A stretch of DNA of 64,000 nt, from the NCBI GenBank assembly GCA_013298595.1, contig JAAFIG010000016.1, positions 10,338 through 74,337 on the forward strand. The letters run 5' to 3'. The notes beneath the pieces are model-generated. The model was not told the DNA's origin. It made no database searches and saw only the letters and a list, made by a program, of their open reading frames with translations. Position 1 is the first letter of the stretch, and every line of letters starts with the position of its first letter. Positions 1-64,000 of the stretch are shown here, piece after piece. Source of the stretch: Deinococcales bacterium. GTDB lineage: Bacteria > Deinococcota > Deinococci > Deinococcales > JAAFIG01. The position numbers and the translations under genes were made by a program.

Positions 1-548
1 AAATGCAAATCACCACACTCAAATTGATAAGGCAAATCAGGATTTTCTAAAACCAGACTATCAATAAAAAACCAGACTCGAGCTTGGTTCTGGTAATGCC
101 AAACTACAGCTCCAGAAAAAACCGTGTTTTGCAATTGCTCAAACAACAAAGCTGGGTCTATCTGGGCTGCTAACACAGATTCCCAAATGGGTTGTGTTGG
201 TAATACCATGATTGTTTCTAGCGTTGTCATAGGTAATTTTCGTAATTGGGCTTGACTATGGGCTAAGCGTACTCTGGCTCGAGATAAACCTCGGCTGCGG
301 GTTTCGATACCCGTTTCGGTTTCGCACCAAGCTTGGGACAGTTTACCTTGCACAAAAAACATCACTGCAAAAACCCTATTGGCTTCTCGAACCAAGATAC
401 AGCCATTAAAATGCTCGTACTGCAAGCCAGCAATAAATGGTTGCGTAATTTCCGAGCCTTCAATCCAAGCTGCACCTTCGACCTGCAAAGCTGCCATGAT
501 TTCAGCAAACGCAACAGGCGATAATACCTCGAGCAACCCAACTTCCAT
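1..548 (-). CDS. hypothetical protein (N-terminal part; ORF runs off the left edge)
   Basis: Manual minus-strand translation from ATG 548..546 gives an uninterrupted frame of at least 182 codons (MEVGLLEVLSPVAFAEIMAALQVEGAAW...QFECGDLH) down to position 1. It is absent from the ORF track because it has no stop in the window. It lies 41 nt downstream of the kptA stop on the same strand. No family recognised. Confidence 0.5.
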   Translation of the reverse strand, partial: MEVGLLEVLSPVAFAEIMAALQVEGAAWIEGSEITQPFIAGLQYEHFNGCILVREANRVFAVMFFVQGKLSQAWCETETGIETRSRGLSRARVRLAHSQAQLRKLPMTTLETIMVLPTQPIWESVLAAQIDPALLFEQLQNTVFSGAVVWHYQNQARVWFFIDSLVLENPDLPYQFECGDLH

Positions 549-589
549 ATTGCTAAGCGTAACATTTACGACCCTTGCACCTCGAGAAA

Positions 590-1141
590 CTACGACCCTT
601 GTACCTCGAGAAACTCCGTTGGGACAGCATCTACCAGCCAAACACCATTTTCAGAACAATAAAACTGGTGCCCAGCATTGTGCATCTCGAGCGCTCGAAT
701 ATGCAAAATAACAGGTTTACCATGCCGACTACCAACCCGAAAAGCTGTTTCCAAATCTTTAGACAAATGCACATGATGTCGGTTCATACGCTGCAAACCA
801 GTCTCGAGAATAGAAGCAACAGACCCGATGGTTGTGCCATGAAACAATAGCTCTGGTGGCTCGAGTGGAATTAATGCCAGATCAACCTCTACACTATGTC
901 CCTGATTTGCCCGAATTTTACTGCCACTGGTGTCAAAACTAAAACGCTGCTTATCGTTCAGACGTACCACATCATTCAGTTCGGCTCGAGAAATGGTAAA
1001 GCCTTTACGATTCAAAGCTGTTAATAAAGCATCTACTGCCACCCAACCAGCCTCCTCGAGTTTCAAACCCAGACTTTCAGGTTTATGACGCAAGGCTTTG
1101 GACATGGTTTTACTTATTTGTACAACACGATTGTTTTCCAT
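590..1141 (-). CDS. kptA: RNA 2'-phosphotransferase (Tpt1/KptA family)
   Basis: Track ORF 590..1210. KptA-type motifs are present: SKALRHKPESLGL, RFSF..SKIRANQGHS, LFHGT, HHVHLS, NGVWL. Start placed at Met24 (ATG 1141) by comparison with the E. coli KptA N-terminus; the longest ORF would start at 1210. Confidence 0.85.
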   Translation of the reverse strand: MENNRVVQISKTMSKALRHKPESLGLKLEEAGWVAVDALLTALNRKGFTISRAELNDVVRLNDKQRFSFDTSGSKIRANQGHSVEVDLALIPLEPPELLFHGTTIGSVASILETGLQRMNRHHVHLSKDLETAFRVGSRHGKPVILHIRALEMHNAGHQFYCSENGVWLVDAVPTEFLEVQGS

Positions 1142-1252
1142 AGGCTCTATTGTGCCGCAAAACACTGGCAATTGACTCTGCGAGATGGCGTAGCCAAATT
1201 CTAAGCGCATAGACCAATGGCAAAACCACGGTCATGCGTTAAACTCGAGCCT

Positions 1253-2254
1253 ATGTCCATCGAGCTTTCGGTTCTCGGCAATGCGGGTCAGGATAATGCT
1301 GCTTTTGTCAAAATAGACACAGGTCAGGCAATTCATAGATTGCTTTTTGACTGTGGTGAAAATACCATCTCGAGTCTTGAGTATAACGAAATCCTCAGCA
1401 TAGATCAGGTTTTTTTCTCGCATTTACATATGGATCATATTGCTGGTTTTGATGGTTTTTTTCGGGGTTTATACGCTCGAGATAGCAAAAAAAATATGAT
1501 TTGGGGTCCAAACCACACGGCTCGGATTATGCAACACCGATTTTGCGGCACCTTATGGAATTTACATCACATTATGAACGCCACTTGGCACGTCCACGAC
1601 ATTCTCGAGGATATGATTCGCCCATACCGTTACGAATTATCAGATGCTTTTGAAAATGCGTATCTCGAGCCAAAAAAACCAAATACAGGCGTTGTTCTCA
1701 AGCACCCAGATTACAATGTGCAAGCGATTATTCTTGACCATAAAACCCCAAGCATCGCTTATATTATTCGTGAGACCGACCATACCAACCTCGAGCCTGA
1801 ACGTATGAAAGCATTGGGTTTACAACCAGGTGCTTGGGTACGCGATCTGAAAAACCCAAACTTTGCAGCAGAAATTCTGATGATTGCAGGGAAATCTTAT
1901 CCAGTCAAAGCGTTACGCGAAGAATTGCTAAGCACTACTCGAGGTGATAGCGTTGCTTACCTAACCGATTTTATTCTTAATCAAGAAGCCGTGGATAAAC
2001 TCCGACCCGCCTTACAGGGTGTGCGTTTAATGCTTTGTGAAAGCCAGTATTTGCACATTGATCTCGAGATGGCAGAACGCAATTATCACATGACCAACAA
2101 ACAAGTGGCAGAGTTAGCTGCTAAATCTGGTGTTCAAGAGTTAATGCTCTTTCATATCTCGGAACGCTACAACCTCGAGGAACGCCAACAAATGCTTACT
2201 GAAACCCAAAAGATATTTGCTAACAGCAAATTTCCAAATCACTGGGAAATCTAA
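1253..2254 (+). CDS. MBL-fold metallo-hydrolase, RNase Z/BN-like
   Basis: Track ORF 1217..2254. HLHMDH (HxHxDH) metallo-beta-lactamase motif. Start moved to ATG 1253 (MSIELSVLGNAG), leaving a 111-nt divergent region with kptA. Confidence 0.75.
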   Translation: MSIELSVLGNAGQDNAAFVKIDTGQAIHRLLFDCGENTISSLEYNEILSIDQVFFSHLHMDHIAGFDGFFRGLYARDSKKNMIWGPNHTARIMQHRFCGTLWNLHHIMNATWHVHDILEDMIRPYRYELSDAFENAYLEPKKPNTGVVLKHPDYNVQAIILDHKTPSIAYIIRETDHTNLEPERMKALGLQPGAWVRDLKNPNFAAEILMIAGKSYPVKALREELLSTTRGDSVAYLTDFILNQEAVDKLRPALQGVRLMLCESQYLHIDLEMAERNYHMTNKQVAELAAKSGVQELMLFHISERYNLEERQQMLTETQKIFANSKFPNHWEI

Positions 2255-2321
2255 AGTATCACTGTGCAAAATCTCATCAAAAAACAGGGAAAATCATAAA
2301 AACCACTACTATGCTCGAAGT

Positions 2322-2756
2322 ATGAAAAAATTTTTGTTTATACTGATACTTGGCACAATGACATTAGCTGCACCATTTACACCAAAAGACCAAACCCTTG
2401 CCAGCCTAACCAAACTCGAGAATGCTTGGAAAGCCCAGAAAATCAAAAACTATAGTTTCACCCTCGAGCGATCCTGCTTTTGCGCCCCAAAAAGTGGTTC
2501 GATGCAATTTAAAGTCAGTAATGGCACAAGCAAAATCAGTAATGTCAGCAAAGGCTTAAATGCCAACGATCTGATGGCATTCTCGAGTATCGAAAAGCTG
2601 TACTCCAGAATGAAAACTGTCCTGCAAAAAGGTGGACGAGTTGCCTTAGTCATGTACTCACAACGTGGTTATCCAACCCAGATTACGCTTGACCAGAACA
2701 TCAAAACCACCGATGACGAATTGTATTTAACGATTTCAAATTTCAAGACATTTTGA
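2322..2756 (+). CDS. secreted protein of unknown function (DUF6174-like pattern)
   Basis: Track ORF 2217..2756. Internal ATG 2322 gives the signal peptide MKKFLFILILGTMTLAAPF. The W..KIKNYSFTLERSCFC pattern is reminiscent of DUF6174. Confidence 0.6.
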   Translation: MKKFLFILILGTMTLAAPFTPKDQTLASLTKLENAWKAQKIKNYSFTLERSCFCAPKSGSMQFKVSNGTSKISNVSKGLNANDLMAFSSIEKLYSRMKTVLQKGGRVALVMYSQRGYPTQITLDQNIKTTDDELYLTISNFKTF

Positions 2757-2763
2757 TTATCGT

Positions 2764-3084
2764 TCATGGGATCGATACAACTCTGACAGCTTGACCATGA
2801 ACTTGCTTGTATGCCTCGAGCACTTCTGTCAGTTCAACATTTTCTTGACGCGCTAATCGTTCAATAAAAGGCACAAACCACATCACCCCAGCAATCTCGA
2901 GATGATTTTTCCATTGTGGCTCGAGGGCTTGTTGGGCACTAAATCGCCCATAGCCACTGCTGTGTCCGCTGCCTTCCCAGAAAATAATCGGGTTTTTTTG
3001 GTCATCTGGGACAAAATCTACGCCATATGGAAAAGATTGTCTTGTGCCCTGCCCAAGTTCGTAAATATTTTCTGTCATACGCAA
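2764..3084 (-). CDS. hypothetical protein
   Basis: Intact 106-codon ORF with ordinary composition; no family recognised. Its only competitor is the non-credible 5' extension of plus ORF 2902..3738. Confidence 0.45.
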   Translation of the reverse strand: MRMTENIYELGQGTRQSFPYGVDFVPDDQKNPIIFWEGSGHSSGYGRFSAQQALEPQWKNHLEIAGVMWFVPFIERLARQENVELTEVLEAYKQVHGQAVRVVSIP

Positions 3085-3207
3085 ATTCTAATCTGTTTTC
3101 AAATCAGAAATAACGCTCGAGGGAAAAGCGTGGTTGTGCAAAAATCACAGGTACTTCTTGGATCTCATGTTAACCTCCTGAGCGTAAAAACTCGAGGAGA
3201 TTTTTTA

Positions 3208-3738
3208 ATGAATTACATTTTCAAAGCACTATTTATCTTAGCTTTTTTAACTGCTTGTGGACCATCTTTATATCCTTCAGGGACTCGTGGTAACCCTGTA
3301 CCAACTTCCCGAACTGTGGTAGCTAAAGTACAAAGTAATAACGAGACATTTGTACGAGTTGCTGGTCCAGCAGGTTTACTACCAGCCAGTATTTTTGCCC
3401 AAGAAGAATTGAAATTCACCAGTTATAACGAAATCGCTCCTGGTGCAACACGGCGCATTATCGTTAATTGGATTGAACAAGTTTCAACAAATGCACCAAC
3501 CAATTGGAAATTAGAAATTGTGCGTCAAGAAGGTGTTGCTACAATTACAGAATCACGATCTACTGGTACAGGCATCTCATATAAAGTTTCTTATACACTT
3601 GAATTAATTGTCAGTGTCAAAGTTCCAGCAGGTACACCTGCTGGTTCGTATCCAATCACCATGACCATTGCAGAAATAGCGCGCAAACAAAATACTGGAC
3701 CTGTATACCTGAATCTCGAAGTGCCAAAATCTGAGTAA
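3208..3738 (+). CDS. lipoprotein of unknown function
   Basis: ATG 3208 is preceded by GGAGA (3196-3200). MNYIFKALFILAFLTAC carries a lipobox (LTAC). The track ORF start at 2902 is a spurious upstream extension. Confidence 0.65.
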   Translation: MNYIFKALFILAFLTACGPSLYPSGTRGNPVPTSRTVVAKVQSNNETFVRVAGPAGLLPASIFAQEELKFTSYNEIAPGATRRIIVNWIEQVSTNAPTNWKLEIVRQEGVATITESRSTGTGISYKVSYTLELIVSVKVPAGTPAGSYPITMTIAEIARKQNTGPVYLNLEVPKSE

Positions 3739-3748
3739 ACACATTAAC

Positions 3749-3783
3749 AAAAACTGCCGCGCAAGTTGCGCGGCAGTTTTTAT
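3749..3783. terminator. bidirectional rho-independent terminator
   Basis: CTGCCGCGC-AAGTT-GCGCGGCAG: a 9-bp GC-rich stem (3754-3776) with an A-run upstream and a T-run downstream. It lies between the convergent lipoprotein gene and lepA. Confidence 0.7.
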
Positions 3784-5580
3784 TTATTCGTCACTCGAGA
3801 GAACTGCTAAGAAAGCTTCTTGTGGCACTTCGACTGTGCCAATGGATTTCATGCGTTTGCGTCCTTTTTTCTGCTTATCAAGCAGTTTCTTTTTACGGCT
3901 GATATCGCCACCGTAACATTTGGCAAGCACATCTTTGCGGTAGGCTTTAACCGTGGCTCGAGCAATAATTTTTGCACCAATAGCTGCTTGGATGGGTACT
4001 GGGAACATTTGTCTTGGGATGACATCGCTCATTTTGTCGACAATTTTTCTGCCCATAAATTCGGATTTATCGCGGTGGCAAATAATTGCCAGTGCATCGA
4101 CAATTTCGTTGTTGACCAGAATACCAACCTTTACCAAATCGTTTTCTTGGTAGCCAATTTGTTCGTAATCCATACTGGCATAACCTCGAGACAAGCTTTT
4201 TAAGCGGTCATGGAAATCGTAGAGCACTTCACCAAAGGGTACTTCGTAGCGTAGTTCGACGCGTTTACCAACATAAACCATATCTTTCATGTTGCCGCGT
4301 TTCTCGACCAGTAATTGCATGGCACTACCAACGTATTCTTCGGGCAATATAACCGACAGTTTAATGTATGGCTCTTCGATTTTGTCTACGCGATCTGGGG
4401 TTGGTAGTTGCGCTGGGTTTTGCATTTCAAAAACGGTACCATCGGTTTTGGTGACTCGGTAAACCACACTTGGAGCTGTGGCAATTAAATCCAAATCAAA
4501 TTCGCGCTCGAGGCGTTCTTGAACAACTTCGGCGTGAAGTAAGCCCAAAAACCCGCAACGAAAACCAAAGCCGAGCGCTTCGGAAGTTTCAGGTTCAAAG
4601 TGCAGCGCGGCATCGTTGAGTTGTAATTTCTCGAGGGCTTCGCGCATTCGGGGATAATCCGCTGTTTCGGTGGGGTATAAACCACTAAAAACCACAGGTT
4701 GTGATGGTTTGAATCCGGGGAATGGCTCGAGGGTAGGGCGGGTTGCACCAGTCACGGTATCGCCCACTTGGGCATCGTGGATGTCTTTGATATTGGCAGT
4801 GAACCAACCCACTTCACCTGCGCTGAGGGTATCAGTTTTTTCTAAGGCTGGGCGGAAAACACCGACTTCATCTACGATGCACTCTTTTTCGGTGTTCCAG
4901 AATTTCACTCGGTCACCCGATTTTAAGCCTCCCTCGAGCACTCGGATGAACGGGATCACACCTTGGTAACTGGTGTAAACACTATCAAAAACAAGGGCTT
5001 TGAGTGGATTACTGGCTTCCCCTGCGGGTGCAGGGATACGTTCGATGATTGCCTCGAGAATTTCGACCACACCTTCGCCTGTTTTACCACTGGCAAATAA
5101 GGCGTTCTCGGCAGGAATACCAATCACTTCCTCGAGTTCCATCGCACTTTCCACTGGCATGGCACTGGGTAAATCTATTTTATTGACGATTGGCACAATA
5201 ACTAAGTTACTTTCGACTGCTAAGTACGCATTAACAATGGTTTGGGCTTCGACCCCTTGGCTAGCATCCACCAGCAACAGCACACCTTCGCAAGCGGCTA
5301 GGCTTCTCGAGACTTCATAATTGAAATCCACGTGTCCTGGGGTATCTATCAAGTGAAAAGTGTAATGTTCACCGTTTTTAGCTAAGTAATCTAAACGCAC
5401 AGGGGTGGCTTTAATGGTGATACCACGTTCGCGTTCCAAGTCGAGGGTATCGAGGGTTTGTTCGCGTTTATCACGAGCTGTCATTGCGCCACAAATCTCG
5501 AGGATTCGGTCTGCTAAGGTGCTTTTACCATGGTCTACATGGGCAATGATTGAAAAATTTCGGATGTTAGTGTTGCTCAC
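3784..5580 (-). CDS. lepA: elongation factor 4 (LepA)
   Basis: 598 aa. GTPase motifs [21 protein letters not shown], plus a LepA-type C-terminal domain; colinear with E. coli LepA. Confidence 0.97.
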
Positions 5581-5666
5581 AATAGTTGTTAGTGTATCAG
5601 GTGTTCACAGGGGCGTTTGCTGCTTTTGTGAGAAACCAACTCACATATCGGTTTTAGCCTAGGTCT

Positions 5667-6821
5667 ATGGAAATGTTTGATATGGCAGTGATTGGTGCTG
5701 GTTTAGCAGGACTCGAGGTTACTCGAGCGCTTAGCCAACGTGGTTTGAGTGTACTTTTGGTGGATCGTAAAGCTGATATTGCACGTCATGTACATACCAC
5801 TGGTATTTTTGTTCGTAAAACTCTCGAGGATTTTGCCATACCCGATTTTTGTCTAGGCGAAGCTGTTAAACATGTCAATTTGTACTCCCCTGCTCGGCAA
5901 GTACTGGCACTCAGCAGCCCTCATGATGAATTCCGAGTTGGGCGTATGGGCAAGTTATATGGGCATTTACTCGAGCAAGGCTTAAATGCAGGCGCAGTAT
6001 TTTCCAATGCAACACATTTGCGCGGCATCAGCAAATCCAGCCGAGGCAGTGTTTTACATCTCGAGCGTCATGGGCAAAGTATGCCAACCCAAGCACGTTT
6101 TGTCATTGGGGCTGATGGCGCTGTCTCGAAGGTGGCGCAAGAGTTACGGCTCGAGCAAAATAAAGAATTTATTATTGGGGTCGAAGATGTGCTAGAAGGC
6201 GTGCCACTGGTTGGCGAACCCTGTTTTCATGTGTATATCGAACCCAAACTTGCTCCTGGTTATATTGCATGGGTGGTTCATGATGGCGAACACGTTCATC
6301 TGGGTACAGGCGGTTACGCAGCTCAATTCGATGCGGCTCAGGCACTCGAGGTTTTTCGGGCAAGTGTCAGTACGCAATTTGATTTTTCTAAGGCTAAACG
6401 GCTCGAGCGGCGTGGTGGCAGAATTCCTGTGGGTGGAGTTCTAAAAAACATTGTGCATTCCAGAGGTTTACTGCTTGGTGACGCAGCAGGTGCAGTCAGC
6501 CCATTAACCGCTGGTGGGCTTGACCCTGCTATTCGACTTGCCAATTTTGCTGCCCATATTCTCGAGCGGCACCTTGGTGGTGATGCAACAGCTCTTGAAA
6601 CATATAACGGCAGCGCTTGGCGAACCCGATTCACTTCTCGGTTATGGATGCGACGCTTGTTAAGCAGCGTCACACAACCACAATTACTCGAGCTTGGTTT
6701 TGCTGCCCTAAAACTCGAGCCTTTTAAATCTGTGGCATGGCATGTGTTTTTTGGACGAGGTGGCAGTTTCCCTGAACTCGAGCCAAAAACAAATTTAGCT
6801 ATTGCCCATCAACGCTCTTGA
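5667..6821 (+). CDS. FAD-dependent oxidoreductase, geranylgeranyl reductase/FixC-like
   Basis: N-terminal dinucleotide fold VIGAGLAGLEVTRAL...LLVDRK, and later a GDAAG motif; 384 aa. Confidence 0.8.
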   Translation: MEMFDMAVIGAGLAGLEVTRALSQRGLSVLLVDRKADIARHVHTTGIFVRKTLEDFAIPDFCLGEAVKHVNLYSPARQVLALSSPHDEFRVGRMGKLYGHLLEQGLNAGAVFSNATHLRGISKSSRGSVLHLERHGQSMPTQARFVIGADGAVSKVAQELRLEQNKEFIIGVEDVLEGVPLVGEPCFHVYIEPKLAPGYIAWVVHDGEHVHLGTGGYAAQFDAAQALEVFRASVSTQFDFSKAKRLERRGGRIPVGGVLKNIVHSRGLLLGDAAGAVSPLTAGGLDPAIRLANFAAHILERHLGGDATALETYNGSAWRTRFTSRLWMRRLLSSVTQPQLLELGFAALKLEPFKSVAWHVFFGRGGSFPELEPKTNLAIAHQRS

Positions 6822-8670
6822 CTTCTCATATAGCTCTGTCAAAATACGAGTTGCTGTGATTTTCTTACCGAAACGCGAAAAAACCAAACGCCCGCCCAGC
6901 AATCCATTGTATGGCATGGCATTACTTTTTACTGTACTACTTGGTTTATATGCGCTGCGTTTACATTACTTACAAATTATAGAGTATCAACGTTACACCA
7001 CCATGTCCAAAGATAATCGGCTGCAACCACGTTCTTTACGGGCTGTGCGCGGCGAAATCCGAGCCTCCGATGGAACACTACTGGTCACCAATCGTAATGC
7101 TGTTGAACTTGTGTACAAAGGTGGCGAAATAAAACAACTCGAGCGTATTGCCAGATTGGCTGGTTTTACATTACCAATCGAACAACCAAAAGATGGCGAA
7201 TACGAAATTGTTGTTAAAAAAGATGTTCCTGAAAGCAATATTCCTGCTCTCGAGGAATGGTTGGCTGGGCAGCAAGAAGTGCTCGAGTTACGGTACCGAG
7301 TGCAACGCACTTATCCGAGTGGTTTAGCTGGCAATTTACTTGGGTATATGGAACCAGCCAATGCTGATGATCTCGAGTTAAAAGATGCCAATGGTAACCC
7401 GCTCTACGACACCGAGGATTTAGTACCAAAAGCGGGTCTGGAAGCGGGCTTAGAGACTTTATTACATGGTCAGCATGGCGAAAAACTCGAGGAAGTGGAT
7501 TCTAAAGGGCGAGTGGTGGTCGGACGTGACCGTGTGGTGCGTGAAGCAGCCCGTGGCAAAACAATTACACTCTCATTGATTCCAAAATTACAACGTGCTG
7601 CCGAAAAAGCCATTGAAGAAGCCAAAGATGAAATTAATGCAAAAAATCGTCAGCATGGCGTTGCTTTAATTTCTAAAGCTCGAGGGGCAATCGTGGCTTT
7701 AAATCCTAAAACAGGGCAAATTCTGGCATTAGCAGTTGGTCCTAAGTACGATCCAAATTGGTTTTCAAGTCGTCCTCGAGACAAAAAAGCTGGTGAGGCT
7801 TTACTTGATAAATACTTACCCATGTGGAATCGGGCAGTCAAAATATTTGAACCTGGTAGCACATTTAAATTAGTCACCAATAGCGCATTACTCGAGGGTG
7901 GTGCAGGCAACCCGTATTTTCAATGTATGAGCACATATTACTTGGGTCGGGCGGCGTTTCGCAATTGGAATCGGTATCGGAATATGGGTTCTATGAATGC
8001 TCAGTTAGCCATTGCCAATTCGTGTAACACATGGTATTTCCAGAGTGCAGTACGTTTTGGCACACGGCGTTTTGCTGAAATGTTAGCCAAACGCGCTCGA
8101 GAATTTGGTTTTGGTGAACCAACTGGTATTGAACTGATTGGTGAAACAGGTGGTCTGGTGCCTAGTCCGACACAAATGGAAGCTGATGGTCGTCGAAAGT
8201 GGTATCCAGGCAATAGCCTGAATTATGCGATTGGTCAAGGTGATATGCGTGCCACTCCTTTACAGATTGCGCGGATGTTAGCAACCATTGTCAATGATGG
8301 TAAACGCCCTGAATTAACTTTGGTCAAAGCAGTAGATGGAAAAATTCAACCACCTAAACCAATGGTGCAACTGAGCGGCACACATTGGAGCACTTTAAAA
8401 CAAGGCATGGAAATTACAGTCACTCGAGGTACAGCTAAAGAAATCCTGCGTGATTTTCCAATCAGAACTGCTGGTAAAACAGGTACTGCCGAAAACCCTA
8501 AAGGTCCGAATCAAGACCATGCTTGGTACATGGGTTATGGTCCAGTGGCAGACCCTAATTTAGTAGTGGTTGCCTTTTTTGAAAATGGTGTCGAAGGTTC
8601 TGGTATTGCTTTGCCAGCCGTCCGAAAAGTCATGGCTGCGTATTGGAATATTCCGCTTACCAAAAAATAA
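6802..8670 (+). CDS. mrdA: penicillin-binding protein 2 (peptidoglycan D,D-transpeptidase)
   Basis: Transpeptidase triad SxxK (GSTFK), SxN (SCN), KTG (KTGTAE). N-terminal membrane anchor and PBP dimerisation region. The exact start is uncertain: ATG 6802 overlaps the upstream gene by 20 nt. Confidence 0.9.
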   Translation: MPINALDFSYSSVKIRVAVIFLPKREKTKRPPSNPLYGMALLFTVLLGLYALRLHYLQIIEYQRYTTMSKDNRLQPRSLRAVRGEIRASDGTLLVTNRNAVELVYKGGEIKQLERIARLAGFTLPIEQPKDGEYEIVVKKDVPESNIPALEEWLAGQQEVLELRYRVQRTYPSGLAGNLLGYMEPANADDLELKDANGNPLYDTEDLVPKAGLEAGLETLLHGQHGEKLEEVDSKGRVVVGRDRVVREAARGKTITLSLIPKLQRAAEKAIEEAKDEINAKNRQHGVALISKARGAIVALNPKTGQILALAVGPKYDPNWFSSRPRDKKAGEALLDKYLPMWNRAVKIFEPGSTFKLVTNSALLEGGAGNPYFQCMSTYYLGRAAFRNWNRYRNMGSMNAQLAIANSCNTWYFQSAVRFGTRRFAEMLAKRAREFGFGEPTGIELIGETGGLVPSPTQMEADGRRKWYPGNSLNYAIGQGDMRATPLQIARMLATIVNDGKRPELTLVKAVDGKIQPPKPMVQLSGTHWSTLKQGMEITVTRGTAKEILRDFPIRTAGKTGTAENPKGPNQDHAWYMGYGPVADPNLVVVAFFENGVEGSGIALPAVRKVMAAYWNIPLTKK

Positions 8671-11337
8671 TTACAATCTGGTAATGATGGCTTGTAACTC
8701 GTCTGTCTCGAGTTGATAGACAATGCCGTGATGTAAAAACGTTAAGCGCACTTCTGGCAGAATATTTCTGGCTTGGCGGATCGCTTCTTGGTAAATGGCG
8801 AGTTGGCGATAATACGCTCTGGCACGTTGTGGTAATTGCTCGAGTGGAATATCATCGGTTTTATAATCCTCGAGTATCCAAGTACCATCTGGCTGTTGAT
8901 AAAAACGATCTATGATGCCTTGCCAAGTGGTTTGTTGGTGCACAAAAGCAAATGGCAGTTCGGCGTTGTCTTCAAAACGGCTGGTACGGTCTGGGTAAAG
9001 TGTTTCGTATTGGGTTAAGTACCAAAGTGCTTGCTGCACCATGATGGCACGTTCGGTTTCGGTGTACGGATGCAGTACGTACTGCGCGGCGAGAATACGT
9101 TGATGCTGAACATCTTGGCTCGAGAAATTCTCGGCAATGGCATAATGTGCCAGTGTACCGATAACCCGTTCGGCTTCTGGGATACCACTGGGGTCGGCTT
9201 CGGGTAAACCTTCGCGCAGTTCGTCTGGTAGGTGTTCTTCGTTGGCTTCGGGCGAGCGAGTTGGTGCTCGAACACTGGGCTGATGGCGTTTAAACACAGC
9301 TTTGGCTAAGGTTTCGTTACGTTCAAGCGGTATAAAAGCCGTACTTTCTGAATTTTGCCCAAGAGGAGTGCTTTCGTCTTCGTGATAGGTGTTTAACTCG
9401 AGGTAAGGTAAGTTTGACCAACCAATTTTCTCAAGGGTCGCTAACCAACCTCGAGCTGTGCCTGTGCTGGAACCTGTGAGAATTAACACATCTTTGGCTC
9501 GAGTTAAGGCAACATATAAAAGCCTATTGGCTTCGCCGTCTCGTCGAGCATTCCAGTGTTTTTGGATACTAAAATACCGCCCCGTACCACGCCAAGCAAT
9601 TTCACCATTTGGATGAATAACAATATTCTCACCTGTGTTGCGTTCACCTCGAGCCAAGTCAAAGACTGCACAAACAGGAAATTCCAAGCCTTTAGAAGCA
9701 TGAATGGTTAAAATCCGCACCGCATCTTCACCTTCAAGTGGTTCGTCACCTTCGGCTTCGCCTAGTCTGGCTCGTTCAAGAAAAAGCAGTGCCGCACGTG
9801 GGTCTCGTGCACCTCGAGCTGCCAGTTGATACAACAAACCATCTAAATTGGCATAGCTTTGCGCTTCCTTAGTCAGGTTTGTCCCAAGGTGCATCCAAGC
9901 TGCCTCGAGTAAACCTAAGGCATCTGTAGCACTATGAATCACCTCGAGTAACGCGGTTAAAGGCGCAAAGTCTGGGTTTTGCAAAGCTCGGCGGATATCG
10001 CCAGCAAATAATTGTTCGATACTCTCGAGTGATAGATTAATACTTGGTAAACGAGCAAGAGCGGCTAGAATATCAGGCGCAAAAGGCTGCATCTTGGCAC
10101 GTAAACACAGCATGGCATCACGGATTTCGCGGCGGTCGTAATAGCGTTGCCCACTGCCAACCAAAAACGGGATTTGCATGGCACGTAAACTTGGCTCGAG
10201 TTGTGCTAACGAACCTCGAGTTCGTAACAGCACTGCCATGTCACGCCAAGCGTATCCTTGACGATGCAATGCCGATAATCTTTGTCCAAGAATTCTGGCT
10301 TCGGTCGCCCGCCCTAACTCGAGGTTACTGGCTTCGACAAAGTGCATTTCAGCACTTGATGGGGCTTTTACTCTGCCGCTTTGCACGGCTGCGGGCAAAC
10401 CTTGCTCGGTAAATTCTGGAAACAACGCTTCAGCTAGGCTCGAGTACAAAGCGGCTAATTGCTGCCCATGACGATACGTGGTGGTTAACGGCTCGAGTTG
10501 CTTAGCTTGGCTGTACATCTGCAAAAATGCACTGACATCAGCATCGCGGAAAGCATAAATACTTTGTTTGGCATCACCCACAAAGACAATTCGCTCGAGG
10601 TTAAGGTTGGTAAAAACTTTGGCTTGTAATGGGTTGACATCCTGGAATTCATCGACCAATAACAAGGTAAAACGCTGCTTTACTCGAGACAAAACACTGG
10701 GTTGTTGCAGTAAATCCAAAGTGCGAAGTTCGACATCGGTACTCGAGAGTGCCATACCAGCTAATCGCGCTTGGTACATGGTCTCGGCAGCCGTAAAAGC
10801 TTCAAGCAAAGCTGTATCTTCGCCCGAAAATGGTGCGTAAACCCGTTTTTCAAAAAGCATCTCGAGGGCTTCAAGGGCTTCTTCCCAGCCGTGTTCAGCT
10901 AATAACTTATCGCCTGCACCACTGGTTAAAGCCGCTCGAGCTAACACACTCGAGGCGGCGGCTTTGAATAAATCCTTAGCTTCGGTTTCGTCTAAATTTG
11001 TAAATTCGGGGTCAAGCGCTAAAGCTGGCGCGTTTAATCGTAACAACACCCGAAAAAACCCGTGAATGGTCGAAATCACACTCGAATCAAGTTCGCGCAA
11101 CGCCCGTTCAAAAGGCTCTGGGGTGTGCATTACCACATCTAAGTACCGCCCAGTCTCGAGCAATTGCAATAGCCCCGCCCGCAAACGCTGACGCAAATCT
11201 CGAGCCGAAGCCCGAGTAAAAGTCACTGCTGCAATTCGCCGCGCTGGTATGGTTTTTAATGCCTCAAGATACAACTGCACTAAACTGGTGGTTTTACCTG
11301 TGCCAGCCGAAGCTGCCCGAATCTCGAGTAAACTCAT
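8671..11337 (-). CDS. addA: ATP-dependent helicase/nuclease subunit A-like (UvrD-type helicase + PD-(D/E)XK nuclease)
   Basis: Walker A ASAGTGKTT, DEFQD box, C-terminal nuclease motif (DRFYQ...LEDYKTD). Start set to ATG 11337, which forms an ATGA overlap with the addB stop. The longest ORF reaches 11370. Confidence 0.85.
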   Translation of the reverse strand: MSLLEIRAASAGTGKTTSLVQLYLEALKTIPARRIAAVTFTRASARDLRQRLRAGLLQLLETGRYLDVVMHTPEPFERALRELDSSVISTIHGFFRVLLRLNAPALALDPEFTNLDETEAKDLFKAAASSVLARAALTSGAGDKLLAEHGWEEALEALEMLFEKRVYAPFSGEDTALLEAFTAAETMYQARLAGMALSSTDVELRTLDLLQQPSVLSRVKQRFTLLLVDEFQDVNPLQAKVFTNLNLERIVFVGDAKQSIYAFRDADVSAFLQMYSQAKQLEPLTTTYRHGQQLAALYSSLAEALFPEFTEQGLPAAVQSGRVKAPSSAEMHFVEASNLELGRATEARILGQRLSALHRQGYAWRDMAVLLRTRGSLAQLEPSLRAMQIPFLVGSGQRYYDRREIRDAMLCLRAKMQPFAPDILAALARLPSINLSLESIEQLFAGDIRRALQNPDFAPLTALLEVIHSATDALGLLEAAWMHLGTNLTKEAQSYANLDGLLYQLAARGARDPRAALLFLERARLGEAEGDEPLEGEDAVRILTIHASKGLEFPVCAVFDLARGERNTGENIVIHPNGEIAWRGTGRYFSIQKHWNARRDGEANRLLYVALTRAKDVLILTGSSTGTARGWLATLEKIGWSNLPYLELNTYHEDESTPLGQNSESTAFIPLERNETLAKAVFKRHQPSVRAPTRSPEANEEHLPDELREGLPEADPSGIPEAERVIGTLAHYAIAENFSSQDVQHQRILAAQYVLHPYTETERAIMVQQALWYLTQYETLYPDRTSRFEDNAELPFAFVHQQTTWQGIIDRFYQQPDGTWILEDYKTDDIPLEQLPQRARAYYRQLAIYQEAIRQARNILPEVRLTFLHHGIVYQLETDELQAIITRL

Positions 11338-13835
11338 GTTACTTCCCGACATAAATCTTGATAAGTGCAACTACGACAATAAAAACCTGTTGTGGCTCGC
11401 ACCACACCCCGCTCGAGGTCGTTGCGACTACGCTCGAGCACAGCCCGAGATTCAAGTAATCGTTTCTGGCTTTTTTCTGCCCCTGGGTTCATCACATTCT
11501 TGGTACGCCCCTCGTTATCTATGGCACAAAAAGCAACACGCAAACCACTTTGCATGGCAATATCAGCAAACCACCACTCGCGGTGACGCTCGGAATCACG
11601 AAAAGCTTCAAAAGCAGATTCGATATCCTCGAGTTTACGGTAAACCTCGAGTAATTTGGCATTACCATTGCTATCATTACGGCGAATCATACCGTCTAAA
11701 ACAAATTCAATACCCTGCGAAGTGCGCTTAAAAACTTGCATCTCGAGTGGATTACCAGCAGGCTCAAACGATTCAAGTAACGCCATAAAATTGGGGTCAA
11801 AGCGCTCGAGGTTGGCTTGCAAACTTTGTGGAGCACGTTGTAACAATGTTTCTTCGGAAACACTGCGGCGCAAATTTTTTAAGGTCAGGCTAGGCAATAA
11901 ACTATTGGTACTTTCTCGAGGCATAAGCCGTGTTGCCCATGCCCGCAAACCACACCGTGCCACAGCCTCGAGTTCAGTTGCAGCAAATGGTGCTGTTCGC
12001 GGTTCAACTTTAAAAACAGCACTTTGCACAGGACTCGAACCAAGATTTTGTGTATGGGCTAACTCGAGTAAACCAGCCGTTATCCGTAACTCGGGTTCTA
12101 TTGGCACACCAAGCCGAGCTAACCGAGGATGTGGCGCAAGACTCGAGCCTCGTTCGGCACGTGGAAAGGAAATAATCAGTTCTTCATCGGCTCGAGTGAC
12201 AACATCGTACAAAGCAGCATCGGCTAAACCATTCATCCGTAAAGGCAAGGCAGCGGCTGTACCTTGCAGCACTTGCTCGAGAGCAACCCGATCATCTTCA
12301 GGAATAAAAAAATCTTCGGACTCGAGATTCTGATACGCCCCTTCGGTCACACCAAGTACCAAAACCTTAGCAAAACGCCGCCCACTGACCTCGGCAGGTG
12401 TTAAAACTGCTACCCCTCGAGCAGCATCAGGATGTGGTAATGCAGCTGCTGAAAGTAAGGTTCTCACCCATTCAGCAAATTGCAAACCACTTGAATCCTG
12501 CCCAGAAGCCACCAATAACCGTGCCGCTTCTCGAGCCATCACTCGGGCACTTGGCAACCAAGCAGCCAGCGGCACAATACGCTCGAGTAAAATTTCAAAC
12601 CACTGCACCAAAACAGTGGGATCAGCAAATTCAGGTGGTGTACACAAAATCCGCAGATCATCAAGCACTGCCCAAGCGAACAGTAAATCATCAGTTTCAA
12701 GTAGTACACGGTACGCACTCGAACCACCTTGCAAACCACGTTTATCTAAGGCATCAGCAAGGCGTTCTAAGTCTGGGAACACGGCAGCTAAAACCCGCAA
12801 TTCAGGTGCAGCAAAATCCCGAGCTGCCACCAATAACGCCGCCTCGAGCACCCGACCCAAAGATGATTCCAATAAACCACCAAGCGACTCAGGCGCGAGC
12901 GGCACTTGATACTCTCGAGCCAATGCCTCAAGCACTCGTGCCGACACATGATTCGGCACAACCAACGCCACACTTCGTGCCGAAACACCCTCGAGTAACC
13001 AAGCCTTGACCTGCCGCAATGCCGCTCGAGCCTCAGAAACAGGATTGGCACTAGCTCGCACCCGCACCACACGAGGCAAACCTGCCCACGGCTTGCCCAG
13101 ACTTGGTAAACGCTCGAGTTTTGCCCCAAGTGCTTTTTGTATCTCGAGCAAATCAGGCACACGTACCAAATGCGCCCATGATTCCTTGGCGGTATCGGGT
13201 GCTCCAGAAGGCAAGGTCAGCAGTGTTGAATCAGCGCAAGTTGCCAATGCCCGAATCGCTGCAAATTCCGAAGCATTCAAAGACCGATACCCATCCACCA
13301 CAAAATGCGCTCCTAATGGTAATGGCTGTCGCAACAATAATTCTGCCGCCCGAAGACGTACATCATCTAAATCTTGTAAATCCTCAGACTCGAGTAAACC
13401 CTGATAAGCCACAAAGACTCGAGCCAGCACATTGCCATACTCATCTGTAAACACCTGAGGCACAAACAATGCCCGTTTACACTCCGCAATTGCTTGGGCA
13501 TACAACCGCGCCTCGCCGACTAGCGCCGCACGTCCTAACACCATCTCAAGCGCTCGAGCTGTCAAAGCCACCCGACCAGGATTCAGCACCACCGCTTTAT
13601 TTGACCCCAAACGATCCAACATGCGATACGACAAATTCTGCAAATTTGTCACCTCAACACCCAAACTAGCACCCAACCCAGCCAAACCCTCGAGCCAAAA
13701 ACCTCGTTGGCTTGGCAACGTCAGCACAATCACACGTTCAAACAACTCAACTTTCTCGAGCGCAAAACGCCACGCAGCCCGAGTTTTCCCGCTACGCGCA
13801 GCACCCACCAACAACCGCACCGACATACGCGACAC
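11334..13835 (-). CDS. addB: helicase/nuclease subunit B-like (PD-(D/E)XK nuclease with C-terminal Cys cluster)
   Basis: Walker A GAARSGKT. C-terminal CxxCx5C (CRSCTYQDLC), as in the Fe-S cluster of AddB. Lies immediately upstream of addA and appears translationally coupled to it. Confidence 0.8.
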   Translation of the reverse strand: MSRMSVRLLVGAARSGKTRAAWRFALEKVELFERVIVLTLPSQRGFWLEGLAGLGASLGVEVTNLQNLSYRMLDRLGSNKAVVLNPGRVALTARALEMVLGRAALVGEARLYAQAIAECKRALFVPQVFTDEYGNVLARVFVAYQGLLESEDLQDLDDVRLRAAELLLRQPLPLGAHFVVDGYRSLNASEFAAIRALATCADSTLLTLPSGAPDTAKESWAHLVRVPDLLEIQKALGAKLERLPSLGKPWAGLPRVVRVRASANPVSEARAALRQVKAWLLEGVSARSVALVVPNHVSARVLEALAREYQVPLAPESLGGLLESSLGRVLEAALLVAARDFAAPELRVLAAVFPDLERLADALDKRGLQGGSSAYRVLLETDDLLFAWAVLDDLRILCTPPEFADPTVLVQWFEILLERIVPLAAWLPSARVMAREAARLLVASGQDSSGLQFAEWVRTLLSAAALPHPDAARGVAVLTPAEVSGRRFAKVLVLGVTEGAYQNLESEDFFIPEDDRVALEQVLQGTAAALPLRMNGLADAALYDVVTRADEELIISFPRAERGSSLAPHPRLARLGVPIEPELRITAGLLELAHTQNLGSSPVQSAVFKVEPRTAPFAATELEAVARCGLRAWATRLMPRESTNSLLPSLTLKNLRRSVSEETLLQRAPQSLQANLERFDPNFMALLESFEPAGNPLEMQVFKRTSQGIEFVLDGMIRRNDSNGNAKLLEVYRKLEDIESAFEAFRDSERHREWWFADIAMQSGLRVAFCAIDNEGRTKNVMNPGAEKSQKRLLESRAVLERSRNDLERGVVRATTGFYCRSCTYQDLCREVT

Positions 13836-13993
13836 GATAACACTCGAGACCGACTATGGGGTTGCCTACCTCGAACAAAGCCTTATGGTTTTAGGCACCC
13901 ATCTCGAGCAAAACTTTACTAATGCTACAAATTAGGGGTTTCAAAAACAATGTTCCAAATCGAGGGGAATGACACTTTAAAAGCTAACAAATG

Positions 13994-14024
13994 AACCTCA
14001 ATATACTTTGGTGACATTGAGGTT
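13994..14024 (-). terminator. possible terminator hairpin downstream of the PLA2 gene
   Basis: AACCTCAAT (13994-14002) pairs with ATTGAGGTT (14016-14024): a 9-bp stem with a 13-nt loop. Only a weak T-run follows on the minus strand. Confidence 0.35.
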
Positions 14025-14036
14025 TAAAGAAATTCA

Positions 14037-14408
14037 CTAAAATGTTTGTGTGTTACCGTAAAACGCACTCGAGCCAAAGTTACGAACAGCTCCATAAAAA
14101 ATTAAGGCATCACCTTTGCAAGCCACTTTTAATGGTGCTTGATACCATTTACTCCAACGCCGATCACAACGCAAATACATATTCGATAAGAAACGTTCAT
14201 CTATGCTTTTTCGCACTGTTTCATTCCGACCAGCCGCGTATCTCGAGACATTACGATAGCCAAAGTCGTGTTGACGGCAAGCAGTGTCATCAAAAATCAC
14301 AGGTGGTGTTGGACCTGAGCAACCATCATCAGACCAATCTGGACCAGCGGTTTGACGATAATAACTCGAGAGATACGTTTCGTAATTAATACTAGTTGCA
14401 ACAAACAA
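14037..14408 (-). CDS. prokaryotic secreted-type phospholipase A2 domain (no signal peptide of its own; probably frameshifted from the upstream ORF)
   Basis: DWSDDGCS...ACRQHDFGYRN...C...C...YGAVRNFG matches Streptomyces-type PLA2 (HD catalytic dyad, conserved Cys). The ORF begins at TTG 14408. Confidence 0.7.
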   Translation of the reverse strand: MFVATSINYETYLSSYYRQTAGPDWSDDGCSGPTPPVIFDDTACRQHDFGYRNVSRYAAGRNETVRKSIDERFLSNMYLRCDRRWSKWYQAPLKVACKGDALIFYGAVRNFGSSAFYGNTQTF

Positions 14409-14652
14409 ATGTATCTGCGTAATTAGGGTAACGAATCGTGGTTTGCAATTGCAATTGCGAGGCTGTTACCTCGAGATTGGCATTAACTTCGGCACCAAGT
14501 GCTTCGATTTGTGCTTCTGATAAAGCCTTGATTTGCTCATCACTCAAGTTTGGAATATCCTCGAGTGATGTATTGATTGGTGCTTGGATACTGGTACAAC
14601 CAACAAATGCTGTCAGTGCTAATGCCGCAAACCCCGCAATCAATTTTTTCAT
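14392..14652 (-). CDS. lipoprotein signal peptide + linker ORF (likely the N-terminal part of the PLA2 gene)
   Basis: MKKLIAGFAALALTAFVGC (lipobox) followed by an acidic Ala/Gln-rich linker. It ends at TAG 14394..14392, 17 nt inside the PLA2 ORF, which is in the +1 frame. Confidence 0.5.
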   Translation of the reverse strand: MKKLIAGFAALALTAFVGCTSIQAPINTSLEDIPNLSDEQIKALSEAQIEALGAEVNANLEVTASQLQLQTTIRYPNYADTFVCCN

Positions 14653-14694
14653 AATGTATGTTACTCGTTTTTGGTCAGGGGTATATCAGGAATT

Positions 14695-14720
14695 AAAAAA
14701 ACCTGCCCTAAAGCAGGTTT
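14695..14720 (-). terminator. rho-independent terminator of tRNA-Pro
   Basis: AAACCTGC (14699-14706) pairs with GCAGGTTT (14713-14720). On the minus strand the stem is followed by a U-run, encoded by the A-run at 14695-14700. Confidence 0.55.
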
Positions 14721-14725
14721 TCTTG

Positions 14726-14802
14726 TGGTCGGGGACGAGGGATTTGAACCCCCGACCCTTTGGTCCCAAACCAAATGCGCTACCAGACTGCGCTAGTCCC
14801 CG
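14726..14802 (-). tRNA. tRNA-Pro (anticodon UGG), CCA encoded
   Basis: Reverse complement CGGGGAC-TA-GCGC-AGTCTGGTA-GCGC-A-TTTGG-TTTGGGA-CCAAA-GGGTC-GGGGG-TTCAAAT-CCCTC-GTCCCCG-A-CCA folds as a canonical 77-nt cloverleaf with anticodon TGG. Confidence 0.95.
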
Positions 14803-14939
14803 AACTGAGTACAACTTGGGATGCCATCTCTGGCGGCGAGGAGTATACACAACCTTTTGCATTATGGCAACCCCCAATGAATGTGATTTGTCACATTCGC
14901 ATTTTTCACCTATTATTTTGATAATTGGTGACTAAAATT

Positions 14940-15296
14940 ATGCGTCTCAAGTTTTACAAGAAAATACGCAGAATTTGTTTAGAATCCGAATTGGGATTCC
15001 GAAAAGTGTATGTCCTGATTGGATTTATTGTATTAACTTCATGTGATTTTACACCTCGTAGATACCCACCATTTTATGTTATGCCTCAAACAGCAACTAT
15101 TTTGGTTTCTGAGACACTGACCTTGATTCCTTCCTATTCGATGGATCTCGTAACAGATTGGGTATCAGATAATCCAGAGGTTGCAACAGTCAAAAATGGA
15201 GTTGTGACAGGAATATCAACTGGGAAAGCTGAAATTCAGGCTTTTATTGGCACAACCTCAACTAGCCCATCAAAAATCACTGTCTTAGCAAAATGA
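14940..15296 (+). CDS. Big_2 (bacterial Ig-like) domain lipoprotein
   Basis: Hydrophobic N-terminus ending in LTSC, then a Big_2-like pattern (TLTLIPS...WVSDNPEVATVKNGVVTGISTGKAEIQA). Start is ATG 14940 or TTG 14925. Confidence 0.6.
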   Translation: MRLKFYKKIRRICLESELGFRKVYVLIGFIVLTSCDFTPRRYPPFYVMPQTATILVSETLTLIPSYSMDLVTDWVSDNPEVATVKNGVVTGISTGKAEIQAFIGTTSTSPSKITVLAK

Positions 15297-15340
15297 ATTG
15301 GTGATAAATACCCTCATCAATCTCGAGGTACACTAAGTTC

Positions 15341-16402
15341 GTGAGTTTACGAGTGACCCCTGTGACCGACCCCCTCGAGTGGGATGCCCTTGTTCAGCGT
15401 TTTGCGTTTCATAGTGCATTGCAAGGTTGGGGGTTTGGCGAAGCACGACGTGTCACAGCTTGGACTCCGCATCGGCTTAAACTCGAGCGTGACGGTGTGG
15501 TCTTTGCAGCTGCCCAAGTTTTACGGCGTTCACAATACGGGCTTGGGTATTTGTACTGCCCTCGAGGTCCTGCTCTCAATTCACTCGAGGATTTACAAGA
15601 TGTAGCGACTGCCTTAAAGTCTTGGGCAAAAATCACTGATGTCAGCTTAAAAATCGAACCTTGTGTCCCTGTTGCCTCGAGCGGCGACCCGAGTGTCATG
15701 CCCGAACAACTTGGCGTTTGGACAATTGCTGAAACCATTCAACCCGCTCATACTGTGTTAATTGATCTCGAGGCAACCGAGGAAACGCGTTTAGCCAGTA
15801 TGCACCAAATGGCTAAACGCAACACCAAGCAGAGTATCAAAGAAGGTGTGATTGCCGAACCAGACGATGATTTCGAGGCATTCTGGGCTTTGTTTAGCGA
15901 AACCAATACGCGTTCAAAATTGTTGCAGCGCTCAAGAACCTATTACGAAGCAATGTTCCGCGAATGCGCGAAGTACGGCGGTGAAGCCAGAATTATCAAT
16001 GCACGTTGGAATGGTAAGCCACTAGCAACTTGTTTTGTGATTGGACTTGGTAACGAACTGTGTTACTTATACGGCGGTAGCATCCGCGCTGAACGCGAAG
16101 AAGGTCAACGCGACCCAAAAGCCCCGAACGGTGCCTACTGGGGCATGATTCGATTTGGACTCTCGAGAAATTATAAAACCTTAGATTTGTACGGCATTCC
16201 TAAACGCATAGACGAAAGCACTGCCGAAAAAATTAGCAATGGTGTCTACGAATTTAAAATGCGGCTCGGTGGTGAAATGGCGTACTTTCCTGCGTATGAA
16301 ATTGCCCTTAATCCACTCTCGAGTGCAGTTAACACCGCTTTGCGCTGGCGGCGTAAAGCCATGAATCGCAAAGCTCGAGGTTCGGACGACGATGTTTTAT
16401 GA
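15341..16402 (+). CDS. FemAB-family peptidoglycan interpeptide-bridge aminoacyltransferase
   Basis: 353 aa with a GTG start. FemX/FemAB-like sequence pattern over the whole length (N-terminal WD..V....HS.LQ.WGFGE, C-terminal LYGG...R). Confidence 0.8.
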   Translation: MSLRVTPVTDPLEWDALVQRFAFHSALQGWGFGEARRVTAWTPHRLKLERDGVVFAAAQVLRRSQYGLGYLYCPRGPALNSLEDLQDVATALKSWAKITDVSLKIEPCVPVASSGDPSVMPEQLGVWTIAETIQPAHTVLIDLEATEETRLASMHQMAKRNTKQSIKEGVIAEPDDDFEAFWALFSETNTRSKLLQRSRTYYEAMFRECAKYGGEARIINARWNGKPLATCFVIGLGNELCYLYGGSIRAEREEGQRDPKAPNGAYWGMIRFGLSRNYKTLDLYGIPKRIDESTAEKISNGVYEFKMRLGGEMAYFPAYEIALNPLSSAVNTALRWRRKAMNRKARGSDDDVL

Positions 16403-16891
16403 TTCTGTGGGTGGGAAAGCATCCAAAGTCCCTGAACTTGACCAAGCATGATATTGCACTGGCATGATTAACGAATGCTTTGTTTTTACATCTGGGTTGG
16501 TACAAATAAATGGACACCCCAATTGCTTTGCTAAAGCTAAATACTCTGAATCAAAAAGGTTTTGTGTTTCAAACAAGCAATCCAGAATATCGTCTGTGGT
16601 TGGGAAATGCCATTCCCACGATGTTGATAGCACTGATTGAGCCAACGCTTTACAATCTGGTAAATCAAAAAATCCTTGTTGTTGCAATTGAAAGGCAAAC
16701 AACGTGATTTCTGAGTAAAACACCATTGGTTGATGAAGTTCTGCACCATGAAATGCTGCACGACTCAAGAAAGCATTGCAGGCTGAGGCTTGACTTTGAA
16801 TTTCTGGCGTTAAAATTTCGGGAGGTAAGGCTCCATATACAGCAACACTTGGAGAAATCACATAATGCCGATGGATAAATTCTGGGTTCAT
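16397..16891 (-). CDS. PIN-domain protein (VapC-like), first catalytic Asp apparently replaced
   Basis: LHQPMVFYSEITLFAF and FDSEYLALAKQLGCPFICTNPD match PIN blocks (LxaPxLxxxE and D..YlalA..lg.PlvT.D). The N-terminal block reads VISPSVAV where VLDxSxxx is expected. Confidence 0.5.
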   Translation of the reverse strand: MNPEFIHRHYVISPSVAVYGALPPEILTPEIQSQASACNAFLSRAAFHGAELHQPMVFYSEITLFAFQLQQQGFFDLPDCKALAQSVLSTSWEWHFPTTDDILDCLFETQNLFDSEYLALAKQLGCPFICTNPDVKTKHSLIMPVQYHAWSSSGTLDAFPPTES

Positions 16892-17028
16892 TTACTTTCA
16901 CGAATTTGCTTAAATATCTCTTCTGGATTCAATAAACCCACCTTGAGGGGTTTTAATTGTGGGGGTTTAATACCTGTAAAAACTCGAGGTTTTGGCGATT
17001 CTACATTTTGGTTTTTGATGCTGTTCAT
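16888..17028 (-). CDS. small ORF (46 aa), antitoxin-like position
   Basis: Manual translation gives MNSIKNQNVESPKPRVFTGIKPPQLKPLKVGLLNPEEIFKQIRESK. Its TGA stop overlaps the ATG of the PIN gene (ATGA at 16891..16888). No family recognised. Confidence 0.35.
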   Translation of the reverse strand: MNSIKNQNVESPKPRVFTGIKPPQLKPLKVGLLNPEEIFKQIRESK

Positions 17029-17114
17029 ATTCAAATTGTAGAACGAGTCGTTGAATTTGACAATCACTGCTGCATCTTGCCTCCAATCAGGTTAAATTCG
17101 GTAGGCTGTACCTT

Positions 17115-18248
17115 GTGAATTCTATTCCGCATTTGTACGTTCATGTACCGTTTTGCCCAACCATTTGTCCGTACTGCGATTTTCATGTGCTCGAGCGTCG
17201 AGCTGGACTGGTCGAAAGTTACTTAGCTGAACTTGAGCGAGAGGCAAAGCAATTAGTTGCTAAGCATGGTACTTTTCCACTCGAGACAATCTATATTGGC
17301 GGTGGTACACCTTCATTTTTACGTGATGCTGAACTCGAGCAATTGGTGAGCATTATTCGCAATAATTTTGGTTGGGCGAGTCTCGAGGCAACCTTAGAGG
17401 TCAATCCTGGTACGGTCACATCGGCTCGAGCAAGCCACTGGTTCGATTTGGGGTTCACTCGAGCTAGTGTTGGAGTACAAAGCACGCAAGATGATGTGTT
17501 GCGCTTCCTTGGGCGTACCCATAATACTAAGCAAGCCTTAACTGCCCTCGAGACTTTACAAAGCACTGGTTTTGCCGTATCTGCCGATCTCATAACCGCT
17601 GTGCCAGATCAGAACCTCGAGTTAGATATTCATACTTTAGGCAGATTGGGTTTAACCCATATTTCTTGTTATACCTTGACCATCGAAGAAGGCACACCAT
17701 TCCATAAGCAAGGTGTCAAAATACTCGAGGAAGCCGAAGCTCATGCCTTAGAAATCACAGAGCCACTGCTCGAGACCTATGGCTTACAACGTTATGAAGT
17801 TTCAAATCATGCTAAGCAAGGCAAAGAATCTTTGCACAACACAGCGTATTGGCAAAATAAATTCTTTTATGGGCTTGGTGCTGGTGCAGCAGGGCATTAT
17901 CCACAAATAACAAACAATCACCAACACACAGCAGATATCATTGCTATGCGGCGCACCAATCCACATTTAGCACCTTGGCTCGAGGGGCAACGTGGCACAC
18001 CCGAAACCATTTCTCGAGCTGAATTTATTACCGATGGTTTATTTAATGGCTTACGTTTACGCGCTGGAATTGATACATCCGAGCTTTCTCAACGCGCTGG
18101 ACTAAATGCCCAAGAACATTTTGCTAAAGCTTTCCAGACTTGCTTTGAACGCGGTTGGCTCGAGCAAAACAAAGACATGATTCGCTGCACCAAAGCAGGT
18201 TGGTGGGTGCTGAATAAAGTGGTTTCAGTTTTTCTCGAGCAACAATAA
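17115..18248 (+). CDS. hemW: radical SAM heme chaperone HemW (HemN-like)
   Basis: CxxxCxxC radical-SAM motif (CPTICPYCDF) with a HemN C-terminal domain. 377 aa, typical of HemW. GTG start. Confidence 0.9.
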   Translation: MNSIPHLYVHVPFCPTICPYCDFHVLERRAGLVESYLAELEREAKQLVAKHGTFPLETIYIGGGTPSFLRDAELEQLVSIIRNNFGWASLEATLEVNPGTVTSARASHWFDLGFTRASVGVQSTQDDVLRFLGRTHNTKQALTALETLQSTGFAVSADLITAVPDQNLELDIHTLGRLGLTHISCYTLTIEEGTPFHKQGVKILEEAEAHALEITEPLLETYGLQRYEVSNHAKQGKESLHNTAYWQNKFFYGLGAGAAGHYPQITNNHQHTADIIAMRRTNPHLAPWLEGQRGTPETISRAEFITDGLFNGLRLRAGIDTSELSQRAGLNAQEHFAKAFQTCFERGWLEQNKDMIRCTKAGWWVLNKVVSVFLEQQ

Positions 18249-18261
18249 AGCCAAAAGTTCT

Positions 18262-19254
18262 TTATTCCACTTGTAAGGTTAAGGTTTGTTCTTTGCCACG
18301 AATTGTGACTGTGATGATGATGCTCTCCCCTATTTTCTTTTGGCGCATGATTCGGTGGTAATCACGTAATGTTTCTACAGGTTTTCCATCTAACTCGAGT
18401 AATTGATTTTCTCCGTGAATATCGAGAGTTAAACCCGCTTTAGCAGCAACACTGTTCTTTTCAATCAGGTCAATATCAAGTCCTTGAACTCGAGCATTTT
18501 GTGATACCCGAATGCCAACACCAGGAAGTTTGAGTTTAGCACCTGTTTTCATTTGCTCAAGCCACGGATCTAAACCAAAAAATGGCACAAGAAACGAAAC
18601 TCGAGCATTTTCATCTTGGGCATAGCCAATACCCATACCGATGATTTTACCCGCGAAATTTAAGACAGCTCCACCTGAATCCCCTGGGTTAATTGGCACG
18701 TTAGAAAGCATCATTCGGGTTGGAATCAGCAATTCTTGTTCTTGGATGTACCCTTGAATTGCACCATAACGCGGTTGAATAAAATCTTCGCCACTGTTAC
18801 CAATTTCAACAATAGGGTCGTTTATTTCTGCAGCTTTATGAAATTCAATTGGTAAAAACTCGAGCAAGCGATTAGCAGAAACCTGAATCAAGGCTAAATC
18901 TCTGGATTCATCCCAACCAATCACTCGAGCAGGGAATAATTCTTGTTTGGTGGTCAGCACCTCGAGTTTATCAATCCCAATAACTGCATGATACGCGGTT
19001 AAAGCATAACCACTGGCTGAAATTAAAAACGCACTTGCCCGCCCAGAACGGCTGTAATAATACTGGTCGTCACTCGAGACACTCAGACTTTGTAATTGCA
19101 GCATCGCAGGTCTAGCAGCCACAAAAGCACCCTGCATAAGCTGCTCGAGTTCGGCAGTCGGACGCGGCTTAAAAACAGGTTCAGCAACTCGAGGTGTGAG
19201 CCAATACCCAATCAAAAAAAAGGGAATTAAAAAGAGTAACCAAAATCGGCGCAC
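18262..19254 (-). CDS. S1C (HtrA/DegP-like) serine protease with PDZ domain
   Basis: N-terminal TM helix, trypsin-like catalytic block NPGDSGGAVLN, and a C-terminal PDZ-like segment. Confidence 0.85.
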   Translation of the reverse strand: MRRFWLLFLIPFFLIGYWLTPRVAEPVFKPRPTAELEQLMQGAFVAARPAMLQLQSLSVSSDDQYYYSRSGRASAFLISASGYALTAYHAVIGIDKLEVLTTKQELFPARVIGWDESRDLALIQVSANRLLEFLPIEFHKAAEINDPIVEIGNSGEDFIQPRYGAIQGYIQEQELLIPTRMMLSNVPINPGDSGGAVLNFAGKIIGMGIGYAQDENARVSFLVPFFGLDPWLEQMKTGAKLKLPGVGIRVSQNARVQGLDIDLIEKNSVAAKAGLTLDIHGENQLLELDGKPVETLRDYHRIMRQKKIGESIIITVTIRGKEQTLTLQVE

Positions 19255-19306
19255 AAACCTAGTTTACCCGAGTCTGTAGGCAGTGCTTGGTTGTCCTTGG
19301 CATAGC

Positions 19307-20488
19307 ATGTCAAAATACATCATGTTCGATTATTTCAAAGCACTGGATTCCTTATCCGAAACCGAAAAAGACATTCATGCCTTGGCTCGAGAATTTGTGG
19401 ACAAAGAAATTATTCCCAGCGTTGGTGGATGGTGGGACGAAGGCACACTGCCTCGAGAACTGATTTCGAGAATGGGTGAATTGGGTTTTCTTGGACCAAC
19501 CACACCAGAAGAATACGGTGGTGCTGGTATCTCGAGTACTGCTTATGGACTGATTTGTTACGAATTAGAACGCGCCGATTCTGGTGTGCGTTCAAGTGCC
19601 AGTGTGCAAGGCAGCCTTGTGATGTACCCAATTTATGCCTATGGCTCTGAGGAACAAAAAAAGCGATACTTACCCGAATTAGCTTCTGGACGAATGATTG
19701 GTTGTTTTGGATTAACCGAAGCCGATGGTGGCTCCGACCCCGGAGCCATGCGAACTCGAGCTGTCAAAGATGGTAACGGCTATGTTCTGAATGGCTCAAA
19801 AATGTGGATCACCAACAGCCCAATTGCCGATATCGCTGTGGTTTGGGCAAAACTCGAGGAAAATGGCAAAGACATAATTCGCGGTTTTATCGTACCTCGA
19901 GATGCCAAAGGCTTTAGCACACCAAAAATCAAAAATAAACAAAGCCTACGTGCCAGTATCACAGGCGAAATCGTCCTCGAGGATTGCCGCATTCCATTAG
20001 AAAATGTACTACCCAATTCAGGCGGACTTAAATCGCCACTAGGGTGTTTAACCCAAGCTCGCTATGGCATTGCATGGGGCGCACTCGGCGCACTCGAAGC
20101 GGTTTACACCGAAACCCTCGAGTACACCAAAACCCGCACCACTTTTGGTAAACCAATTGCAGGGCGGCAACTGGTTCAAGACAAACTCACATGGATGGCA
20201 ACCCAACACACCCTTGGTTTACTGATGGCAAAACGCCTTGGCGAACACAAAGATGGCGGCACCATGAACTACGCCCAAGTCTCCATGGCAAAACGCAACA
20301 ATGTCCGCGTGGCATTACAAGGCGCACGTTTAGCTCGAGAATTGCACGGTGGCAACGGCATCACCACCGAATACCCAATCATTCGTCATATGCTCAACCT
20401 CGAGACCGTAGACACCTACGAGGGAACGCACGACATTCACACACTGATTGTTGGGCGGGACTTAACGGGTTTAAATGCGCTCGAGTAA
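19307..20488 (+). CDS. gcdH: glutaryl-CoA dehydrogenase (acyl-CoA dehydrogenase family)
   Basis: GLTEADGGSDPGAMRTRA and ARYGIAWGALGALE blocks are typical of GCDH. Start placed at ATG 19307 (MSKYIMFDYF); the track ORF starts at GTG 19283. Confidence 0.88.
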   Translation: MSKYIMFDYFKALDSLSETEKDIHALAREFVDKEIIPSVGGWWDEGTLPRELISRMGELGFLGPTTPEEYGGAGISSTAYGLICYELERADSGVRSSASVQGSLVMYPIYAYGSEEQKKRYLPELASGRMIGCFGLTEADGGSDPGAMRTRAVKDGNGYVLNGSKMWITNSPIADIAVVWAKLEENGKDIIRGFIVPRDAKGFSTPKIKNKQSLRASITGEIVLEDCRIPLENVLPNSGGLKSPLGCLTQARYGIAWGALGALEAVYTETLEYTKTRTTFGKPIAGRQLVQDKLTWMATQHTLGLLMAKRLGEHKDGGTMNYAQVSMAKRNNVRVALQGARLARELHGGNGITTEYPIIRHMLNLETVDTYEGTHDIHTLIVGRDLTGLNALE

Positions 20489-20494
20489 CGATCT

Positions 20495-20707
20495 ATGGGA
20501 AAACGTAAAGTACGTTTTGTTATCAAACCAGATGGTCAAGGTTACTGACGCGTTTGGGACAACAAATTAGCAAGATGGTGGGGAAATCCATTTGCGGAAA
20601 TCCCAGAAGCCTTAATTGCTGAACTAAATGGCAAGAAGCAGCCACGTGAATTGGTAAAATTGAGTAAAACCAAATTGCGCCAATACAAAAAATTAAACCA
20701 CAGATAA
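20495..20707 (+). pseudogene. small basic ORF interrupted by one in-frame TGA
   Basis: ATG 20495, 17 sense codons (MGKRKVRFVIKPDGQGY), TGA at 20546-20548, then 52 more sense codons in the same frame (RVWDNKLARWWGNPFAEIPEALIAELNGKKQ...KKLNHR) to TAA 20705-20707. Coding status unproven. Confidence 0.3.
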
Positions 20708-20794
20708 GTTATTCACTGAGGTGTGCTGCTCATCGCTCTCGAGAACTTTGCTTAGACCTATCTTTTGCAATTTGTCAGCCAGTACACTATTACT

Positions 20795-22045
20795 GTGAAC
20801 TTTACAGATAAACTCGAGAATCTTGCCATGCTGGTTGTGCAAGTCGGTAATAACATTCAACCCGGACAACGCTTGGTGATTCGAGCACCGCTCGAGGCAG
20901 CACCATTGGTGCGTCTGGTGGCAAGAAAAGCCTATCAAGTTGGAGCGAGTTTAGTGGATGTGCAATGGTCGGATGATCTGACCACACTCGAGCGTTTACA
21001 ACATAGCCAAGAAGCGTTTTTATCCGAGATTTCCGAATCGGCTTTTCGGGTTGGGGATGAAACTGTCGAACGCGGCGATGCCTTTCTGGCAATTCTGGCT
21101 AACGACCCTGCTGTTTATGCCAATGCTGAACCATCTCGAGTGGCAACCATGATAAAAGCCGTTGGTGCGCGGAGCAAAAAACGCCTCGAGGCATTTGGTG
21201 CTGGTATGGTCAATTGGTCGATTGTACCGTATGCCGTGCCAAGTTGGGCTAACAAAGTCTTTCCTCATGAATCGCCTGAAGTTGCTCTCGAGAAATTATG
21301 GAATGCCGTGTTTATGGTGACTCGAGCCGATCAAGCTGACCCTGTGACCGCTTGGAAAACACATTTGCACGATCTGGAAGCGCGTCGGGATTTTTTGAAT
21401 ACCCAAAAACTTCGTCGTCTCGAGTTTAGAGCACCCGGTACAGATTTGCAGATCGAATTGCCTGAATTGCATCGTTGGGAGGGTGGTTCGGGTCGGACAA
21501 GCAATCCGCGTCATGGTCAGTCAATCACGTATGTGCCTAATATCCCCACCGAGGAAGTCTTTACAATGCCGCATCGTTTTGGAGTCAATGGCACTGTCCG
21601 AGCCACCAGATCACTTGGGTATAGCGGTCAGATTATTGATGGGATCGCAATGACTTTTAAGGATGGTAAAGCTGTGGCTGCGTCGGCAACCACCAATGAG
21701 GCGACGCTGCATCAATTACTGGCTTCCGACGAGGGTGCTAAACACCTTGGCGAAGTGGCATTGGTGGCAGAATCTTCACCTGTGGCACGTAGCGGATTGC
21801 TGTTTCACGAAACGTTATTTGATGAAAATGCTGCTTGTCATATTGCAATGGGCAGAGCTTACGCTTACACCTTACACAATGGCACCGCCATGAATCCTGC
21901 ACAACTGCTCGAGAACGGTGCAAACGATTCGCAAGTCCATGTGGACTGGATGATTGGTAGCAAAGACATGGATGTGGTTGGTATCCGAGCCGATGGGACT
22001 AAACTCGAGTTACTCAGTGCTGGACAATGGGCATTTACTGTCTAA
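20795..22045 (+). CDS. aminopeptidase, M29 (AmpS/aminopeptidase T) family, copy 1
   Basis: Colinear with the downstream paralog and with the M29 family (KLE.LA...V.VG.N.Q.GQ.L.I.APLE ... EVALV, DENAACHIA, HVDWMIGS). GTG 20795 was chosen as the start by alignment with the paralog's N-terminus. Confidence 0.85.
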   Translation: MNFTDKLENLAMLVVQVGNNIQPGQRLVIRAPLEAAPLVRLVARKAYQVGASLVDVQWSDDLTTLERLQHSQEAFLSEISESAFRVGDETVERGDAFLAILANDPAVYANAEPSRVATMIKAVGARSKKRLEAFGAGMVNWSIVPYAVPSWANKVFPHESPEVALEKLWNAVFMVTRADQADPVTAWKTHLHDLEARRDFLNTQKLRRLEFRAPGTDLQIELPELHRWEGGSGRTSNPRHGQSITYVPNIPTEEVFTMPHRFGVNGTVRATRSLGYSGQIIDGIAMTFKDGKAVAASATTNEATLHQLLASDEGAKHLGEVALVAESSPVARSGLLFHETLFDENAACHIAMGRAYAYTLHNGTAMNPAQLLENGANDSQVHVDWMIGSKDMDVVGIRADGTKLELLSAGQWAFTV

Positions 22046-22058
22046 GAGGATGTGACCT

Positions 22059-23309
22059 ATGGATTTTCAAACGAAACTCGAGCATTTAGCCGAATTAGCC
22101 ATTCGGGTTGGCACGAATTTGCAGTACGGACAGCGTTTAAACATTTATGCACCGCTCGAGTCGATAGAATTGGTGCGTTTGATTACGCGTAAAGCTTATC
22201 AAGCGGGTGCCAGTCTGGTGGTGGTTTTTTGGACTGAGGAAGCCATTGGTTTAGAGCGTATTGTGCACAGCCAAGACGAATTTTTGACCCGCGTTGCCGA
22301 AGAACCTTTTCGCAATTACGAAGAATTTACTCAGCGTGGCGATGCTCGTTTACGCATTCGTATCAGCAAGCCCGAAGTGTTTGCCAATGCCGATGCTGAC
22401 CGTATGCAAGTGATTTCTAAAGCCACCAACGCTCGAGCGAAACTCAGCCTTGATAAATTTCACTCGAGCATGGTCAATTGGTCTATTGTGCCATTTGCCG
22501 TGCCGAATTGGGCAGAAGTGGTTTTTCCCAATGAAGCACCTGATATTGGTTTAGAAAAACTCTGGGATGCTTTGTTTATGGCAACTCGCGCCGATCAACT
22601 CGAGCCTGTGCAAGCTTGGCAGCAGCATTTAACACAATTGGAAGCGCGTCGAGATTTTCTTAATCTGCAAAAGCTGCAACGGCTCGAGTTCAAAGCACCA
22701 AATACCAATCTGACCATCGAATTGCCTGTATTGCATCGTTGGGAAGGAGGTTCGGCACAAACCATCAATCCGAACCATCCGAGTTCAATTCGTTACGTGC
22801 CAAATTTACCAACCGAAGAAGTTTTTACTGTGCCACATCGCCTTGGTGTCAATGGCTTGGTAGCTGCTACCAAGCCATTGCTGGCTCGAGGAAAAATCAT
22901 TGAAGGTATTGTTATGACCTTTAAGGATGGCAAAGTAACCGAGGCTCGAGCCAGCAAAAACGAGCAGACTTTGCTGCAAATTCTTGAACTTGACGAAGGC
23001 GCAAGTCGGACTGGTGAAGTGGCACTGGTGGCAGAGTCTTCGCCTGTGGCACGCAGTGGTTTGTTATTCCAAGAAACGTTATTTGATGAAAATGCGGCTT
23101 GCCATATCGCCATGGGCAGTGCTTACTCGTACACCATCCAAGGTGGTGACAGCATGACCAACGAACAACTGCTCGAACATGGTGCCAATAACTCGCAGGT
23201 TCATATGGATTGGATGATAGGCAGTTCGCAAATGGATGTGGTTGGCATTCGTGCCGATGGTTCTAAACTCGAGTTACTGAGTGCTGGACAATGGGCATTT
23301 GAAGTTTAG
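22059..23309 (+). CDS. aminopeptidase, M29 family, copy 2
   Basis: 416 aa with the same M29 blocks as copy 1. Tandem paralog, 13 nt downstream of copy 1. Confidence 0.9.
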   Translation: MDFQTKLEHLAELAIRVGTNLQYGQRLNIYAPLESIELVRLITRKAYQAGASLVVVFWTEEAIGLERIVHSQDEFLTRVAEEPFRNYEEFTQRGDARLRIRISKPEVFANADADRMQVISKATNARAKLSLDKFHSSMVNWSIVPFAVPNWAEVVFPNEAPDIGLEKLWDALFMATRADQLEPVQAWQQHLTQLEARRDFLNLQKLQRLEFKAPNTNLTIELPVLHRWEGGSAQTINPNHPSSIRYVPNLPTEEVFTVPHRLGVNGLVAATKPLLARGKIIEGIVMTFKDGKVTEARASKNEQTLLQILELDEGASRTGEVALVAESSPVARSGLLFQETLFDENAACHIAMGSAYSYTIQGGDSMTNEQLLEHGANNSQVHMDWMIGSSQMDVVGIRADGSKLELLSAGQWAFEV

Positions 23310-23331
23310 GAATTCTATGACGTGTTGTGTT

Positions 23332-23367
23332 TGGTACAAAGCCACTTTGGTTTTGTACCATTTTTCT
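23332..23367 (+). terminator. rho-independent terminator after the aminopeptidase pair
   Basis: TGGTACAAA (23332-23340) pairs with TTTGTACCA (23352-23360), followed by TTTTTCT. Confidence 0.55.
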
Positions 23368-23447
23368 GGTTGCCAACAGCATTTGACAAATGAAAGCCAC
23401 AATCCTTAGACTGCCGCTATTCACAACACCTTCTATATTGGAGAAAC

Positions 23448-24455
23448 ATGAAAAGCAGCATTGGAGTTGCATTTATTGGCGCTGGACGCATGGGCTTAAC
23501 CCACGCACAAACTCTTGGTAATATTGCTGCCGCTCGAGTTTTGGTGGTTGCAGATGCCAATCTCGAGGCGGCAGAACGCGGTAAAATCTTGGCTCGAGCC
23601 GAACGTGCTACCGCTGATATCGAAGCTGCAATCAATCATCCTGAGGTCGAAGCGGTGATGATTGTTACACCAACCGATACCCATGCCAACCTCATTCAGA
23701 TGGCTGCCAAAGCAGGCAAAGCGATTTGGTGCGAAAAACCGATTGCTTTAACCCTCGAGGAAACCCAAACGACCCTCGAGATTGTAGAAAAAGCTGGTGT
23801 ACCATGTCAGATTGGTTTTCAGCGACGTTTCGATCCAGGGTATATGCGGGCTAAAGAGTTAATTGAAACTGGCAAACTGGGTAAGCTCGAGTCTTTTCGT
23901 TCGCTGGGGCGCGATACGTATTTACCGAATCCTGCGGGGATTCGCCCCGGCGGTGGCACATTTTTGGATATGACAGTGCATGATTTTGATTTGGCACGGT
24001 TTTTGATTGGTGAAGTGGTCGAGGTCAGTGCGTGGGGCGCAGTTTTAGCCCATGAAATGTTTGCCGAAAATGATGATTGCGATACCGCTGTGTGCATGTT
24101 GCGTTTTGCCAATGGTGTGCTTGGTGTGGTCGAAAGCGCAAGGCATTCTAATTGGGGGTACGATATTCGCACTGAAGTGGCGGGTTCGGAAGGCAAAGTG
24201 GTGATCGAAGCACCACATAAAACACCATTACAGCACTTCACAGGTTTTCAAAACCACACCGATGTTTACATTAATTTCCCAGATCGTTTTGCCGATGCTT
24301 ACCGCCAACAAATGGAAGCATTTTTTGCAGCGCTGCAAAACAACTCAACCCCAAGCCCAGGTCCAAAAGATGCCCTCGAGACACTACGAATCTGCTTAGC
24401 CGCTAAGCAAAGTTGGCAGCAAGGTAAACCCATCAAGGTTCAGGAAGCCAAATGA
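23448..24455 (+). CDS. iolG: inositol 2-dehydrogenase-like Gfo/Idh/MocA oxidoreductase
   Basis: FIGAGRMG Rossmann motif and an EKP motif (CEKPIALT). First gene of the iol cluster. Confidence 0.75.
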   Translation: MKSSIGVAFIGAGRMGLTHAQTLGNIAAARVLVVADANLEAAERGKILARAERATADIEAAINHPEVEAVMIVTPTDTHANLIQMAAKAGKAIWCEKPIALTLEETQTTLEIVEKAGVPCQIGFQRRFDPGYMRAKELIETGKLGKLESFRSLGRDTYLPNPAGIRPGGGTFLDMTVHDFDLARFLIGEVVEVSAWGAVLAHEMFAENDDCDTAVCMLRFANGVLGVVESARHSNWGYDIRTEVAGSEGKVVIEAPHKTPLQHFTGFQNHTDVYINFPDRFADAYRQQMEAFFAALQNNSTPSPGPKDALETLRICLAAKQSWQQGKPIKVQEAK

Positions 24456-25471
24456 AACCACTGGGTATTGCCATTGTTGGTGCGGGGAGAATGGGTTGGA
24501 TTTTTGCTCGAGCCATTGCTGCCCTGCAACCACAAGCTCGAGTGACTTGGGTTGTCAGTCGCAGCCAAGCCAGTGCCGAAAAAATGGGGCTGCATTTTGC
24601 CTGCCAATTTGCTACCACTCTGGAAGATGCCCTCAAAGATTCTGCTGTTGATGCCGTGGTGATTGCAGCCGCGACTCCCGCCCATGCCGAGCTTGCAATT
24701 CAATGCGCGAAAGCCAAAAAACCATTTTTTATCGAAAAACCAATTGCCGATACCCTCGAGAATGGTCGCAAAATCATTCAAGCAGTTAAAGAAAACAATG
24801 TCCTCAACATGGTTGGATTTCATCGCCGATTTGACCCTGCGTACAGCCAAGCCAAACAACAAATCGAAAAAGGCGAACTTGGTAAACTCGAGATTTTCAG
24901 ATCTATTTCCCGAGATGCCGATATGGGTTCCTCGAGCCTCGAGTTTCATTTAAGCAGCGGTGGTTTAATCGTAGACCTTGGTGTTCACGACATGGACTTA
25001 GCCCGTTGGTACATGGGTGAAGTGCTCGAGGTACAAGCCCTTGGTGGGGCATTGACCGACCCAAGTTTAACGCAACACAATTTGCACGATACTGCTGTGG
25101 CGATTCTGCGTTTCGCTAGTGGCGCGTTTGGCACCATCGAAATGGCTCGCAGTACGGCTTACGGACACGAGGTTCGCAGCGAAATCCTTGGTTCCAAAGG
25201 CAAATGCAGCATCGAACGCGACCAACGCGGCGACCTAAAAACCTACACCTCGAGCGGCGCACACTACGACCGACCTCGAGGTTTTGAAGAACGCTTTGCC
25301 GCTGCCTACCAAGCCGAAATGAGTGCTTTTATCCAAGGTGTCTCGAGCCAACAAGCCATGATGCCTGATGCCACAGATGCGTGGTATTCGTTGCGGTTAG
25401 CCATGGCAGCCCAAGAAGCTCTGAGCACAGGAAAAACTGTACAAGTCAATAGCTATGGCGGTAATTTATGA
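24452..25471 (+). CDS. Gfo/Idh/MocA oxidoreductase (second iolG-like paralog)
   Basis: ATGA overlap with the upstream gene. IVGAGRMG and IEKPIADT motifs. Confidence 0.75.
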   Translation: MKPLGIAIVGAGRMGWIFARAIAALQPQARVTWVVSRSQASAEKMGLHFACQFATTLEDALKDSAVDAVVIAAATPAHAELAIQCAKAKKPFFIEKPIADTLENGRKIIQAVKENNVLNMVGFHRRFDPAYSQAKQQIEKGELGKLEIFRSISRDADMGSSSLEFHLSSGGLIVDLGVHDMDLARWYMGEVLEVQALGGALTDPSLTQHNLHDTAVAILRFASGAFGTIEMARSTAYGHEVRSEILGSKGKCSIERDQRGDLKTYTSSGAHYDRPRGFEERFAAAYQAEMSAFIQGVSSQQAMMPDATDAWYSLRLAMAAQEALSTGKTVQVNSYGGNL

Positions 25472-25519
25472 AGCGATTGCTTGCAGGCATTTTCAGCAAT
25501 CATCATTTAACAACCATTT

Positions 25520-25549
25520 CGTAGGGGCGAGGCATGCCTCGCCCCTACG
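25520..25549. repeat. perfect 30-bp palindrome, founder copy of an intergenic REP-like family
   Basis: CGTAGGGGCGAGGCATGCCTCGCCCCTACG is its own reverse complement. It lies between iolG2 and iolD, and related copies are listed below. Confidence 0.85.
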
Positions 25550-25619
25550 GTTGCGTCCCACACGAAATTTTTTGTACGTTTGTAGTATGTCTCGAGTAAC
25601 ACGTTTTAGGAGGTCATCC

Positions 25620-27497
25620 ATGAAAACAATTCGGTTAACCGTGGCACAAGCTGTTATTAAATTCCTCGCGGTTCAATTTTCTCAACGCGATGGGAAACAA
25701 CGGCGTTTGATTGCTGGGGTTTGGGGCATTTTTGGTCATGGCAATGTGGCTGGGTTGGGGCAGGCTCTCGAGGAATTTGGTGATGATTTAGATTTGCCTA
25801 CGTACCGCCCGCAAAACGAACAAGCGATGGTGCACACCGCAGCCGCATTTGCAAAGCACACCAATCGCTCGAGCACGTTTGCTTGTACCGCTTCGATTGG
25901 TCCTGGTTCGACCAATATGCTCACTGCTGCGGCAGGTGCGACCATTAACCGTTTGCCTGTGTTGTTATTGCCCTCGGATTATTTTGCTAACACCTTACCA
26001 AATCCTGTGTTGCAACAACTCGAGCATCCAATTGAACTCGATAGCAGTGTCAATGATGCGTTTCGTTTGGTCAGTAAATTCTATACGCGCATCACTCGAG
26101 CCGAGCAGCTGTTTACTGCGTTACCCGAAGCCATGCGGGTGTTGACCGATCCTGCCGAAACAGGAGCCGTGACGATTTCTTTACCCGAGGATGTACAAAC
26201 TGAAGCTTTTGATTTTCCACTCGAGTTTTTCCATAAGCGAGTCTGGCGAATTCGTCGTCCTGTACCAGAACCTGAAATGCTCGAGGCAGTGGTGAAGTTA
26301 CTAAAGAATGCCAAGCGCCCACTGATTATTGCTGGTGGTGGTGTGATGTACTCCGAATCCAACGCAGTACTATCCGAATTTGCCAGCAGCTATGGTATTC
26401 CTGTTTGTGAATCGCAAGCGGGTAAAGGTGCGATTCCGTGGGATCATGCCATGAACATTGGAGCGATTGGTTCTTCGGGTGGTTTAGCCGCCAATATCCT
26501 AGCTCGAGATGCCGATGTAGTTATTGCCATTGGTACTCGGTTAGCTGATTTTGTAACAGCCTCGAAAACCGCTTTTCAAAACCCTGATGTTCAATTTATT
26601 GGCTTGAATGTGGTACCAATGGATGCTGTCAAATTATCTGGTGTTGCCTTGATCGCCGATGCCAAACGAGGACTCGAGGCGTTGCAAACAGCGCTGGGGA
26701 GCTTCAAAGGCACCAGTGCGAGTTATCGTAAAGAAGTTTCAAAACTCAAACTCGAGTGGGAAAAAATTGTCACCGAGTACCGCACTCCGAACTCGAGCCA
26801 AGGCTTCTTATCGCAAACCGCTGTCATTGGTATGGTCAATAAAGCTGTTGGTGGGCATAGCAGTGTGATTTGTGCAGCGGGGAGTATGCCAGGCGATTTA
26901 CTTAAACTCTGGCGACCCACCGACCCAAAAGCCTATCATGTCGAATACGGATTTTCTTGTATGGGTTACGAAATTCCTGCCGCGCTGGGTATTAAACTCG
27001 CCGAAGCCAAACGCGAAGTGGTGGTGTTTATTGGCGATGGCACGTACTTAATGATGAACTCCGAAATTGTTACCGCTGTTGCCGAAGGACTCGATTTCAC
27101 CATTATTCTTGTAGACAATAAAGGCTACGGTTCAATTCGCCGTTTACAAATGGAAACTGGTTCGCCATCATTTAACAACGAACTGCGTTACCGTAACCCA
27201 AAAACCAAGCGCACCGATGGCAAACCTGTGATAGTAGATTTTGTCAAACACACCCAAGCAATGGGGGCAACCTCGTGGTACGCAGATACCTACGCTGCCC
27301 TCGAGCAAGCCCTAAAAGCAGCCAGCAAAACAAAAGGGGTCAAAGCCATTGTTGTGCCAGTCAGTCTCGAGGAAAGTGCTCGAGGTTTTGAGAGTTGGTG
27401 GGATGCGCCGATTGCAGCTGTCTCGAGCCAAAGTAACGTGAAAAAAGCCCGTAAGAATTACGAATCTAAACTCGAGAAGCAACGTAAATTTATTTAA
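25620..27497 (+). CDS. iolD: 3D-(3,5/4)-trihydroxycyclohexane-1,2-dione acylhydrolase (IolD, TPP enzyme)
   Basis: ATG 25620 is preceded by AGGAGG (25608-25613). The N-terminus MKTIRLTVAQAVIKFL..IFGHGNVAGLGQALE is colinear with B. subtilis IolD. The track ORF start at 25455 reads through the palindromic repeat and is rejected. Confidence 0.9.
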   Translation: MKTIRLTVAQAVIKFLAVQFSQRDGKQRRLIAGVWGIFGHGNVAGLGQALEEFGDDLDLPTYRPQNEQAMVHTAAAFAKHTNRSSTFACTASIGPGSTNMLTAAAGATINRLPVLLLPSDYFANTLPNPVLQQLEHPIELDSSVNDAFRLVSKFYTRITRAEQLFTALPEAMRVLTDPAETGAVTISLPEDVQTEAFDFPLEFFHKRVWRIRRPVPEPEMLEAVVKLLKNAKRPLIIAGGGVMYSESNAVLSEFASSYGIPVCESQAGKGAIPWDHAMNIGAIGSSGGLAANILARDADVVIAIGTRLADFVTASKTAFQNPDVQFIGLNVVPMDAVKLSGVALIADAKRGLEALQTALGSFKGTSASYRKEVSKLKLEWEKIVTEYRTPNSSQGFLSQTAVIGMVNKAVGGHSSVICAAGSMPGDLLKLWRPTDPKAYHVEYGFSCMGYEIPAALGIKLAEAKREVVVFIGDGTYLMMNSEIVTAVAEGLDFTIILVDNKGYGSIRRLQMETGSPSFNNELRYRNPKTKRTDGKPVIVDFVKHTQAMGATSWYADTYAALEQALKAASKTKGVKAIVVPVSLEESARGFESWWDAPIAAVSSQSNVKKARKNYESKLEKQRKFI

Positions 27498-27503
27498 ACC
27501 AGT

Positions 27504-27668
27504 CGTAGGGGCGGGGCTTGCCTCGCCCTCGAGCTTCCATCGGACAGAAGAACAAACGAGAATTCAATAAAGTTCTTTTGCGGGTTTTGAAACAGCAAGT
27601 GCAAACAAATGTGCTTTACAAGCAATAGAATTAAACCTTGCTGGCTGGGCGAGGCAAGCCCTACGTAA
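27504..27668. repeat. MITE-like unit: two inverted REP-family half elements bracketing a spacer of about 110 nt
   Basis: The left end is CGTAGGGGCGGGGCTTGCCTCGCCC (27504-27528). The right end is GGGCGAGGCAAGCCCTACG (27647-27665), the reverse complement of CGTAGGGCTTGCCTCGCCC. It lies between iolD and iolE. Confidence 0.6.
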
Positions 27669-27685
27669 AAAGAATTTGAGGTGTT

Positions 27686-28621
27686 ATGAAAAAAAATATT
27701 CAATTAGCCAATGCACCCTGTTCTTGGGGAACAATCGAGGGGTGGGGGCAAAGTATCTCGTATTCGCAAATGCTGGATGAATTGGTTGCCACTGGGTACA
27801 CAGGTACAGAACTTGGTGATTATGGTTTTATGCCCACCGATTCTGCCGCGTTGCGCAAGGCGTTAATCTCGAGAAACTTAACCATGCTGGGTGCTTACGA
27901 AGGTGTGTACTTTCGTGACTCGAGTTGTCATGCACTTGGTTTGGAAAAAATTTTACGCAACGCCAAATTGCTTAAAAGCGTGGCTGATATTGGTGATGCG
28001 AATACCCAACCATTTGTGGTCATTGCTGATGAGCATAGCCGTGATGCACCGCGTTTTGAACGGGCTGGTCGGATTAGTAAGGATTTAAGTTTATCGGCGG
28101 CTGATTGGACAATTTTTGCTCGAGGGGTGGATCAGGCGGCGAAAGCGGTACATGATGAAACTGGTTTACGCAGTGTGTTCCATCATCATTGTGGTGGGTA
28201 TGTCGAAGCCCCTTGGGAAATCGAGGAATTGCTGGCTCGTACCGACTCGAGGTATTTGGGTTTGGTCTTTGACACTGGGCATTTTTTGTATGGCACTGGC
28301 ATGAACGATGGCGATTTGGTTTTGGCTGCACTCGAGAATTTTCAGAGCCGCTTGTGGTATGTGCATTTTAAGGATTGCAGTCCAACGGTTGCCACTCATG
28401 CTCGAGCGCAGGGTTTGAATTACAAAGAGGCAATTGGACAAGGCGTGTTTTGCGAACTTGGTCAGGGTAGCGTGGATTTTGCCGCTGTGACCAACAAACT
28501 CGAGCAATTGAATTACTCAGGTTGGATTTGTGTTGAACAAGATGTGCTGCCCGGTATGGGCGAACCGAAAGTCAGTGCTAAAAATAACCGAGATCATTTG
28601 GCGAAAGTAGCGGGAATATGA
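27686..28621 (+). CDS. iolE: inosose dehydratase-like TIM-barrel protein (IolE family)
   Basis: Xylose-isomerase-like TIM barrel. Blocks FHHHCGG, FDTGH, VHFKD and GWICVEQD parallel B. subtilis IolE (HHHMGT, YDTGH, VHFKD, GWIVVEAEQD). Confidence 0.7.
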   Translation: MKKNIQLANAPCSWGTIEGWGQSISYSQMLDELVATGYTGTELGDYGFMPTDSAALRKALISRNLTMLGAYEGVYFRDSSCHALGLEKILRNAKLLKSVADIGDANTQPFVVIADEHSRDAPRFERAGRISKDLSLSAADWTIFARGVDQAAKAVHDETGLRSVFHHHCGGYVEAPWEIEELLARTDSRYLGLVFDTGHFLYGTGMNDGDLVLAALENFQSRLWYVHFKDCSPTVATHARAQGLNYKEAIGQGVFCELGQGSVDFAAVTNKLEQLNYSGWICVEQDVLPGMGEPKVSAKNNRDHLAKVAGI

Positions 28622-28636
28622 AACTCGAGGTGCAAG

Positions 28637-29638
28637 ATGTTTGATTTGATTACCATGGGGCGTTCATCGTTGGATTTATATTCAAACGATGTCGGTGCAG
28701 CCTTTACCGAAATCAATTCCTTTGGCGCTTCAATTGGTGGTAGCCCGCTGAACATCGCTGTTGGCTCGAGTCGATTGGGTTTAAAAGTTGCTTTACTGAC
28801 CGCTGTTGGTGCCGATAAAGTTGGCGAGTTTATTGTTGAGCGCTTAAAAAAAGAAAAAGTCGAAACCAAATTTATTCCTGTTGTTCGCTCGAGCAAAAGC
28901 AGTGCTGTGGTGGTTGGTATCGAACCACCTGATCGTTTCCCGTTAACGTTTTACCGCGATAACGCTGCCGACATTCAACTTGGCATTGATGATGTGTTGC
29001 GTTTGCCTTTAACTGAAACTCGAGCTGTGCAATTATCTGGGGCTGCTCTTGCCAAAGAACCCAGCCGAAGTGCGGTATTTTTTCTTGCCGAGCAAGCCAA
29101 GGCGCACGGTTTAACCATTTTTCTTGATCTTGATTTTCGTGCCGATCAATGGCACGACCCTCGAGCCTACGGTGTGCAAATTCGTGCATTGCTACCACTG
29201 GTAGATGTTGCCCTTGGCACCGAAGAAGAAATTAATGCTGTTATGCTGAGTCGTATTGAAGATTTGCAAATCCACAATTCACAAATCACTGCCCCAGAAA
29301 TTCAAGGTGATCTCGAGCAAAACATTCAAACCGTTCTTGGCAAAGGTTTAGAAGCTCTGATTGTTAAACGAGGTGCTCGAGGTTCAGATGCGTACCTCAA
29401 AAGCGGTGAGATCATTTCAGCTAAAGGTTTTAAAGTCGAAGTGGTCAGTGTGCTCGGCGCTGGTGATGCCTTTGCTGCTGGTTTTATTTACGGAAGGTTA
29501 CAGAACTGGGATTGGTACAAAAGTTGTCGCATGGGCAACGCCTGCGGAGCCATTGTTGTTACCAGAATAGGTTGCGGAGAATTCACTGCCTACCTCCCTG
29601 AAGCCCTCGAGTTCATCGAATCCCAAGGCGGTTTTTAA
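28637..29638 (+). CDS. iolC: 5-dehydro-2-deoxygluconokinase (PfkB family)
   Basis: FDLITMGRSSLDLY...GGSPLNIAVGSSRLGLK is colinear with the IolC N-terminus. C-terminal GAGDAF PfkB motif. Confidence 0.85.
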   Translation: MFDLITMGRSSLDLYSNDVGAAFTEINSFGASIGGSPLNIAVGSSRLGLKVALLTAVGADKVGEFIVERLKKEKVETKFIPVVRSSKSSAVVVGIEPPDRFPLTFYRDNAADIQLGIDDVLRLPLTETRAVQLSGAALAKEPSRSAVFFLAEQAKAHGLTIFLDLDFRADQWHDPRAYGVQIRALLPLVDVALGTEEEINAVMLSRIEDLQIHNSQITAPEIQGDLEQNIQTVLGKGLEALIVKRGARGSDAYLKSGEIISAKGFKVEVVSVLGAGDAFAAGFIYGRLQNWDWYKSCRMGNACGAIVVTRIGCGEFTAYLPEALEFIESQGGF

Positions 29639-29671
29639 AAACAGATGAAGGTTGAAGGTCAAAAGTAAAAC

Positions 29672-29697
29672 CGTAGCGAGGCGTGCATCGCTCTCGC
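29672..29697. repeat. degenerate REP-family copy
   Basis: CGTAGCGAGGCGTGCATCGCTCTCG between iolC and iolB. It shares the CGTAG..CGAGGC..GCAT core and retains a short AGCGAG/CTCGCT stem. Confidence 0.4.
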
Positions 29698-29732
29698 TCA
29701 GAAACGAAAAGCGAATACCCCTAGGAGTCGAT

Positions 29733-30563
29733 ATGAATTCCCCGAATCAGTTCAAACCCGTTAATGGTGTTCTCGAGGTTACGCCGCAGAGTATTGGTTG
29801 GCAGTTTTTGTCTTTTAAGACTGTTTTACTTTCTACTGGGCAGCGTTTTTCTGGGCAGACAGGTGGCGAGGAAGCAGCGCTGGTGCCAATTTCTGGGTCG
29901 CTCGAGGTGCATGTGGCTGGTCAGATTGTGGCATTGCAACGCTCGAGTGTATTTGAAGAATTGCCACATGTGGTTTATATGCCGCCTAAAACAGCTTTCG
30001 AGGTGGTGGCTCGAGCAGATTGCCACTTTGCGCTTGGCAGTGCACCTGCAGAGGGTCTGTATCCTGTTCGGGTATTTGAACCTGTAGAAATGAAAGTTGA
30101 AGTGCGTGGTGGGGCGAATGCAACGCGTCAAGTCAATCATATTCTTGGTCCTGATTTACCTGCCGAGCGCTTAGTGCTGTTCGAGGTCTATACACCTTCT
30201 GGGTTTTGGTCTGGTATTCCGCCACATCGTCATGATGGTTTACGCGGCTCGAGATATGTAGAAGAAACGTATTATTATCGTATCTCGCCACCTGATATTG
30301 GTTGGGCTGTGCATCGCAATTACAGCCCCGAGCATGGTTTAGATGAATTGCTACTGATTAAAGATGGCGATTTAGTGATTACACCGGCTGGTTTTCATCC
30401 TGTTTCTGCGCCGCCGGGTTCTAATGTCTATTTTCTTAATTTCTTAGCTGGCGAACCAACCCTCGAGGAAAGAGCAGTTGCACCTGTGGATGATGCTAAT
30501 TGGGCTTGGTTACGGGATGATTGGGCTGGGAAGCCATTAAAAATTCCGTTTGGTCAAAAGTAA
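29733..30563 (+). CDS. iolB: 5-deoxy-glucuronate isomerase (IolB/KduI family)
   Basis: ATG 29733 is preceded by AGGAG (29723-29727). Cupin-type IolB pattern including PPHRHD. Position within the iol cluster supports the call. Confidence 0.8.
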   Translation: MNSPNQFKPVNGVLEVTPQSIGWQFLSFKTVLLSTGQRFSGQTGGEEAALVPISGSLEVHVAGQIVALQRSSVFEELPHVVYMPPKTAFEVVARADCHFALGSAPAEGLYPVRVFEPVEMKVEVRGGANATRQVNHILGPDLPAERLVLFEVYTPSGFWSGIPPHRHDGLRGSRYVEETYYYRISPPDIGWAVHRNYSPEHGLDELLLIKDGDLVITPAGFHPVSAPPGSNVYFLNFLAGEPTLEERAVAPVDDANWAWLRDDWAGKPLKIPFGQK

Positions 30564-30577
30564 CTGGCTCGAGTGTG

Positions 30578-31660
30578 TTAAACACCTGTTAAAATTTGCT
30601 CAAGGGGTTGCTCGAGTTGCCGTACTATATGAGTAGCAGCTGCCCAGCCGCTTTCAAAAGCCGTTTCGATGCGAGCATTACCATTTGGGGCGCACCAATC
30701 GCCGCAAAAAACCAGATTTTCTTGGGCTAAGTACGGCGCAGCATGTGGTTGGATTGCTTGGGCGTAACGCCAGCGATGTACCAAAATTTCTTGTGGCTCA
30801 ATCCAGTCGCCTAGCACTTCTCTAGCCGCAGCTAACATTGGTTCGGCAATGGTGCTGGCATTGCTCTCGAGTTGGGCTGTACTCCAAGCTGCATTGGCGT
30901 GCAAAACAAGCGTGGCTGGCATGGCTCGTTTACTTTGTTCAAAACTAGCCCATGACAACACGGGATGGTCGAGTCTCATGGCACTCCAAGGCAATTCTGG
31001 CATAGAGGCTAAAGAGACCATCAATGCCCAGCATGGTGCAAATTTGACTCGCTCGAGGGCAAGGTATGTGCTTGGCTCGAGGGTAGAACGGGTTAAAGCC
31101 AAGGCTTGCGGGGCTGGTGCATTGACCAGTACAGCTCTAGCTGTGTGGATGTCACCATTCTCGAGTACGGCGCGGTAACCAAAGTTATTATGCCAAACGG
31201 CGCTGACCAGTGCATTTTGGATAATCTCGAGTGGTTCTTCGTTACTAAAACCATCTCGCAAGGCTTTGCCAAGGGTGTTCATACCGTGGGTTGCGATGTA
31301 TCGTGGGTATCCGTCAGGGCTATTTTCGATATGTCCTGCATTCCAATTTGGTAAACCGTATTGCCAAACCTTAACGATGCCATTGGTTTCAAGTTTTTGC
31401 ATCAAACGGTGCATTGCATCTGATCGAACAGTAAAGTATGGCGCACCAAAATCCACAATAGCTCCTGAAGCCAAGCGTTTGGTGGCAGCACGACCCGAAA
31501 CACCATTGGATTTCTCGAGAATACGCACCGAAAAGCCCGCTCGGACAAGTTCTCGAGCGGCTGCCAGACCAGCGAGTCCGGCTCCAATAATCAGTACATC
31601 TGTTGCTCGAGAGGTTTCCACAACGCGTATTGTGACAGGTTTTATCAAGTTGCACCGCAC
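30578..31660 (-). CDS. NAD(P)/FAD-dependent oxidoreductase (renalase/amine-oxidase-like)
   Basis: DVLIIGAGLAGLAAARELVRAGFSVRILEKSNGVSGR dinucleotide-binding N-terminus. Amine-oxidase-like C-terminus (FCGDW). Confidence 0.75.
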   Translation of the reverse strand: MRCNLIKPVTIRVVETSRATDVLIIGAGLAGLAAARELVRAGFSVRILEKSNGVSGRAATKRLASGAIVDFGAPYFTVRSDAMHRLMQKLETNGIVKVWQYGLPNWNAGHIENSPDGYPRYIATHGMNTLGKALRDGFSNEEPLEIIQNALVSAVWHNNFGYRAVLENGDIHTARAVLVNAPAPQALALTRSTLEPSTYLALERVKFAPCWALMVSLASMPELPWSAMRLDHPVLSWASFEQSKRAMPATLVLHANAAWSTAQLESNASTIAEPMLAAAREVLGDWIEPQEILVHRWRYAQAIQPHAAPYLAQENLVFCGDWCAPNGNARIETAFESGWAAATHIVRQLEQPLEQILTGV

Positions 31661-31697
31661 TGTACGATGCAGTTTTATTGCGTGCAGAAGCGATTTT

Positions 31698-31709
31698 GGA
31701 AACGTTTCC
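31698..31709. promoter_or_regulatory. 12-bp perfect palindrome in a divergent promoter region
   Basis: GGAAACGTTTCC lies between the FAD oxidoreductase (minus) and the IrrE-like gene (plus). A direct repeat TTTACAAGTTTACAA follows at 31730-31744. No regulatory function is demonstrated. Confidence 0.2.
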
Positions 31710-31801
31710 GCCGATTATTGCTTATTCAGATTTACAAGTTTACAACCCAAAATACGGCTCATTACGCACCTGACCGCAAGCACAAGGTAGACTAGACGAC
31801 C

Positions 31802-32617
31802 ATGTTACACAGCGACCATAAACAAATTGTTAAAAAATTAGCTCAGGATTTCTTCTCGCTCTACCAAGCCCGAGAACCACTCGAGTTAGCTGATGCCATT
31901 GGTGTGCGTCTCGAGTACGGCGATTTAGGCGATAAAGACGGCGCTTACGACCCTGAACGCAATGTGATTTTCTTATCTAAAAAATCCACACCCGAACGTC
32001 AGCGTTTTACGATGGCTCACGAAGTTACCCATTTTTTAATCCTTGCCGAAGATGATTTCTTATCCGACTTACACGACGCATACGAAGGTGACACACTCGA
32101 AGAAAACATCGAAATTCTTTGCAATATTGGTGCGAGTGCTTTGCTTGTACCCGAAGATGAACTCGAGAAATTATTGCGCCGTTACGGGCAAAGTGCTCGT
32201 GCCATACCAAAAATTACCCAGACCTTTGGTATCTCAAGACCTGCTGCTTGTGTCGTACTGGCAGAGCGCATCACAGACGCAGCCGTGATTGCTGTGTTGC
32301 GTGCCAAAGGCAAACATGCCACTCGTCGTGACACTTTGCACGATGGCGAAACACCCGCACGTAGTCTCGAGGTGAGTTTTGCAGCGAAAACTGACACCCT
32401 GAAATACAGTTTAGCCAACAACACCATCATCCCAGCCGACCACCCAGCGTATATTGCCCTCGAGACAGGTTTACCGATCGAAGAGGACAGTTTTTTACCA
32501 TTTAAAAGCGGTAAGAAAATGCCAGCTTTAGTAGATGCTCACCCTGATGGCAGCGTAGTCTATGTAATTTTCACAACAGCTGCCAGCAAAGATGAAAAAG
32601 AAGAAGGCATCATTTAA
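31802..32617 (+). CDS. ImmA/IrrE-family zinc metallopeptidase, IrrE/PprI-like full-length architecture
   Basis: HEXXH (AHEVTHFL). The block DGAYDPERNVIFLSKKSTPERQRFTMAHE..EDDFLSDLHDAYEGDTLEENIEILCNIGASALLVP resembles, from memory, Deinococcus IrrE/PprI. It is followed by an HTH-like segment and a C-terminal domain of about 100 aa. Confidence 0.7.
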   Translation: MLHSDHKQIVKKLAQDFFSLYQAREPLELADAIGVRLEYGDLGDKDGAYDPERNVIFLSKKSTPERQRFTMAHEVTHFLILAEDDFLSDLHDAYEGDTLEENIEILCNIGASALLVPEDELEKLLRRYGQSARAIPKITQTFGISRPAACVVLAERITDAAVIAVLRAKGKHATRRDTLHDGETPARSLEVSFAAKTDTLKYSLANNTIIPADHPAYIALETGLPIEEDSFLPFKSGKKMPALVDAHPDGSVVYVIFTTAASKDEKEEGII

Positions 32618-33525
32618 TTTTTCTGATTGCGTTGCAAGATTTGACTGAGGAAAACACCAATCATGGTCAGCACCACAATAATAGTCGATAAGGCATTGAT
32701 ATCTGGGGTGATACCGCGCTTAACCGAAGCATAAATCAGAATTGGTAGCGTTTGTGATTCTGGACCAGATGTAAAAAAAGAAATCACAAAATCATCTATT
32801 GAAAGTGTGAAAGCCAGCAATGCTCCTGCCATCACACCAGGCAAAGCCAATGGGAAAACTACATGCTGCACAGTCTCGAGTGGCGAAGCATACAAATCTC
32901 GGGCAGCTTCTTCGAGTGCAGGGTCGAGGGTTGCTAAACGGCTACGCACCACAATTGCCACAAAAGCAATTTGAAAGGTCACATGGGCTATCACCATAGC
33001 AGGCATTCCAGGTTCAAAAAAAGGTAAGAAATTGCGTACCACTTGGTACAACAACAATAAACTAATCGCCATGACAATATCGGGAGTAACCACTGGGATA
33101 TACATCAGCCAAGCCGTTAATCTCGAGCCAGGAAAGCGATAGCGATGCAAACCATACCCAAGTAACGCCCCAATAATTGTTGAAATAATTGTACTAATAA
33201 TTGCCAGTATTAAAGTATTCTGTGTAGCTGATAATAACTGTGCGCCTTCAAGCCCACCGACCACCGATTCATCACCAAAAATTTTGGCATACCATTTGGT
33301 GGTAAAACCTACCCACTCAAGCTTAAATCTCGAGTTATTAAAACTCATGATTGCCACCACAAGAATTGGGGCATATAAAAAAGCAAATGCCAAAAAACTG
33401 GTGAACGATAAGCCCACACTGGCTTTACGCACTTGCGAACGACGCATGGCAAAAAACCAAACAGCAAAAAGCAAAGCTGTAACCAGTAAAAAACCAATCC
33501 AGAAAGTCGCTAAGCCCATAAGCAC
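32614..33525 (-). CDS. potC: ABC transporter permease (spermidine/putrescine PotC-like)
   Basis: Six TM segments and the binding-protein-dependent transport EAA loop (LEEAARDLYASP). Confidence 0.85.
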   Translation of the reverse strand: MLMGLATFWIGFLLVTALLFAVWFFAMRRSQVRKASVGLSFTSFLAFAFLYAPILVVAIMSFNNSRFKLEWVGFTTKWYAKIFGDESVVGGLEGAQLLSATQNTLILAIISTIISTIIGALLGYGLHRYRFPGSRLTAWLMYIPVVTPDIVMAISLLLLYQVVRNFLPFFEPGMPAMVIAHVTFQIAFVAIVVRSRLATLDPALEEAARDLYASPLETVQHVVFPLALPGVMAGALLAFTLSIDDFVISFFTSGPESQTLPILIYASVKRGITPDINALSTIIVVLTMIGVFLSQILQRNQKN

Positions 33526-33571
33526 CTCGAGGAAGGACGAAGGAAAAAAGAAGCAAGTTGATGTACAGTAC

Positions 33572-34501
33572 TCATAGTAAATCCCTCATACCTTTCTCGC
33601 CAACTCGGCGGGCATACAACCATAAGACCAACAAGGTTAAACCCATGACTAAAAAGCTAATGGCTGCACCAAAAGGGTAATCTCGAGAGGCACCAAATTG
33701 TTGAGCGATACTATTGCCAATTAAAGCAACTTTGGCACCACCTAGTAAATCAGGAATCACAAACATACCAAGCGCAGGGATAGCCGTTAAAATAATACCA
33801 GCTGTTAAACCAGGTAAAGTTTGTGGTACCAGCACACGAATAAAAGCTTGGGTTTTAGTAGCATATAAATCCTGAGCTGCCTCGAGTTGCGACCAATCAA
33901 TCCGTTCGACAGCACTATACAGTGGCAGCACAATGAATGGTAAGAAAACATTGACCATACCAACATAAACAGCAAAATCTGAAGGATACAAACCCTCATT
34001 TGGTTGCACAATACCCATACTGGCAGCCAACTGTGTAATCGGACTCGAGGGATTAAACATAATCATCCAAGCATAAGTGCGAATCACCAAGTTAACCCAA
34101 CTTGGCACAATCACAAAAATCATTAACCGATCACGCACTCGAGGTTCGTGACCAGCAATAAAAAAAGCCAATGGATAAGCAATAATCACACATAACAACG
34201 TGGTCACCAACGAAACCAAGATGGTACGCCCAACAATAAAAAGATAGGCTGCATCGTACCCAAGCACATCCCAACCAGCGAAACGCACATAATTATCAGC
34301 TGTGAACGGCGCAGCAGCATTGCCTAGTTCGTCTCGAGATAAGAAACTATAACCAAACAAAATCAGCATTGGTAAAACCAAAAATAAAGCAATCCAAACA
34401 ATCCCAGGTCCTGCCGTCACAGCAGCTCGAGACAACAATTGTATTGGTGTTAGTAACTCGCCACCTGCTGCCTCGAGTTTCGGTTTTTTAATTTTGGTCA
34501 T
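33572..34501 (-). CDS. potB: ABC transporter permease (PotB-like)
   Basis: Multi-TM protein with the EAA loop LEAAQDLYATK. Its start (34501) shares one base with the potA stop codon. Confidence 0.85.
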   Translation of the reverse strand: MTKIKKPKLEAAGGELLTPIQLLSRAAVTAGPGIVWIALFLVLPMLILFGYSFLSRDELGNAAAPFTADNYVRFAGWDVLGYDAAYLFIVGRTILVSLVTTLLCVIIAYPLAFFIAGHEPRVRDRLMIFVIVPSWVNLVIRTYAWMIMFNPSSPITQLAASMGIVQPNEGLYPSDFAVYVGMVNVFLPFIVLPLYSAVERIDWSQLEAAQDLYATKTQAFIRVLVPQTLPGLTAGIILTAIPALGMFVIPDLLGGAKVALIGNSIAQQFGASRDYPFGAAISFLVMGLTLLVLWLYARRVGEKGMRDLL

Positions 34502-35637
34502 CAGTGCACCTCCCCAATCTGATCTAAACGCGTACTACCTGCTAAAACAACAATCAAATTGGCTGGTAAATGCGCGAATAATTCGTCTTCAATAGCAAAA
34601 TCAGAATCTTGCACTCCACCATTCATGGTGTTTACCTCGAGTTCAAGTTGACTATTGGTACGAACTCGGTACGCACCCGTTGCACCTTGGTAAATATCGT
34701 CTGTCACAGAAACAGCTACTGTGTTCTGCTGCGATAACTGGGTTCTGGACAACTGAATTTTCTCTGGGCGAATGGACAACAAAACATCTTGACCAATCGC
34801 TGGTAAAAAATCATTAACCATTAACTCGCCAAGTTGCGTTTTGACTCGAGCCTCACCACACACTGTTCCTTCAAGCAAATTACTCGAGCCTAGGAATTTT
34901 GCCACAAAAGCATTGGCTGGGCGTTCATACATTTCTTGTACACCACCAAGTTGCTCGATGACACCTTTATTCATCACTGCCATGCGATCAGACATAGTGA
35001 GTGCCTCCTCTTGATCGTGAGTCACAAAGATAAAGGTTAAACCCAGCCGAGCTTGTAAACGCATTAACTCGACTTGCAAATTGACCCGCAACTTTCTGTC
35101 TAATGCCGAAAGTGGTTCATCTAATAACAACACTTGTGGCTCATTAACTATTGCCCTTGCCAACGCCACCCGCTGCCGCTGCCCACCCGATAATTGGGCT
35201 GGACGACGCTCAGCAAACGCCGAAATTTCTACCATCTCGAGCGCATTTTGCACTTTTGTTTTCACTTCTGCACTCGGCACTTTCCGCATCCGCAAACCAA
35301 ATGCCACATTATCCGCCACTGTCATATGCGGAAACAAGGCATAATTCTGAAAAACTGTATTGACACTGCGCTGATTTGGCGGCAACGGTGCAACATCCTG
35401 CCCACGCAGCAACACCGCACCCGAATCGGCAAATTCAAAACCTGCCAAAATCCGTAGCAAAGTAGTTTTACCGCACCCCGATGGACCCAGCAAACTAAAA
35501 AACTCACCACGCCGAATCTCGAGATTAATACCTTTTAGAACCTCAACATCACCAAAAGCCTTACGAATATCTTTGAAATGCACATCAACGCTTTCCTCGA
35601 GAACCCGTTTGCGCCGCTGACCAATGTTTAAGTCCAT
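34501..35637 (-). CDS. potA: spermidine/putrescine ABC transporter ATP-binding protein
   Basis: Walker A GPSGCGKTT, signature LSGGQRQR, Walker B LLLDEP, and a C-terminal TOBE-like domain. Confidence 0.9.
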   Translation of the reverse strand: MDLNIGQRRKRVLEESVDVHFKDIRKAFGDVEVLKGINLEIRRGEFFSLLGPSGCGKTTLLRILAGFEFADSGAVLLRGQDVAPLPPNQRSVNTVFQNYALFPHMTVADNVAFGLRMRKVPSAEVKTKVQNALEMVEISAFAERRPAQLSGGQRQRVALARAIVNEPQVLLLDEPLSALDRKLRVNLQVELMRLQARLGLTFIFVTHDQEEALTMSDRMAVMNKGVIEQLGGVQEMYERPANAFVAKFLGSSNLLEGTVCGEARVKTQLGELMVNDFLPAIGQDVLLSIRPEKIQLSRTQLSQQNTVAVSVTDDIYQGATGAYRVRTNSQLELEVNTMNGGVQDSDFAIEDELFAHLPANLIVVLAGSTRLDQIGEVH

Positions 35638-35676
35638 GTACCATCATACATGAGGTGAAAGCTTGAATGGCAACCC

Positions 35677-35729
35677 AAAAGGCTCGAGGTATATAAAGGT
35701 AAACTATCAAGAGTTGACTCGAGCCTTTT
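35677..35729. promoter_or_regulatory. 12-bp perfect inverted repeat (each arm contains CTCGAG) in the divergent potA promoter region
   Basis: AAAAGGCTCGAG (35677-35688) and CTCGAGCCTTTT (35718-35729) are separated by 29 nt containing TATATAAAGGT. Confidence 0.3.
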
Positions 35730-35817
35730 CTATCCAGTTCTTGAAATGTTAGTTTAGGGCAATTCGGTCAAGTATGAACCAGCTTTTATCTATGTCAAAA
35801 CCCGAGAATGTTACTCA

Positions 35818-36330
35818 ATGAGATGGACTGATTTTGGTATTCAAAATCAGTTATTCGACTTGTCACATCTTGACCAGTTTGATCATGTGTATTTGCTTTC
35901 TGACGGCAGTTCCCATTGTGTCACTATTCGCTTTTCACATCATTGTTTCACTGATCATCCAAGTCCAACGGATGACCCTGATTCATCGTTTGTGATTGGT
36001 AAAGACCGCCGAACCTTTGATGTCCAGCGCTGGCAACTTTCCCAACGTTTACCCCAGATTATTAAAACCCTCGAGACACGCTATATCTCACACACTGACC
36101 ACCAAAGTTTTTTCACGGTTGAATTGGTCAATGAGCGGGGGCAGCCACAAGACTATGAGGTGTATTTTGAAGTTACCAAGGATACCAAAACCAAGCGTTT
36201 GTACCTGACTGTCAAAAGTGCTTATTCTCGAGACCCTAACCGAAACACACAGCGTCCCAAGTCTCGCAAAATTCGTTTGCTTGTAATTCTGCGAAACGCA
36301 CAGCAAAACAAACCGATTCGCAGGCAATAG
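35818..36330 (+). CDS. hypothetical protein
   Basis: 170-codon ORF with a basic C-terminus, followed directly by a strong terminator. No family recognised. Confidence 0.5.
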   Translation: MRWTDFGIQNQLFDLSHLDQFDHVYLLSDGSSHCVTIRFSHHCFTDHPSPTDDPDSSFVIGKDRRTFDVQRWQLSQRLPQIIKTLETRYISHTDHQSFFTVELVNERGQPQDYEVYFEVTKDTKTKRLYLTVKSAYSRDPNRNTQRPKSRKIRLLVILRNAQQNKPIRRQ

Positions 36331-36358
36331 AAAAGCCCGCCGAAACGGGCTTTTACCT
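36331..36358. terminator. rho-independent terminator (usable on both strands)
   Basis: AAAAGCCCG-CCGAAA-CGGGCTTTT, then TACC. An A-run and a T-run flank the GC stem. Confidence 0.7.
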
Positions 36359-36692
36359 TCCCTTGTGTCTTGGGATATGACCAGACCAGCTGGAAACCTT
36401 TGCAGGCGCACACTAGAACATTCGCAGAACGAACCAGGGGTTACATCCTAGCTTCGCCATATTATCATAAATAATAGTTGACAAAATTAGATAATACTGG
36501 GTCACTAAAAGTTGTACACGTATGTGAGTGAAAGTAAGCGTTTTGCGTTAGGAAGCATCAAAGTGGTCATACTTCCCTGTTGCTAACTTTTGCTTTTAGC
36601 AAACTGTTTTTCGATATCTAAAATTTTGCTCTGAATCCAATGTATGTTTTGCACTTCAAAAACCGTCAACACGCTCTATATTGTTTTCACTC

Positions 36693-37481
36693 ATGTGTGT
36701 TCGTTTAGCGATAATTACCGATTTACACCACGGGCGCGACACTGGAAAAGTGCGTGGTCCTTTGGCATTGCCTTTACTCAAAGACATTCTTTCCGAGATT
36801 CATCAAGCCGAACCTGATGCGGTACTCGAGTTGGGTGATCGGCTAACCGATGAAAATCCCGAGTTAGATCGGATTCGGTTGCTCGAGTTAGCTTCTGAAT
36901 TTAAGCGTTTGCCGTATCCGCGTCATCACATTAGTGGTAATCACGATATGTTGCCTAAAGCCGAGCAGGAAGCGATTCTTGGGGCGAATCTGGGTAATCA
37001 TAGTGTGGAATTAGATGGTTGGTTGCTGATTTTCCTCGAGTCTTATGATGGCACAACCAGTGGATTGGTAACACCTGCTACTGCTTTTTGGCTCAAGGAG
37101 ACATTGGCAAAAACCGCTTTGCCTTGTGTGGTTTTTTCGCATCAACCTTTGCATGGGCAGTGGTTAGAAGGTAATCAGTATTTTGAAACCGAGTACCGAG
37201 AACATGCTTCTGTCAAAGGTGCGGATGTTATTCGAGGCATTCTCGAGCAAAGTGCTAAGGTGCGTTTATGCGTTTCGGGGCATTGTCATTGGTTTGATGC
37301 TCGTCAGGTTAATGGTATTGATTACCTGACACTCTTAGGACCAACCGAATCGCATTGGACAAATGGTGAAGCCAGTGGTGCTTGGACATTACTCGAGTTA
37401 AGTGATGTGATTACAGTACAGCAATTTGGGGGCGCTCCAAAGCACATCAGTTTAGCTTCTCGAGTTAAACTCATGGCATGA
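36693..37481 (+). CDS. metallophosphoesterase (calcineurin-like)
   Basis: Motifs ITDLHHG, GDRLTD, GNHD, SHQP and GHCH. Start is ATG 36693 or TTG 36681. Confidence 0.8.
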   Translation: MCVRLAIITDLHHGRDTGKVRGPLALPLLKDILSEIHQAEPDAVLELGDRLTDENPELDRIRLLELASEFKRLPYPRHHISGNHDMLPKAEQEAILGANLGNHSVELDGWLLIFLESYDGTTSGLVTPATAFWLKETLAKTALPCVVFSHQPLHGQWLEGNQYFETEYREHASVKGADVIRGILEQSAKVRLCVSGHCHWFDARQVNGIDYLTLLGPTESHWTNGEASGAWTLLELSDVITVQQFGGAPKHISLASRVKLMA

Positions 37482-38254
37482 CCGATTTTCTTACCATTGC
37501 CATGAAAGCTGCGAGAGCCGCTGGTGCTATTCAACTCGAGTACATTGGTCAGGATTTAAGTATTGAAAGTAAAAGCGTGGATTCGGATTTGGTAACCATT
37601 GTGGATGCTAAATGCGAAGCCATTATTCGCCAGATCATTCTCAAAGCTTTTCCTGACCATGCCATTCTTGGTGAAGAAGGTGGCACAGTTGGTAGTAATG
37701 CGTATCAATGGATTGTTGATCCTTTGGATGGCACTGTGAATTACGCGCATGGTTTCCCGTTTTACTGTGTTTCAATTGCTCTCGAGCATCATGGGCAGCG
37801 TTTGGTTGGTGTGGTTTTTGATCCAAATCGCAACGAATTATTTCATGCCACAAAAGATGGTGGCGCTTTTTTAAACAACAAAGCAATTCGTGTTTCACAG
37901 CAAGCTACTTTGACAGGTCGGGCGATGCTGGCAACAGGTTTTCCTTATGATACCCAAACAGCTTTAATTGCACTCGAGGTTTTTAAGCGTTTTCTGGCAC
38001 TTGGTTTACCGATTCGTCGTCCTGGAGCAGCGGCACTGGATTTATGTTATGTGGCTTGTGGGCGAATAGATGGTTTTTTCGAGTATAAACTCAATGCTTG
38101 GGATTGTGCAGCTGGTATTTTAATCATCGAACAAGCGGGTGGTAAAGTCAGTAATTTTATTGGTGAAACATATGCCTATGCAGATAAGAAAATCGTTGCC
38201 AGCAACAATTTGGTGCATCAGGCGATGCTTGAGCGTATTAACACACCTGTATAA
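37478..38254 (+). CDS. inositol monophosphatase family protein
   Basis: IMPase signatures EE..G, WIVDPLDGTVNYAHG and WDCAAG. ATGA overlap with the upstream phosphoesterase gene. Confidence 0.9.
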   Translation: MTDFLTIAMKAARAAGAIQLEYIGQDLSIESKSVDSDLVTIVDAKCEAIIRQIILKAFPDHAILGEEGGTVGSNAYQWIVDPLDGTVNYAHGFPFYCVSIALEHHGQRLVGVVFDPNRNELFHATKDGGAFLNNKAIRVSQQATLTGRAMLATGFPYDTQTALIALEVFKRFLALGLPIRRPGAAALDLCYVACGRIDGFFEYKLNAWDCAAGILIIEQAGGKVSNFIGETYAYADKKIVASNNLVHQAMLERINTPV

Positions 38255-39388
38255 TTACTTATGAGCATCTTGTAACGAAGTCCAAATATGTTCGGCAATG
38301 CGGTACACCGCTTCTGGTTCGGCAAGTTTTTGCACTGCTGCCTGCATTGCCTCAAGTTTACCTGGAGTACTGAGTACTTGCTCGAGGGTAGCTGCAACTT
38401 TTTGTGCCCCTTCGGCATATAAACCAGCGCCTTGTTGAACAACATATTCGGCGTTCGGCGATTCTTGGTATTTGATTGCACCATTGAGAATCATCGGGGT
38501 ACCAAGTGCTGCTGCTTCAACAATGGTGGCAGGTCCAGCTTTAGAAATCAGTACATCCGCTGCCCGTAAAAACAGATCAAAATCGGTAGTGAAACCATAA
38601 ATGATCGTTTTTTTACGCCATTGTATGGTCTCGAGTGATTCTTTCAAGGCAACGTTTTTACCCGCCAGTACCACCAGCTGGGCATTGGCTACACTGGCAT
38701 CAATGGCTTTGGCTGTCTCGAGCATTGGTCCCATGCCGTCGCCACCGCCTGCAAGAATAACAATTTTGGCATCCTGATCCCAACCAAGTTTGGCTCGAGC
38801 TGCGGCTTGGGTTAAGTGCATTTTAGAAAATCTTGGGTGCATCACAGGACCCGTGAGAATCAGTTTACTAGCATCTATACCCAGTTCTAATCCTCGAGTT
38901 AATGCTGGTGGTACTGGAACCAAGGTTTTATCAGCTCGGTTGTCGTACCATAACGAACTGGGCTTGGCATAATCGGTAATAACAGTTAAGAAAGGAATTT
39001 GCCGTTTTTGTTTACGTAGAGCATCCACACTTGGGCGCACAAATGCGCCATGCACACAAACAACAATATCAGCTGGGTGACGCTGGTACAAATACTTAAT
39101 TTTAGGAAAAACCACTTTTGAATAAACTCGATGCCCTAAACCTTTACGAAAAACTCGGTCGGTCAACCAGAATTGGGCTTCGTAACTGGCAGGATGGTTG
39201 TTGTACCAGATGCCATAGGTTTTCGGTAAGGTATTGAGTGGAAAAGGGGCAAAATCACGAAACATATCAACCAATTCGTACTGTAATTGATTAGGGTATT
39301 TTTCATCCAAGGCTGCCGTTATTGCCCGACAAGCTGCCCGATGTCCCCCACCTGTATCGGACATCAAGAACAAAACCCGTTTCGCCAT
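38255..39388 (-). CDS. GT28 glycosyltransferase, MGDG-synthase-like (copy a)
   Basis: MAKRVLFLMSDTGGGHRAA N-terminal MGDG_synth motif plus a GT-B C-terminal domain (ISKAGPATIVEAAALGTPMIL). Confidence 0.85.
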   Translation of the reverse strand: MAKRVLFLMSDTGGGHRAACRAITAALDEKYPNQLQYELVDMFRDFAPFPLNTLPKTYGIWYNNHPASYEAQFWLTDRVFRKGLGHRVYSKVVFPKIKYLYQRHPADIVVCVHGAFVRPSVDALRKQKRQIPFLTVITDYAKPSSLWYDNRADKTLVPVPPALTRGLELGIDASKLILTGPVMHPRFSKMHLTQAAARAKLGWDQDAKIVILAGGGDGMGPMLETAKAIDASVANAQLVVLAGKNVALKESLETIQWRKKTIIYGFTTDFDLFLRAADVLISKAGPATIVEAAALGTPMILNGAIKYQESPNAEYVVQQGAGLYAEGAQKVAATLEQVLSTPGKLEAMQAAVQKLAEPEAVYRIAEHIWTSLQDAHK

Positions 39389-39436
39389 AGACAGCAGTTT
39401 AACCTAAAATGTATTCGGACTCGAGGGCAAAAACAG

Positions 39437-40465
39437 CTATTTTTCTGCTGGTTTTGTCTGATTTTTTTCTGCCGATGCACGTAGTAACGCCATACCGCCA
39501 ATTAATGGACCAATGAAAATATAAAAATAAAACGATAAGAAACGCCACATCAACACCAAAGGAGTACGGGCTTCACTTGAGATACCAACAGCAGCAAAAA
39601 CCTTCCCAAGGGCAAATTCAAAGTACCCACCACCACCAGGGGTTGGAGCGGCAAAACTCGAGAAAACCACTAAACTTTGGGCTGCCATGACTGCTACATG
39701 ATCAAAATTTGGTAAACCAAGCGCCCACGCCACCACATTAAAAGCAGCAAAGTGAAAAATCCAACCAAATCCATTCATCACATGTAACAAAATTTGGGTT
39801 GGAATAGTCATGCGCCGCAAACTCGAGACTTCTTCTTCCGTACGTTGCACAAAAGCAAAAGCACCACGGCGAAAACGTTGTAAAAAGCGAAGACTAAAAA
39901 TAGACCAAACTATTTTTGATAAAAAAGCTGACCCATAAGCAATACCCCAAGCTACTGCTAACATCAAACCAGCACCACCAAAACCCAGTAATGCCACCAA
40001 CCAGTAACCAATACTGATAATGTGTTTTGCCTCGAGAATAAACAGTGCTACAGGCAACGACCAAGCATAAAACACCAAATCTAAAACCACGCTATACACA
40101 GCAATAGCAGTGGCTTTATTGGCATCCATAAAACGGCTGAGATACCAACCCAACCCAAAGCTTGCACCCGTGGCAGCAGGTGTAACAGCGGCACTGAATA
40201 AACCCAGCAAACTGGCTTGAGTGCCGCGCCAAACCGATATTTTCTTACCTTCTGGAAATTGGGCTGCTAAAATTTTCACCCGAAAACCCATGCACAACCA
40301 CCATGCCATAATCACGGGAATCAGGCTGGCAGCACCAATGGGTTGAATCTGAATAGTGGCAGTAAATTCAGATAAATTGAATTTCTCACCTGTCAGTAGC
40401 AGCAATGCCACAGCTGCAATAGAAAAAGCAACAGAAATAAGAATCGTACGAATGGGACTACTCAC
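39437..40465 (-). CDS. UPF0104 / LPG-synthase-TM (MprF flippase-domain-like) membrane protein (copy a)
   Basis: Polytopic membrane protein with the characteristic TPGGGGYFE motif near the C-terminus. Sandwiched between two GT28 genes. Confidence 0.75.
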   Translation of the reverse strand: MSSPIRTILISVAFSIAAVALLLLTGEKFNLSEFTATIQIQPIGAASLIPVIMAWWLCMGFRVKILAAQFPEGKKISVWRGTQASLLGLFSAAVTPAATGASFGLGWYLSRFMDANKATAIAVYSVVLDLVFYAWSLPVALFILEAKHIISIGYWLVALLGFGGAGLMLAVAWGIAYGSAFLSKIVWSIFSLRFLQRFRRGAFAFVQRTEEEVSSLRRMTIPTQILLHVMNGFGWIFHFAAFNVVAWALGLPNFDHVAVMAAQSLVVFSSFAAPTPGGGGYFEFALGKVFAAVGISSEARTPLVLMWRFLSFYFYIFIGPLIGGMALLRASAEKNQTKPAEK

Positions 40466-40498
40466 ACATACCAGTCTGCCACATCTCGAGCTTAGAAG

Positions 40499-41623
40499 TC
40501 ACGGGGTTAAACTCCTCATGATTTCATCAGCAATTCGGTATACAGCATCAGGCACTGCTAGTTTTTTGACTGCAACCTCTAAAGCCTCGAGTTTACCTGG
40601 GGTACTAAGCACTTGCTGGAGCGCATCTGCCACATTCTCTGCACCTTCGGCATACAAACCAGCGCCTTGTTGAACAACATATTCGGCGTTCGGCGATTCT
40701 TGGTATTTGATTGCACCGTTAAGAATCATCGGGGTACCAAGGGCTGCTGCTTCAGTAATCGTGGCAGGTCCAGCTTTAGAAATCAGTACATCCGCTGCCC
40801 GTAAAAACAAATCAAAATCTGGAGTGAAACCATACACCAACGTTTTTTTACGCCATTGCACCGCCTCGAGCGAAGCTTGCAGAGCCACATTCTTACCCGC
40901 TAAAACAACCAATTGCGCGTTAGGAACACCAGCATCAATAGCGATAGCTGTCTCGAGAATCGGACCCATGCCATCGCCACCACCAACCAAGACAGCAATT
41001 TTTGCCTCCTGATCCCAACCAAGTTGTGCTCGGGCTTGGTGTTTTGTCATCGTCATCTTAGAAAATCTGGGGTGCATGACTGGACCTGTCAGAATCAGTT
41101 TAGCTGGGTCTATGCCTAACTCAAGTCCGCGTTGATAGGCTGGTTCAACTGGCACTAAGGTTTTATCAGCTTTGCTTGCATACCAAAGAGACGTTGGTAA
41201 AGCGTAATCTGTGACCACCGTAATAAATGGTATTTGTTGTTCTTGTTGTCGTAAAACTTCGACACTTGGACGAACAAATACACTGTGTACACAGACTACT
41301 ATATCTGCTTGGTGTTGCTGATAAAGATGTTTAATTTTTTGAAATAAATACTTTGAGTAAAAACGATCTCCAATTCCTGAACGAAATACTCGATCAGTAA
41401 TCCAAAATTGGGCAGCGTAACTCCACGGATAACGATTAACCCAAGTACCATAGGTATGTGGCAAAGTACTAAAAGGGTATGGGGTGTAATGCTGCCACAT
41501 ATCTACCAGTTCGGCTTCAAAAACCCCTGGATAGCACTCATCCAGTGCTGCCATTATGGCAGTACAAGCCGCCCGATGCCCGCCACCTGTATCGGACATC
41601 AAAAACAGCAAGCGCTTCGCCAT
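40499..41623 (-). CDS. GT28 glycosyltransferase, MGDG-synthase-like (copy b)
   Basis: MAKRLLFLMSDTGGGHRAA. Alignable end to end with copy a, roughly 70% amino-acid identity by eye. Confidence 0.85.
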   Translation of the reverse strand: MAKRLLFLMSDTGGGHRAACTAIMAALDECYPGVFEAELVDMWQHYTPYPFSTLPHTYGTWVNRYPWSYAAQFWITDRVFRSGIGDRFYSKYLFQKIKHLYQQHQADIVVCVHSVFVRPSVEVLRQQEQQIPFITVVTDYALPTSLWYASKADKTLVPVEPAYQRGLELGIDPAKLILTGPVMHPRFSKMTMTKHQARAQLGWDQEAKIAVLVGGGDGMGPILETAIAIDAGVPNAQLVVLAGKNVALQASLEAVQWRKKTLVYGFTPDFDLFLRAADVLISKAGPATITEAAALGTPMILNGAIKYQESPNAEYVVQQGAGLYAEGAENVADALQQVLSTPGKLEALEVAVKKLAVPDAVYRIADEIMRSLTP

Positions 41624-41706
41624 AATTTAATTCTACCCTTAAACACGTCTTGCAAGTGCATTGTATTTTGCTGTGCGAATTGATTGTCCCATGTATACTG
41701 GTCATC

Positions 41707-42861
41707 GTGGCTAAACCGCGTATTCTCTTGGCAATGATTACCGTAGGCAATGGGCATAAAGCTCCTGCCGACGCAATAAAATCAGGTCTCGAGCGGTTAT
41801 ATCCGAATCAATTTGAAATAGATGTGCTCGATTTTACGGCGGCTGTCGGCGATTTAGCTTTTGATAAACGCCACAAAGATTCGTGGAATTGGATGCTCAA
41901 ATACCCAAGTTTTGCTTATTGGGGTCAAGTGATCATGGATTCAATTGTGCCTGTTAAATTTACACGCTTTGTACAAAAAAAAATGTTACGCCAACATGCA
42001 GCACACGCCACCACTTTTATCAAAGAAAAACAATACGCACTTGTGGTAGCTACCCATTTTTTTACCATCCAAGCCATCGCTTTAGCCAAAGACGAATTTG
42101 ACTTAAAAATACCATTGGTTGGTTTTGATGCAGACCCTTTTGATGCCCATGCAATGTGGGTTGAACCAAGTGCCGATGAGATCATTGTTGCCAGTCAGCA
42201 AGCCAAAGAAAAATTGATTCAAAAAACCATGCCAGCCAACAAAATCAGTGTTTATAATTACCCTTTTGCCACACAATTTACCGAAAACCTGCCAAGCCAA
42301 GCAGCAGCTCGAGCCGAATTAAACCTCGAAAATACCATGCTTACTATTTTACAATCCGCTGGCGGCGAAGGTATTGGTGGGCAACTCGAGCAATCAGTTG
42401 AATCTGTTTTTCAAGCCAATTTACCAGTGCAATACATCGTCATTTGTGGGCGAAATACCGAGTTACTCGAGCGTTTAGAGGGTATGGCTGCACGCTTTCC
42501 CAATTCAAAAGTTCGTTTTGTAGTCAAAGGATTTATCGAAAATATGCCAACTTGGATCATTGCAAGCGATTTAATTCTTGGTAAAGCTGGAGCTGCGAGT
42601 ACCATGGAAGCTCTGATCCTTGGAAAACCCATTTTCCATGTTAGTTACGTTGCTTATAACGATCGTGCCAATATGGAATGGTGTGTCAAGCAAGGTGTTA
42701 GCGAATTTATCCCAAAACCAGAGCAATTACTCGAAGTTTTACAAAGATTTCTCAAGCATCCAGAGCAATTAACAATGTTACACGCTCGAGTACGTGAATT
42801 AAATATTCAATCTGGAACCCTTGATATTGCTAAGCATTTGGTCGAGAGGTATTTGCAATAA
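41707..42861 (+). CDS. GT28 glycosyltransferase, MGDG-synthase-like (divergent copy c)
   Basis: VAKPRILLAMITVGNGHKAP aligns with the MAKR.LFLMSDTGGGHRAA N-terminus of copies a and b, supporting GTG 41707 as the start (track ORF starts at 41650). GT-B C-terminal domain (LGKAGAASTMEALILGKP). Confidence 0.75.
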   Translation: MAKPRILLAMITVGNGHKAPADAIKSGLERLYPNQFEIDVLDFTAAVGDLAFDKRHKDSWNWMLKYPSFAYWGQVIMDSIVPVKFTRFVQKKMLRQHAAHATTFIKEKQYALVVATHFFTIQAIALAKDEFDLKIPLVGFDADPFDAHAMWVEPSADEIIVASQQAKEKLIQKTMPANKISVYNYPFATQFTENLPSQAAARAELNLENTMLTILQSAGGEGIGGQLEQSVESVFQANLPVQYIVICGRNTELLERLEGMAARFPNSKVRFVVKGFIENMPTWIIASDLILGKAGAASTMEALILGKPIFHVSYVAYNDRANMEWCVKQGVSEFIPKPEQLLEVLQRFLKHPEQLTMLHARVRELNIQSGTLDIAKHLVERYLQ

Positions 42862-43967
42862 TGGTGTGGTTTCTGACATTACCTTGGTTGCTGCTGAGTG
42901 TTCATACATTAATAAATGCCGTACTCTTCAAGCGCTTAGCTTCATTTCCGCGAGCAAAAAAACAGCCTTTGGTTACGATTTTAGTACCCGCTCGTAATGA
43001 AGAAATTTCTTTACCTGTGCTGTTACCAACATTATTAGCGCAAAATTACCCACAACTCGAGATTATTATCTTAAATGACCACTCAACTGATGGTACACAA
43101 ACCATTCTCGAGTCCATTTCTGATAGGCGTTTGCGGGTGATACAGGGTGGCGAATTACAAGCAGGATGGCGCGGCAAAGCCAATGCTTGCGATCAACTTG
43201 CCAAAGTTGCCACTGGCGAGATTCTCATTTTTACTGATGCTGATACGATATGGCATCCTGATGCCACCCAACACATTGTAGCTGCTTTTGAGCACAGCCA
43301 AGCCGAGGTACTTTCGGCTTGGTCAGAACAAATCCTGACCAGTCGTTTCTCGAGATGGTTACAGCCGTTTATCGCTTGGTCAACAGTTGCCCTGATGCCA
43401 ATGCCACTAGCTGCTGATTCAAGATTCCCTGATATCGTTTCGGCGAATGGGCAATTATTTGCGTATACCAAAGCAGCGTACAATAAATTTGGTGGTTTTG
43501 CCCGAGTAAAATCTTCGGTACTCGAGGATATAGATTGTGCTAAATTACTCAAAAAAGAAGGCTATAACTACCGTTTCTTCAATGCCTTAGGGTCAATCAA
43601 ATGCAAAATGTACAACAACGATGCCGAAGTTATAGATGGGTTTTCTCGAGGTTCATTTGCAGTACTCAACTACCAACCAGTATCTGTTGTTGGAACAGCG
43701 ATTTTATTTTTATGGTTATTTATTGCACCAATCATTTGGTTTTTACTGGCATTGCTTAGTGGTGCCGATATTGGGCTACCAGCCCTCACCGTAGCCTTGA
43801 TGATTATTAGCCGAGCAAGAACCGATCTCGAGTTTGGTTTCCCAATTCAATTATCGTTGACAACACCAATATCAGCAATCTGCTGGACGTATATCGCTTT
43901 TTTGTCATGGTATCGCTATGCCACTGGGAGAATCAGTTGGAAGGGACGAACTTACGATATGCGTTAA
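42861..43967 (+). CDS. membrane-bound GT2 glycosyltransferase, CrtQ/HpnI-like (copy a)
   Basis: GT-A motifs LVPARNEE, LNDHSTDGT and FTDADT, then C-terminal TM helices, ending WKGRTYDMR. Start overlaps the GT28c stop. Confidence 0.8.
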   Translation: MVWFLTLPWLLLSVHTLINAVLFKRLASFPRAKKQPLVTILVPARNEEISLPVLLPTLLAQNYPQLEIIILNDHSTDGTQTILESISDRRLRVIQGGELQAGWRGKANACDQLAKVATGEILIFTDADTIWHPDATQHIVAAFEHSQAEVLSAWSEQILTSRFSRWLQPFIAWSTVALMPMPLAADSRFPDIVSANGQLFAYTKAAYNKFGGFARVKSSVLEDIDCAKLLKKEGYNYRFFNALGSIKCKMYNNDAEVIDGFSRGSFAVLNYQPVSVVGTAILFLWLFIAPIIWFLLALLSGADIGLPALTVALMIISRARTDLEFGFPIQLSLTTPISAICWTYIAFLSWYRYATGRISWKGRTYDMR

Positions 43968-44989
43968 GCTTTTTTTTCGGCTGCACGCAATAATGCTGCC
44001 CCACCGATAAATGGACCAATGATGATATACAAAAAATATGATAAAAAACGCCACATCAATGCCAATGGCACTCGAGCTTCGGCTGGAATATCAAGTAACC
44101 CAAAGAGTTTTGGTAATGCTACTTCAAAATACCCTGTACCACCTGGTGTTGGCACTAACATCGAAACAGATACGACTAAGCTTTGAAAAGCCAGAATCGC
44201 ACCATGATCAAAGTTTGGAATGCCTAATGCCCAGCCCAGCACATTAAAAGCACCAAAATGGAAGAGGAAATTGAGGAAATTAACAAAGTGAATCAGCAAT
44301 TGCCGTTGCCACGGTAAATCGCGTAAGGCGGCAATAACATTACCTGTGCGTTGTACAAAAGCATAGGCTCGAGCGCGGCGAGCCTTTAAAAAGCCTAAAC
44401 TAAAGATATTCCACACCAGCTTTGCTAGTAAATCCACCCGAAACGACAACATCCATGCTGCTGTTAATAAGATGCCACTCAGCACATAAACTAGGTAATC
44501 CAGTGCTGGGATACCAATCAAAGTGCCAACATCTATACCTAACGCAAACCGCAACACCAAAAATGAAGCAGGTAAAGACCAAGCATAAAACACTAAATCG
44601 AGCACTAAGCTATACACTGCAATAGCTGTTGCTGATTTTGCTTCTAAATAGCGACTCAAGTACCAGCCAAGCCCAAAACTCATACCCGTTGCTGATGGTG
44701 TAACAGCGGCTGAGAACAGCGCAAGTAGCGATGCCATAATGCCACGACCAACTGTTATCTGATCACCATTTGGCATGGTAGTTGCCAAGAGTCGAATCCG
44801 AATACCCAGCAAAATCCACCAAGCAACCAAAGATGCTAGTAAAATTGGTATTTTCCACCAATCAATTTTTGTTAATTGTGCAAAAGCAACAAAATCAATT
44901 TTTTCGCCTGTGAGAAGTAAAACACCAAGCGCCACTGCTAAAAAAAATATGGAAATACCAACTATCCGAATCGCACTGTTCACACGCAC
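43964..44989 (-). CDS. UPF0104 / LPG-synthase-TM flippase-like membrane protein (copy b)
   Basis: Paralog of 39437..40465 (TPGGTGYFE motif). Its stop codon overlaps the stop of the convergent GT2a gene (TTAA at 43964-43967). Confidence 0.75.
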   Translation of the reverse strand: MRVNSAIRIVGISIFFLAVALGVLLLTGEKIDFVAFAQLTKIDWWKIPILLASLVAWWILLGIRIRLLATTMPNGDQITVGRGIMASLLALFSAAVTPSATGMSFGLGWYLSRYLEAKSATAIAVYSLVLDLVFYAWSLPASFLVLRFALGIDVGTLIGIPALDYLVYVLSGILLTAAWMLSFRVDLLAKLVWNIFSLGFLKARRARAYAFVQRTGNVIAALRDLPWQRQLLIHFVNFLNFLFHFGAFNVLGWALGIPNFDHGAILAFQSLVVSVSMLVPTPGGTGYFEVALPKLFGLLDIPAEARVPLALMWRFLSYFLYIIIGPFIGGAALLRAAEKKA

Positions 44990-45108
44990 ACCTCTGCAAG
45001 GGAAATCTGCCTACGCCAAGGCATGATACCCTGTTTTATGCCAATCAATCTCGAGATGGTCGTCAGCAAAGCCACATGGTTTTCACGTACAATTCAACTT
45101 ACTTCACA

Positions 45109-46239
45109 ATGATACTTTTCTTAACGCTGACTTTACCGTGGCTACTTTTATGCTTGCACACGTGGTTAAACGCATTGTTGTTTCAGCGTTTAGCCCATTT
45201 CAAAAAACCCGCTCCACATCAACCAAAAGTTTCATTACTCGTGCCAGCCCGTAACGAAGAAAAAACTTTGCCACTGCTGATGCCTTCGCTGTTAGCACAA
45301 AACTATCCAAATCTCGAAATTTTAGTCTTAAACGATAATTCCGAAGATGCCACCCAAAGTATTCTCGAGGGTTTTAGCGACCCCCGTTTGAAATTAATGA
45401 TGGGTGGACCACTACCTGAAGGTTGGCGCGGTAAACCAAACGCTTGTGAACAACTAGCACATGCCTCGAGTGGCGAGATTTTGTTATTCACCGATGCTGA
45501 TACCGTCTGGCACAAGGATGCCACGCAACTGATGGTCAATGCCTTACATCATCATCGGGCAGACGCAGTTTCAACCTGGCCTGAACAAATTCTGGTCGGT
45601 CGAATTTCGCATTTGATCCAACCCTTTTTGGCTTGGTCTATTCTGGCGTTAATGCCAATGGTGATGATTAACTCGCGGCGCTTTCCGAATATGAACCCAG
45701 CTTCAGGGCAATTATTTGCTTACAAGCGCGAATCGTATTTTAAATTTGGTGGATTTGCTCGAGTCAAAACCTCGATTCTCGAGGATATGGAATGCGCTAA
45801 ATTACTGAAAAAAGATGGTTTTCGTTATAAATTCTTAAATGGTCTTGGTGTGGTGCAATGCAAAATGTACAACAACGACCAAGAAGTGTTAGATGGTTTC
45901 TCGAGGAATTTTTTTGCTGTAGTGAATTACCAGATTTTGCCATTTATTGCAGCCGCACTCGGGTTTTTCTGGGTTTTTGTTTTTCCGATTATTTGGTTTG
46001 TACTGGCTTTATTTGGTGTTCCTATTTTCGGCGAAGCCAATTGGCAATTAGCGCTGCTAACCATTGTTCTGATGCTTTTATCTACGGCTCGTTCGTATGC
46101 CGAATTTGGTAATCCAATAGCTCTGGCTTTGTTGGTACCACTTTCGGCTTTAACATGGATTCGCATTGCCGCTTTATCGTGGTACCGATTTGTCAAAGGG
46201 CAAGTGACGTGGAAAGGCAGAACCTATAATTTACGTTAA
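45109..46239 (+). CDS. membrane-bound GT2 glycosyltransferase, CrtQ/HpnI-like (copy b)
   Basis: LVPARNEE, LNDNSEDAT and FTDADT motifs, ending WKGRTYNLR. ATG 45109 was chosen by alignment with the copy a N-terminus (track ORF starts at 45076). Confidence 0.8.
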   Translation: MILFLTLTLPWLLLCLHTWLNALLFQRLAHFKKPAPHQPKVSLLVPARNEEKTLPLLMPSLLAQNYPNLEILVLNDNSEDATQSILEGFSDPRLKLMMGGPLPEGWRGKPNACEQLAHASSGEILLFTDADTVWHKDATQLMVNALHHHRADAVSTWPEQILVGRISHLIQPFLAWSILALMPMVMINSRRFPNMNPASGQLFAYKRESYFKFGGFARVKTSILEDMECAKLLKKDGFRYKFLNGLGVVQCKMYNNDQEVLDGFSRNFFAVVNYQILPFIAAALGFFWVFVFPIIWFVLALFGVPIFGEANWQLALLTIVLMLLSTARSYAEFGNPIALALLVPLSALTWIRIAALSWYRFVKGQVTWKGRTYNLR

Positions 46240-46269
46240 GGGTGAAGGCAAGTTAGCGTTTTGTCAATT

Positions 46270-46290
46270 GAGCGAGGCATGTCTCTACGG
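46270..46290. repeat. degenerate REP-family half copy
   Basis: GAGCGAGGCATGTCTCTACGG lies between the convergent GT2b and uvrC genes. It matches the CGAGGCATGCCTC..CTACG half of the consensus, with substitutions and a deletion. Confidence 0.4.
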
Positions 46291-46314
46291 ATAACGGGAT
46301 AAATGCACCCACTT

Positions 46315-48150
46315 CTATGAATTTAGCGCAAAATGAGCCTTAATCACTTTGGCAAAATTGCCACCAATCCCGGGCACACCCGCAATTTGCTCGAGACTTG
46401 CAGCTCGAATTTCCTCAAGGCTGGTGAAATGCTCGAGTAAAGCTTCTTTGCGTTTGTCGCCAATACCGGGTACATCGTCAAACACCGATTTCATCATCGC
46501 TTCTGCGCGAAGCTTTCGATGGTAGGTAATGGCATAATGATGTACTTCGTCACGCACAGCAATCATCATCCGTAAAGCTGGGTGTGTCTCGAGTAAGCGC
46601 ACTTCGCGGTTTTTACCAATTTCAGAACCTGTGGTCAGCCACCATTGTGCGCCATACATACTTGGCAGGATCAGGGTTTCTTCGCGTTTGGCGAGTCCCA
46701 CCACAGGCACTTGTACCCCAGCTTCGCGTAGCGCATCCAATGCCGCATTGACTTGTCCCCGTCCACCATCAATCATCAGTAAATCTGGCATGGGTAACTT
46801 CTCGGATAAACTGCCTGTGAAACGCCGCAGCACGGTTTGGCGCATACTGGCATAATCATCAGGGTGATCTAAACCTTTAACCTTAAACCGCCGATACTCG
46901 CCTTTTCGTGCCCGTCCACCTTCAAACACCACCATCCCCGAGACAATATGGGTGCCAAATAAATTGCTGTTATCGTAACCTTCGATGCGCCACGGACGCT
47001 CTGGAAGCGCTAGAACTTCTTTTAATGCTTCGAGTCCAGGGTTTTCACCTCGTTTCTCGAGTAAAGCAAGTTCGGATTCCAAACCTGTTAAAGCATTACG
47101 GGTTGCCATCTCGAGCAAATCCACTTTTTCACCACGTTGCGGGTGGCGTAATTCGACTTTGCGGTTAGCCCGAGTGGACATAAATTCTTGCCAGACTGCA
47201 GCATCTTCAAATTCAACTGGCACCAATACTAACGGCGGAATTTGCATGGCAACACCGTAGTAATCCTGCATAAAGGCTTTAAGGATTTCTTCGCTACTGC
47301 TCTCCTCTGCCCCAGTAAGAAAGCGTTTATCGCGCCCAATCACCCGCCCAGCCCGCATTTGAAAGTGTTGCACCATGGCAAACTCGCCGGCTTGGGCAAC
47401 CCCAAGAAAATCCATATCCTCGAGACCCGTATTTAAAGCCACTTGTTGATCGGAACCAAAAAGTTTTTCGACTGCTTGCACCCGATCCCTTATACCTGCG
47501 GCTAATTCAAATTCTCGGTTTTGCGCTGCTTCACGCATGGCATCGCGCAATTTCTCGAGCACATCATTGGCTTTACCCTCGAGTACCCCTGTCACATCTG
47601 CCACAGCTTCGGCGTAATCTTCAGGGGTAGCATAACCGACACAAGGCGCGAGACAGCGCTTCATATGAAAATTCAGGCATGGGCGTTTTTTGGTTTGAAA
47701 CGGAATTCCCGAGTTTTTGCGTAATGGAAACGTCGTATCTATCAAGTTTTTAGCCCGCCAAACCGCTCTCGAGTCTGGGTAAGGACCATAGTATTTTCCA
47801 CCGTCCTTTATCACTTTACGAGTCACCACCAGCATCGGGTATAACTCTTTGGTCAGTTTCAAAAACGGATAATGCTTATCATCTTTAAGCAGCACATTGT
47901 AACGCGGACGATGCTGCTTAATCAGATTCGCCTCGAGCACCAGAGCTTCCACTTCGTTGGTTGTCACGATCGTCTCGAGCGAACCCGCATCTCGAGTAAT
48001 CCGACTTGACTTACCAGCACTCTTAAAATGCTGCCCTATACGGGTTTTAATGTTATTGGCTTTACCAACATAAATGACCCTACCAGCAGGAGTACGAAAA
48101 ATGTACACACCAGACTGCGTTGGTAAAACTGGAACTTCTTCAAAGGTCAC
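46315..48150 (-). CDS. uvrC: excinuclease ABC subunit C
   Basis: 611 aa. N-terminal GIY-YIG (GVYIFR...VIYVGKA), a UVR domain, an RNase H-like endonuclease domain and a C-terminal (HhH)2 (VPGIG...GVPGIG). Confidence 0.95.
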
Positions 48151-48277
48151 AAGGGTATTGTACTATTATGCTCAGGGCAAAACAAATCAAGCTCAGCCTC
48201 GAGCATGCAGTAGTAGCGTTCGTCCCTCGAGATTACACAAATTTACAAGCTACCAATATCTGAACTATATTCTTTCT

Positions 48278-49024
48278 ATGAATCTCCAATTGACACCAGA
48301 ACGTAAACAGATCATCCAAAATCTGAATGCAACAGGTATTCCTTACCTGATTCGAGAAGAATACCGTGATTTGATTTCATCTTGGGGCGCAAACAACGAA
48401 AATTTACTTTTTATTTGGGTGCAATATCCACAACAACCAGAAGACATCAGCGCCATTAGCAAAGCTGTTCTAGGAAAAGTAGAAAATAATTTTCAAGGAT
48501 ATAGCAGTTACCTAGGCATATTTGGTTTAAGTTTTTGTCCACCACAGTCTCGAGAAGATTTTTTTAGTCAGTATCAACAACGAGTGATTGTTAACCACCA
48601 AGGTTTAGCCTTAAATTTTGCCAAATCCGAATCTGTGCTTGGTGATGTGTCAACAAAAACAGAAATACAGCTTCAAATAGATGATTTTCTTTCTGATATT
48701 GAAAGCTTAAACTTATTTGCTGTTCAGTACTTAGTTGTTGATGAATATCCGCAACAGTTTACTTCTACAACTCTTGGAACAAATACCATGATTCTTTGGT
48801 TGGGTATTTCTGAGGAAAACGAGAAACGCATTCGTAAAGCCAATGCGTTCATCACGGGCAATCCTCCAAAACGCGGGGAAATGCTCAAGCCACGAAAGTT
48901 TCAGCAAGGTGGAATTATCTGGCAGAACTATTATGACAATCTTGATTTTGAGGAATGCTATCAGCAACGTGACATTCTTAATATCCAAGGTATCACCGTG
49001 AATTTCTTGAAAAGACCGACTTGA
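48278..49024 (+). CDS. hypothetical protein with internal duplication
   Basis: ATG 48278 (the track ORF start at 48074 overlaps uvrC). The two halves end in related blocks: REDFFSQYQQRVIVNHQGLALNFAKS and DFEECYQQRDILNIQGITVNFLKRP. AT-richer than its neighbours. No family recognised. Confidence 0.5.
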   Translation: MNLQLTPERKQIIQNLNATGIPYLIREEYRDLISSWGANNENLLFIWVQYPQQPEDISAISKAVLGKVENNFQGYSSYLGIFGLSFCPPQSREDFFSQYQQRVIVNHQGLALNFAKSESVLGDVSTKTEIQLQIDDFLSDIESLNLFAVQYLVVDEYPQQFTSTTLGTNTMILWLGISEENEKRIRKANAFITGNPPKRGEMLKPRKFQQGGIIWQNYYDNLDFEECYQQRDILNIQGITVNFLKRPT

Positions 49025-49041
49025 GTAAAAATTGTTCAAAC

Positions 49042-49701
49042 CTAAGACACGAAATGAGAAATTTTGAACTTCTCGAGAACACGTACCTGATGCAAAAAAA
49101 CTTGTGGAACGCTCACCTCGAGTCCAGCAAAATCTGTGGCAACTCGAGAAAATAATGCAGCAGCAATATCTGGTTTTCCTGCCCACCATCCACTGACTGC
49201 GCCTTGGGTTTGGCTCGAGAACAGTTGTTGTTGGTGCCAGCAACCGCTGAATGGCATGGCGAGTATCATACTGATGGGTTTGTCTTGCTCAAAAGCAACA
49301 TAGGCTATTAAATCTTTGTGGGCTTGCATGGCTTTGGTTATCTCGAGCGTGACCAGTTCTTGCCACTCGAGGGCATTATGCTGTTTGCACCATACAACTG
49401 CCAGTTGTTTAGCTTGAGTCCATGACACTTGTTCAATATAAATATCTGGGTTTTGTGTACCGTTCCACTCGAGAATCAGACCTTGGTACTCAGGCTTGCC
49501 AAGTGATTCTGGATTAACAATAAATACTGGGCGTTGCAATCTTTCTAACTCGAGCTTGAGAACATCTAACGACTCGAGTTTTTTGAGATACCCAGCATTG
49601 ACCTCGAGAATTGGTAAATTTGCATTCTGCAAAATCAAAAAATCAGTTGACTCGAGTTTCTGCTTGGCAAATAATGCCCAGTAATCCTCGAGCCAGCTCA
49701 T
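49042..49701 (-). CDS. hypothetical protein (last gene of the GNAT-acyP operon)
   Basis: 219-codon ORF starting 2 nt after the acyP stop. No family recognised. It contains 12 CTCGAG sites and many Leu-Glu dipeptides. Confidence 0.55.
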   Translation of the reverse strand: MSWLEDYWALFAKQKLESTDFLILQNANLPILEVNAGYLKKLESLDVLKLELERLQRPVFIVNPESLGKPEYQGLILEWNGTQNPDIYIEQVSWTQAKQLAVVWCKQHNALEWQELVTLEITKAMQAHKDLIAYVAFEQDKPISMILAMPFSGCWHQQQLFSSQTQGAVSGWWAGKPDIAAALFSRVATDFAGLEVSVPQVFLHQVRVLEKFKISHFVS

Positions 49702-49702
49702 G

Positions 49703-49981
49703 TTAATAACTAAAAAAACCTGTTAAACCTGTAGCTTCTGCCCATTGAACCTCGAGGGAACTAACCACTGCATGGGTTGAACCTTTTTTCAGGTGATGCA
49801 GTAATTGCTCGAGATCAGGTTTTTCACCTTCGGCAATCACTTCAACACGTCCATCGGCAAGGTTTTCGGTGTACCCCGTTAAGCGCAGAATTTCAGCTTG
49901 GCGTTGTACAAAACGCCTATAGCCAACGCCTTGGACTTGACCAGATACCAAAACTGTTAAACGCAATGGTTTCTCGAGCAT
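49703..49981 (-). CDS. acyP: acylphosphatase
   Basis: 92 aa with the acylphosphatase signature [13 protein letters not shown]...[13 protein letters not shown]. Confidence 0.85.
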
Positions 49982-50412
49982 TAGAGGGTTTGGCGTAATA
50001 ACGCCACCACAGGTTCAAAACCAACTTTACGAGCTAAAGAAATGCTGGCTTCGTTTTCGGGATGGGTTTTGATTAAGCTACTACGAGCACCTCGGGATTT
50101 GGCTTCTCCTAAACCAGCCTCAAGTAATTGCGTGGCAACGCCTTTATTACGTGCATCTGGTTCGACAAAGTACGCGACAGACATTTCATCTGGGTTTTCT
50201 GGTGTCCACCATGAAACCCCAAGTTTCTGACCGTTTTCTTCGGCAATATGAGCGAAACCTTCGGCGGAAACCATTTCCAGAACTCTTTCCACAGCCAGCT
50301 CGAGTGAGCCGTTGCCTTTGGCAATCAAGCGAGGATACTCGTGGTATGCCGCTTGAATTGAGTTCTTGAGGTAAGTTTCGTCGTTGTTGGAAGCTAAGCG
50401 AATCTGATTCAT
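49981..50412 (-). CDS. GNAT family N-acetyltransferase
   Basis: Acetyl-CoA binding block [23 protein letters not shown]. Start at ATG 50412 (MNQIRLAS); the longest ORF reaches 50478. Its stop overlaps the acyP start by 1 nt. Confidence 0.75.
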
Positions 50413-50509
50413 TCCAAAAGCTATTGTACACCCCCAAATTGCTTTGTGGTGTGATAAGTGACCATTTGTGTCGAACAACCTACAGATTCTTCGGGTAAAC
50501 TATGCAGTA

Positions 50510-51433
50510 ATGAAAATGATTTTAGATTGCGACCCTGGTCATGATGATGCCATTGCGATGATGTTGGCATTTGCCAGCCCTGAACTCGAGGTTCTTGGTG
50601 TCACTGTTTCGTATGGCAATGTTGGACTCGAGAATACATTGCGTAATGCTTTGAAAATTCGTGAACTGTGCGGCTCGGACGTGCCTGTGTTTGCTGGTGT
50701 GCCACAACCTTTGGTGTCTACACGAATCTCTGCCGAGTTTGTTCATGGTCGCAGTGGCTTAGATGGTCCTGTACTTCCAGAACCCATTAGGGGGGCAGAA
50801 TCTACTCGAGCCATCGATTTTATAATTGATTCGATTCTGGCACATCCGCGTGAAATCACGCTTTGCCCAATTGGTCCAATGACCAATTTAGCGATGGCAA
50901 TGCGACTCGAGCCAAAAATTGTGCCACTGATTAAACAAATTGTCTTGATGGGAGGCAGCACAGGACTTGGTAATTGGTCTCCTGCAGCAGAATTTAATAT
51001 TCTTTGCGACCCTCACGCGGCAAAAATTTTATTTGAAAGTGGTGTACCAATCACGATGTTTGGTTTGAATGTCACCCATCAAGCCTTGGCATTACCACAA
51101 CATATTGCAGCCATTCGTGGCAACGGCAATAAAACCAGTGTAGTAGCAGCCGAGTTACTCGAGTTTTTCAAATTGTCTTATCAAAAACGCTATGGTTACG
51201 CAGGTCCTGCACTACACGACCCTTGTGTGATTGCGTATTTACTGAAACCAGATTTGTTTAAACTCGAGAAGCTTAATGTTGTTGTGGACGACTCAAGCGG
51301 AGCTTCTTTTGGGCGGACTGTGGTGGATGTTTATCATGTGCTTGATAAACCAGCCAATGCCAATGTTGCCCTTGAAGTAGATGCTGATGGTTTTTTTGCA
51401 CTGATTGCTGAGCGCTTAGCAACCTTGCCTTAA
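50510..51433 (+). CDS. nucleoside hydrolase (IUNH family)
   Basis: N-terminal DCDPGHDDA aspartate cluster typical of inosine-uridine-preferring nucleoside hydrolases. Start ATG 50510. Confidence 0.9.
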   Translation: MKMILDCDPGHDDAIAMMLAFASPELEVLGVTVSYGNVGLENTLRNALKIRELCGSDVPVFAGVPQPLVSTRISAEFVHGRSGLDGPVLPEPIRGAESTRAIDFIIDSILAHPREITLCPIGPMTNLAMAMRLEPKIVPLIKQIVLMGGSTGLGNWSPAAEFNILCDPHAAKILFESGVPITMFGLNVTHQALALPQHIAAIRGNGNKTSVVAAELLEFFKLSYQKRYGYAGPALHDPCVIAYLLKPDLFKLEKLNVVVDDSSGASFGRTVVDVYHVLDKPANANVALEVDADGFFALIAERLATLP

Positions 51434-51489
51434 CAGCCAAATTCAATTTCAGCACGGGAGGGGAAAGGACTTTCGCAGGAATTCTATTT

Positions 51490-52614
51490 CTAAGATGCGC
51501 GTTTGCGTCCGCGTTTCTTGGGTTCTTCTGTTATTTCAGGACTCGGAGCGGGTTTGGCAGCCACTACAGCAGGTTTGACTGCTGGACTTGGTGCTTTTAC
51601 AGCTTCGACGGGTTTGGGTAGGTCTTTTGGTTTAACTCGTTTACCAGAGCGTGTTTGCTTAGCAATTACTCGAGCTGCCCGAGTTGCTTCTTCTTGTTCT
51701 AATCGTTCAAAAATATCATTATGGGTTAAAGCTGTGCCTTGTGCACCAACCACCATTGCAGCCAATGCTCCTGCGACATTGGCATAAGCAACTGCTCGAG
51801 CACTGGTAAAACCCGACATAATGGCATGGGCAAAAGCTGCAGTAAAAGCATCGCCTGCGCCTGTGGTATCAGCAACGCTGGCAATGGCGTACCCCTCGAG
51901 TAATTCGGATTCTTTCGGAGTCCACAGCAGCGCGCCATGTGCGCCAACTTTAACCACAACGGTTTGTAAACCCAATGCGCCAAGATGCCCAACTGCTTCG
52001 GAAATACTGTCTTTACCTGTGATCCGAAATAACTCGAGTTGGTTCATCAATAAATAATCGGCGCTTTTCACCATCCCGAGTAATTCTGTACCTGCATCGT
52101 TAACTGCGCCAGTACCAAGGTCTATAAAGACAGGAATCTTTTTTTGTTTGGCTAAACCAATGGCTGTTTGGGTGTACTCGCGTTGTGCACCGCCAATTAA
52201 AGCATATGCACTGATTATCAGCGCATCGTTATTCTCGAGGGTTTTGGCATTAAACGCAGCTACTTCCAATAACCGATTTGCTCCACTTGCCGAGATCATG
52301 GTGCGTTCGGCATTGGGTGTGACCAAAATTGTGACAGTACTGGTCATGATGTGTTCGTCGAACTGAATAGCTTCTAAATTGACCTTAGCACGCCGTAAAT
52401 TCTGCAATGCCACTTTTTCAAATGGATCAGCCCCAACTCGAGCAGCCAATGTCACTTCGTGCCCTAAACAAGCAGCATGAAACGCCATTGTCCCCCCTGC
52501 TCCTCCGGGCAATAACACTGTACTGGTTGGTGTGATATCTTCACCCGCGACAGGGATATGTTCAAGAAAGTGCATATGATCCACAGTGACATCGCCAATA
52601 ACGTAAAACTTCAA
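51490..52614 (-). CDS. PfkB-family carbohydrate/nucleoside kinase with a Lys/Pro/Ala-rich basic C-terminal tail
   Basis: Ribokinase-like core (GGAGG, DTTGAGDAF), plus a 66-aa tail KQTRSGKRVKPKDLPKPVEAVKAPSPAVKPAVVAAKPAPSPEITEEPKKRGRKRAS. Confidence 0.85.
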   Translation of the reverse strand: MKFYVIGDVTVDHMHFLEHIPVAGEDITPTSTVLLPGGAGGTMAFHAACLGHEVTLAARVGADPFEKVALQNLRRAKVNLEAIQFDEHIMTSTVTILVTPNAERTMISASGANRLLEVAAFNAKTLENNDALIISAYALIGGAQREYTQTAIGLAKQKKIPVFIDLGTGAVNDAGTELLGMVKSADYLLMNQLELFRITGKDSISEAVGHLGALGLQTVVVKVGAHGALLWTPKESELLEGYAIASVADTTGAGDAFTAAFAHAIMSGFTSARAVAYANVAGALAAMVVGAQGTALTHNDIFERLEQEEATRAARVIAKQTRSGKRVKPKDLPKPVEAVKAPSPAVKPAVVAAKPAPSPEITEEPKKRGRKRAS

Positions 52615-52690
52615 GGTTCACCTCTAAACGACTAGAATATCAGCAGTATAACGGTTTCTCGAGTCTTACGTTAGGGTGCTAGAATCTGGT

Positions 52691-53116
52691 ATGGAAAAAC
52701 TTTTATTGTTTAGTCCCGAATGGGCTGAACGCACTGCCAGCATTATTGCTGCCAGTACTGGTTATCAAAAAGCCGCTGCCACATGGGAAGGTGCCATGAT
52801 TTTTACCCTACAAGCCGATAGTGGCTTAGGTATCCCCGAGAATCGCTCGGTTTTTTTTGATTTACATCGAGGTGAATGTCGTGCTGGGCGGGTTGCTAGT
52901 CCTGCTGATCTCGAGCAAGCCACCTATATTGTCAGTGCTGATGCGTTTACTTGGCAACAAGTGATGACAGGTAAGCTCGAACCAATTGCTGGTTTATTAC
53001 GCGGCAAACTCAAACTGGCTCGAGGCAATATGGCAGTCTTAGCGCGGTATGTTTTAGCCGCCAAAGAATTAGTCAAATGCGCTGGTGATGTGCCAACCAT
53101 TTTTCCTGGTGAATGA
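52691..53116 (+). CDS. SCP2 sterol-binding-domain protein
   Basis: SCP2-like C-terminal block F..V.TGKLEPIAGLLRGKLKLARGNM. Start is ATG 52691 or GTG 52676. Confidence 0.7.
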   Translation: MEKLLLFSPEWAERTASIIAASTGYQKAAATWEGAMIFTLQADSGLGIPENRSVFFDLHRGECRAGRVASPADLEQATYIVSADAFTWQQVMTGKLEPIAGLLRGKLKLARGNMAVLARYVLAAKELVKCAGDVPTIFPGE

Positions 53117-54153
53117 TGAAAGCCGTTACTTTCCAAGATATTGGTAGTGTGGCTGTGCTCGAGACTCCAGAGCCGACTTTAGAATTGCCATCTGATGTGA
53201 TTGTTCGTGTGACACGTTGCGCTATTTGTGGTTCGGATTTACATTTGTACCACGGCGAAATCCCAATGATGCCAGGCGATACTTGTGGGCATGAATTCAC
53301 AGGTATCATCGAAGATACTGGCTCGAGTGTTGGTAAATTCAAACGTGGTGACCGAGTAGTTGGCACTTTTCATACCGCTTGTGGTTCGTGCAATGCCTGT
53401 CAACGCGGCGAGTACCATTTATGCGCCAGTGCAGCTGTTTATGGCTTTGGACCAATTTATGGTGCACTTAATGGTTCGCAAGCCGAATATGCCCGAGTAC
53501 CTTTTGCCGATATCAATTTACGCCACATCCCAGACAAACTTGAGGATGAAGCTGCCTTATTTGCTGGTGACATCCTAACAACTGCTTACGGTGCAGCTCG
53601 TAATGCCAATATCAGCGCAGGCAGCAGCGTTGCCATTATTGGTTGTGGACCCGTTGGTATCATGGCAATCCAAAGTGCTTTAGCATTAGGAGCCACCCGA
53701 GTGATTGCCATAGATTTACTCGAGGAACGCTTACAACTCGCCTCGAGTCTGGGGGCAGAAATCATCAATGCCAGCAATAGCGACCCTGTTGGTCGGATTA
53801 TGGCACTCAGTGATGGCGAAGGTGTGGATGCAGTCATTGAAGCCGTGGGTGGCTCGAGAACGATTTTACTGGCTTTTGAAATGGTACGACCAGGCGGACA
53901 TATCTCGGCTGTTGGTATTACTGCCACCCAAACCTTTGACTACCCATTAATGCAAAGTACCACCAAAGACATTACTTTTCGGGTTGGGCTTGCCAATATC
54001 CACCGCGACATAGACAAAACCCTTGCTCTGATAGCCAACGGTAAAATAGACCCAACAGTTGTGATCTCGCATCGTCTAGCACTCGAGGAGGCTGCTGAGG
54101 GATACCATTTATTTGATACTCGAGTAGCCAGTAAAGTGATTCTGATACCTTGA
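53113..54153 (+). CDS. zinc-dependent alcohol dehydrogenase (MDR family)
   Basis: Catalytic Zn motif GHEFTG, structural Zn Cys cluster CGSCNACQRGEYHLC, and Rossmann GCGPVG. ATGA overlap with the SCP2 gene. Confidence 0.9.
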   Translation: MMKAVTFQDIGSVAVLETPEPTLELPSDVIVRVTRCAICGSDLHLYHGEIPMMPGDTCGHEFTGIIEDTGSSVGKFKRGDRVVGTFHTACGSCNACQRGEYHLCASAAVYGFGPIYGALNGSQAEYARVPFADINLRHIPDKLEDEAALFAGDILTTAYGAARNANISAGSSVAIIGCGPVGIMAIQSALALGATRVIAIDLLEERLQLASSLGAEIINASNSDPVGRIMALSDGEGVDAVIEAVGGSRTILLAFEMVRPGGHISAVGITATQTFDYPLMQSTTKDITFRVGLANIHRDIDKTLALIANGKIDPTVVISHRLALEEAAEGYHLFDTRVASKVILIP

Positions 54154-54165
54154 ATGATGCGGTAA

Positions 54166-54190
54166 ATCAGGCATGCCTCGCCACTACGGT
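54166..54190. repeat. REP-family half copy
   Basis: GGCATGCCTCGCCACTACG matches the right half of the consensus (GGCATGCCTCGCCCCTACG) with one mismatch. The left arm is absent. Confidence 0.55.
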
Positions 54191-54231
54191 TCCCCTTTGC
54201 CCTTCAACACAAAATATGGTCAAATAATCCC

Positions 54232-54654
54232 ATGACTGTTTCCACTGTCCGCAGCGATTACTCAACTCGAGGAAATGATGTTCTGGATGTACTCGAGGGA
54301 GAGTACGTACTGATTTCGTTGCCAGCACAAGTCGAAATTACATTACCTCGCAGCAATGCTTTAAGAGTGTTACTACAAGACCCATTTGAAACAACCCTGA
54401 TTCTCGAAGTCAGTGCTTGGTTAGGTATTGCCAATAAGTACCCCGAAGCAAAAGCCAATCGCAATTACCGAGCGATTCGACTTTCTCAGGATTTCCCACT
54501 CGAGACCATTGGTGTGATGGCAAAACTCACAGCCGCTTTAGCACAAGCTGGAGTGAGTATCATGGCGTACAGCACCTTTAAAACCGATGTGGTTCTGGTA
54601 CGCGAATGGGAATTAGCTCAGGCACTTGGCGCATTGTGGGATTTACGTTTTTAA
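54232..54654 (+). CDS. ACT-domain protein (ACT_7-like)
   Basis: IGVMAKLTAALAQAGVSIMAYSTFKTDVVLV fits the ACT_7 pattern; 140 aa. Confidence 0.6.
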   Translation: MTVSTVRSDYSTRGNDVLDVLEGEYVLISLPAQVEITLPRSNALRVLLQDPFETTLILEVSAWLGIANKYPEAKANRNYRAIRLSQDFPLETIGVMAKLTAALAQAGVSIMAYSTFKTDVVLVREWELAQALGALWDLRF

Positions 54655-54668
54655 CCCAAGCCTGACAA

Positions 54669-55079
54669 TTATTTTTGCGTTAAATTAAACATAAAAACAC
54701 GTTCTTGTTTAGCCCCATTAGGCAATTGTCGAATCATTTGCATCTCGAGAATAGCAGCTGGTAAACCAGTTGGTAAATTCTGTTTCACCACAGCCAGAAT
54801 TTGTTGGGCTGTTTGTTCGGCTTGTTTCCCTTGGCTTGGATCAAAAGTTACGGGCACAGTCAGTTTTAATTTATTTTTACCATTGACACTCTCAAAACCA
54901 AATTTTGCATCTTTGATATTAGGCACCACACGTTGCAATTCTTTCTCGAGCTTCTGGACTTGTTGAAAACCCTGAGTCACAAGTGGCGCTGCCTGATTCC
55001 AAATCCATAAACCACCGACCACTAAGCCACCCACAACCAAGACCAAAATAACACCACAACCAATCAGGAAATTCTTCAT
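54669..55079 (-). CDS. membrane-anchored hypothetical protein
   Basis: N-terminal TM helix MKNFLIGCGVILVLVVGGLVVGGLWIW followed by a soluble domain. No family recognised. Confidence 0.55.
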   Translation of the reverse strand: MKNFLIGCGVILVLVVGGLVVGGLWIWNQAAPLVTQGFQQVQKLEKELQRVVPNIKDAKFGFESVNGKNKLKLTVPVTFDPSQGKQAEQTAQQILAVVKQNLPTGLPAAILEMQMIRQLPNGAKQERVFMFNLTQK

Positions 55080-55315
55080 ACCTTAGTTTACCCAGTCATT
55101 TTTTACGATGATGAGTAAAGCAAGTAACACGCCTATCGTCTGGTGTTGCACCAATCAGCAAACCTCAAGAATAGCTTTCTGGAAAGCATTTTTAAATAGT
55201 TTCACTCCATGCGACGTTCATGCGACGCTCCTTTGTGCAAACTATTCACAGCACTCGAGAAATTCAATCGTTCCAACCTCGAGTTGCAAATAAACTTCAT
55301 TTCTTTGGAGGCATC

Positions 55316-55687
55316 ATGAAAAACCTAGTTAAACTCGCATTCGTCGGCATCACCACCCTTATTCTCGGATTGAGTATCACCCGAGTTGGCGCACAAGCAC
55401 GTTACGATTTTGCAGGTGTTTACGATGTGCGCGGAACAAACCCAGATGGCAGCAAATACAGCGATGTTGTAGCAGTCACAGATTACGGCGATGGGTACCG
55501 AGTTGATTATGGCGAAGGTGAAACGGGTATTGCCACCGATTTTGGCACAAGTATTGGTATCGCTTCGCAAGATAAAGGCATTGCAACTATCACCCTCTTA
55601 AAAATCATCAATAACTCGCAACTCGAGGGGTACTGGCAAGATTACAGCCACCCTAAAGAAGGCACAGAAACTTGGACTCAACGCTAA
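55316..55687 (+). CDS. small secreted hypothetical protein
   Basis: ATG 55316 is preceded by GGAGG (55307-55311). Signal peptide MKNLVKLAFVGITTLILGLSITRVGAQA. Confidence 0.55.
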   Translation: MKNLVKLAFVGITTLILGLSITRVGAQARYDFAGVYDVRGTNPDGSKYSDVVAVTDYGDGYRVDYGEGETGIATDFGTSIGIASQDKGIATITLLKIINNSQLEGYWQDYSHPKEGTETWTQR

Positions 55688-55821
55688 GATAACATCAAGT
55701 TCAGCAGGTACTCGAGTTGACCTCAAAATATTGCTTCTAGGGGTCACTCGAGCTTATTAAATCAGTCTAGTAAAGACTAATTTAATAGCGTATTGTGATA
55801 ATTAAACCAAAGGAGAATAAA

Positions 55822-56289
55822 ATGTCAACCCAAACCGTTGAAATTCAGATTTCCAAAGATGGTAAACGGCTCGAGACCACCCAAGGGCAGGCCCTGTATT
55901 ACTTTAAACTCCAAGAATTCGACCCATACCACAAAGGAAACATTCCGTGGATGTTGGGGGTTCCAGGTTTACAACCGGGTTTCCCAGAATTTATGCAAAA
56001 ATGGATTACTCAGTGGCAACCACTGATAGGAAACCCTGTTTTCCAAGGCAACGAAGCGGAAAGCAGTGTTTCACAAAAGGATTTTAATGATTTTAATCGG
56101 GCTGGCGAACCAATGATGGGACAAGCCCAAATTACCTTCAAAAAATGGTACGTGTACACCTTTACAGCCGACACTGATGGTACTGCAAATGGCGAAATTG
56201 CTGGAATGTGGAAATTGCTTCCTGTAAATCTGAAAGGTTTAGTTGAAGGTGTTGGCATCAGCGATCAAAGTTTCACTGGTGGACCCTAA
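55822..56289 (+). CDS. hypothetical protein with Yx(F/Y)xxD-type repeats (COG4315-like)
   Basis: ATG 55822 is preceded by AGGAG (55811-55815). Two repeats, GQALYYFKLQEFD and KKWYVYTFTADTDG, are reminiscent of the COG4315 lipoprotein repeat. The assignment is weak. Confidence 0.45.
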   Translation: MSTQTVEIQISKDGKRLETTQGQALYYFKLQEFDPYHKGNIPWMLGVPGLQPGFPEFMQKWITQWQPLIGNPVFQGNEAESSVSQKDFNDFNRAGEPMMGQAQITFKKWYVYTFTADTDGTANGEIAGMWKLLPVNLKGLVEGVGISDQSFTGGP

Positions 56290-56305
56290 CTCCTATAACT
56301 TTATC

Positions 56306-59251
56306 CTAAACCGAACTGCTCAGAATTTTAGAGACTCGAGTAGTCATGAAAATTTCAATATCAAAAGCTAAGTTCTGAGGCTGTTCAAGGTACTGTTGAG
56401 CTTCAAATCTTATACTTGCCTCAGTTGCAGGGTGCCAATACACAAGCTCAAAAAGCTCTTGAGCTTGTGTATTATTTATACGAAAATACATTTCTCCAAC
56501 ACCCAAAAATATTTTTATAACCAAAGGGATTTCTTTTAATTTCCAAGCAATTCTTAAAGCATCCTGAAAAAAAAGCAGTGCCTCAGATTCACTTTCGGAG
56601 ATTCTTCCTAAAATAATCAATGAGGTTGCTTTGACTGTTGCATTAAAATGCAATTCATTTAGCTGCAAAGCCTCGAGACTGTGTGAACGTGCTACCTCAT
56701 ACTGTTTGGTTTTCAGTGCTATTTCACCTAAGTTGTTGAGGAAGAATGGCACAATCAATGTGTATTTGAGTTCGTGCGCGAGTTGCAACCCTAAATTTAA
56801 GTATTCCTTAGCTTGTGGAAAAAAACCTTGCTTCGTTTTCAAAATTCCAAGTTCGTTATGCAAAATAGTGATACCAAAAGAATTATCAGCTTGCTGATGA
56901 AGTAATAACGCTTCCAAGTCATTATTCTCAGCATCAGAATAGCGTCCCAAAATTGTTTTAAGACTCGCGATCCCCACAAGATAGTTAGCAATATGAGCGC
57001 TATTACCTACCATTCTAGCTATCTTCAGAGCAACTTCCAAATGCGTTAATGACGACTCTGGATAACCCTGAATTTTTTCAAGAGCAGAAAGTGTACTCAA
57101 AGCTTTCATTAACCAAGTTTCGCGTCCCTCGAGTGACTGCAACAATTGCACAGCGCGTTCAGCTAGTGCAATATCGTACCGTCCAATTCGGTGTCCTAAC
57201 CAAGCAGCTTCAAAACAGGCTTTGCCAAGGGCGGCTTTGGCATTTGCTCCTGCTTGTTCTAAAACTTCTATGGCATCTTCAAATAATTGTTGACCTTCTT
57301 CACATCTGGCTTTACGATCAAAAAACACCACTAAATCAGTGGAACGCTCGAGATGCAAATAATTTTTTTGATGAACTGCCCAATGCCATGCCGTGCGGAT
57401 ATTCTCGAGGTCAGTTTCAATTTCGGTTAAGTATTGCTGGTCTGTACTACCACCCATTGGTCTTTGCTCGAGGAAATCAAAATAGTAATCACTGTGTTTT
57501 TCTTGTTGTGCTTCGAGTAATGCTGGGTTGCTGTGTAGTTTTTCAAAACTAAATTCTTGTACCATTAAATGCCGTTCAAACCGTCCTGTGGCATTGCGTT
57601 GCAAAAAACTTTTGTTACACAGTGTTAATAAAGTCCGAATGGTAATACCCGAAATGTGTTCGGCGGCTTCTCGAGTGAACCCATTTTGGAAAACAGCTAA
57701 TCGTTGCAATGCCATTTGTTCATCTGGGTTGAGTAATGTCCAAGCGTATTCAAAAACAGCCCGTAGGCTGCGGTGACGCTCTGGAAGCTCGGGTTGTGTG
57801 GTTTGTAAGAATGTTAGCCCAAGTTCTAATTCCAGTACAATTTCTGCTAGTGTCAACACTCGAGTCCAATGACTTGCAAGTTCGAGTGCTAATGGTAATC
57901 CATTGAGTAATTGACAAATTTGGATCATGTACTTTTGATCTTCTGGCTCGAGAGTAAAGCGTGCATTAGTTTTTTTGGCACTGCGTAAAAATAATTGCAC
58001 AGCGTCAAATTCTTCAATTGGGGTTACTTCTGGTGTCACAGAACTGGCTGGTATGGACATACCGAAAATATCAAGTAAATATTCATCTTGCCAATCCAGC
58101 ACTTCGCGGGATGTGGTAAGAATTTTTATTGCAGGGCAGGATTGTAGAATCTCGAGCAGAATATCTGCGCCGTCTAGTAAATGCTCAAAATTATCAAAGA
58201 TCAGTAGCATCTCTTGGTTTTGTAAATGAGTGATGAGTTGCTCGGTAGCGTGTTCGGCATTGACCAGTGGTAATTCGAGGGCAGCAAAAATTGCAGGTAA
58301 CACTTGAACTGTGCTTGAAAGATTTGCTAGTGCCACAAAAGTACTACCTTGTGCGAATAAAGCACCAATTCTCGAGGCTGTTTCGATGGCTAATCTGGTT
58401 TTTCCGATGCCACCCTGTCCAACCAATGTTAGTAACCGAACTTCTGGTGCACTTAACTTGGCTTCGATTGCTTGTAATTCGCGTTCACGACCAATAAAGG
58501 CTGTATTTGGCGCTGTAAAGCCACGTAATATGTTTACTGGCTCGAGGTTTAGTGTAATTAACGCATTTCTTAATTGCTCGGCAAGTAATGTGGTGGATTC
58601 AAGTGGCACTAAACCCATCTCTTGATCTAATACTTTGGCAAAAGCTTCGTATGCTTGTAATGCTGCTACTTGCGAAGCACTATTTTGCAAAGACAACCGC
58701 AGGAATGCTTGTAGCACATCTTCGGCTAAAGGTTCAAAGCGTAAGGCTCTTTGAAACAAAGTATTCATTTCTAGCATTTGTTGTTTAGACTCGAGCATGG
58801 CTGCATAACTCAGCACTGCTTCGCGGTACGAAGTCCGTAGCGTTTCTTGTTCGATTTCTAACCATTCTTCAAAGGCAGGTAAGGCTGAACTTAAACCCTC
58901 GAGTAACAAACCTTGGTAGCTTGCCACAGCATTTTTCCAATCACCAGTTGCGAAAAAACGAGCAAATTCGAGCACATCTGAATCCACCACCCAACGAACC
59001 TGCTCGTCAAGAGTTTCTAAGGTGACAAATGGTAAATCTCGCACCCGACTAAGTAAATGCCGCAAATTCTTACGCGCTGAAACAGAATCCGCATCATCCC
59101 ATAGCAACAATGCCAGTTGATCTCGAGACACCCAATCGGCTTTGAATGCCAAAAATGCCAATAATAAGAAGCGTTTCTCGGGTAAAAAAGGAATGGTTGA
59201 GTTGCTAAAAATAATTTTAGCAACTCCAAAAAGCGTAACCCGTGTCCCCAT
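56306..59251 (-). CDS. SARP/BTAD - NB-ARC (P-loop STAND) - TPR transcriptional regulator
   Basis: 981 aa. N-terminal winged-helix + BTAD region (LLLAFLAF...RDQLALLLW...RKNLRHLLSRVR; AYEAFAKVLDQEMGLVP), P-loop VGQGGIGKTRLA, and a long C-terminal helical-repeat region. Confidence 0.85.
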   Translation of the reverse strand: MGTRVTLFGVAKIIFSNSTIPFLPEKRFLLLAFLAFKADWVSRDQLALLLWDDADSVSARKNLRHLLSRVRDLPFVTLETLDEQVRWVVDSDVLEFARFFATGDWKNAVASYQGLLLEGLSSALPAFEEWLEIEQETLRTSYREAVLSYAAMLESKQQMLEMNTLFQRALRFEPLAEDVLQAFLRLSLQNSASQVAALQAYEAFAKVLDQEMGLVPLESTTLLAEQLRNALITLNLEPVNILRGFTAPNTAFIGRERELQAIEAKLSAPEVRLLTLVGQGGIGKTRLAIETASRIGALFAQGSTFVALANLSSTVQVLPAIFAALELPLVNAEHATEQLITHLQNQEMLLIFDNFEHLLDGADILLEILQSCPAIKILTTSREVLDWQDEYLLDIFGMSIPASSVTPEVTPIEEFDAVQLFLRSAKKTNARFTLEPEDQKYMIQICQLLNGLPLALELASHWTRVLTLAEIVLELELGLTFLQTTQPELPERHRSLRAVFEYAWTLLNPDEQMALQRLAVFQNGFTREAAEHISGITIRTLLTLCNKSFLQRNATGRFERHLMVQEFSFEKLHSNPALLEAQQEKHSDYYFDFLEQRPMGGSTDQQYLTEIETDLENIRTAWHWAVHQKNYLHLERSTDLVVFFDRKARCEEGQQLFEDAIEVLEQAGANAKAALGKACFEAAWLGHRIGRYDIALAERAVQLLQSLEGRETWLMKALSTLSALEKIQGYPESSLTHLEVALKIARMVGNSAHIANYLVGIASLKTILGRYSDAENNDLEALLLHQQADNSFGITILHNELGILKTKQGFFPQAKEYLNLGLQLAHELKYTLIVPFFLNNLGEIALKTKQYEVARSHSLEALQLNELHFNATVKATSLIILGRISESESEALLFFQDALRIAWKLKEIPLVIKIFLGVGEMYFRINNTQAQELFELVYWHPATEASIRFEAQQYLEQPQNLAFDIEIFMTTRVSKILSSSV

Positions 59252-59486
59252 TGGGTTTTATCATAACAAAACCGAGGCGACACTGGTGCGACGCGTATTT
59301 TGGCAAACTAAGATATATGAATCGAACATCGGCAACAAACAAAGAAAAGCATAATCCATTCAGTGCATAAGTTGTTGCCCACAAAAACCAACAAGTTCTG
59401 CTTGAGGTACAAAAAATTGGATACCAAAAACATTCACTTTACCTAACTGCCAACAACAATTTCTTATGACACTTGGAGCAAAACAT

Positions 59487-60014
59487 ATGAAACCAATATT
59501 TCTTATTCTTGGCACGCCTGCTTCAGGCAAAAGCACGGTTGCCAAAGCACTTGCACAGCGATTTGAACGCGGATTACACATCCCTGTTGATGATTTGCGC
59601 CACATGGTTGTATCTGGGCTTTCTGATATGAGTTTGCAAATCCCACCCGAAACGCTCAAACAAGTACACTTAGCTCGAGAAGCCGCCTCGAGCATGGCAA
59701 GACTGTACTCCGACGAGGGTTTTGTGGTGACCATAGATGATTTTTGGTACAGCGAAACTCCAGACGCGGATTACAATCGCAAAATCGGGCAGCGCATCAC
59801 CCGAATTTTATTGCTACCCAGTTTTGAAATCACCCTCAAGCGTTTATACTCACGCAATAAAGATGAAGAGCATTTTAAGCAGATTCTTGAGCAAGCAATT
59901 CGCGTTCTTCATACTGCTATTACACAACATCTCAAAATCGGTTGGATCGTCATTGACTCGAGTGAATTAAGTGTCGAAGAAACAGTAAATCAAATTCTTA
60001 AAATGATAAAATAA
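59487..60014 (+). CDS. P-loop NTPase / small-molecule kinase-like protein (AAA_33-like)
   Basis: MKPIFLILGTPASGKSTVAKALA Walker A. Size and layout resemble adenylate/gluconate-kinase-like phosphotransferases. GGAG at 59475-59478. Confidence 0.7.
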   Translation: MKPIFLILGTPASGKSTVAKALAQRFERGLHIPVDDLRHMVVSGLSDMSLQIPPETLKQVHLAREAASSMARLYSDEGFVVTIDDFWYSETPDADYNRKIGQRITRILLLPSFEITLKRLYSRNKDEEHFKQILEQAIRVLHTAITQHLKIGWIVIDSSELSVEETVNQILKMIK

Positions 60015-60152
60015 TTGTTGTGCATGTCAAAACACTAAATCAGTCAATTTTTTATTCTCGAGTGAATCAGCCGCGAATAAAAAATTGGTAAAACATTTAA
60101 GCAATACCTGCAATTATTCTCGTGGTACAAATTTCTCAGATTCTGTTTTAGG

Positions 60153-60599
60153 GTGAAATTTGATTTTTCAACTGTTACGCCATCATCAAAATTTATGTTC
60201 TCAGGCAATCAAAAATATATTTTAACGTATTCACCTCGAGAAGAAAGTTCTGAACCTGCGAAACCTGAAGAACTTGATGGTCAATATCGGATTATTGAAC
60301 TTGGCACAGAAAAAGTGATGAAAGTCGATAACTGCCAATCAGTAGTGGCTGCTGGTTGGCAGTTTGGTGGTTCTTCCATGATCTATTCAACTCGCAATTA
60401 TGCAGATCGAAGCAAAAATGGTTTGTTTATTGTCGGTACACCTGAGCAACAGCCAAGAAAACTATTGTCTGGTACGTTTATTCCACCCAGTTTTCTGCTC
60501 GATGTCCAACCATTTTGGGCGAAAAACAACACCGTTTTGTTACGTGAGATTCAAGGGAAAACCACAAAATTGGTGCTCTTAAAACTTGGGCAGAAGTAA
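60153..60599 (+). CDS. hypothetical protein
   Basis: 148-codon ORF with a GTG start; no family recognised. Confidence 0.4.
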   Translation: MKFDFSTVTPSSKFMFSGNQKYILTYSPREESSEPAKPEELDGQYRIIELGTEKVMKVDNCQSVVAAGWQFGGSSMIYSTRNYADRSKNGLFIVGTPEQQPRKLLSGTFIPPSFLLDVQPFWAKNNTVLLREIQGKTTKLVLLKLGQK

Positions 60600-60835
60600 A
60601 AACTGGCGCTTGCAAAGAATGTTTATGTATTACCAATAATCTGAGGTTGCCGTACTCGAGCAACCAGTGATTTGCTGGTAATACTCGAGTAGCCTTGCAT
60701 GTCGCTATAGATATTACTCATTGATGTCATATGAGGTGTAATCTGCGTGCAGAAAAAAAGCACCAACTTGTGTTCTACGAGTAGCAACACACTGCTCTAA
60801 GCATTAAGTCTTGAATACAATTTACCTTTCAGCTT

Positions 60836-61741
60836 TTACGGATTGCGAAAGTATCCGATGATTACTTCGAGTTTAGCCGCTTCATCGGGCGATAGCATCG
60901 GTTCGATTGTTTCTATTACACCAGCCGAACCAATCACTCGAGGTAATGAAATTGCCACGCCTCGAGCAGCATCCCAAGCGCTGACACTAAGAATTTCATG
61001 GCGATTCTCGAGGATGACTGTGATTAAATGGGCAATAGCTTGTCCAAGACCAAATAAGAACGAGCCTTTTTTGTGCATTGCTTTCGTTACAGCGTACTGC
61101 ACTGCTTCGGTGATCTGGTTTTTCGTTTGGTTACTGAGGTGTTTTCCGTGTTGCTCGAGGTATGTTTCAAATGGTACTCCTGCGATTCGCACAGTACTCC
61201 ATGACATCAATGAACTACCACCTTGTTGACCTAGTACGTAACAGTGTACGTTGCTGGGATGTACGCCAACATGCTGAGCAATGGCTTGTCGGAACAGATT
61301 AGTCTCGAGCATTGTGCCTGTGCCAATCACTCTTTTAGCGAAGTTATCACCAAATAGTCGGGCTATGTGGTTGGTCATTAAGTCTATTGGTTGAATTGCA
61401 TTGATAACAATTGCATCTGAGCGGAGTTCGATGGCACGAATCGTGGTTAAGGTTGCCTCGAGCATATTGGTGTTCATTTCGAGTAATTGTTTACCTGAGT
61501 AATTGATTTCACTGCGTTTACCTGCTGCCAAAACAATGATTTGCGAATCGCGTACATCCTCGAGTTCACCAGCTCGTACCTTGGCTGGTTTTGGGCTTCC
61601 GCTGTTGATATCTAATGCTTGGGCTTCGGCAATGCTGTGTTCTTTATCCACCAAGACGATTTCCATTGCTTTATTTTGTTGCACCAAAGCATTGGCTATT
61701 GCGCCACCAACCATTCCAGCTCCGATAATGCTAATTTTCAT
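60836..61741 (-). CDS. LDH/MDH-superfamily protein with substituted catalytic residues
   Basis: NAD fold MKISIIGAGMVGGAIANAL...VLVD, colinear with L-lactate dehydrogenase. The loop Arg, Asp168, Arg171 and His195 equivalents read G, E, L and Q (AAGKRSEINYSGKQLL; GTMLETNLFR; LGQQGGS). Confidence 0.8.
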   Translation of the reverse strand: MKISIIGAGMVGGAIANALVQQNKAMEIVLVDKEHSIAEAQALDINSGSPKPAKVRAGELEDVRDSQIIVLAAGKRSEINYSGKQLLEMNTNMLEATLTTIRAIELRSDAIVINAIQPIDLMTNHIARLFGDNFAKRVIGTGTMLETNLFRQAIAQHVGVHPSNVHCYVLGQQGGSSLMSWSTVRIAGVPFETYLEQHGKHLSNQTKNQITEAVQYAVTKAMHKKGSFLFGLGQAIAHLITVILENRHEILSVSAWDAARGVAISLPRVIGSAGVIETIEPMLSPDEAAKLEVIIGYFRNP

Positions 61742-61861
61742 AAGTACCTCCGAAAGCTAGTCTCGAGGCTTGGCATTACCAGAGCATTACAGCAGCGTTC
61801 TTAACCTTGTGGTAATGCTTTGGTAATTTTGTCATTGCAAACTTTTGACAGGAGGATTTAT

Positions 61862-63691
61862 ATGTCAAAAGAATTCACAAGCAACCTCGAGTTACAACGC
61901 TGGGTACAAGAAACCGCAGCCCTGTGTCAACCAGACCGCATTCATTGGTGCGATGGCTCACAAGCCGAATATGATGCTCTGTGCGATCAAATGGTACAAA
62001 GTGGAACATTCACCCGCTTAAATCCAGTAAAACGCCCCAACAGTTTCCTGGCGCGTTCAGACATTTCTGATGTCGCAAGAGTCGAGGATCGGACTTTTAT
62101 TTGCTCGAGAAGCAAAGCTGACGCAGGACCAACCAATAATTGGCATGAACCTAAAAGCATGAAAACCAAGTTACAGGGCTTATTTTCTGGTTCAATGAGA
62201 GGACGCACAATGTATGTGATTCCGTTCTGCATGGGTCCAATTGGTAGCCCGATTTCGCATATTGGTGTGGAACTCTCTGATTCGCCATATGTCGTGGTCA
62301 ATATGCGAATCATGACTCGTATGGGCAAAGCCGTACTCGAGGCACTAGGTGATAACGACTTTGTGCATTGTTTACACAGTGTTGGAGCGCCACTCGAGGC
62401 TGGGCAGAAAGATGGAACTTGGGCGTGCAATGTTGACAAGTACATTGTGCATTTTCCAGAGGAACGCAGCATCTGGAGTTTCGGTAGTGGATATGGTGGT
62501 AATGCACTGCTTGGCAAGAAATGCTTTGCTTTACGAATTGCCAGTGTGCTGGCTCGAGAACAAAATTGGTTAGCTGAACATATGCTGATTCTTGGGGTGA
62601 AAGACCCGAACGGCGAAAAAACATTTGTCGCAGCAGCTTTCCCCAGTGCGTGTGGCAAAACCAATTTTGCGATGCTCATACCACCTAAACCATTCACTGA
62701 TGATGGTTGGGAAATCAGTACGGTTGGTGATGACATTGCATGGATTAAACCCGATACGACAGGACAACTCCGTGCCATCAACCCAGAAGCAGGATTCTTT
62801 GGGGTTGCACCAGGCACAAATTACGAATCCAACCCAAACGCCATGAAAAGCATTCTCGAGAACACAATTTTTACCAATGTCGCCCTAACCGACGATGGGG
62901 ATGTCTGGTGGGAAGGTATGACACCAACACCACCCACCCATTTGATTGACTGGACAGGACAAGACTGGACTCCAGATTGTGGACGCAAAGCGGCTCATCC
63001 AAACTCGAGATTCACTGCTCCAATATCACAATGCCCAGTGATAGACCCAGCGTATAACGACCCTGCTGGCGTACCAATTTCTGCTTTTATCTTCGGGGGA
63101 CGACGCTCGAGTGTCGTGCCACTTGTCTACCAAAGTTTTAACTGGACTTATGGGGTGTATGCCGCTGCGACAATGGGCAGCGAAACCACAGCGGCTGCTA
63201 TTGGTGCAACAGGTGCGGTGCGCCGTGACCCATTTGCGATGCTCCCATTTTGTGGGTATCACATGGGCGATTACTTCAACCACTGGGTGCAACTCGGACG
63301 CGAATTACCCAATCCTCCACGGATATTTAATGTCAACTGGTTTCGCAAAGACGAACACGGCAAGTTCTTATGGCAAGGCTTTGGCGAGAATATGCGTGTC
63401 TTAAAATGGATTGTTGAACGCGCTCGAGGTCATGCCACCAGTGTCGAAAGTGTCCTGGGTTGGGTACCAAGATTTGAAGACATGGACTGGCGCGGACTCG
63501 AGATCAGTAAAACCCAATTCGAGCAGTTAATCAGTGTGGACAGAGAAGCATGGCAACAAGAAATTGCTTCGCATGACGAATTGTTTGTGAAACTCTATGA
63601 CCGTTTGCCTAAGGAATTTATTTTCATCCGTGAATTGATGCTCAGTGCGTTATGGCGTTCACCAGAAAAAAGCGAATTGGCACACGAGTGA
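61862..63691 (+). CDS. pckG: phosphoenolpyruvate carboxykinase (GTP)
   Basis: ATG 61862 is preceded by AGGAGG (61850-61855). GTP-PEPCK blocks FPSACGKTN (kinase-1a), GDDIAW and NWFRKD. Confidence 0.95.
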
Positions 63692-63694
63692 GTT

Positions 63695-63798
63695 GTTAGG
63701 AACTCCCCGCCTTCGGCGACCCCCTCGTTAAGGGGGTTTAGGTAGTGCCAACCCCCTCAATGAGGGGATCCGCGATCCGCGCTGGGGGGAGTTCTAAC
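63695..63798. repeat. complex palindromic intergenic element with nested hairpins
   Basis: Outer arms are GTTAGGAACTCCCC (63695-63708) and GGGGAGTTCTAAC (63786-63798). Inner hairpins are CCCCC-TCGTTAA-GGGGG and CCCCTC-AATG-AGGGG. It also contains CCGCGATCCGCG. Confidence 0.6.
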
Positions 63799-63833
63799 CG
63801 CGCATGGTTTTCTATGTCCATCTCGAGGTTCTT

Positions 63834-64000
63834 ATGTTGGCACTCTTAAAAGACAATCCCTTACTGGTGCTTTTTCTCGTCTCGAGCCTAGGTTTTTTGC
63901 TGGGGCGGGTAAAAATCGCGGGGTTCTCTTTGGGAATTGCCGCTGTTTTATTTGTGGGTTTGGCTTTTGGCAGTTTGGATGCCGAATTAAAACTCCCTGA
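63834..64000 (+). CDS. YidE/YbjL (AspT-like) family transporter, N-terminal fragment
   Basis: Manual translation from ATG 63834 gives MLALLKDNPLLVLFLVSSLGFLLGRVKIAGFSLGIAAVLFVGLAFG..., typical of the first TM hairpin of this family. It runs off the right edge. Confidence 0.6.
   Translation, partial: MLALLKDNPLLVLFLVSSLGFLLGRVKIAGFSLGIAAVLFVGLAFGSLDAELKLP

Follow-up and report, generated by a model that had tools for sequence, protein, structure and literature searches.

A hyper-abundant CTCGAG palindrome in a clade of uncultured Deinococcales

The hexameric palindrome CTCGAG saturates the 64,000 bases of Deinococcales DNA analysed here (the window), in which it occurs 423 times, or once per 151 bp on average, as a dispersed field running from position 1 to 64000 without strand. 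The excess over chance is roughly 60 to 80 times and is seen in genes as well as between them. Saturation is confined to a monophyletic clade, and the nearest relatives avoid the same hexamer. No prior description of a hexameric HIP of this sequence was found in the literature. An uncultured Deinococcus-related lineage is seen to carry a palindrome that resembles HIP1, is denser and lies in a different phylum, while HIP1 is itself unexplained. The reading that we favour, with a probability of about 0.4, is that CTCGAG is a real lineage-specific highly iterated palindrome, driven by a DNA-level force and tied to a putative CTCGAG-specific modification.

Abundance and structure of the sites

In dinucleotide-preserving shuffles of the window, CTCGAG is expected 6.6 ± 2.6 times (maximum 14) and none of the 100 shuffles reached 423, which bears out the hyper-abundance claimed by a first-pass annotation of this DNA; the hand counts given there were exact (28 copies up to position 3800, 11 in 3784-5580 and 12 in 49042-49701). 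CTCGAG is the top-ranked hexamer of the window, ranks 2 to 9 being its own one-base shifts, and other GC-rich hexamers are not enriched. The ratio of observed to expected counts (O/E) is 33 under a Markov model of order 0, 63 at order 1, 15 at order 2, 3.2 at order 3 and 1.2 at order 4. A 4th- or 5th-order ratio near 1 had been named beforehand as a refutation, and the value of 1.2 formally agrees with it. However, this ratio is a model artefact and the model an invalid null for CTCGAG, because the motif dominates its own sub-words and a maximal-order model predicts it from itself. Counted on both strands, 846 of the 910 CTCGA/TCGAG words and 846 of the 1174 TCGA words fall within CTCGAG. Once the motif is masked, the background composition would give ~10 sites in the 125 kb of clade DNA, where 798 are observed, an excess of ~70-90 times.

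No flank information was found around the sites, with a composition close to background from -8 to +8, in line with the claim of a bare hexamer with varying flanks and no extended consensus. Genes hold 388 of the 423 sites and intergenic DNA the other 35, at 6.65/kb and 6.18/kb respectively, so that the intergenic occurrence claimed earlier is confirmed, and along gene length the spread is uniform. The genic sites fall 235, 100 and 53 times in codon phases 0, 1 and 2. All three phases are thus used, as had been stated (the phases assigned at 1604, 1476 and 1369 are correct), and Leu-Glu usage in a single phase, proposed as a possible refuter, fails on the 153 genic sites in the other two phases. 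Among the silent opportunities for CTCGAG, 71% are filled in phase 0, 68% in phase 1 and 37% in phase 2. Spacing is near-random, close to geometric, except below 18 bp, where close pairs are depleted (O/E 0.34-0.6); beyond this exclusion and a 3-nt periodicity, no short-range regularity was found in the 64 kb window.

Outside the motif, Glu is mostly GAA (794 against 191 GAG, the latter out of 985), as the first-pass annotation had noted, and CTC accounts for 141 of 1918 Leu codons, but CGA and TCG, thought rare there, are not really so (n = 150 and n = 159, each ~15% of its codon family). CTCGAG encodes 235 of the 332 Leu-Glu pairs, against ~20 expected from codon usage, and no dipeptide is more over-represented than Leu-Glu (2.4x). 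One-mismatch neighbours are near background (1.3x). One-off transitions are mildly enriched, by 1.6x, 2.4x and 1.8x at half-site positions 1, 2 and 3, with transversions at ~1x. Since this enrichment touches all three half-site positions, the outer-position bias of HIP1 is absent, and the earlier impression that one-off variants are frequently changed at the outer positions did not hold.

Density varies along the window, with 29-36 sites per 4 kb across the first 32 kb and 16-28 across the second half, and low-GC atypical genes carry fewer sites (rho 0.45). Among the densest large genes are a UvrD-type helicase gene and an AddB-like gene (8671..13835, minus strand; 53 sites, 9.6-10.8/kb), while an orphan 219-aa ORF without Pfam family (49042..49701, minus strand) reaches 18/kb, with 10 of its 12 sites coding Leu-Glu. 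The lepA gene (3784..5580, minus strand) has 11 sites, many of them orthologous across 8 clade genomes. Two non-coding sites, at 35683 and 35718, lie in a divergent intergenic spacer (35638..35817), and an inositol-catabolism gene cluster (23448..30563, plus strand) is in part common to another clade locus, L325. A site-free gap of 760 bp (14561..15321) holds a tRNA-Pro (14726-14802) and an ORF of 37% GC (14925-15296). A 164-aa ORF of 40% GC (16397..16891, minus strand), also without CTCGAG and without Pfam family, may be a recent acquisition, or may not be a real gene. The segment 38255..46239, at 2-5 sites/kb and 41-46% GC, is a duplicated cassette of MGDG-synthase-like, LPG-synthase-TM and GT2 glycosyltransferase genes.

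Distribution, conservation and turnover

CTCGAG was found at 4.8-9.8 sites/kb in nine independent assemblies drawn from NCBI, JGI and ENA, which span 45-60% GC and belong to one LepA-defined Deinococcales clade. This clade is monophyletic on the LepA tree, and its LepA neighbours are Deinococcales and Deinococcus. The nearest sister lineages (the site-free GCA_965191025.1 and JGI 3300080851) and Deinococcus geothermalis show 0-1 CTCGAG in 13-22 kb. Relatives have none in 19 kb, a single site in 13 kb, none in 21.8 kb, where 6-8 would be expected, and 8 in 50 kb, where the expectation is 13-19; site-free relatives exist at similar GC (L203, 48%; L204, 58.5%). The hexamer is also all but absent from a sub-group of one family of freshwater phages, for which we counted 1 site in about 230 kb. 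Because CTCGAG is depleted or absent in the sister Deinococcaceae and in this phage sub-group, it is a live restriction-modification target in the group and its environment. Avoidance in the relatives and saturation in the clade concern one and the same hexamer. Thermus thermophilus HB8, which we take to host a TCGA restriction system, avoids TCGA except within CTCGAG (67 of 75 sites). In eight clade loci the O/E of Leu-Glu lies at 2.0-2.8, compared with values of 1.17, 1.6 and 1.14 for site-free relatives; Leu-Glu usage is roughly doubled by the force on CTCGAG.

Between clade assemblies the sites often stand at orthologous positions. In lepA, motif hexamers are kept in the partner genome in 64% of cases against 24% for other hexamers, and Leu-Glu coded by CTCGAG is kept in 79% against 26% for comparable dipeptides, with a third-position identity of only ~60%. 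In four faster-evolving orthologous pairs of the window and L325 (iolD, iolC, one GFO-family gene and iolE), each side has 37 sites, of which 12 are common, that is 32% against 9% for control hexamers; the sites hence turn over while density stays constant. Given this retention above background together with turnover at constant density, the force acts on the bare hexamer, and its target is DNA, not codons or proteins. It was proposed earlier that conserved proteins accommodate the motif, with the LepA stretch DRILEICG as an example. This example is not borne out, the Leu-Glu being ancestral and shared by Deinococcus and the site-free sisters, where it is coded CTGGAG, CTGGAA or CTCGAA, but LepA does contain other, real amino-acid-changing gains of CTCGAG and a serine switch from AGC to TCG. 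The force is strong enough to fill ~70% of silent opportunities, to switch serine codon families and to change residues of conserved proteins. The core of the DNA-level, HIP-like reading first given to this palindrome is therefore supported by phases, density, flanks, GC range and conservation, and by the gains that altered amino acids.

Possible origin of the saturation

In the explanation that we favour, a directional force on the bare hexamer would create sites wherever protein or spacer tolerates them and would shield existing ones from mutational decay, with a steady state of ~5-10 sites/kb, independent of GC content, as the outcome. The clade would carry a CTCGAG-specific modification activity, a putative XhoI/PaeR7I-type methyltransferase, either orphan or part of a restriction-modification system whose pressure shows as avoidance in the sisters. 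Heteroduplexes may arise between site-bearing and site-less copies in recombination-proficient genomes, presumably multi-copy (this and the natural competence of the uncultured clade we assume from cultured Deinococcus). They would be resolved toward the methylated, site-bearing strand, by gene conversion or by a repair whose bias is coupled to methylation, a mechanism put forward for cyanobacterial HIP1 (PMC4390886, PMC5861425, bioRxiv 10.1101/2024.09.10.611283). Methylation specific to CTCGAG occurs in nature in both forms, m5C and m6A (PMC8112702, PMC12700378). The even spread of transitions over the half-site is weak evidence against a 5-methylcytosine in the central CpG, and N6-adenine methylation may fit better. 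Classical Vsr-type repair at a single position cannot alone yield 80-fold enrichment: a bias at all six positions is needed, and for repair of this kind we know of no demonstrated enzymology. The absence here of the outer-position bias that supports the repair model for HIP1 also counts against it. A search of the 64-kb window for genes of a methyltransferase, a restriction enzyme or a Vsr/MutH-like protein found none, and none appears in the Pfam lists of L200, L202 and L325. In ~200 kb of clade DNA no methyltransferase was found and the TaqI-family HMM gave no match, and none of the best 120 database matches of TaqI-like proteins is located on the large contigs known from the clade.

CTCGAG could instead be a self-recognition signal for natural transformation, like the Haemophilus USS or Neisseria DUS, whose machinery would prefer CTCGAG-rich, possibly methylated DNA, density being raised by uptake from kin and recombination. 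Recent work ties HIP1 to methylation-dependent transformation and DNA-uptake genes (bioRxiv 10.1101/2024.09.10.611283; 10.64898/2026.06.24.733823). Equal density in genes and spacers, use of all frames, turnover at constant density and the fewer sites of low-GC atypical genes agree with such a signal, and the depletion of pairs closer than 18 bp is what uptake-drive models predict. Cultured Deinococcus and Thermus are, moreover, naturally competent. We nevertheless consider this origin unlikely, as the one-off variants of CTCGAG are barely enriched, known signals are longer, asymmetric and at ~1/kb against 6.6/kb for this bare 6-mer, and avoidance of exactly CTCGAG in the sister lineages is left without explanation. 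The same avoidance is left without explanation if CTCGAG is the site of an abundant chromosomal protein with selection on density, such as a nucleoid organiser or the AddAB-type helicase-nuclease that the window encodes, which would read CTCGAG as a palindromic counterpart of Chi. Constant density across GC and despite turnover, conservation above background, uniform distribution along genes and the presence of the UvrD-type helicase and AddB-like genes are consistent with it. Yet the spacing shows no regular pattern apart from codon periodicity and exclusion at short range, no candidate for the binding protein emerged, and known Chi sites lack symmetry, are biased in orientation and occur far more sparsely, so that we hold this to be quite improbable.

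A coding effect, that is a preference for Leu-Glu or for the CTC-GAG codon pair, or a codon relic of a high-GC ancestor, can draw on phase 0 outnumbering the other phases (235 of 388 genic sites), on Deinobacterium chartae, where CTCGAG lies in phase 0 only (6.5 kb examined), and on the metagenomic locus L265, where it is almost purely in phase 0. For the clade, however, it is refuted by the sites in the other phases and by the intergenic sites at equal density; furthermore, outside the motif CTC and GAG each make up a minority of the codons for their amino acid, no enrichment is seen for other GC-rich hexamers, and there are site-free relatives at similar GC. We therefore give it hardly any credence. 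An artefact of assembly, linker or cloning contamination has nothing in its favour except that CTCGAG is a common cloning site, and together with a dispersed repeat such as REP or MITE it is refuted and can be given practically no weight: nine independent assemblies bear the motif, the sites lie in frame within conserved genes at orthologous codons, their flanks show no similarity, and 388 of the 423 are genic, while REP or MITE copies are alike beyond the core and sit mostly in intergenic DNA. Tandem CTCGAG arrays do occur in metagenomes, but these are unrelated loci, whereas the sites of the window are dispersed with near-geometric spacing.

Beyond the modification-tied force that we favour, it is possible, although we hold it only tentatively, that a transferable system of CTCGAG modification and repair (or uptake) behaves as a genome-writing drive. 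It would have rewritten ~4% of bases and about 1% of neighbouring residue pairs throughout the clade, independently of cyanobacterial HIP1 and possibly with two origins within Deinococcaceae, one in the clade and one in Deinobacterium chartae. If so, a single hexamer would swing between total avoidance and saturation according to the enzymes that a lineage holds.

Comparison with known systems

CTCGAG is not HIP1 proper, which is GCGATCGC in a cyanobacterial genome. It has nonetheless the abundance, the occurrence in all frames and in non-coding DNA, and the conservation of the HIP class. Like HIP1 and the alternate HIP octamers, it is a short GC-rich palindrome, hyper-abundant over sensible backgrounds, made of non-preferred codons, kept between related genomes above control words, and lineage-specific with exceptions inside the group; in both, a shorter inner palindrome (here TCGA) is a classical methyltransferase target. 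Unlike HIP1, it is a hexamer in Deinococcota instead of an octamer in Cyanobacteria, it is denser, the proteome is visibly reshaped and close relatives avoid it. One-nucleotide variants of HIP1 tend to differ at its outermost positions (Elhai 2015), whereas those of CTCGAG do not. For HIP sites a quasi-periodic distribution along the chromosome is described at the kilobase scale (Xu et al. 2018); the 64 kb of contiguous sequence analysed here show, at short range, the 3-nt periodicity and the exclusion below 18 bp.

With the Haemophilus USS and Neisseria DUS the motif shares a genome-wide excess by a DNA-level drive, permissive frames in genes, turnover at constant density and depletion of very close pairs. 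Uptake sequences, in contrast, have an asymmetric core of 9-12 nt with an extended flanking consensus, occur about once per kb and often form inverted pairs in terminators, while the flanks of CTCGAG are near background. Dcm/Vsr in E. coli, where CCWGG is raised and CTWGG lowered, would offer by analogy a template for the favoured mechanism, as a methyltransferase target raised by biased mismatch correction. Its effect is mild and limited to one position, against ~80-fold and all six positions here, and the deamination-product neighbours of CTCGAG are not depleted. Finally, the depletion or absence of CTCGAG in the sister Deinococcaceae and the freshwater phage sub-group is like restriction-site avoidance, but the clade shows the opposite sign, with saturation in place of avoidance.

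Abundance and anatomy of the CTCGAG sites

CTCGAG is found 423 times in the window (45.5% GC), that is one site per 151 bp, while dinucleotide-preserving shuffles of the window yield 6.6 ± 2.6 copies with a maximum of 14. The hyper-abundance described in the first-pass annotation is thus borne out, and its three hand counts (28, 11 and 12) proved exact. When all hexamers are ranked, CTCGAG comes first, ranks 2 to 9 are occupied by its own one-base shifts and the top unrelated hexamer, AAAAAA, reaches 96 copies. Under Markov models of order 0, 1, 2, 3 and 4 the observed/expected (O/E) ratio in the window is 33x, 63x, 15x, 3.2x and 1.2x respectively. The annotation had named a high-order ratio near 1 as evidence against the excess, and such a value is formally reached at order 4, but it is uninformative because the sub-words from which the model derives its expectation come mostly from CTCGAG itself. 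Indeed, 846 of the 910 CTCGA/TCGAG and 846 of the 1174 TCGA (both-strand counts) lie inside the motif. As a replacement null, the motif was masked and order-1 to order-3 backgrounds were rebuilt on 125 kb of DNA from the clade, the LepA-defined Deinococcales group that includes the window. This background predicts ~ 10 sites in 125 kb where 798 are observed, an excess of roughly 70–90x.

From -8 to +8 around the sites the base composition hardly differs from background and the palindromic symmetry stops at the hexamer, in agreement with the earlier view that the unit is the bare hexamer. Against the masked background of the 125 kb of clade DNA the one-off neighbours are barely enriched (1.3x), with transitions at 1.6–2.4x in all three half-site positions and transversions at about 1x; hence the bias of such variants towards the outer positions, which the annotation had noticed and likened to that of HIP1, the highly iterated palindrome (HIP) of cyanobacteria, is absent. 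Genes carry 6.65 sites/kb and the DNA between them 6.18 sites/kb, and the genic sites are distributed over the three codon phases as 235 CTC-GAG, 100 nCT-CGA-Gnn and 53 nnC-TCG-AGn, so that the reported occurrence in every phase and in intergenic DNA holds. Along genes the distribution is even, with no deficit at starts and ends. Spacing, analysed for 1,264 sites pooled over 194 kb, is near-geometric (CV 0.91) with a depletion below 18 bp (O/E 0.34–0.6), and a search for helical or longer periodicity in the same set gave none beyond the 3-nt period of coding sequence.

CTC is a minor leucine codon outside the motif (141/1918), and glutamate, as the annotation had gathered by impression, is mostly GAA there (794 vs 191 GAG). 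Leu-Glu is coded by CTCGAG in 235 of its 332 occurrences in the window against ~ 20 expected from codon usage, and it is the most over-represented dipeptide (2.44x). Wherever silent positions allow it, the motif occupies 71% of Leu-Glu, 68% of [S/P/T/A]-Arg-[G/E/D/A/V] and 37% of x-Ser-[Ser/Arg].

Within the window, genes of higher GC tend to have a higher site density (rho 0.45), and the second half is sparser in sites than the first; sites are missing altogether from two low-GC ORFs and from the tRNA-Pro region. The densest feature, at 18/kb, is an orphan 219-aa ORF without Pfam match at 49042-49701 (-), with 12 sites of which ten code Leu-Glu, as expected if weakly constrained sequence gathers the motif. 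The MGDG-synthase-like, LPG-synthase-TM and GT2 glycosyltransferase genes at 38255-46239 form a duplicated cassette with a lower GC and only 2–5 sites/kb, which may represent a region acquired or duplicated more recently. The window further carries a UvrD-type helicase gene adjoining an AddB-like gene at 8671-13835 (-) and a separate gene with an IrrE-like M78 peptidase domain at 31802-32617 (+), both of interest for DNA repair in a relative of Deinococcus. M29 aminopeptidase paralogues, two in tandem, at 20765-23309 are followed by an inositol-catabolism cluster at 23448-30563, in which two GFO/IDH/MocA genes precede IolD, IolE, IolC and IolB matches; part of this gene set recurs, rearranged, beside lepA in the clade locus L325.

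Distribution in the clade, its relatives and phages

The window LepA belongs to an uncultured Deinococcales lineage, with best matches in four MAGs (92–94% identity) and only 74–77% identity to named Deinococcus species. DNA was fetched round LepA homologues of decreasing identity, and every sampled genome with a LepA identity of at least 81% is saturated. Densities are 5.0–7.3 sites/kb in loci L001-L004 (47–50% GC), 6.0 in the 1.4-Mb JGI contig L200 (60% GC), 4.8 in L202 (60.5% GC) and 8.9 in L325 (52% GC). The saturated genomes include JGI 3300035014 Ga0370532_0002 (the 1.4-Mb contig), ENA ERZ26165054 contig_44, ENA ERZ28573535 and the MAGs JBEGTV01, JAYWGM01, JAAFJQ01 and JANNVX01, and GCA_965191025.1 and JGI 3300080851 are site-free sisters. 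On a LepA neighbour-joining tree the saturated genomes form a single clade. Its nearest outgroups show 0 sites in 19 kb (L203, 48% GC) and 1 site in 13 kb (L204, 58.5% GC), while a D. geothermalis-type contig (L326) has 0 sites in 21.8 kb vs 6–8 expected, D. radiodurans plasmid MP1 (L328) 8 in 50 kb vs 13–19 expected and D. maricopensis (L412) 5 in 21.8 kb, the expectations for these five loci ranging from several to about 19 sites. This depletion in Deinococcus and the nearest sisters suggests an XhoI-type restriction pressure in the family. The trait is therefore independent of GC, confined to the clade and flanked by lineages that avoid CTCGAG. An assembly or cloning artefact, which the annotation had wished to see excluded, can be discarded since the motif is present in nine independent assemblies from different projects with sites in-frame and orthologous.

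To sample random clade DNA, metagenomes were scanned for AT-flanked triple CTCGAG clusters. Most of the returned loci were unrelated tandem repeats. One locus, the metagenomic contig L295 (56% GC, 9.8 sites/kb), clearly resembles the clade and displays its phase and intergenic signature. The repeats, with CTCGAG in a unit of ~ 11–42 bp (L312, L249, L234, L216, L300 and others), are local arrays and not the dispersed phenomenon. Locus L265 (LFCJ01005349.1, 9.4 kb) contains 48 CTCGAG; of the 47 genic ones, which lie in two ORFs each longer than 1200 aa, 43 are in phase CTC-GAG, and TCGA is very frequent overall (184). The locus, however named, was rejected as a clade-type locus because this phase-restricted pattern looks like a Leu-Glu-rich or codon-level effect and is probably a different thing. 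L295, the densest of the clade-like contigs, also carries two side-by-side genes, 3266-3841 (+) and 4592-5173 (-), of the Uma2 family (PF05685), a putative restriction endonuclease fold. Cyanobacteria, in which HIP1 occurs, likewise have an expanded Uma2 family; the window has no Uma2 gene and our literature search found no link between Uma2/DUF820 and HIPs.

Outside the clade, the cultured Deinobacterium chartae groups among the Deinococcus species in the LepA tree, where its neighbours have 0.2–0.9 sites/kb. In a small sample with a LepA identical to that of D. chartae (L327, Logan SRR12220866_306), 27 CTCGAG were counted in 6.5 kb, of which 25 code Leu-Glu and none falls in the other two codon phases; 25 of the 31 Leu-Glu dipeptides are coded CTCGAG and the Leu-Glu O/E is 2.3. 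D. chartae could be a second instance, independent or partial. On plasmid pTT27 of Thermus thermophilus HB8, which we take to be a TCGA-restricting host, TCGA is strongly avoided (47 vs 130 expected from shuffles in 50 kb), and 67 of the 75 TCGA in 80 kb (L329 and L410, NC_006462.1 1-30000 and 100001-150000) lie within CTCGAG. The hexamer itself is enriched 1.7x relative to shuffles of the 50-kb stretch. In this strain the avoidance of TCGA is by some means lifted for CTCGAG. Across the phylum CTCGAG seems to hold a special status with three states: avoided, exempt and saturating.

The IMG/VR phages L330-L409, with terminases 70–100% identical to those of L197/L330, fall into three CTCGAG classes. 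The first lacks CTCGAG, with a tally of 1 site in about 230 kb at 50–54% GC, and the second has about 1 site/kb. In the mosaic phage L330/L197/L194 an integrase/RecT-side module shows about 6–7 sites/kb and the structural module, aligned to L331, about 1.2 sites/kb. L197/L194 had looked host-like, but were rejected as evidence of a host-imposed drive, given that only one mosaic module is dense in sites and that their terminase relatives have only 0 to about 1 site/kb. Viral pattern scans yielded no low-GC phage with the clade signature.

Conservation and gain of sites

In a 12-genome lepA codon alignment, where third-position identity within the clade is only ~ 60%, partner genomes retain 64% of motif hexamers vs 24% of other hexamers. 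Leu-Glu coded CTCGAG is retained at 79%, whereas other Leu + two-fold dipeptides reach 26% and Leu-Glu with any other coding 18%. The outgroup lepA genes also encode Leu-Glu at these columns, with codon pairs such as CTGGAG or TTGGAA; therefore most lepA sites are recoded pre-existing dipeptides. This applies to the LepA segment DRILE, formerly read as a protein accommodating the motif, where the outgroups also have Leu-Glu, and to column 399, rejected as a Leu-Leu to Leu-Glu gain in the clade locus L003 since Leu-Glu is ancestral there. Protein-changing gains are seen at column 873 (Ala/Pro/Asp/Thr-Glu to Leu-Glu), 777 (Leu-Ser to Leu-Glu), 584 and 1166 (to Gly-Ser-Ser) and 862 (Pro to Val), and at column 1832 a conserved serine has moved from AGC to TCG, which is impossible via single synonymous steps.

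Summed over four orthologous gene pairs of the inositol cluster (47–69% amino acid identity), the window has 37 sites and L325 also 37, of which only 12 are common to both, or 32% vs 9% for control hexamers. Site positions turn over while density is held. Leu-Glu O/E is 2.0–2.8 in eight clade loci vs 1.14–1.6 in site-free relatives.

Possible mechanisms and comparison with HIP1

These data cannot be explained without a strong directional force acting on the hexamer itself, be it selection or a transmission/repair bias. The results described above rule out a preference for the dipeptide or the codon pair, a relic of high GC, a family of repeats and an artefact. The fact that sister lineages avoid exactly CTCGAG points to an origin linked to restriction-modification, as does a freshwater phage sub-group without CTCGAG whose relatives have about 1 site/kb. 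CTCGAG is moreover methylated by known enzymes of both the m5C and the m6A type (PMC8112702, PMC12700378). In light of this sister avoidance, phage absence and known methylation, we favour a HIP-type mechanism tied to a CTCGAG-specific methyltransferase. The enzyme would be linked to a bias of repair or gene conversion in favour of the methylated, site-bearing strand; methyltransferase-coupled biased repair is the model proposed for HIP1 (PMC4390886). It weighs against this mechanism that a one-position Vsr-type bias is insufficient for the enrichment, so that the bias must act at all six positions. Gene searches weigh against it as well: neither the window nor the ~ 200 kb of clade DNA within reach yielded a methyltransferase, nuclease or Vsr-like gene. 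In a database search seeded with M.TaqI (verified identical to PDB 1aqj) the 120 best hits were all TaqI orthologues with identities of 56% or more, and none of them lies on the known large clade contigs; a TaqI-family HMM gave no match in the clade loci, both searches covering the TaqI family.

The main rival is that CTCGAG is driven as a self-signal for transformation and DNA uptake, which fits the spacing and the turnover of sites as well as recent work on HIP1 (bioRxiv 10.1101/2024.09.10.611283; 10.64898/2026.06.24.733823) but neither the bare 6-mer nor the avoidance in relatives; by the defining features tested, CTCGAG is not an uptake sequence. The uptake and methylation-repair models do not exclude each other. 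As a third and weaker possibility, the sites could form a binding array for a chromosomal protein or act as a Chi-like signal.

CTCGAG behaves as a highly iterated palindrome. Searches of full-text literature, in which subscription journals are mostly uncovered, gave no previous account of a HIP with the sequence CTCGAG or of HIPs of any kind in the Deinococcota, so that an earlier report is possible. To our knowledge HIP1 is unexplained after three decades, and it has so far been regarded as a cyanobacterial peculiarity; CTCGAG provides a second, independent and denser HIP-like case in another phylum. The on/off boundary between a saturated clade and site-free sisters at similar GC, together with the enriched and cultured D. 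chartae and the T. thermophilus HB8 signature, allows the question to be addressed by comparative and experimental work. A DNA-level force is seen here to reshape proteins measurably, with Leu-Glu doubled and amino-acid-changing gains in conserved proteins, and CTCGAG offers a trivially simple k-mer marker to bin clade sequences. Compared to HIP1, it differs in sequence, length (6 vs 8 bases) and phylum, is denser with 6–7 sites per average gene, lacks the outer-position variant bias, leaves a visible imprint on the proteome and shows a sharp boundary between avoidance and saturation.

Follow-up and report, generated by a model that had tools for sequence, protein, structure and literature searches.

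Between positions 38255 and 46239 of the analyzed window, a stretch of 64,000 nucleotides, seven intact and adjacent open reading frames encode only three types of protein. The host belongs to an uncultured Deinococcota lineage, with 74–77% identity between its LepA and that of Deinococcus; with a window GC content of 45.5%, it is a low-GC relative of this genus. A first-pass annotation had described the same gene set, and coordinates and strands were correct for all seven frames. Pfam and NCBIfam searches also upheld its family assignments, with Pfam assigning three GT28 proteins (MGDG_synth and Glyco_tran_28_C), two membrane GT2/GT21-like proteins and two UPF0104/PplT proteins (LPG_synthase_TM).

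A minus-strand unit runs from GT28b (40499–41623) through FLPa (39437–40465), one of the two UPF0104/PplT proteins, to GT28a (38255–39388), which comes last. Divergently from GT28b, GT28c (41650–42861) and GT2a (42861–43967) lie on the plus strand, where the stop codon of the first and the start codon of the second overlap as TAATG at 42859–42863, so that the two are translationally coupled. FLPb (43964–44989, minus strand) converges with GT2a, their 3' ends overlapping by 4 nt, and is divergent from GT2b (45076–46239, plus strand). Two of the starts probably lie further downstream. For GT28c, a GTG at 41707 is more likely than 41650 because of the N-terminal comparison with its orthologs, and for GT2b 45109 appears more likely than 45076, since the database product P0003 has 376 amino acids and GT2a begins at the corresponding position of the alignment.

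Conserved modules and paralogous copies

Judged from related metagenomic contigs, the locus is apparently made up of two modules, each of which is found singly elsewhere, and one extra GT28 copy. Module A comprises a GT28 gene, a GT28c–GT2 (or GT4) pair and a flippase gene together with an ABC2 exporter, and module B an NAD-dependent sugar epimerase–flippase pair and a GT2 gene. Gene adjacency is conserved, in line with the earlier proposal that these genes belong together: GT2 adjoins UPF0104 in five independent related contexts, and the GT28–GT28c–UPF0104 trio recurs in L004 and in L096/L097, with GT2 as the third glycosyltransferase in L004 and GT4 in L096/L097. GT28b, the ortholog of the GT28 that related clusters carry in single copy, shares 76–78% identity with that of L004, L096 and L097, and GT28a, the extra paralog, 71–72% with that of L004 and L096; GT28c is 58–63% identical to the same-position genes of L004, L096 and L097. 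GT2a reaches 54–59% identity to the flippase-adjoining GT2s of L004, L093 and P0002, FLPa 59–63% to its flippase counterparts in L004, L093 and L096, and FLPb 54–58% to the L007 flippases, P0130 and P0131, whose partners are an epimerase and a GT2.

In L096/97, the GT4 gene occupies exactly the usual place of GT2, beside a UDP-galactopyranose mutase. Together with the epimerase of module B, this exchange appears to follow the pattern of a variable glycan built on a lipid. Some features of the neighborhoods count against a common glycolipid pathway. GT2 and flippase genes are convergent neighbors in the window, L004, L007–9 and L093, and also converge in L099–101 with small open reading frames between them; they are therefore not co-transcribed. 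L098 contains an epimerase and a flippase, yet within 10 kb of them no glycosyltransferase is encoded. The ABC2-type exporter pair that closely accompanies module A in L004, L093 and L096 (75–87% identity) is absent from the window.

Paralogy within the locus was confirmed for all three pairs named by the first-pass annotation, with similarities far beyond chance: 75.5% identity for GT28a and GT28b (E = 0), 51.5% for FLPa and FLPb (E 2e-112) and 57.5–59% for GT2a and GT2b (E 1e-160), which are sisters in the tree. GT28c shares only 24% identity with GT28a/b (E 1e-34). The annotation's description of two diverged versions holds for the UPF0104 genes, which fall into two old subclades, FLPa into that of module A and FLPb into that of module B; each resembles orthologs from other loci (63% and 58%) more than its partner (52%). 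It does not hold for the GT2s, both of module A type, nor for GT28c, which represents a separate conserved subfamily and not a third copy.

Could the copies be a redundant product of duplication and rearrangement without specialization, or even an assembly artifact? A single copy of each gene suffices in the relatives L004 and L096, and the genome assembly from which the window comes carries no annotation. We nevertheless regard this as very unlikely. The copies are old and diverged (52–75% protein identity, dS of at least 1.2), all of them are intact and of full length, and purifying selection acts on the GT28a/b and FLPa/b pairs (dN/dS of 0.15 and 0.25, respectively; dS is saturated for GT2a/b). 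FLPa and FLPb each have nearer orthologs in other organisms, and a nucleotide identity of 58–73% excludes a collapse or duplication artifact of the assembly.

Relatives of the GT28 and UPF0104 proteins

GT28a matched MGDG_synth with 64.9 bits and Glyco_tran_28_C with 51.8 bits. Full-length similarity to Arabidopsis MGD1 (4wyi) was found for GT28a and GT28b, with an E-value of 1.3e-56 over residues 3–368 for GT28b, and their N-terminal SDTGGGHRA aligned identically with MGD1, which bears out the MGDG-synthase motif noted earlier. The match of GT28b to UgtP-type 9wde was weaker (E 3.6e-26; 95 bits versus 195 for MGD1), and those of the GT28 proteins to MurG were very weak (E 1e-7 to 1e-4). By sequence, GT28a/b thus resemble the galactolipid synthase more than Firmicute UgtP-type enzymes or MurG. 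GT28c scored lower (MGDG_synth 29.5 bits, Glyco_tran_28_C 32.3 bits; MGD1 E 3.9e-23) and is probably a second-sugar transferase.

In Roseiflexus, three GT28 paralogs (RcMGD, RcMGlcD and RcDGlcD) share out the work on diacylglycerol lipids, namely the transfer of galactose, of glucose and of a second sugar (PMC3276260). GT28a/b share with these plant and Chloroflexi enzymes the N-terminal GGGH and full-length homology (E 1e-56), and the several GT28 paralogs of our locus presumably also have different sugar or acceptor roles. However, the host is a non-photosynthetic Deinococcota, GT28c is a very divergent branch at 24% identity, and the GT28 genes are grouped with those for flippase-like and GT2 proteins, a clustering that neither PMC3276260 nor PMC10128005 describes.

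FLPa and FLPb were assigned to their family by LPG_synthase_TM (76.7 and 66.2 bits; Pfam cut-off 33.4) and TIGR00374 (55.7 and 46.4 bits, both above cut-off). A sequence search of the PDB gave no match. The AlphaFold model of FLPa (pLDDT 86), in contrast, has the fold of the MprF flippase domain, as the first-pass annotation had suggested, with Pseudomonas aeruginosa MprF (9j8s, 9goe) as the sole real matches (probability 1.0, TM 0.57–0.60). Sequence identity to MprF is only 14–16%, an aminoacyl-PG synthase domain is lacking here, and the partner enzymes are glycosyltransferases from separate genes. What would be shared is the principle of altering the head group of a lipid on the inside before translocating it. 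A comparable division of labor is known from Firmicutes, where the GT28 diglucosyl-diacylglycerol synthase UgtP/YpfP makes a glycolipid inside and a dedicated membrane protein, LtaA, flips it, although LtaA is a proton-coupled MFS transporter and not a UPF0104 protein. LtaA is mentioned in PMC11980842, according to which the MprF transport domain is a promiscuous, energy-independent scramblase. FLPa and FLPb may act likewise.

GT2 proteins and carotenoid glycosyltransferases

Both GT2 proteins matched Glycos_transf_2 (GT2a 87.2 bits, GT2b 81.6 bits) and Glyco_transf_21 (29.7 and 36.3 bits; cut-off 21.7). The GT2a model (pLDDT 93.5) features a GT-A domain flanked by one N-terminal transmembrane helix and four C-terminal helices, with the membrane GT2s PcManGT, BcsA and hyaluronan synthase as best matches. 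This agrees with the topology predicted earlier, that is, a membrane-embedded GT2 with cytoplasmic catalytic domain, and would fit synthesis at the cytoplasmic face. Also as noted earlier, both proteins end in WKGRTY; W360-K361-G362-R363 is invariant in 13 homologs, and D126-A-D128, E222-D223 and the C-terminal WKGR of GT2a are invariant or almost invariant.

Among annotated proteins, the closest relatives of GT2a/b, at 38–44% identity, are enzymes of carotenoid clusters, and JGI applies the name chlorobactene glucosyltransferase to the entire family; an isoprenoid could therefore be the acceptor. The resemblance to CrtQ and HpnI proposed by the first-pass annotation stands at family level. 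Like CruC, CruG, CrtQ and HpnI/HpnB, GT2a/b possess the N-terminal helix, GT-A with DXD, C-terminal helices, the Glyco_transf_21 signature and the W-K/R-G-R motif. Beyond the family the resemblance does not extend, as NCBIfam scores are far below every equivalog cut-off (HpnB 144 versus 379, CruG 90–107 versus 600, HpnI 46 versus 310), and no carotenoid or hopanoid gene is found in any flippase-linked locus or next to these GT2s.

GT2a/b might still be true CruC-type carotenoid glycosyltransferases, producing carotenoid glycosides as in Deinococcus–Thermus and Chloroflexi pigments, with the UPF0104 proteins moving glycosylated isoprenoids across the membrane and the GT28s forming an independent, adjacent galactolipid pathway. 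Homologs with the above 38–44% identity do occur in the CruF–acyltransferase–GT2–CrtI/CrtD (CruF–CruD–CruC–CrtD) clusters of L002 and L011/12, of 80 remoter metagenomic homologs, about 20 adjoin genes resembling CrtI or an acyltransferase, and HpnB and CruG are the best NCBIfam matches. We consider this assignment unlikely, however. In the tree, the flippase-linked GT2s make up a clade that lies beside, but is separate from, the CruC-like clade of carotenoid clusters, and CruF, CrtI or CruD-like genes were found neither in the window nor in any flippase-linked locus. Instead, these GT2s always adjoin UPF0104, GT28 (L094) or both. GT28c and GT2a are translationally coupled, L004 has the GT28c–GT2 pairing as well, and in L094 a GT2 is paired with another GT28. 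In L096/97, GT4 replaces GT2. Moreover, P0017, the CruC-like GT2 of the L011 carotenoid cluster (38% identity to GT2a), has a JGI contig of 1,118,938 bp as its longest listed contig, and this also applies to P0145, a LepA with 87% identity to that of the window. The two are therefore probably encoded on one contig, in which case a related bacterium would keep the carotenoid enzyme as a separate gene.

Proposed route to translocated glycolipids

The seven genes most likely serve to make membrane lipids that bear sugars and to bring these to the membrane's outer face. More specifically, we consider it rather probable that oligoglycosyl-diacylglycerols are synthesized on the cytoplasmic face and then translocated in a scramblase-type manner, as proposed for HexSDF and GpgSDF. 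GT28a/b, as soluble, membrane-associated, MGD1-like inverting enzymes, would transfer a first hexose from a UDP-sugar to diacylglycerol, the presumed acceptor. GT28c and then the membrane-embedded GT2a/GT2b would lengthen the head group, yielding a di- or triglycosyl lipid, or alternatively make different head groups. FLPa and FLPb, as energy-independent scramblases, could finally give the completed glycolipids access to the outer leaflet, with substrate preference arising from proximity to the glycosyltransferases and not from a tight binding site. In this reading, the locus originated by fusion of module A with module B plus an extra GT28, leaving two flippase types and duplicated transferases, which probably have different specificities for the sugar or the acceptor.

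For the idea of synthesis followed by flipping, already raised in the first-pass annotation, HexSDF (PMC10128005) and GpgSDF (PMC12713373) are experimental precedents. Clostridioides difficile HexSDF combines a GT28-family synthase with a putative MprF-like flippase and a polysaccharide deacetylase to yield an amino-glycolipid (PMC10128005). As in our locus, an MGDG-synthase-family glycosyltransferase is encoded beside a stand-alone UPF0104 flippase, and in the proposed logic a sugar is added to glycosyl-diradylglycerol inside before the lipid is flipped. Unlike this three-gene, co-directional Firmicutes operon under a two-component system, the Deinococcota locus is spread over both strands, lacks a deacetylase and comprises three GT28 genes, two for membrane GT2s and two for flippases. 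In C. difficile, the product was still formed when HexF was lost (PMC10128005), which counts against our reading. P. aeruginosa GpgSDF likewise pairs a cytoplasmic lipid glycosyltransferase with a predicted UPF0104/YbhN-type flippase (COG0392), but GpgS is a GT4 acting on phosphatidylglycerol and the system requires a deacetylase (PMC12713373); NCBIfam GlcN_PG_flip matched FLPa weakly (31 bits versus an equivalog cut-off of 320) and FLPb not at all. The combination of genes is new, whereas the principle of lipid glycosylation and subsequent flipping is already known, and this is not a new kind of system.

Instead of a bulk membrane lipid, the cluster could make the anchor or lipid-linked precursor of a cell-envelope glycopolymer, such as an anchor of lipoglycan or lipoteichoic-acid-like type or a sugar linked to polyprenyl phosphate, a primer delivered outside by the flippase for extension. 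GT28 includes MurG, which the GT28 proteins match weakly, and the closest NCBIfam names are diglucosyl-diacylglycerol synthases, makers of the Firmicutes lipoteichoic acid anchor. The exporter linked to module A and a sister GT2 clade (L010, L095) located among several polysaccharide-type glycosyltransferases would also suit a polymer. Nevertheless, this seems improbable to us: polymerase, ligase, LtaS-like, Wzx/Wzy and polyprenyl-phosphate transferase genes are absent from the window cluster and the related loci examined, and the similarity to MurG is far weaker than that to MGD1.

Directly upstream of the locus, a metallophosphoesterase gene (36681 or 36693 to 37481) and an inositol monophosphatase gene (37478–38254) overlap by 4 nt, which confirms the presence of the pair reported in the first-pass annotation. 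Its suggested link to the locus found no support, with homologs of either gene in none of about 100 related loci. An inositol catabolism cluster lies 8 kb upstream and is a more ordinary context for this pair.

Composition of the seven-gene locus

The genes at 38255-46239 form a contiguous set of seven that encode three protein types, and the ORF list and Pfam bear out the strands and families assigned to them in the first-pass annotation, whose observation was correct in all material respects, two small start corrections aside. The GT28 glycosyltransferase GT28a (38255-39388), the flippase-like membrane protein FLPa (39437-40465) and GT28b (40499-41623) are encoded on the minus strand. They are followed by GT28c (41650-42861) and the membrane glycosyltransferase GT2a (42861-43967) on the plus strand, FLPb (43964-44989) on the minus strand and GT2b (45076-46239) again on the plus strand. 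All three GT28 proteins matched MGDG_synth and Glyco_tran_28_C, the C-terminal GT28 domain, both FLP proteins matched LPG_synthase_TM, and both GT2 proteins matched Glycos_transf_2 and Glyco_transf_21, in each case above the curated Pfam cut-offs. Judged from its orthologs, GT28c probably starts with the GTG at 41707, and a spurious hydrophobic N-terminal segment disappears with this start; GT2b probably starts at 45109. The co-directional minus-strand genes GT28b, FLPa and GT28a are separated by gaps of 33 and 48 nt, and the stop of GT28c and the start of GT2a overlap in a TAATG, a sign of translational coupling. The 3′ ends of the convergent genes GT2a and FLPb overlap by 4 nt. FLPb and GT2b diverge from a spacer of 86 nt, which the corrected GT2b start widens to about 120 nt. 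A consensus scan of 36300-46500 gave promoter and terminator counts not above those of shuffled sequence, and hence we claim no transcription units from it.

GT28b aligned over its whole length with Arabidopsis MGD1 (4wyi; E 1.3e-56, residues 3-368 on 6-380), with which it shares an identical N-terminal LMSDTGGGHRA, whereas its match to a UgtP-type processive glucosyltransferase was weaker (E 3.6e-26) and that to MurG marginal. MGD1 was also the best match of GT28c (E 3.9e-23), which passed the two Pfam cut-offs narrowly (29.5 against 25 and 32.3 against 22 bits) and in which the N-terminal motif is altered to VGNGHKA. Among NCBIfam models the diglucosyl-diacylglycerol synthases came nearest, far below their equivalog cut-offs: the best GT28 scores against the UgtP/YpfP models NF010135 and NF010134 were 95-137 bits, compared with cut-offs of 500 and 557. 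Several GT28 genes sharing labour on diacylglycerol lipids have a direct precedent in Roseiflexus, where three paralogs act as MGDG synthase, MGlcDG synthase and a transferase adding a second sugar to MGDG (PMC3276260). These close homologs differ in sugar and acceptor, and GT28 specificity thus is not readable from sequence.

The flippase-like proteins exceeded the cut-offs of both PF03706 (FLPa 76.7 and FLPb 66.2 bits against 33.4) and TIGR00374, the NCBIfam "flippase-like domain" (55.7 and 46.4 bits against 43.2). The FLPa model (pLDDT 86.4) is polytopic, all-helical and superimposable on the MprF transport domain; its top PDB fold matches were P. aeruginosa MprF structures 9j8s and 9goe (probability 1.00, TM 0.57-0.60), and all other solved folds reached TM 0.33 or less. 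Together with the domain scores this bears out the proposed likeness of these UPF0104 proteins to the MprF flippase. The match to MprF came only from the structure comparison of modelled FLPa; a sequence search of the PDB with FLPb returned none. When all 1.84 billion cluster representatives were scanned with FLPa by HMMER, 191 proteins reached E ≤1e-3 and 8 reached ≤1e-30, and a word-indexed search found 19 clusters; the FLPa-type subfamily is thus rare and divergent. P. aeruginosa MprF was shown in a proteoliposome assay to be a promiscuous, energy-independent scramblase, and its authors proposed that substrate preference stems from the associated enzyme (PMC11980842). In a survey of PplT domains, fusion to glycosyltransferase domains was frequent (10.1101/2022.03.11.483950).

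Neighbourhood in relatives and history of the locus

Conservation of the gene neighbourhood had been proposed as a check on the first-pass annotation. The linkage of glycosyltransferases with a flippase proved to be real, recurrent and, among the loci surveyed, limited to one clade. It occurs in two modules. In module A, the metagenomic locus L004 carries a GT28 (78% identical to GT28b), a GT28c-type gene (58%), a GT2 (54%) and an FLPa-type flippase (60%) with an ABC2 permease and ATPase behind it, and L093, from a Deinococcales MAG, carries a GT2, a flippase and the ABC2 and ABC genes. The order in L096 and L097 is ABC, ABC2, UDP-galactopyranose mutase, flippase (62-63%), GT4, GT28c-type (63%) and GT28 (76-77%), with the GT4 occupying the usual GT2 position. 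In module B (L007-L009, L099-L101), an NAD-dependent epimerase and a flippase converge on a GT2 of 46% identity. L094 has a different GT28 immediately upstream of its GT2; a truncated gene at its end was considered as a flippase C-terminus and was not recognisable as such. L098 has the epimerase and flippase; a glycosyltransferase is absent within 10 kb of them. The conserved cassette thus comprises an MGD1-type GT28, GT28c, a GT2 or GT4 and a PplT protein, plus a tightly linked ABC2 exporter in the relatives.

More distant GT2 homologs lack this linkage. A metagenome scan with the GT2 alignment returned only homologs of 30-42% identity, and no UPF0104 or GT28 gene neighbours them in any of the 80 loci, which confines the linkage to the closest clade; about 20 of the 80 had CrtI-like or acyltransferase-like neighbours. 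In the genome collection, GT2a found one weak match (26%) in a Chloroflexia MAG.

The ABC2-type permease and ATPase pair (L004 9218-11210, L093 1912-3891, L096 6536-8583) is 75-87% identical on three contigs, always adjoins the FLPa-type flippase gene and is better conserved than the glycosyltransferases. In the relatives it may export the glycolipid. The 64-kb window holds no homolog of the permease, and the ATPase query matched solely the ATPase of a sugar transporter (34501-35637, 26% identity). In L096, the mutase gene GLF (8830-9930) adjoins the flippase and a GT4 (10992-12137) holds the GT2 position, which suggests that the organism makes a glycolipid variant with galactofuranose. Several other genes were seen near these loci: the GT2-flippase-ABC2-ABC cluster of L093 is followed, 0.5 kb past its ABC pair, by a bacteriorhodopsin-family gene (4362-4993); a dCTP deaminase gene adjoining the epimerase-flippase pair is split by an intein in L007 (8765-10483; DCD, Intein_splicing, DCD), and its L099 counterpart encodes 190 aa without intein; and a 317-aa protein without Pfam match (L007 4561-5514, L099 12697-13650; 78% identity), absent from the window, forms a divergent pair with the module B GT2.

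The history of the paralogs was read from neighbour-joining trees and identity tables. In pairwise BLASTP, GT28a and GT28b are 75.5% identical, FLPa and FLPb 51.5%, and GT2a and GT2b 57.5% (59% in the identity table), and GT28c is just 24% identical to GT28a and GT28b. The single-copy GT28 of the relatives has its ortholog in GT28b (76-78%), and GT28a is an extra copy (71-72%). FLPa falls among the flippases of module A (59-63%), FLPb among those of module B (54-58%), each being nearer to orthologs from other organisms than to one another (52%). In contrast, GT2a and GT2b are sisters in the tree, with the module A GT2s nearest to both (55-59%). With dN/dS values of 0.15 at dS 1.2 for GT28a/b and 0.25 at dS 1.8 for FLPa/b, these pairs are old duplicates under purifying selection; dS was saturated for GT2a/b, which hence has no ratio. 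On the best reading, modules A and B were fused to form the locus, and one GT28 and one GT2 were duplicated. The doubled gene set was found in no relative examined.

The GT2 proteins and the carotenoid question

Both GT2 proteins exceeded the PF13506 (Glyco_transf_21) cut-off of 21.7 bits (GT2a 29.7, GT2b 36.3) and, as had been noted, end in WKGRTY. In the alignment, D73, D126-A-D128, D223 and W360-K-G-R363 are invariant, the W-K-G-R in 13 homologs, and E222 is present in at least 90% of sequences. The GT2a model (pLDDT 93.5) features an N-terminal transmembrane helix, a GT-A domain and four C-terminal helices; its best fold matches were the membrane-embedded GT2 enzymes PcManGT, BcsA and hyaluronan synthase, a comparison with other membrane GT2s, the CruC/HpnI/GT21 family having no solved structure. 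By Pfam, motifs and the architecture of the GT2a model, GT2a and GT2b are GT21-like membrane glycosyltransferases. The nearest NCBIfam models were HpnB (144.6 and 130.4 bits, cut-off 379), CruG (NF045692; 90.1 and 106.9 bits, cut-off 600) and HpnI (46 bits, cut-off 310), all far from equivalog level. No squalene-hopene cyclase or hpn match was found by Pfam and NCBIfam among window ORFs of at least 150 aa.

As their JGI annotation has it, the GT2s might instead glycosylate carotenoids, yet the carotenoid genes CruF, acyltransferase and CrtI/CrtD flank only GT2 homologs of 38-44% identity, in the CruF-acyltransferase-GT2-CrtI/CrtD clusters of L002 and L011/L012; homologs in L010 and L095 sit among other glycosyltransferases. 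Carotenoid genes are lacking in the window and in all flippase-linked loci: tblastn with CruF, acyltransferase and CrtI of L002 found no match in the window, nor in L004, L007-L009, L093, L094 and L096-L099. An amine oxidase at 30578-31660 was considered as a carotenoid desaturase and rejected; HpnE and CrtD models match its N-terminal FAD-binding motif only, and it had no tblastn match to the L002 CrtI. Moreover, in the tree the GT2s linked to a flippase make up a clade of their own. A related bacterium may also have a separate gene for its carotenoid enzyme, since the database proteins P0017, a CruC-like GT2 from the L011 carotenoid cluster just 38% identical to GT2a, and P0145, a LepA 87% identical to that of the window, each have a JGI contig of 1,118,938 bp as the longest one listed and thus probably lie on one contig. 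GT2a is 45-48% identical to the carotenoid-cluster enzymes in the GT-A domain and 24-33% in the membrane part; we do not take the latter as a sign of a changed acceptor, as it is expected for any membrane region.

Two features of the relatives, their sugar-nucleotide enzymes (UDP-galactopyranose mutase and epimerase) and the in-place swap of GT2 for GT4, speak for a glycolipid head group under construction, and against a carotenoid, as the recipient of the sugar transferred at this position of the cassette.

Proposed pathway and surroundings of the locus

In the glycolipid synthesis that we propose, diacylglycerol would be glycosylated on the cytoplasmic side by the MGD1-like GT28a and GT28b, its head group would be extended or diversified by GT28c and the membrane GT2s, and the PplT proteins would allow the finished lipids to equilibrate with the outer leaflet. 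Such a "synthesise then flip" route, already proposed in the first-pass annotation, is the best-supported explanation, and we hold it with moderate confidence. The pairing of a lipid glycosyltransferase with a UPF0104 flippase is known, and the locus is not a new category. In HexSDF, as here, a lipid glycosyltransferase adjoins a UPF0104 flippase: HexS belongs to the MGDG-synthase family and is accompanied by a deacetylase and the MprF-like HexF as putative flippase (PMC10128005). The same adjacency is found in GpgSDF, like HexSDF an experimental precedent of the principle, with GpgF as putative flippase (PMC12713373). In contrast to the present locus, both systems have a deacetylase for an amino sugar head group; no deacetylase domain was detected in the seven genes and those directly adjoining them, nor in the related loci.

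Noteworthy are the plant-type MGD1 homologs, which the locus would put into a non-photosynthetic Deinococcota lineage, the CruC-related GT2 clade detached from carotenoid genes, which would suggest recruitment of a carotenoid-type GT2 to glycerolipid head-group synthesis, the rare flippase subfamily in two versions, and the ABC2 exporter linked in relatives. To our knowledge, the substrate has been established for only a handful of bacterial lipid flippases and scramblases, and a narrow UPF0104 subfamily consistently linked with recognisable glycolipid synthases would be a tractable pair for studying the substrate specificity of stand-alone PplT proteins. The biosynthetic genes of glycolipid-rich Deinococcota envelopes are, as far as we know, largely unassigned; the locus would supply candidates for these unusual envelopes. 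A bolder proposal, which we consider improbable, is that the cassette makes and exports the bulk glycolipid of an LPS-free outer membrane in an uncultured Deinococcota clade, with a CruC descendant repurposed to glycerolipid glycosylation. If so, the double set of the window would correspond to two distinct surface glycolipids.

The metallophosphoesterase and inositol monophosphatase genes upstream are a real pair with a 4-nt overlap and converge on GT28a. Their suggested link to inositol or phospholipid head-group chemistry did not hold, as neither gene has a homolog in about 100 related loci, and they are most simply read as unrelated neighbours of the glycolipid genes. An inositol catabolism-like cluster lies at 23448-30563, with two GFO/IDH/MocA (IolG-like) proteins, an IolD-like TPP enzyme, KduI/IolB, an IolE-like xylose-isomerase-like TIM barrel and an IolC-like PfkB kinase, and is followed by a sugar ABC transporter of two permeases and an ATPase (32614-35637). 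This is a more ordinary context for an inositol monophosphatase than the glycolipid genes.

The LepA of the window (3784-5580) shares 74-77% identity with its counterparts in many Deinococcus species and Deinococcota/Deinococcales MAGs and 82-93% with metagenomic proteins. The G+C content of 45.5% is far below that of cultured Deinococcus; related cluster-bearing contigs have 50-63%. Among homologs with a named source, those nearest to GT2a (56%) and FLPa (59%) both belong to a single MAG, a "Deinococcales bacterium". Taken together, these data point to an uncultured, low-GC Deinococcota lineage as host.

Elsewhere in the window, four ORFs of 164-316 aa (48074-49024, 49042-49701, 2902-3738, 16397-16891) lack a Pfam match, the first three also an NCBIfam match, and two of the four sit just past UvrC, downstream of the glycolipid cluster. 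At 8671-13835, the gene of a UvrD-like helicase (899 aa) and the start of an ORF of 833 aa overlap; the ORF has no Pfam match and only a faint AddB match (E 3e-4), and the pair may be a divergent AddAB/AdnAB-like helicase-nuclease; the 12-14 kb bin is unusual in composition (GC 0.51, GC skew -0.21, AT skew +0.23). Two tandem M29 (thermophilic metalloprotease) aminopeptidase paralogs are encoded at 20765-23309. An IrrE/ImmA-like M78 metallopeptidase of 271 aa (31802-32617), with a generic domain match only, might relate to the radiation-response regulator PprI/IrrE. Large BTAD/AAA (NB-ARC)/TPR regulator-like proteins are encoded at 56306-59251 and also near the GT2 loci of L004 (13312-15687) and L002 (15457-18945).
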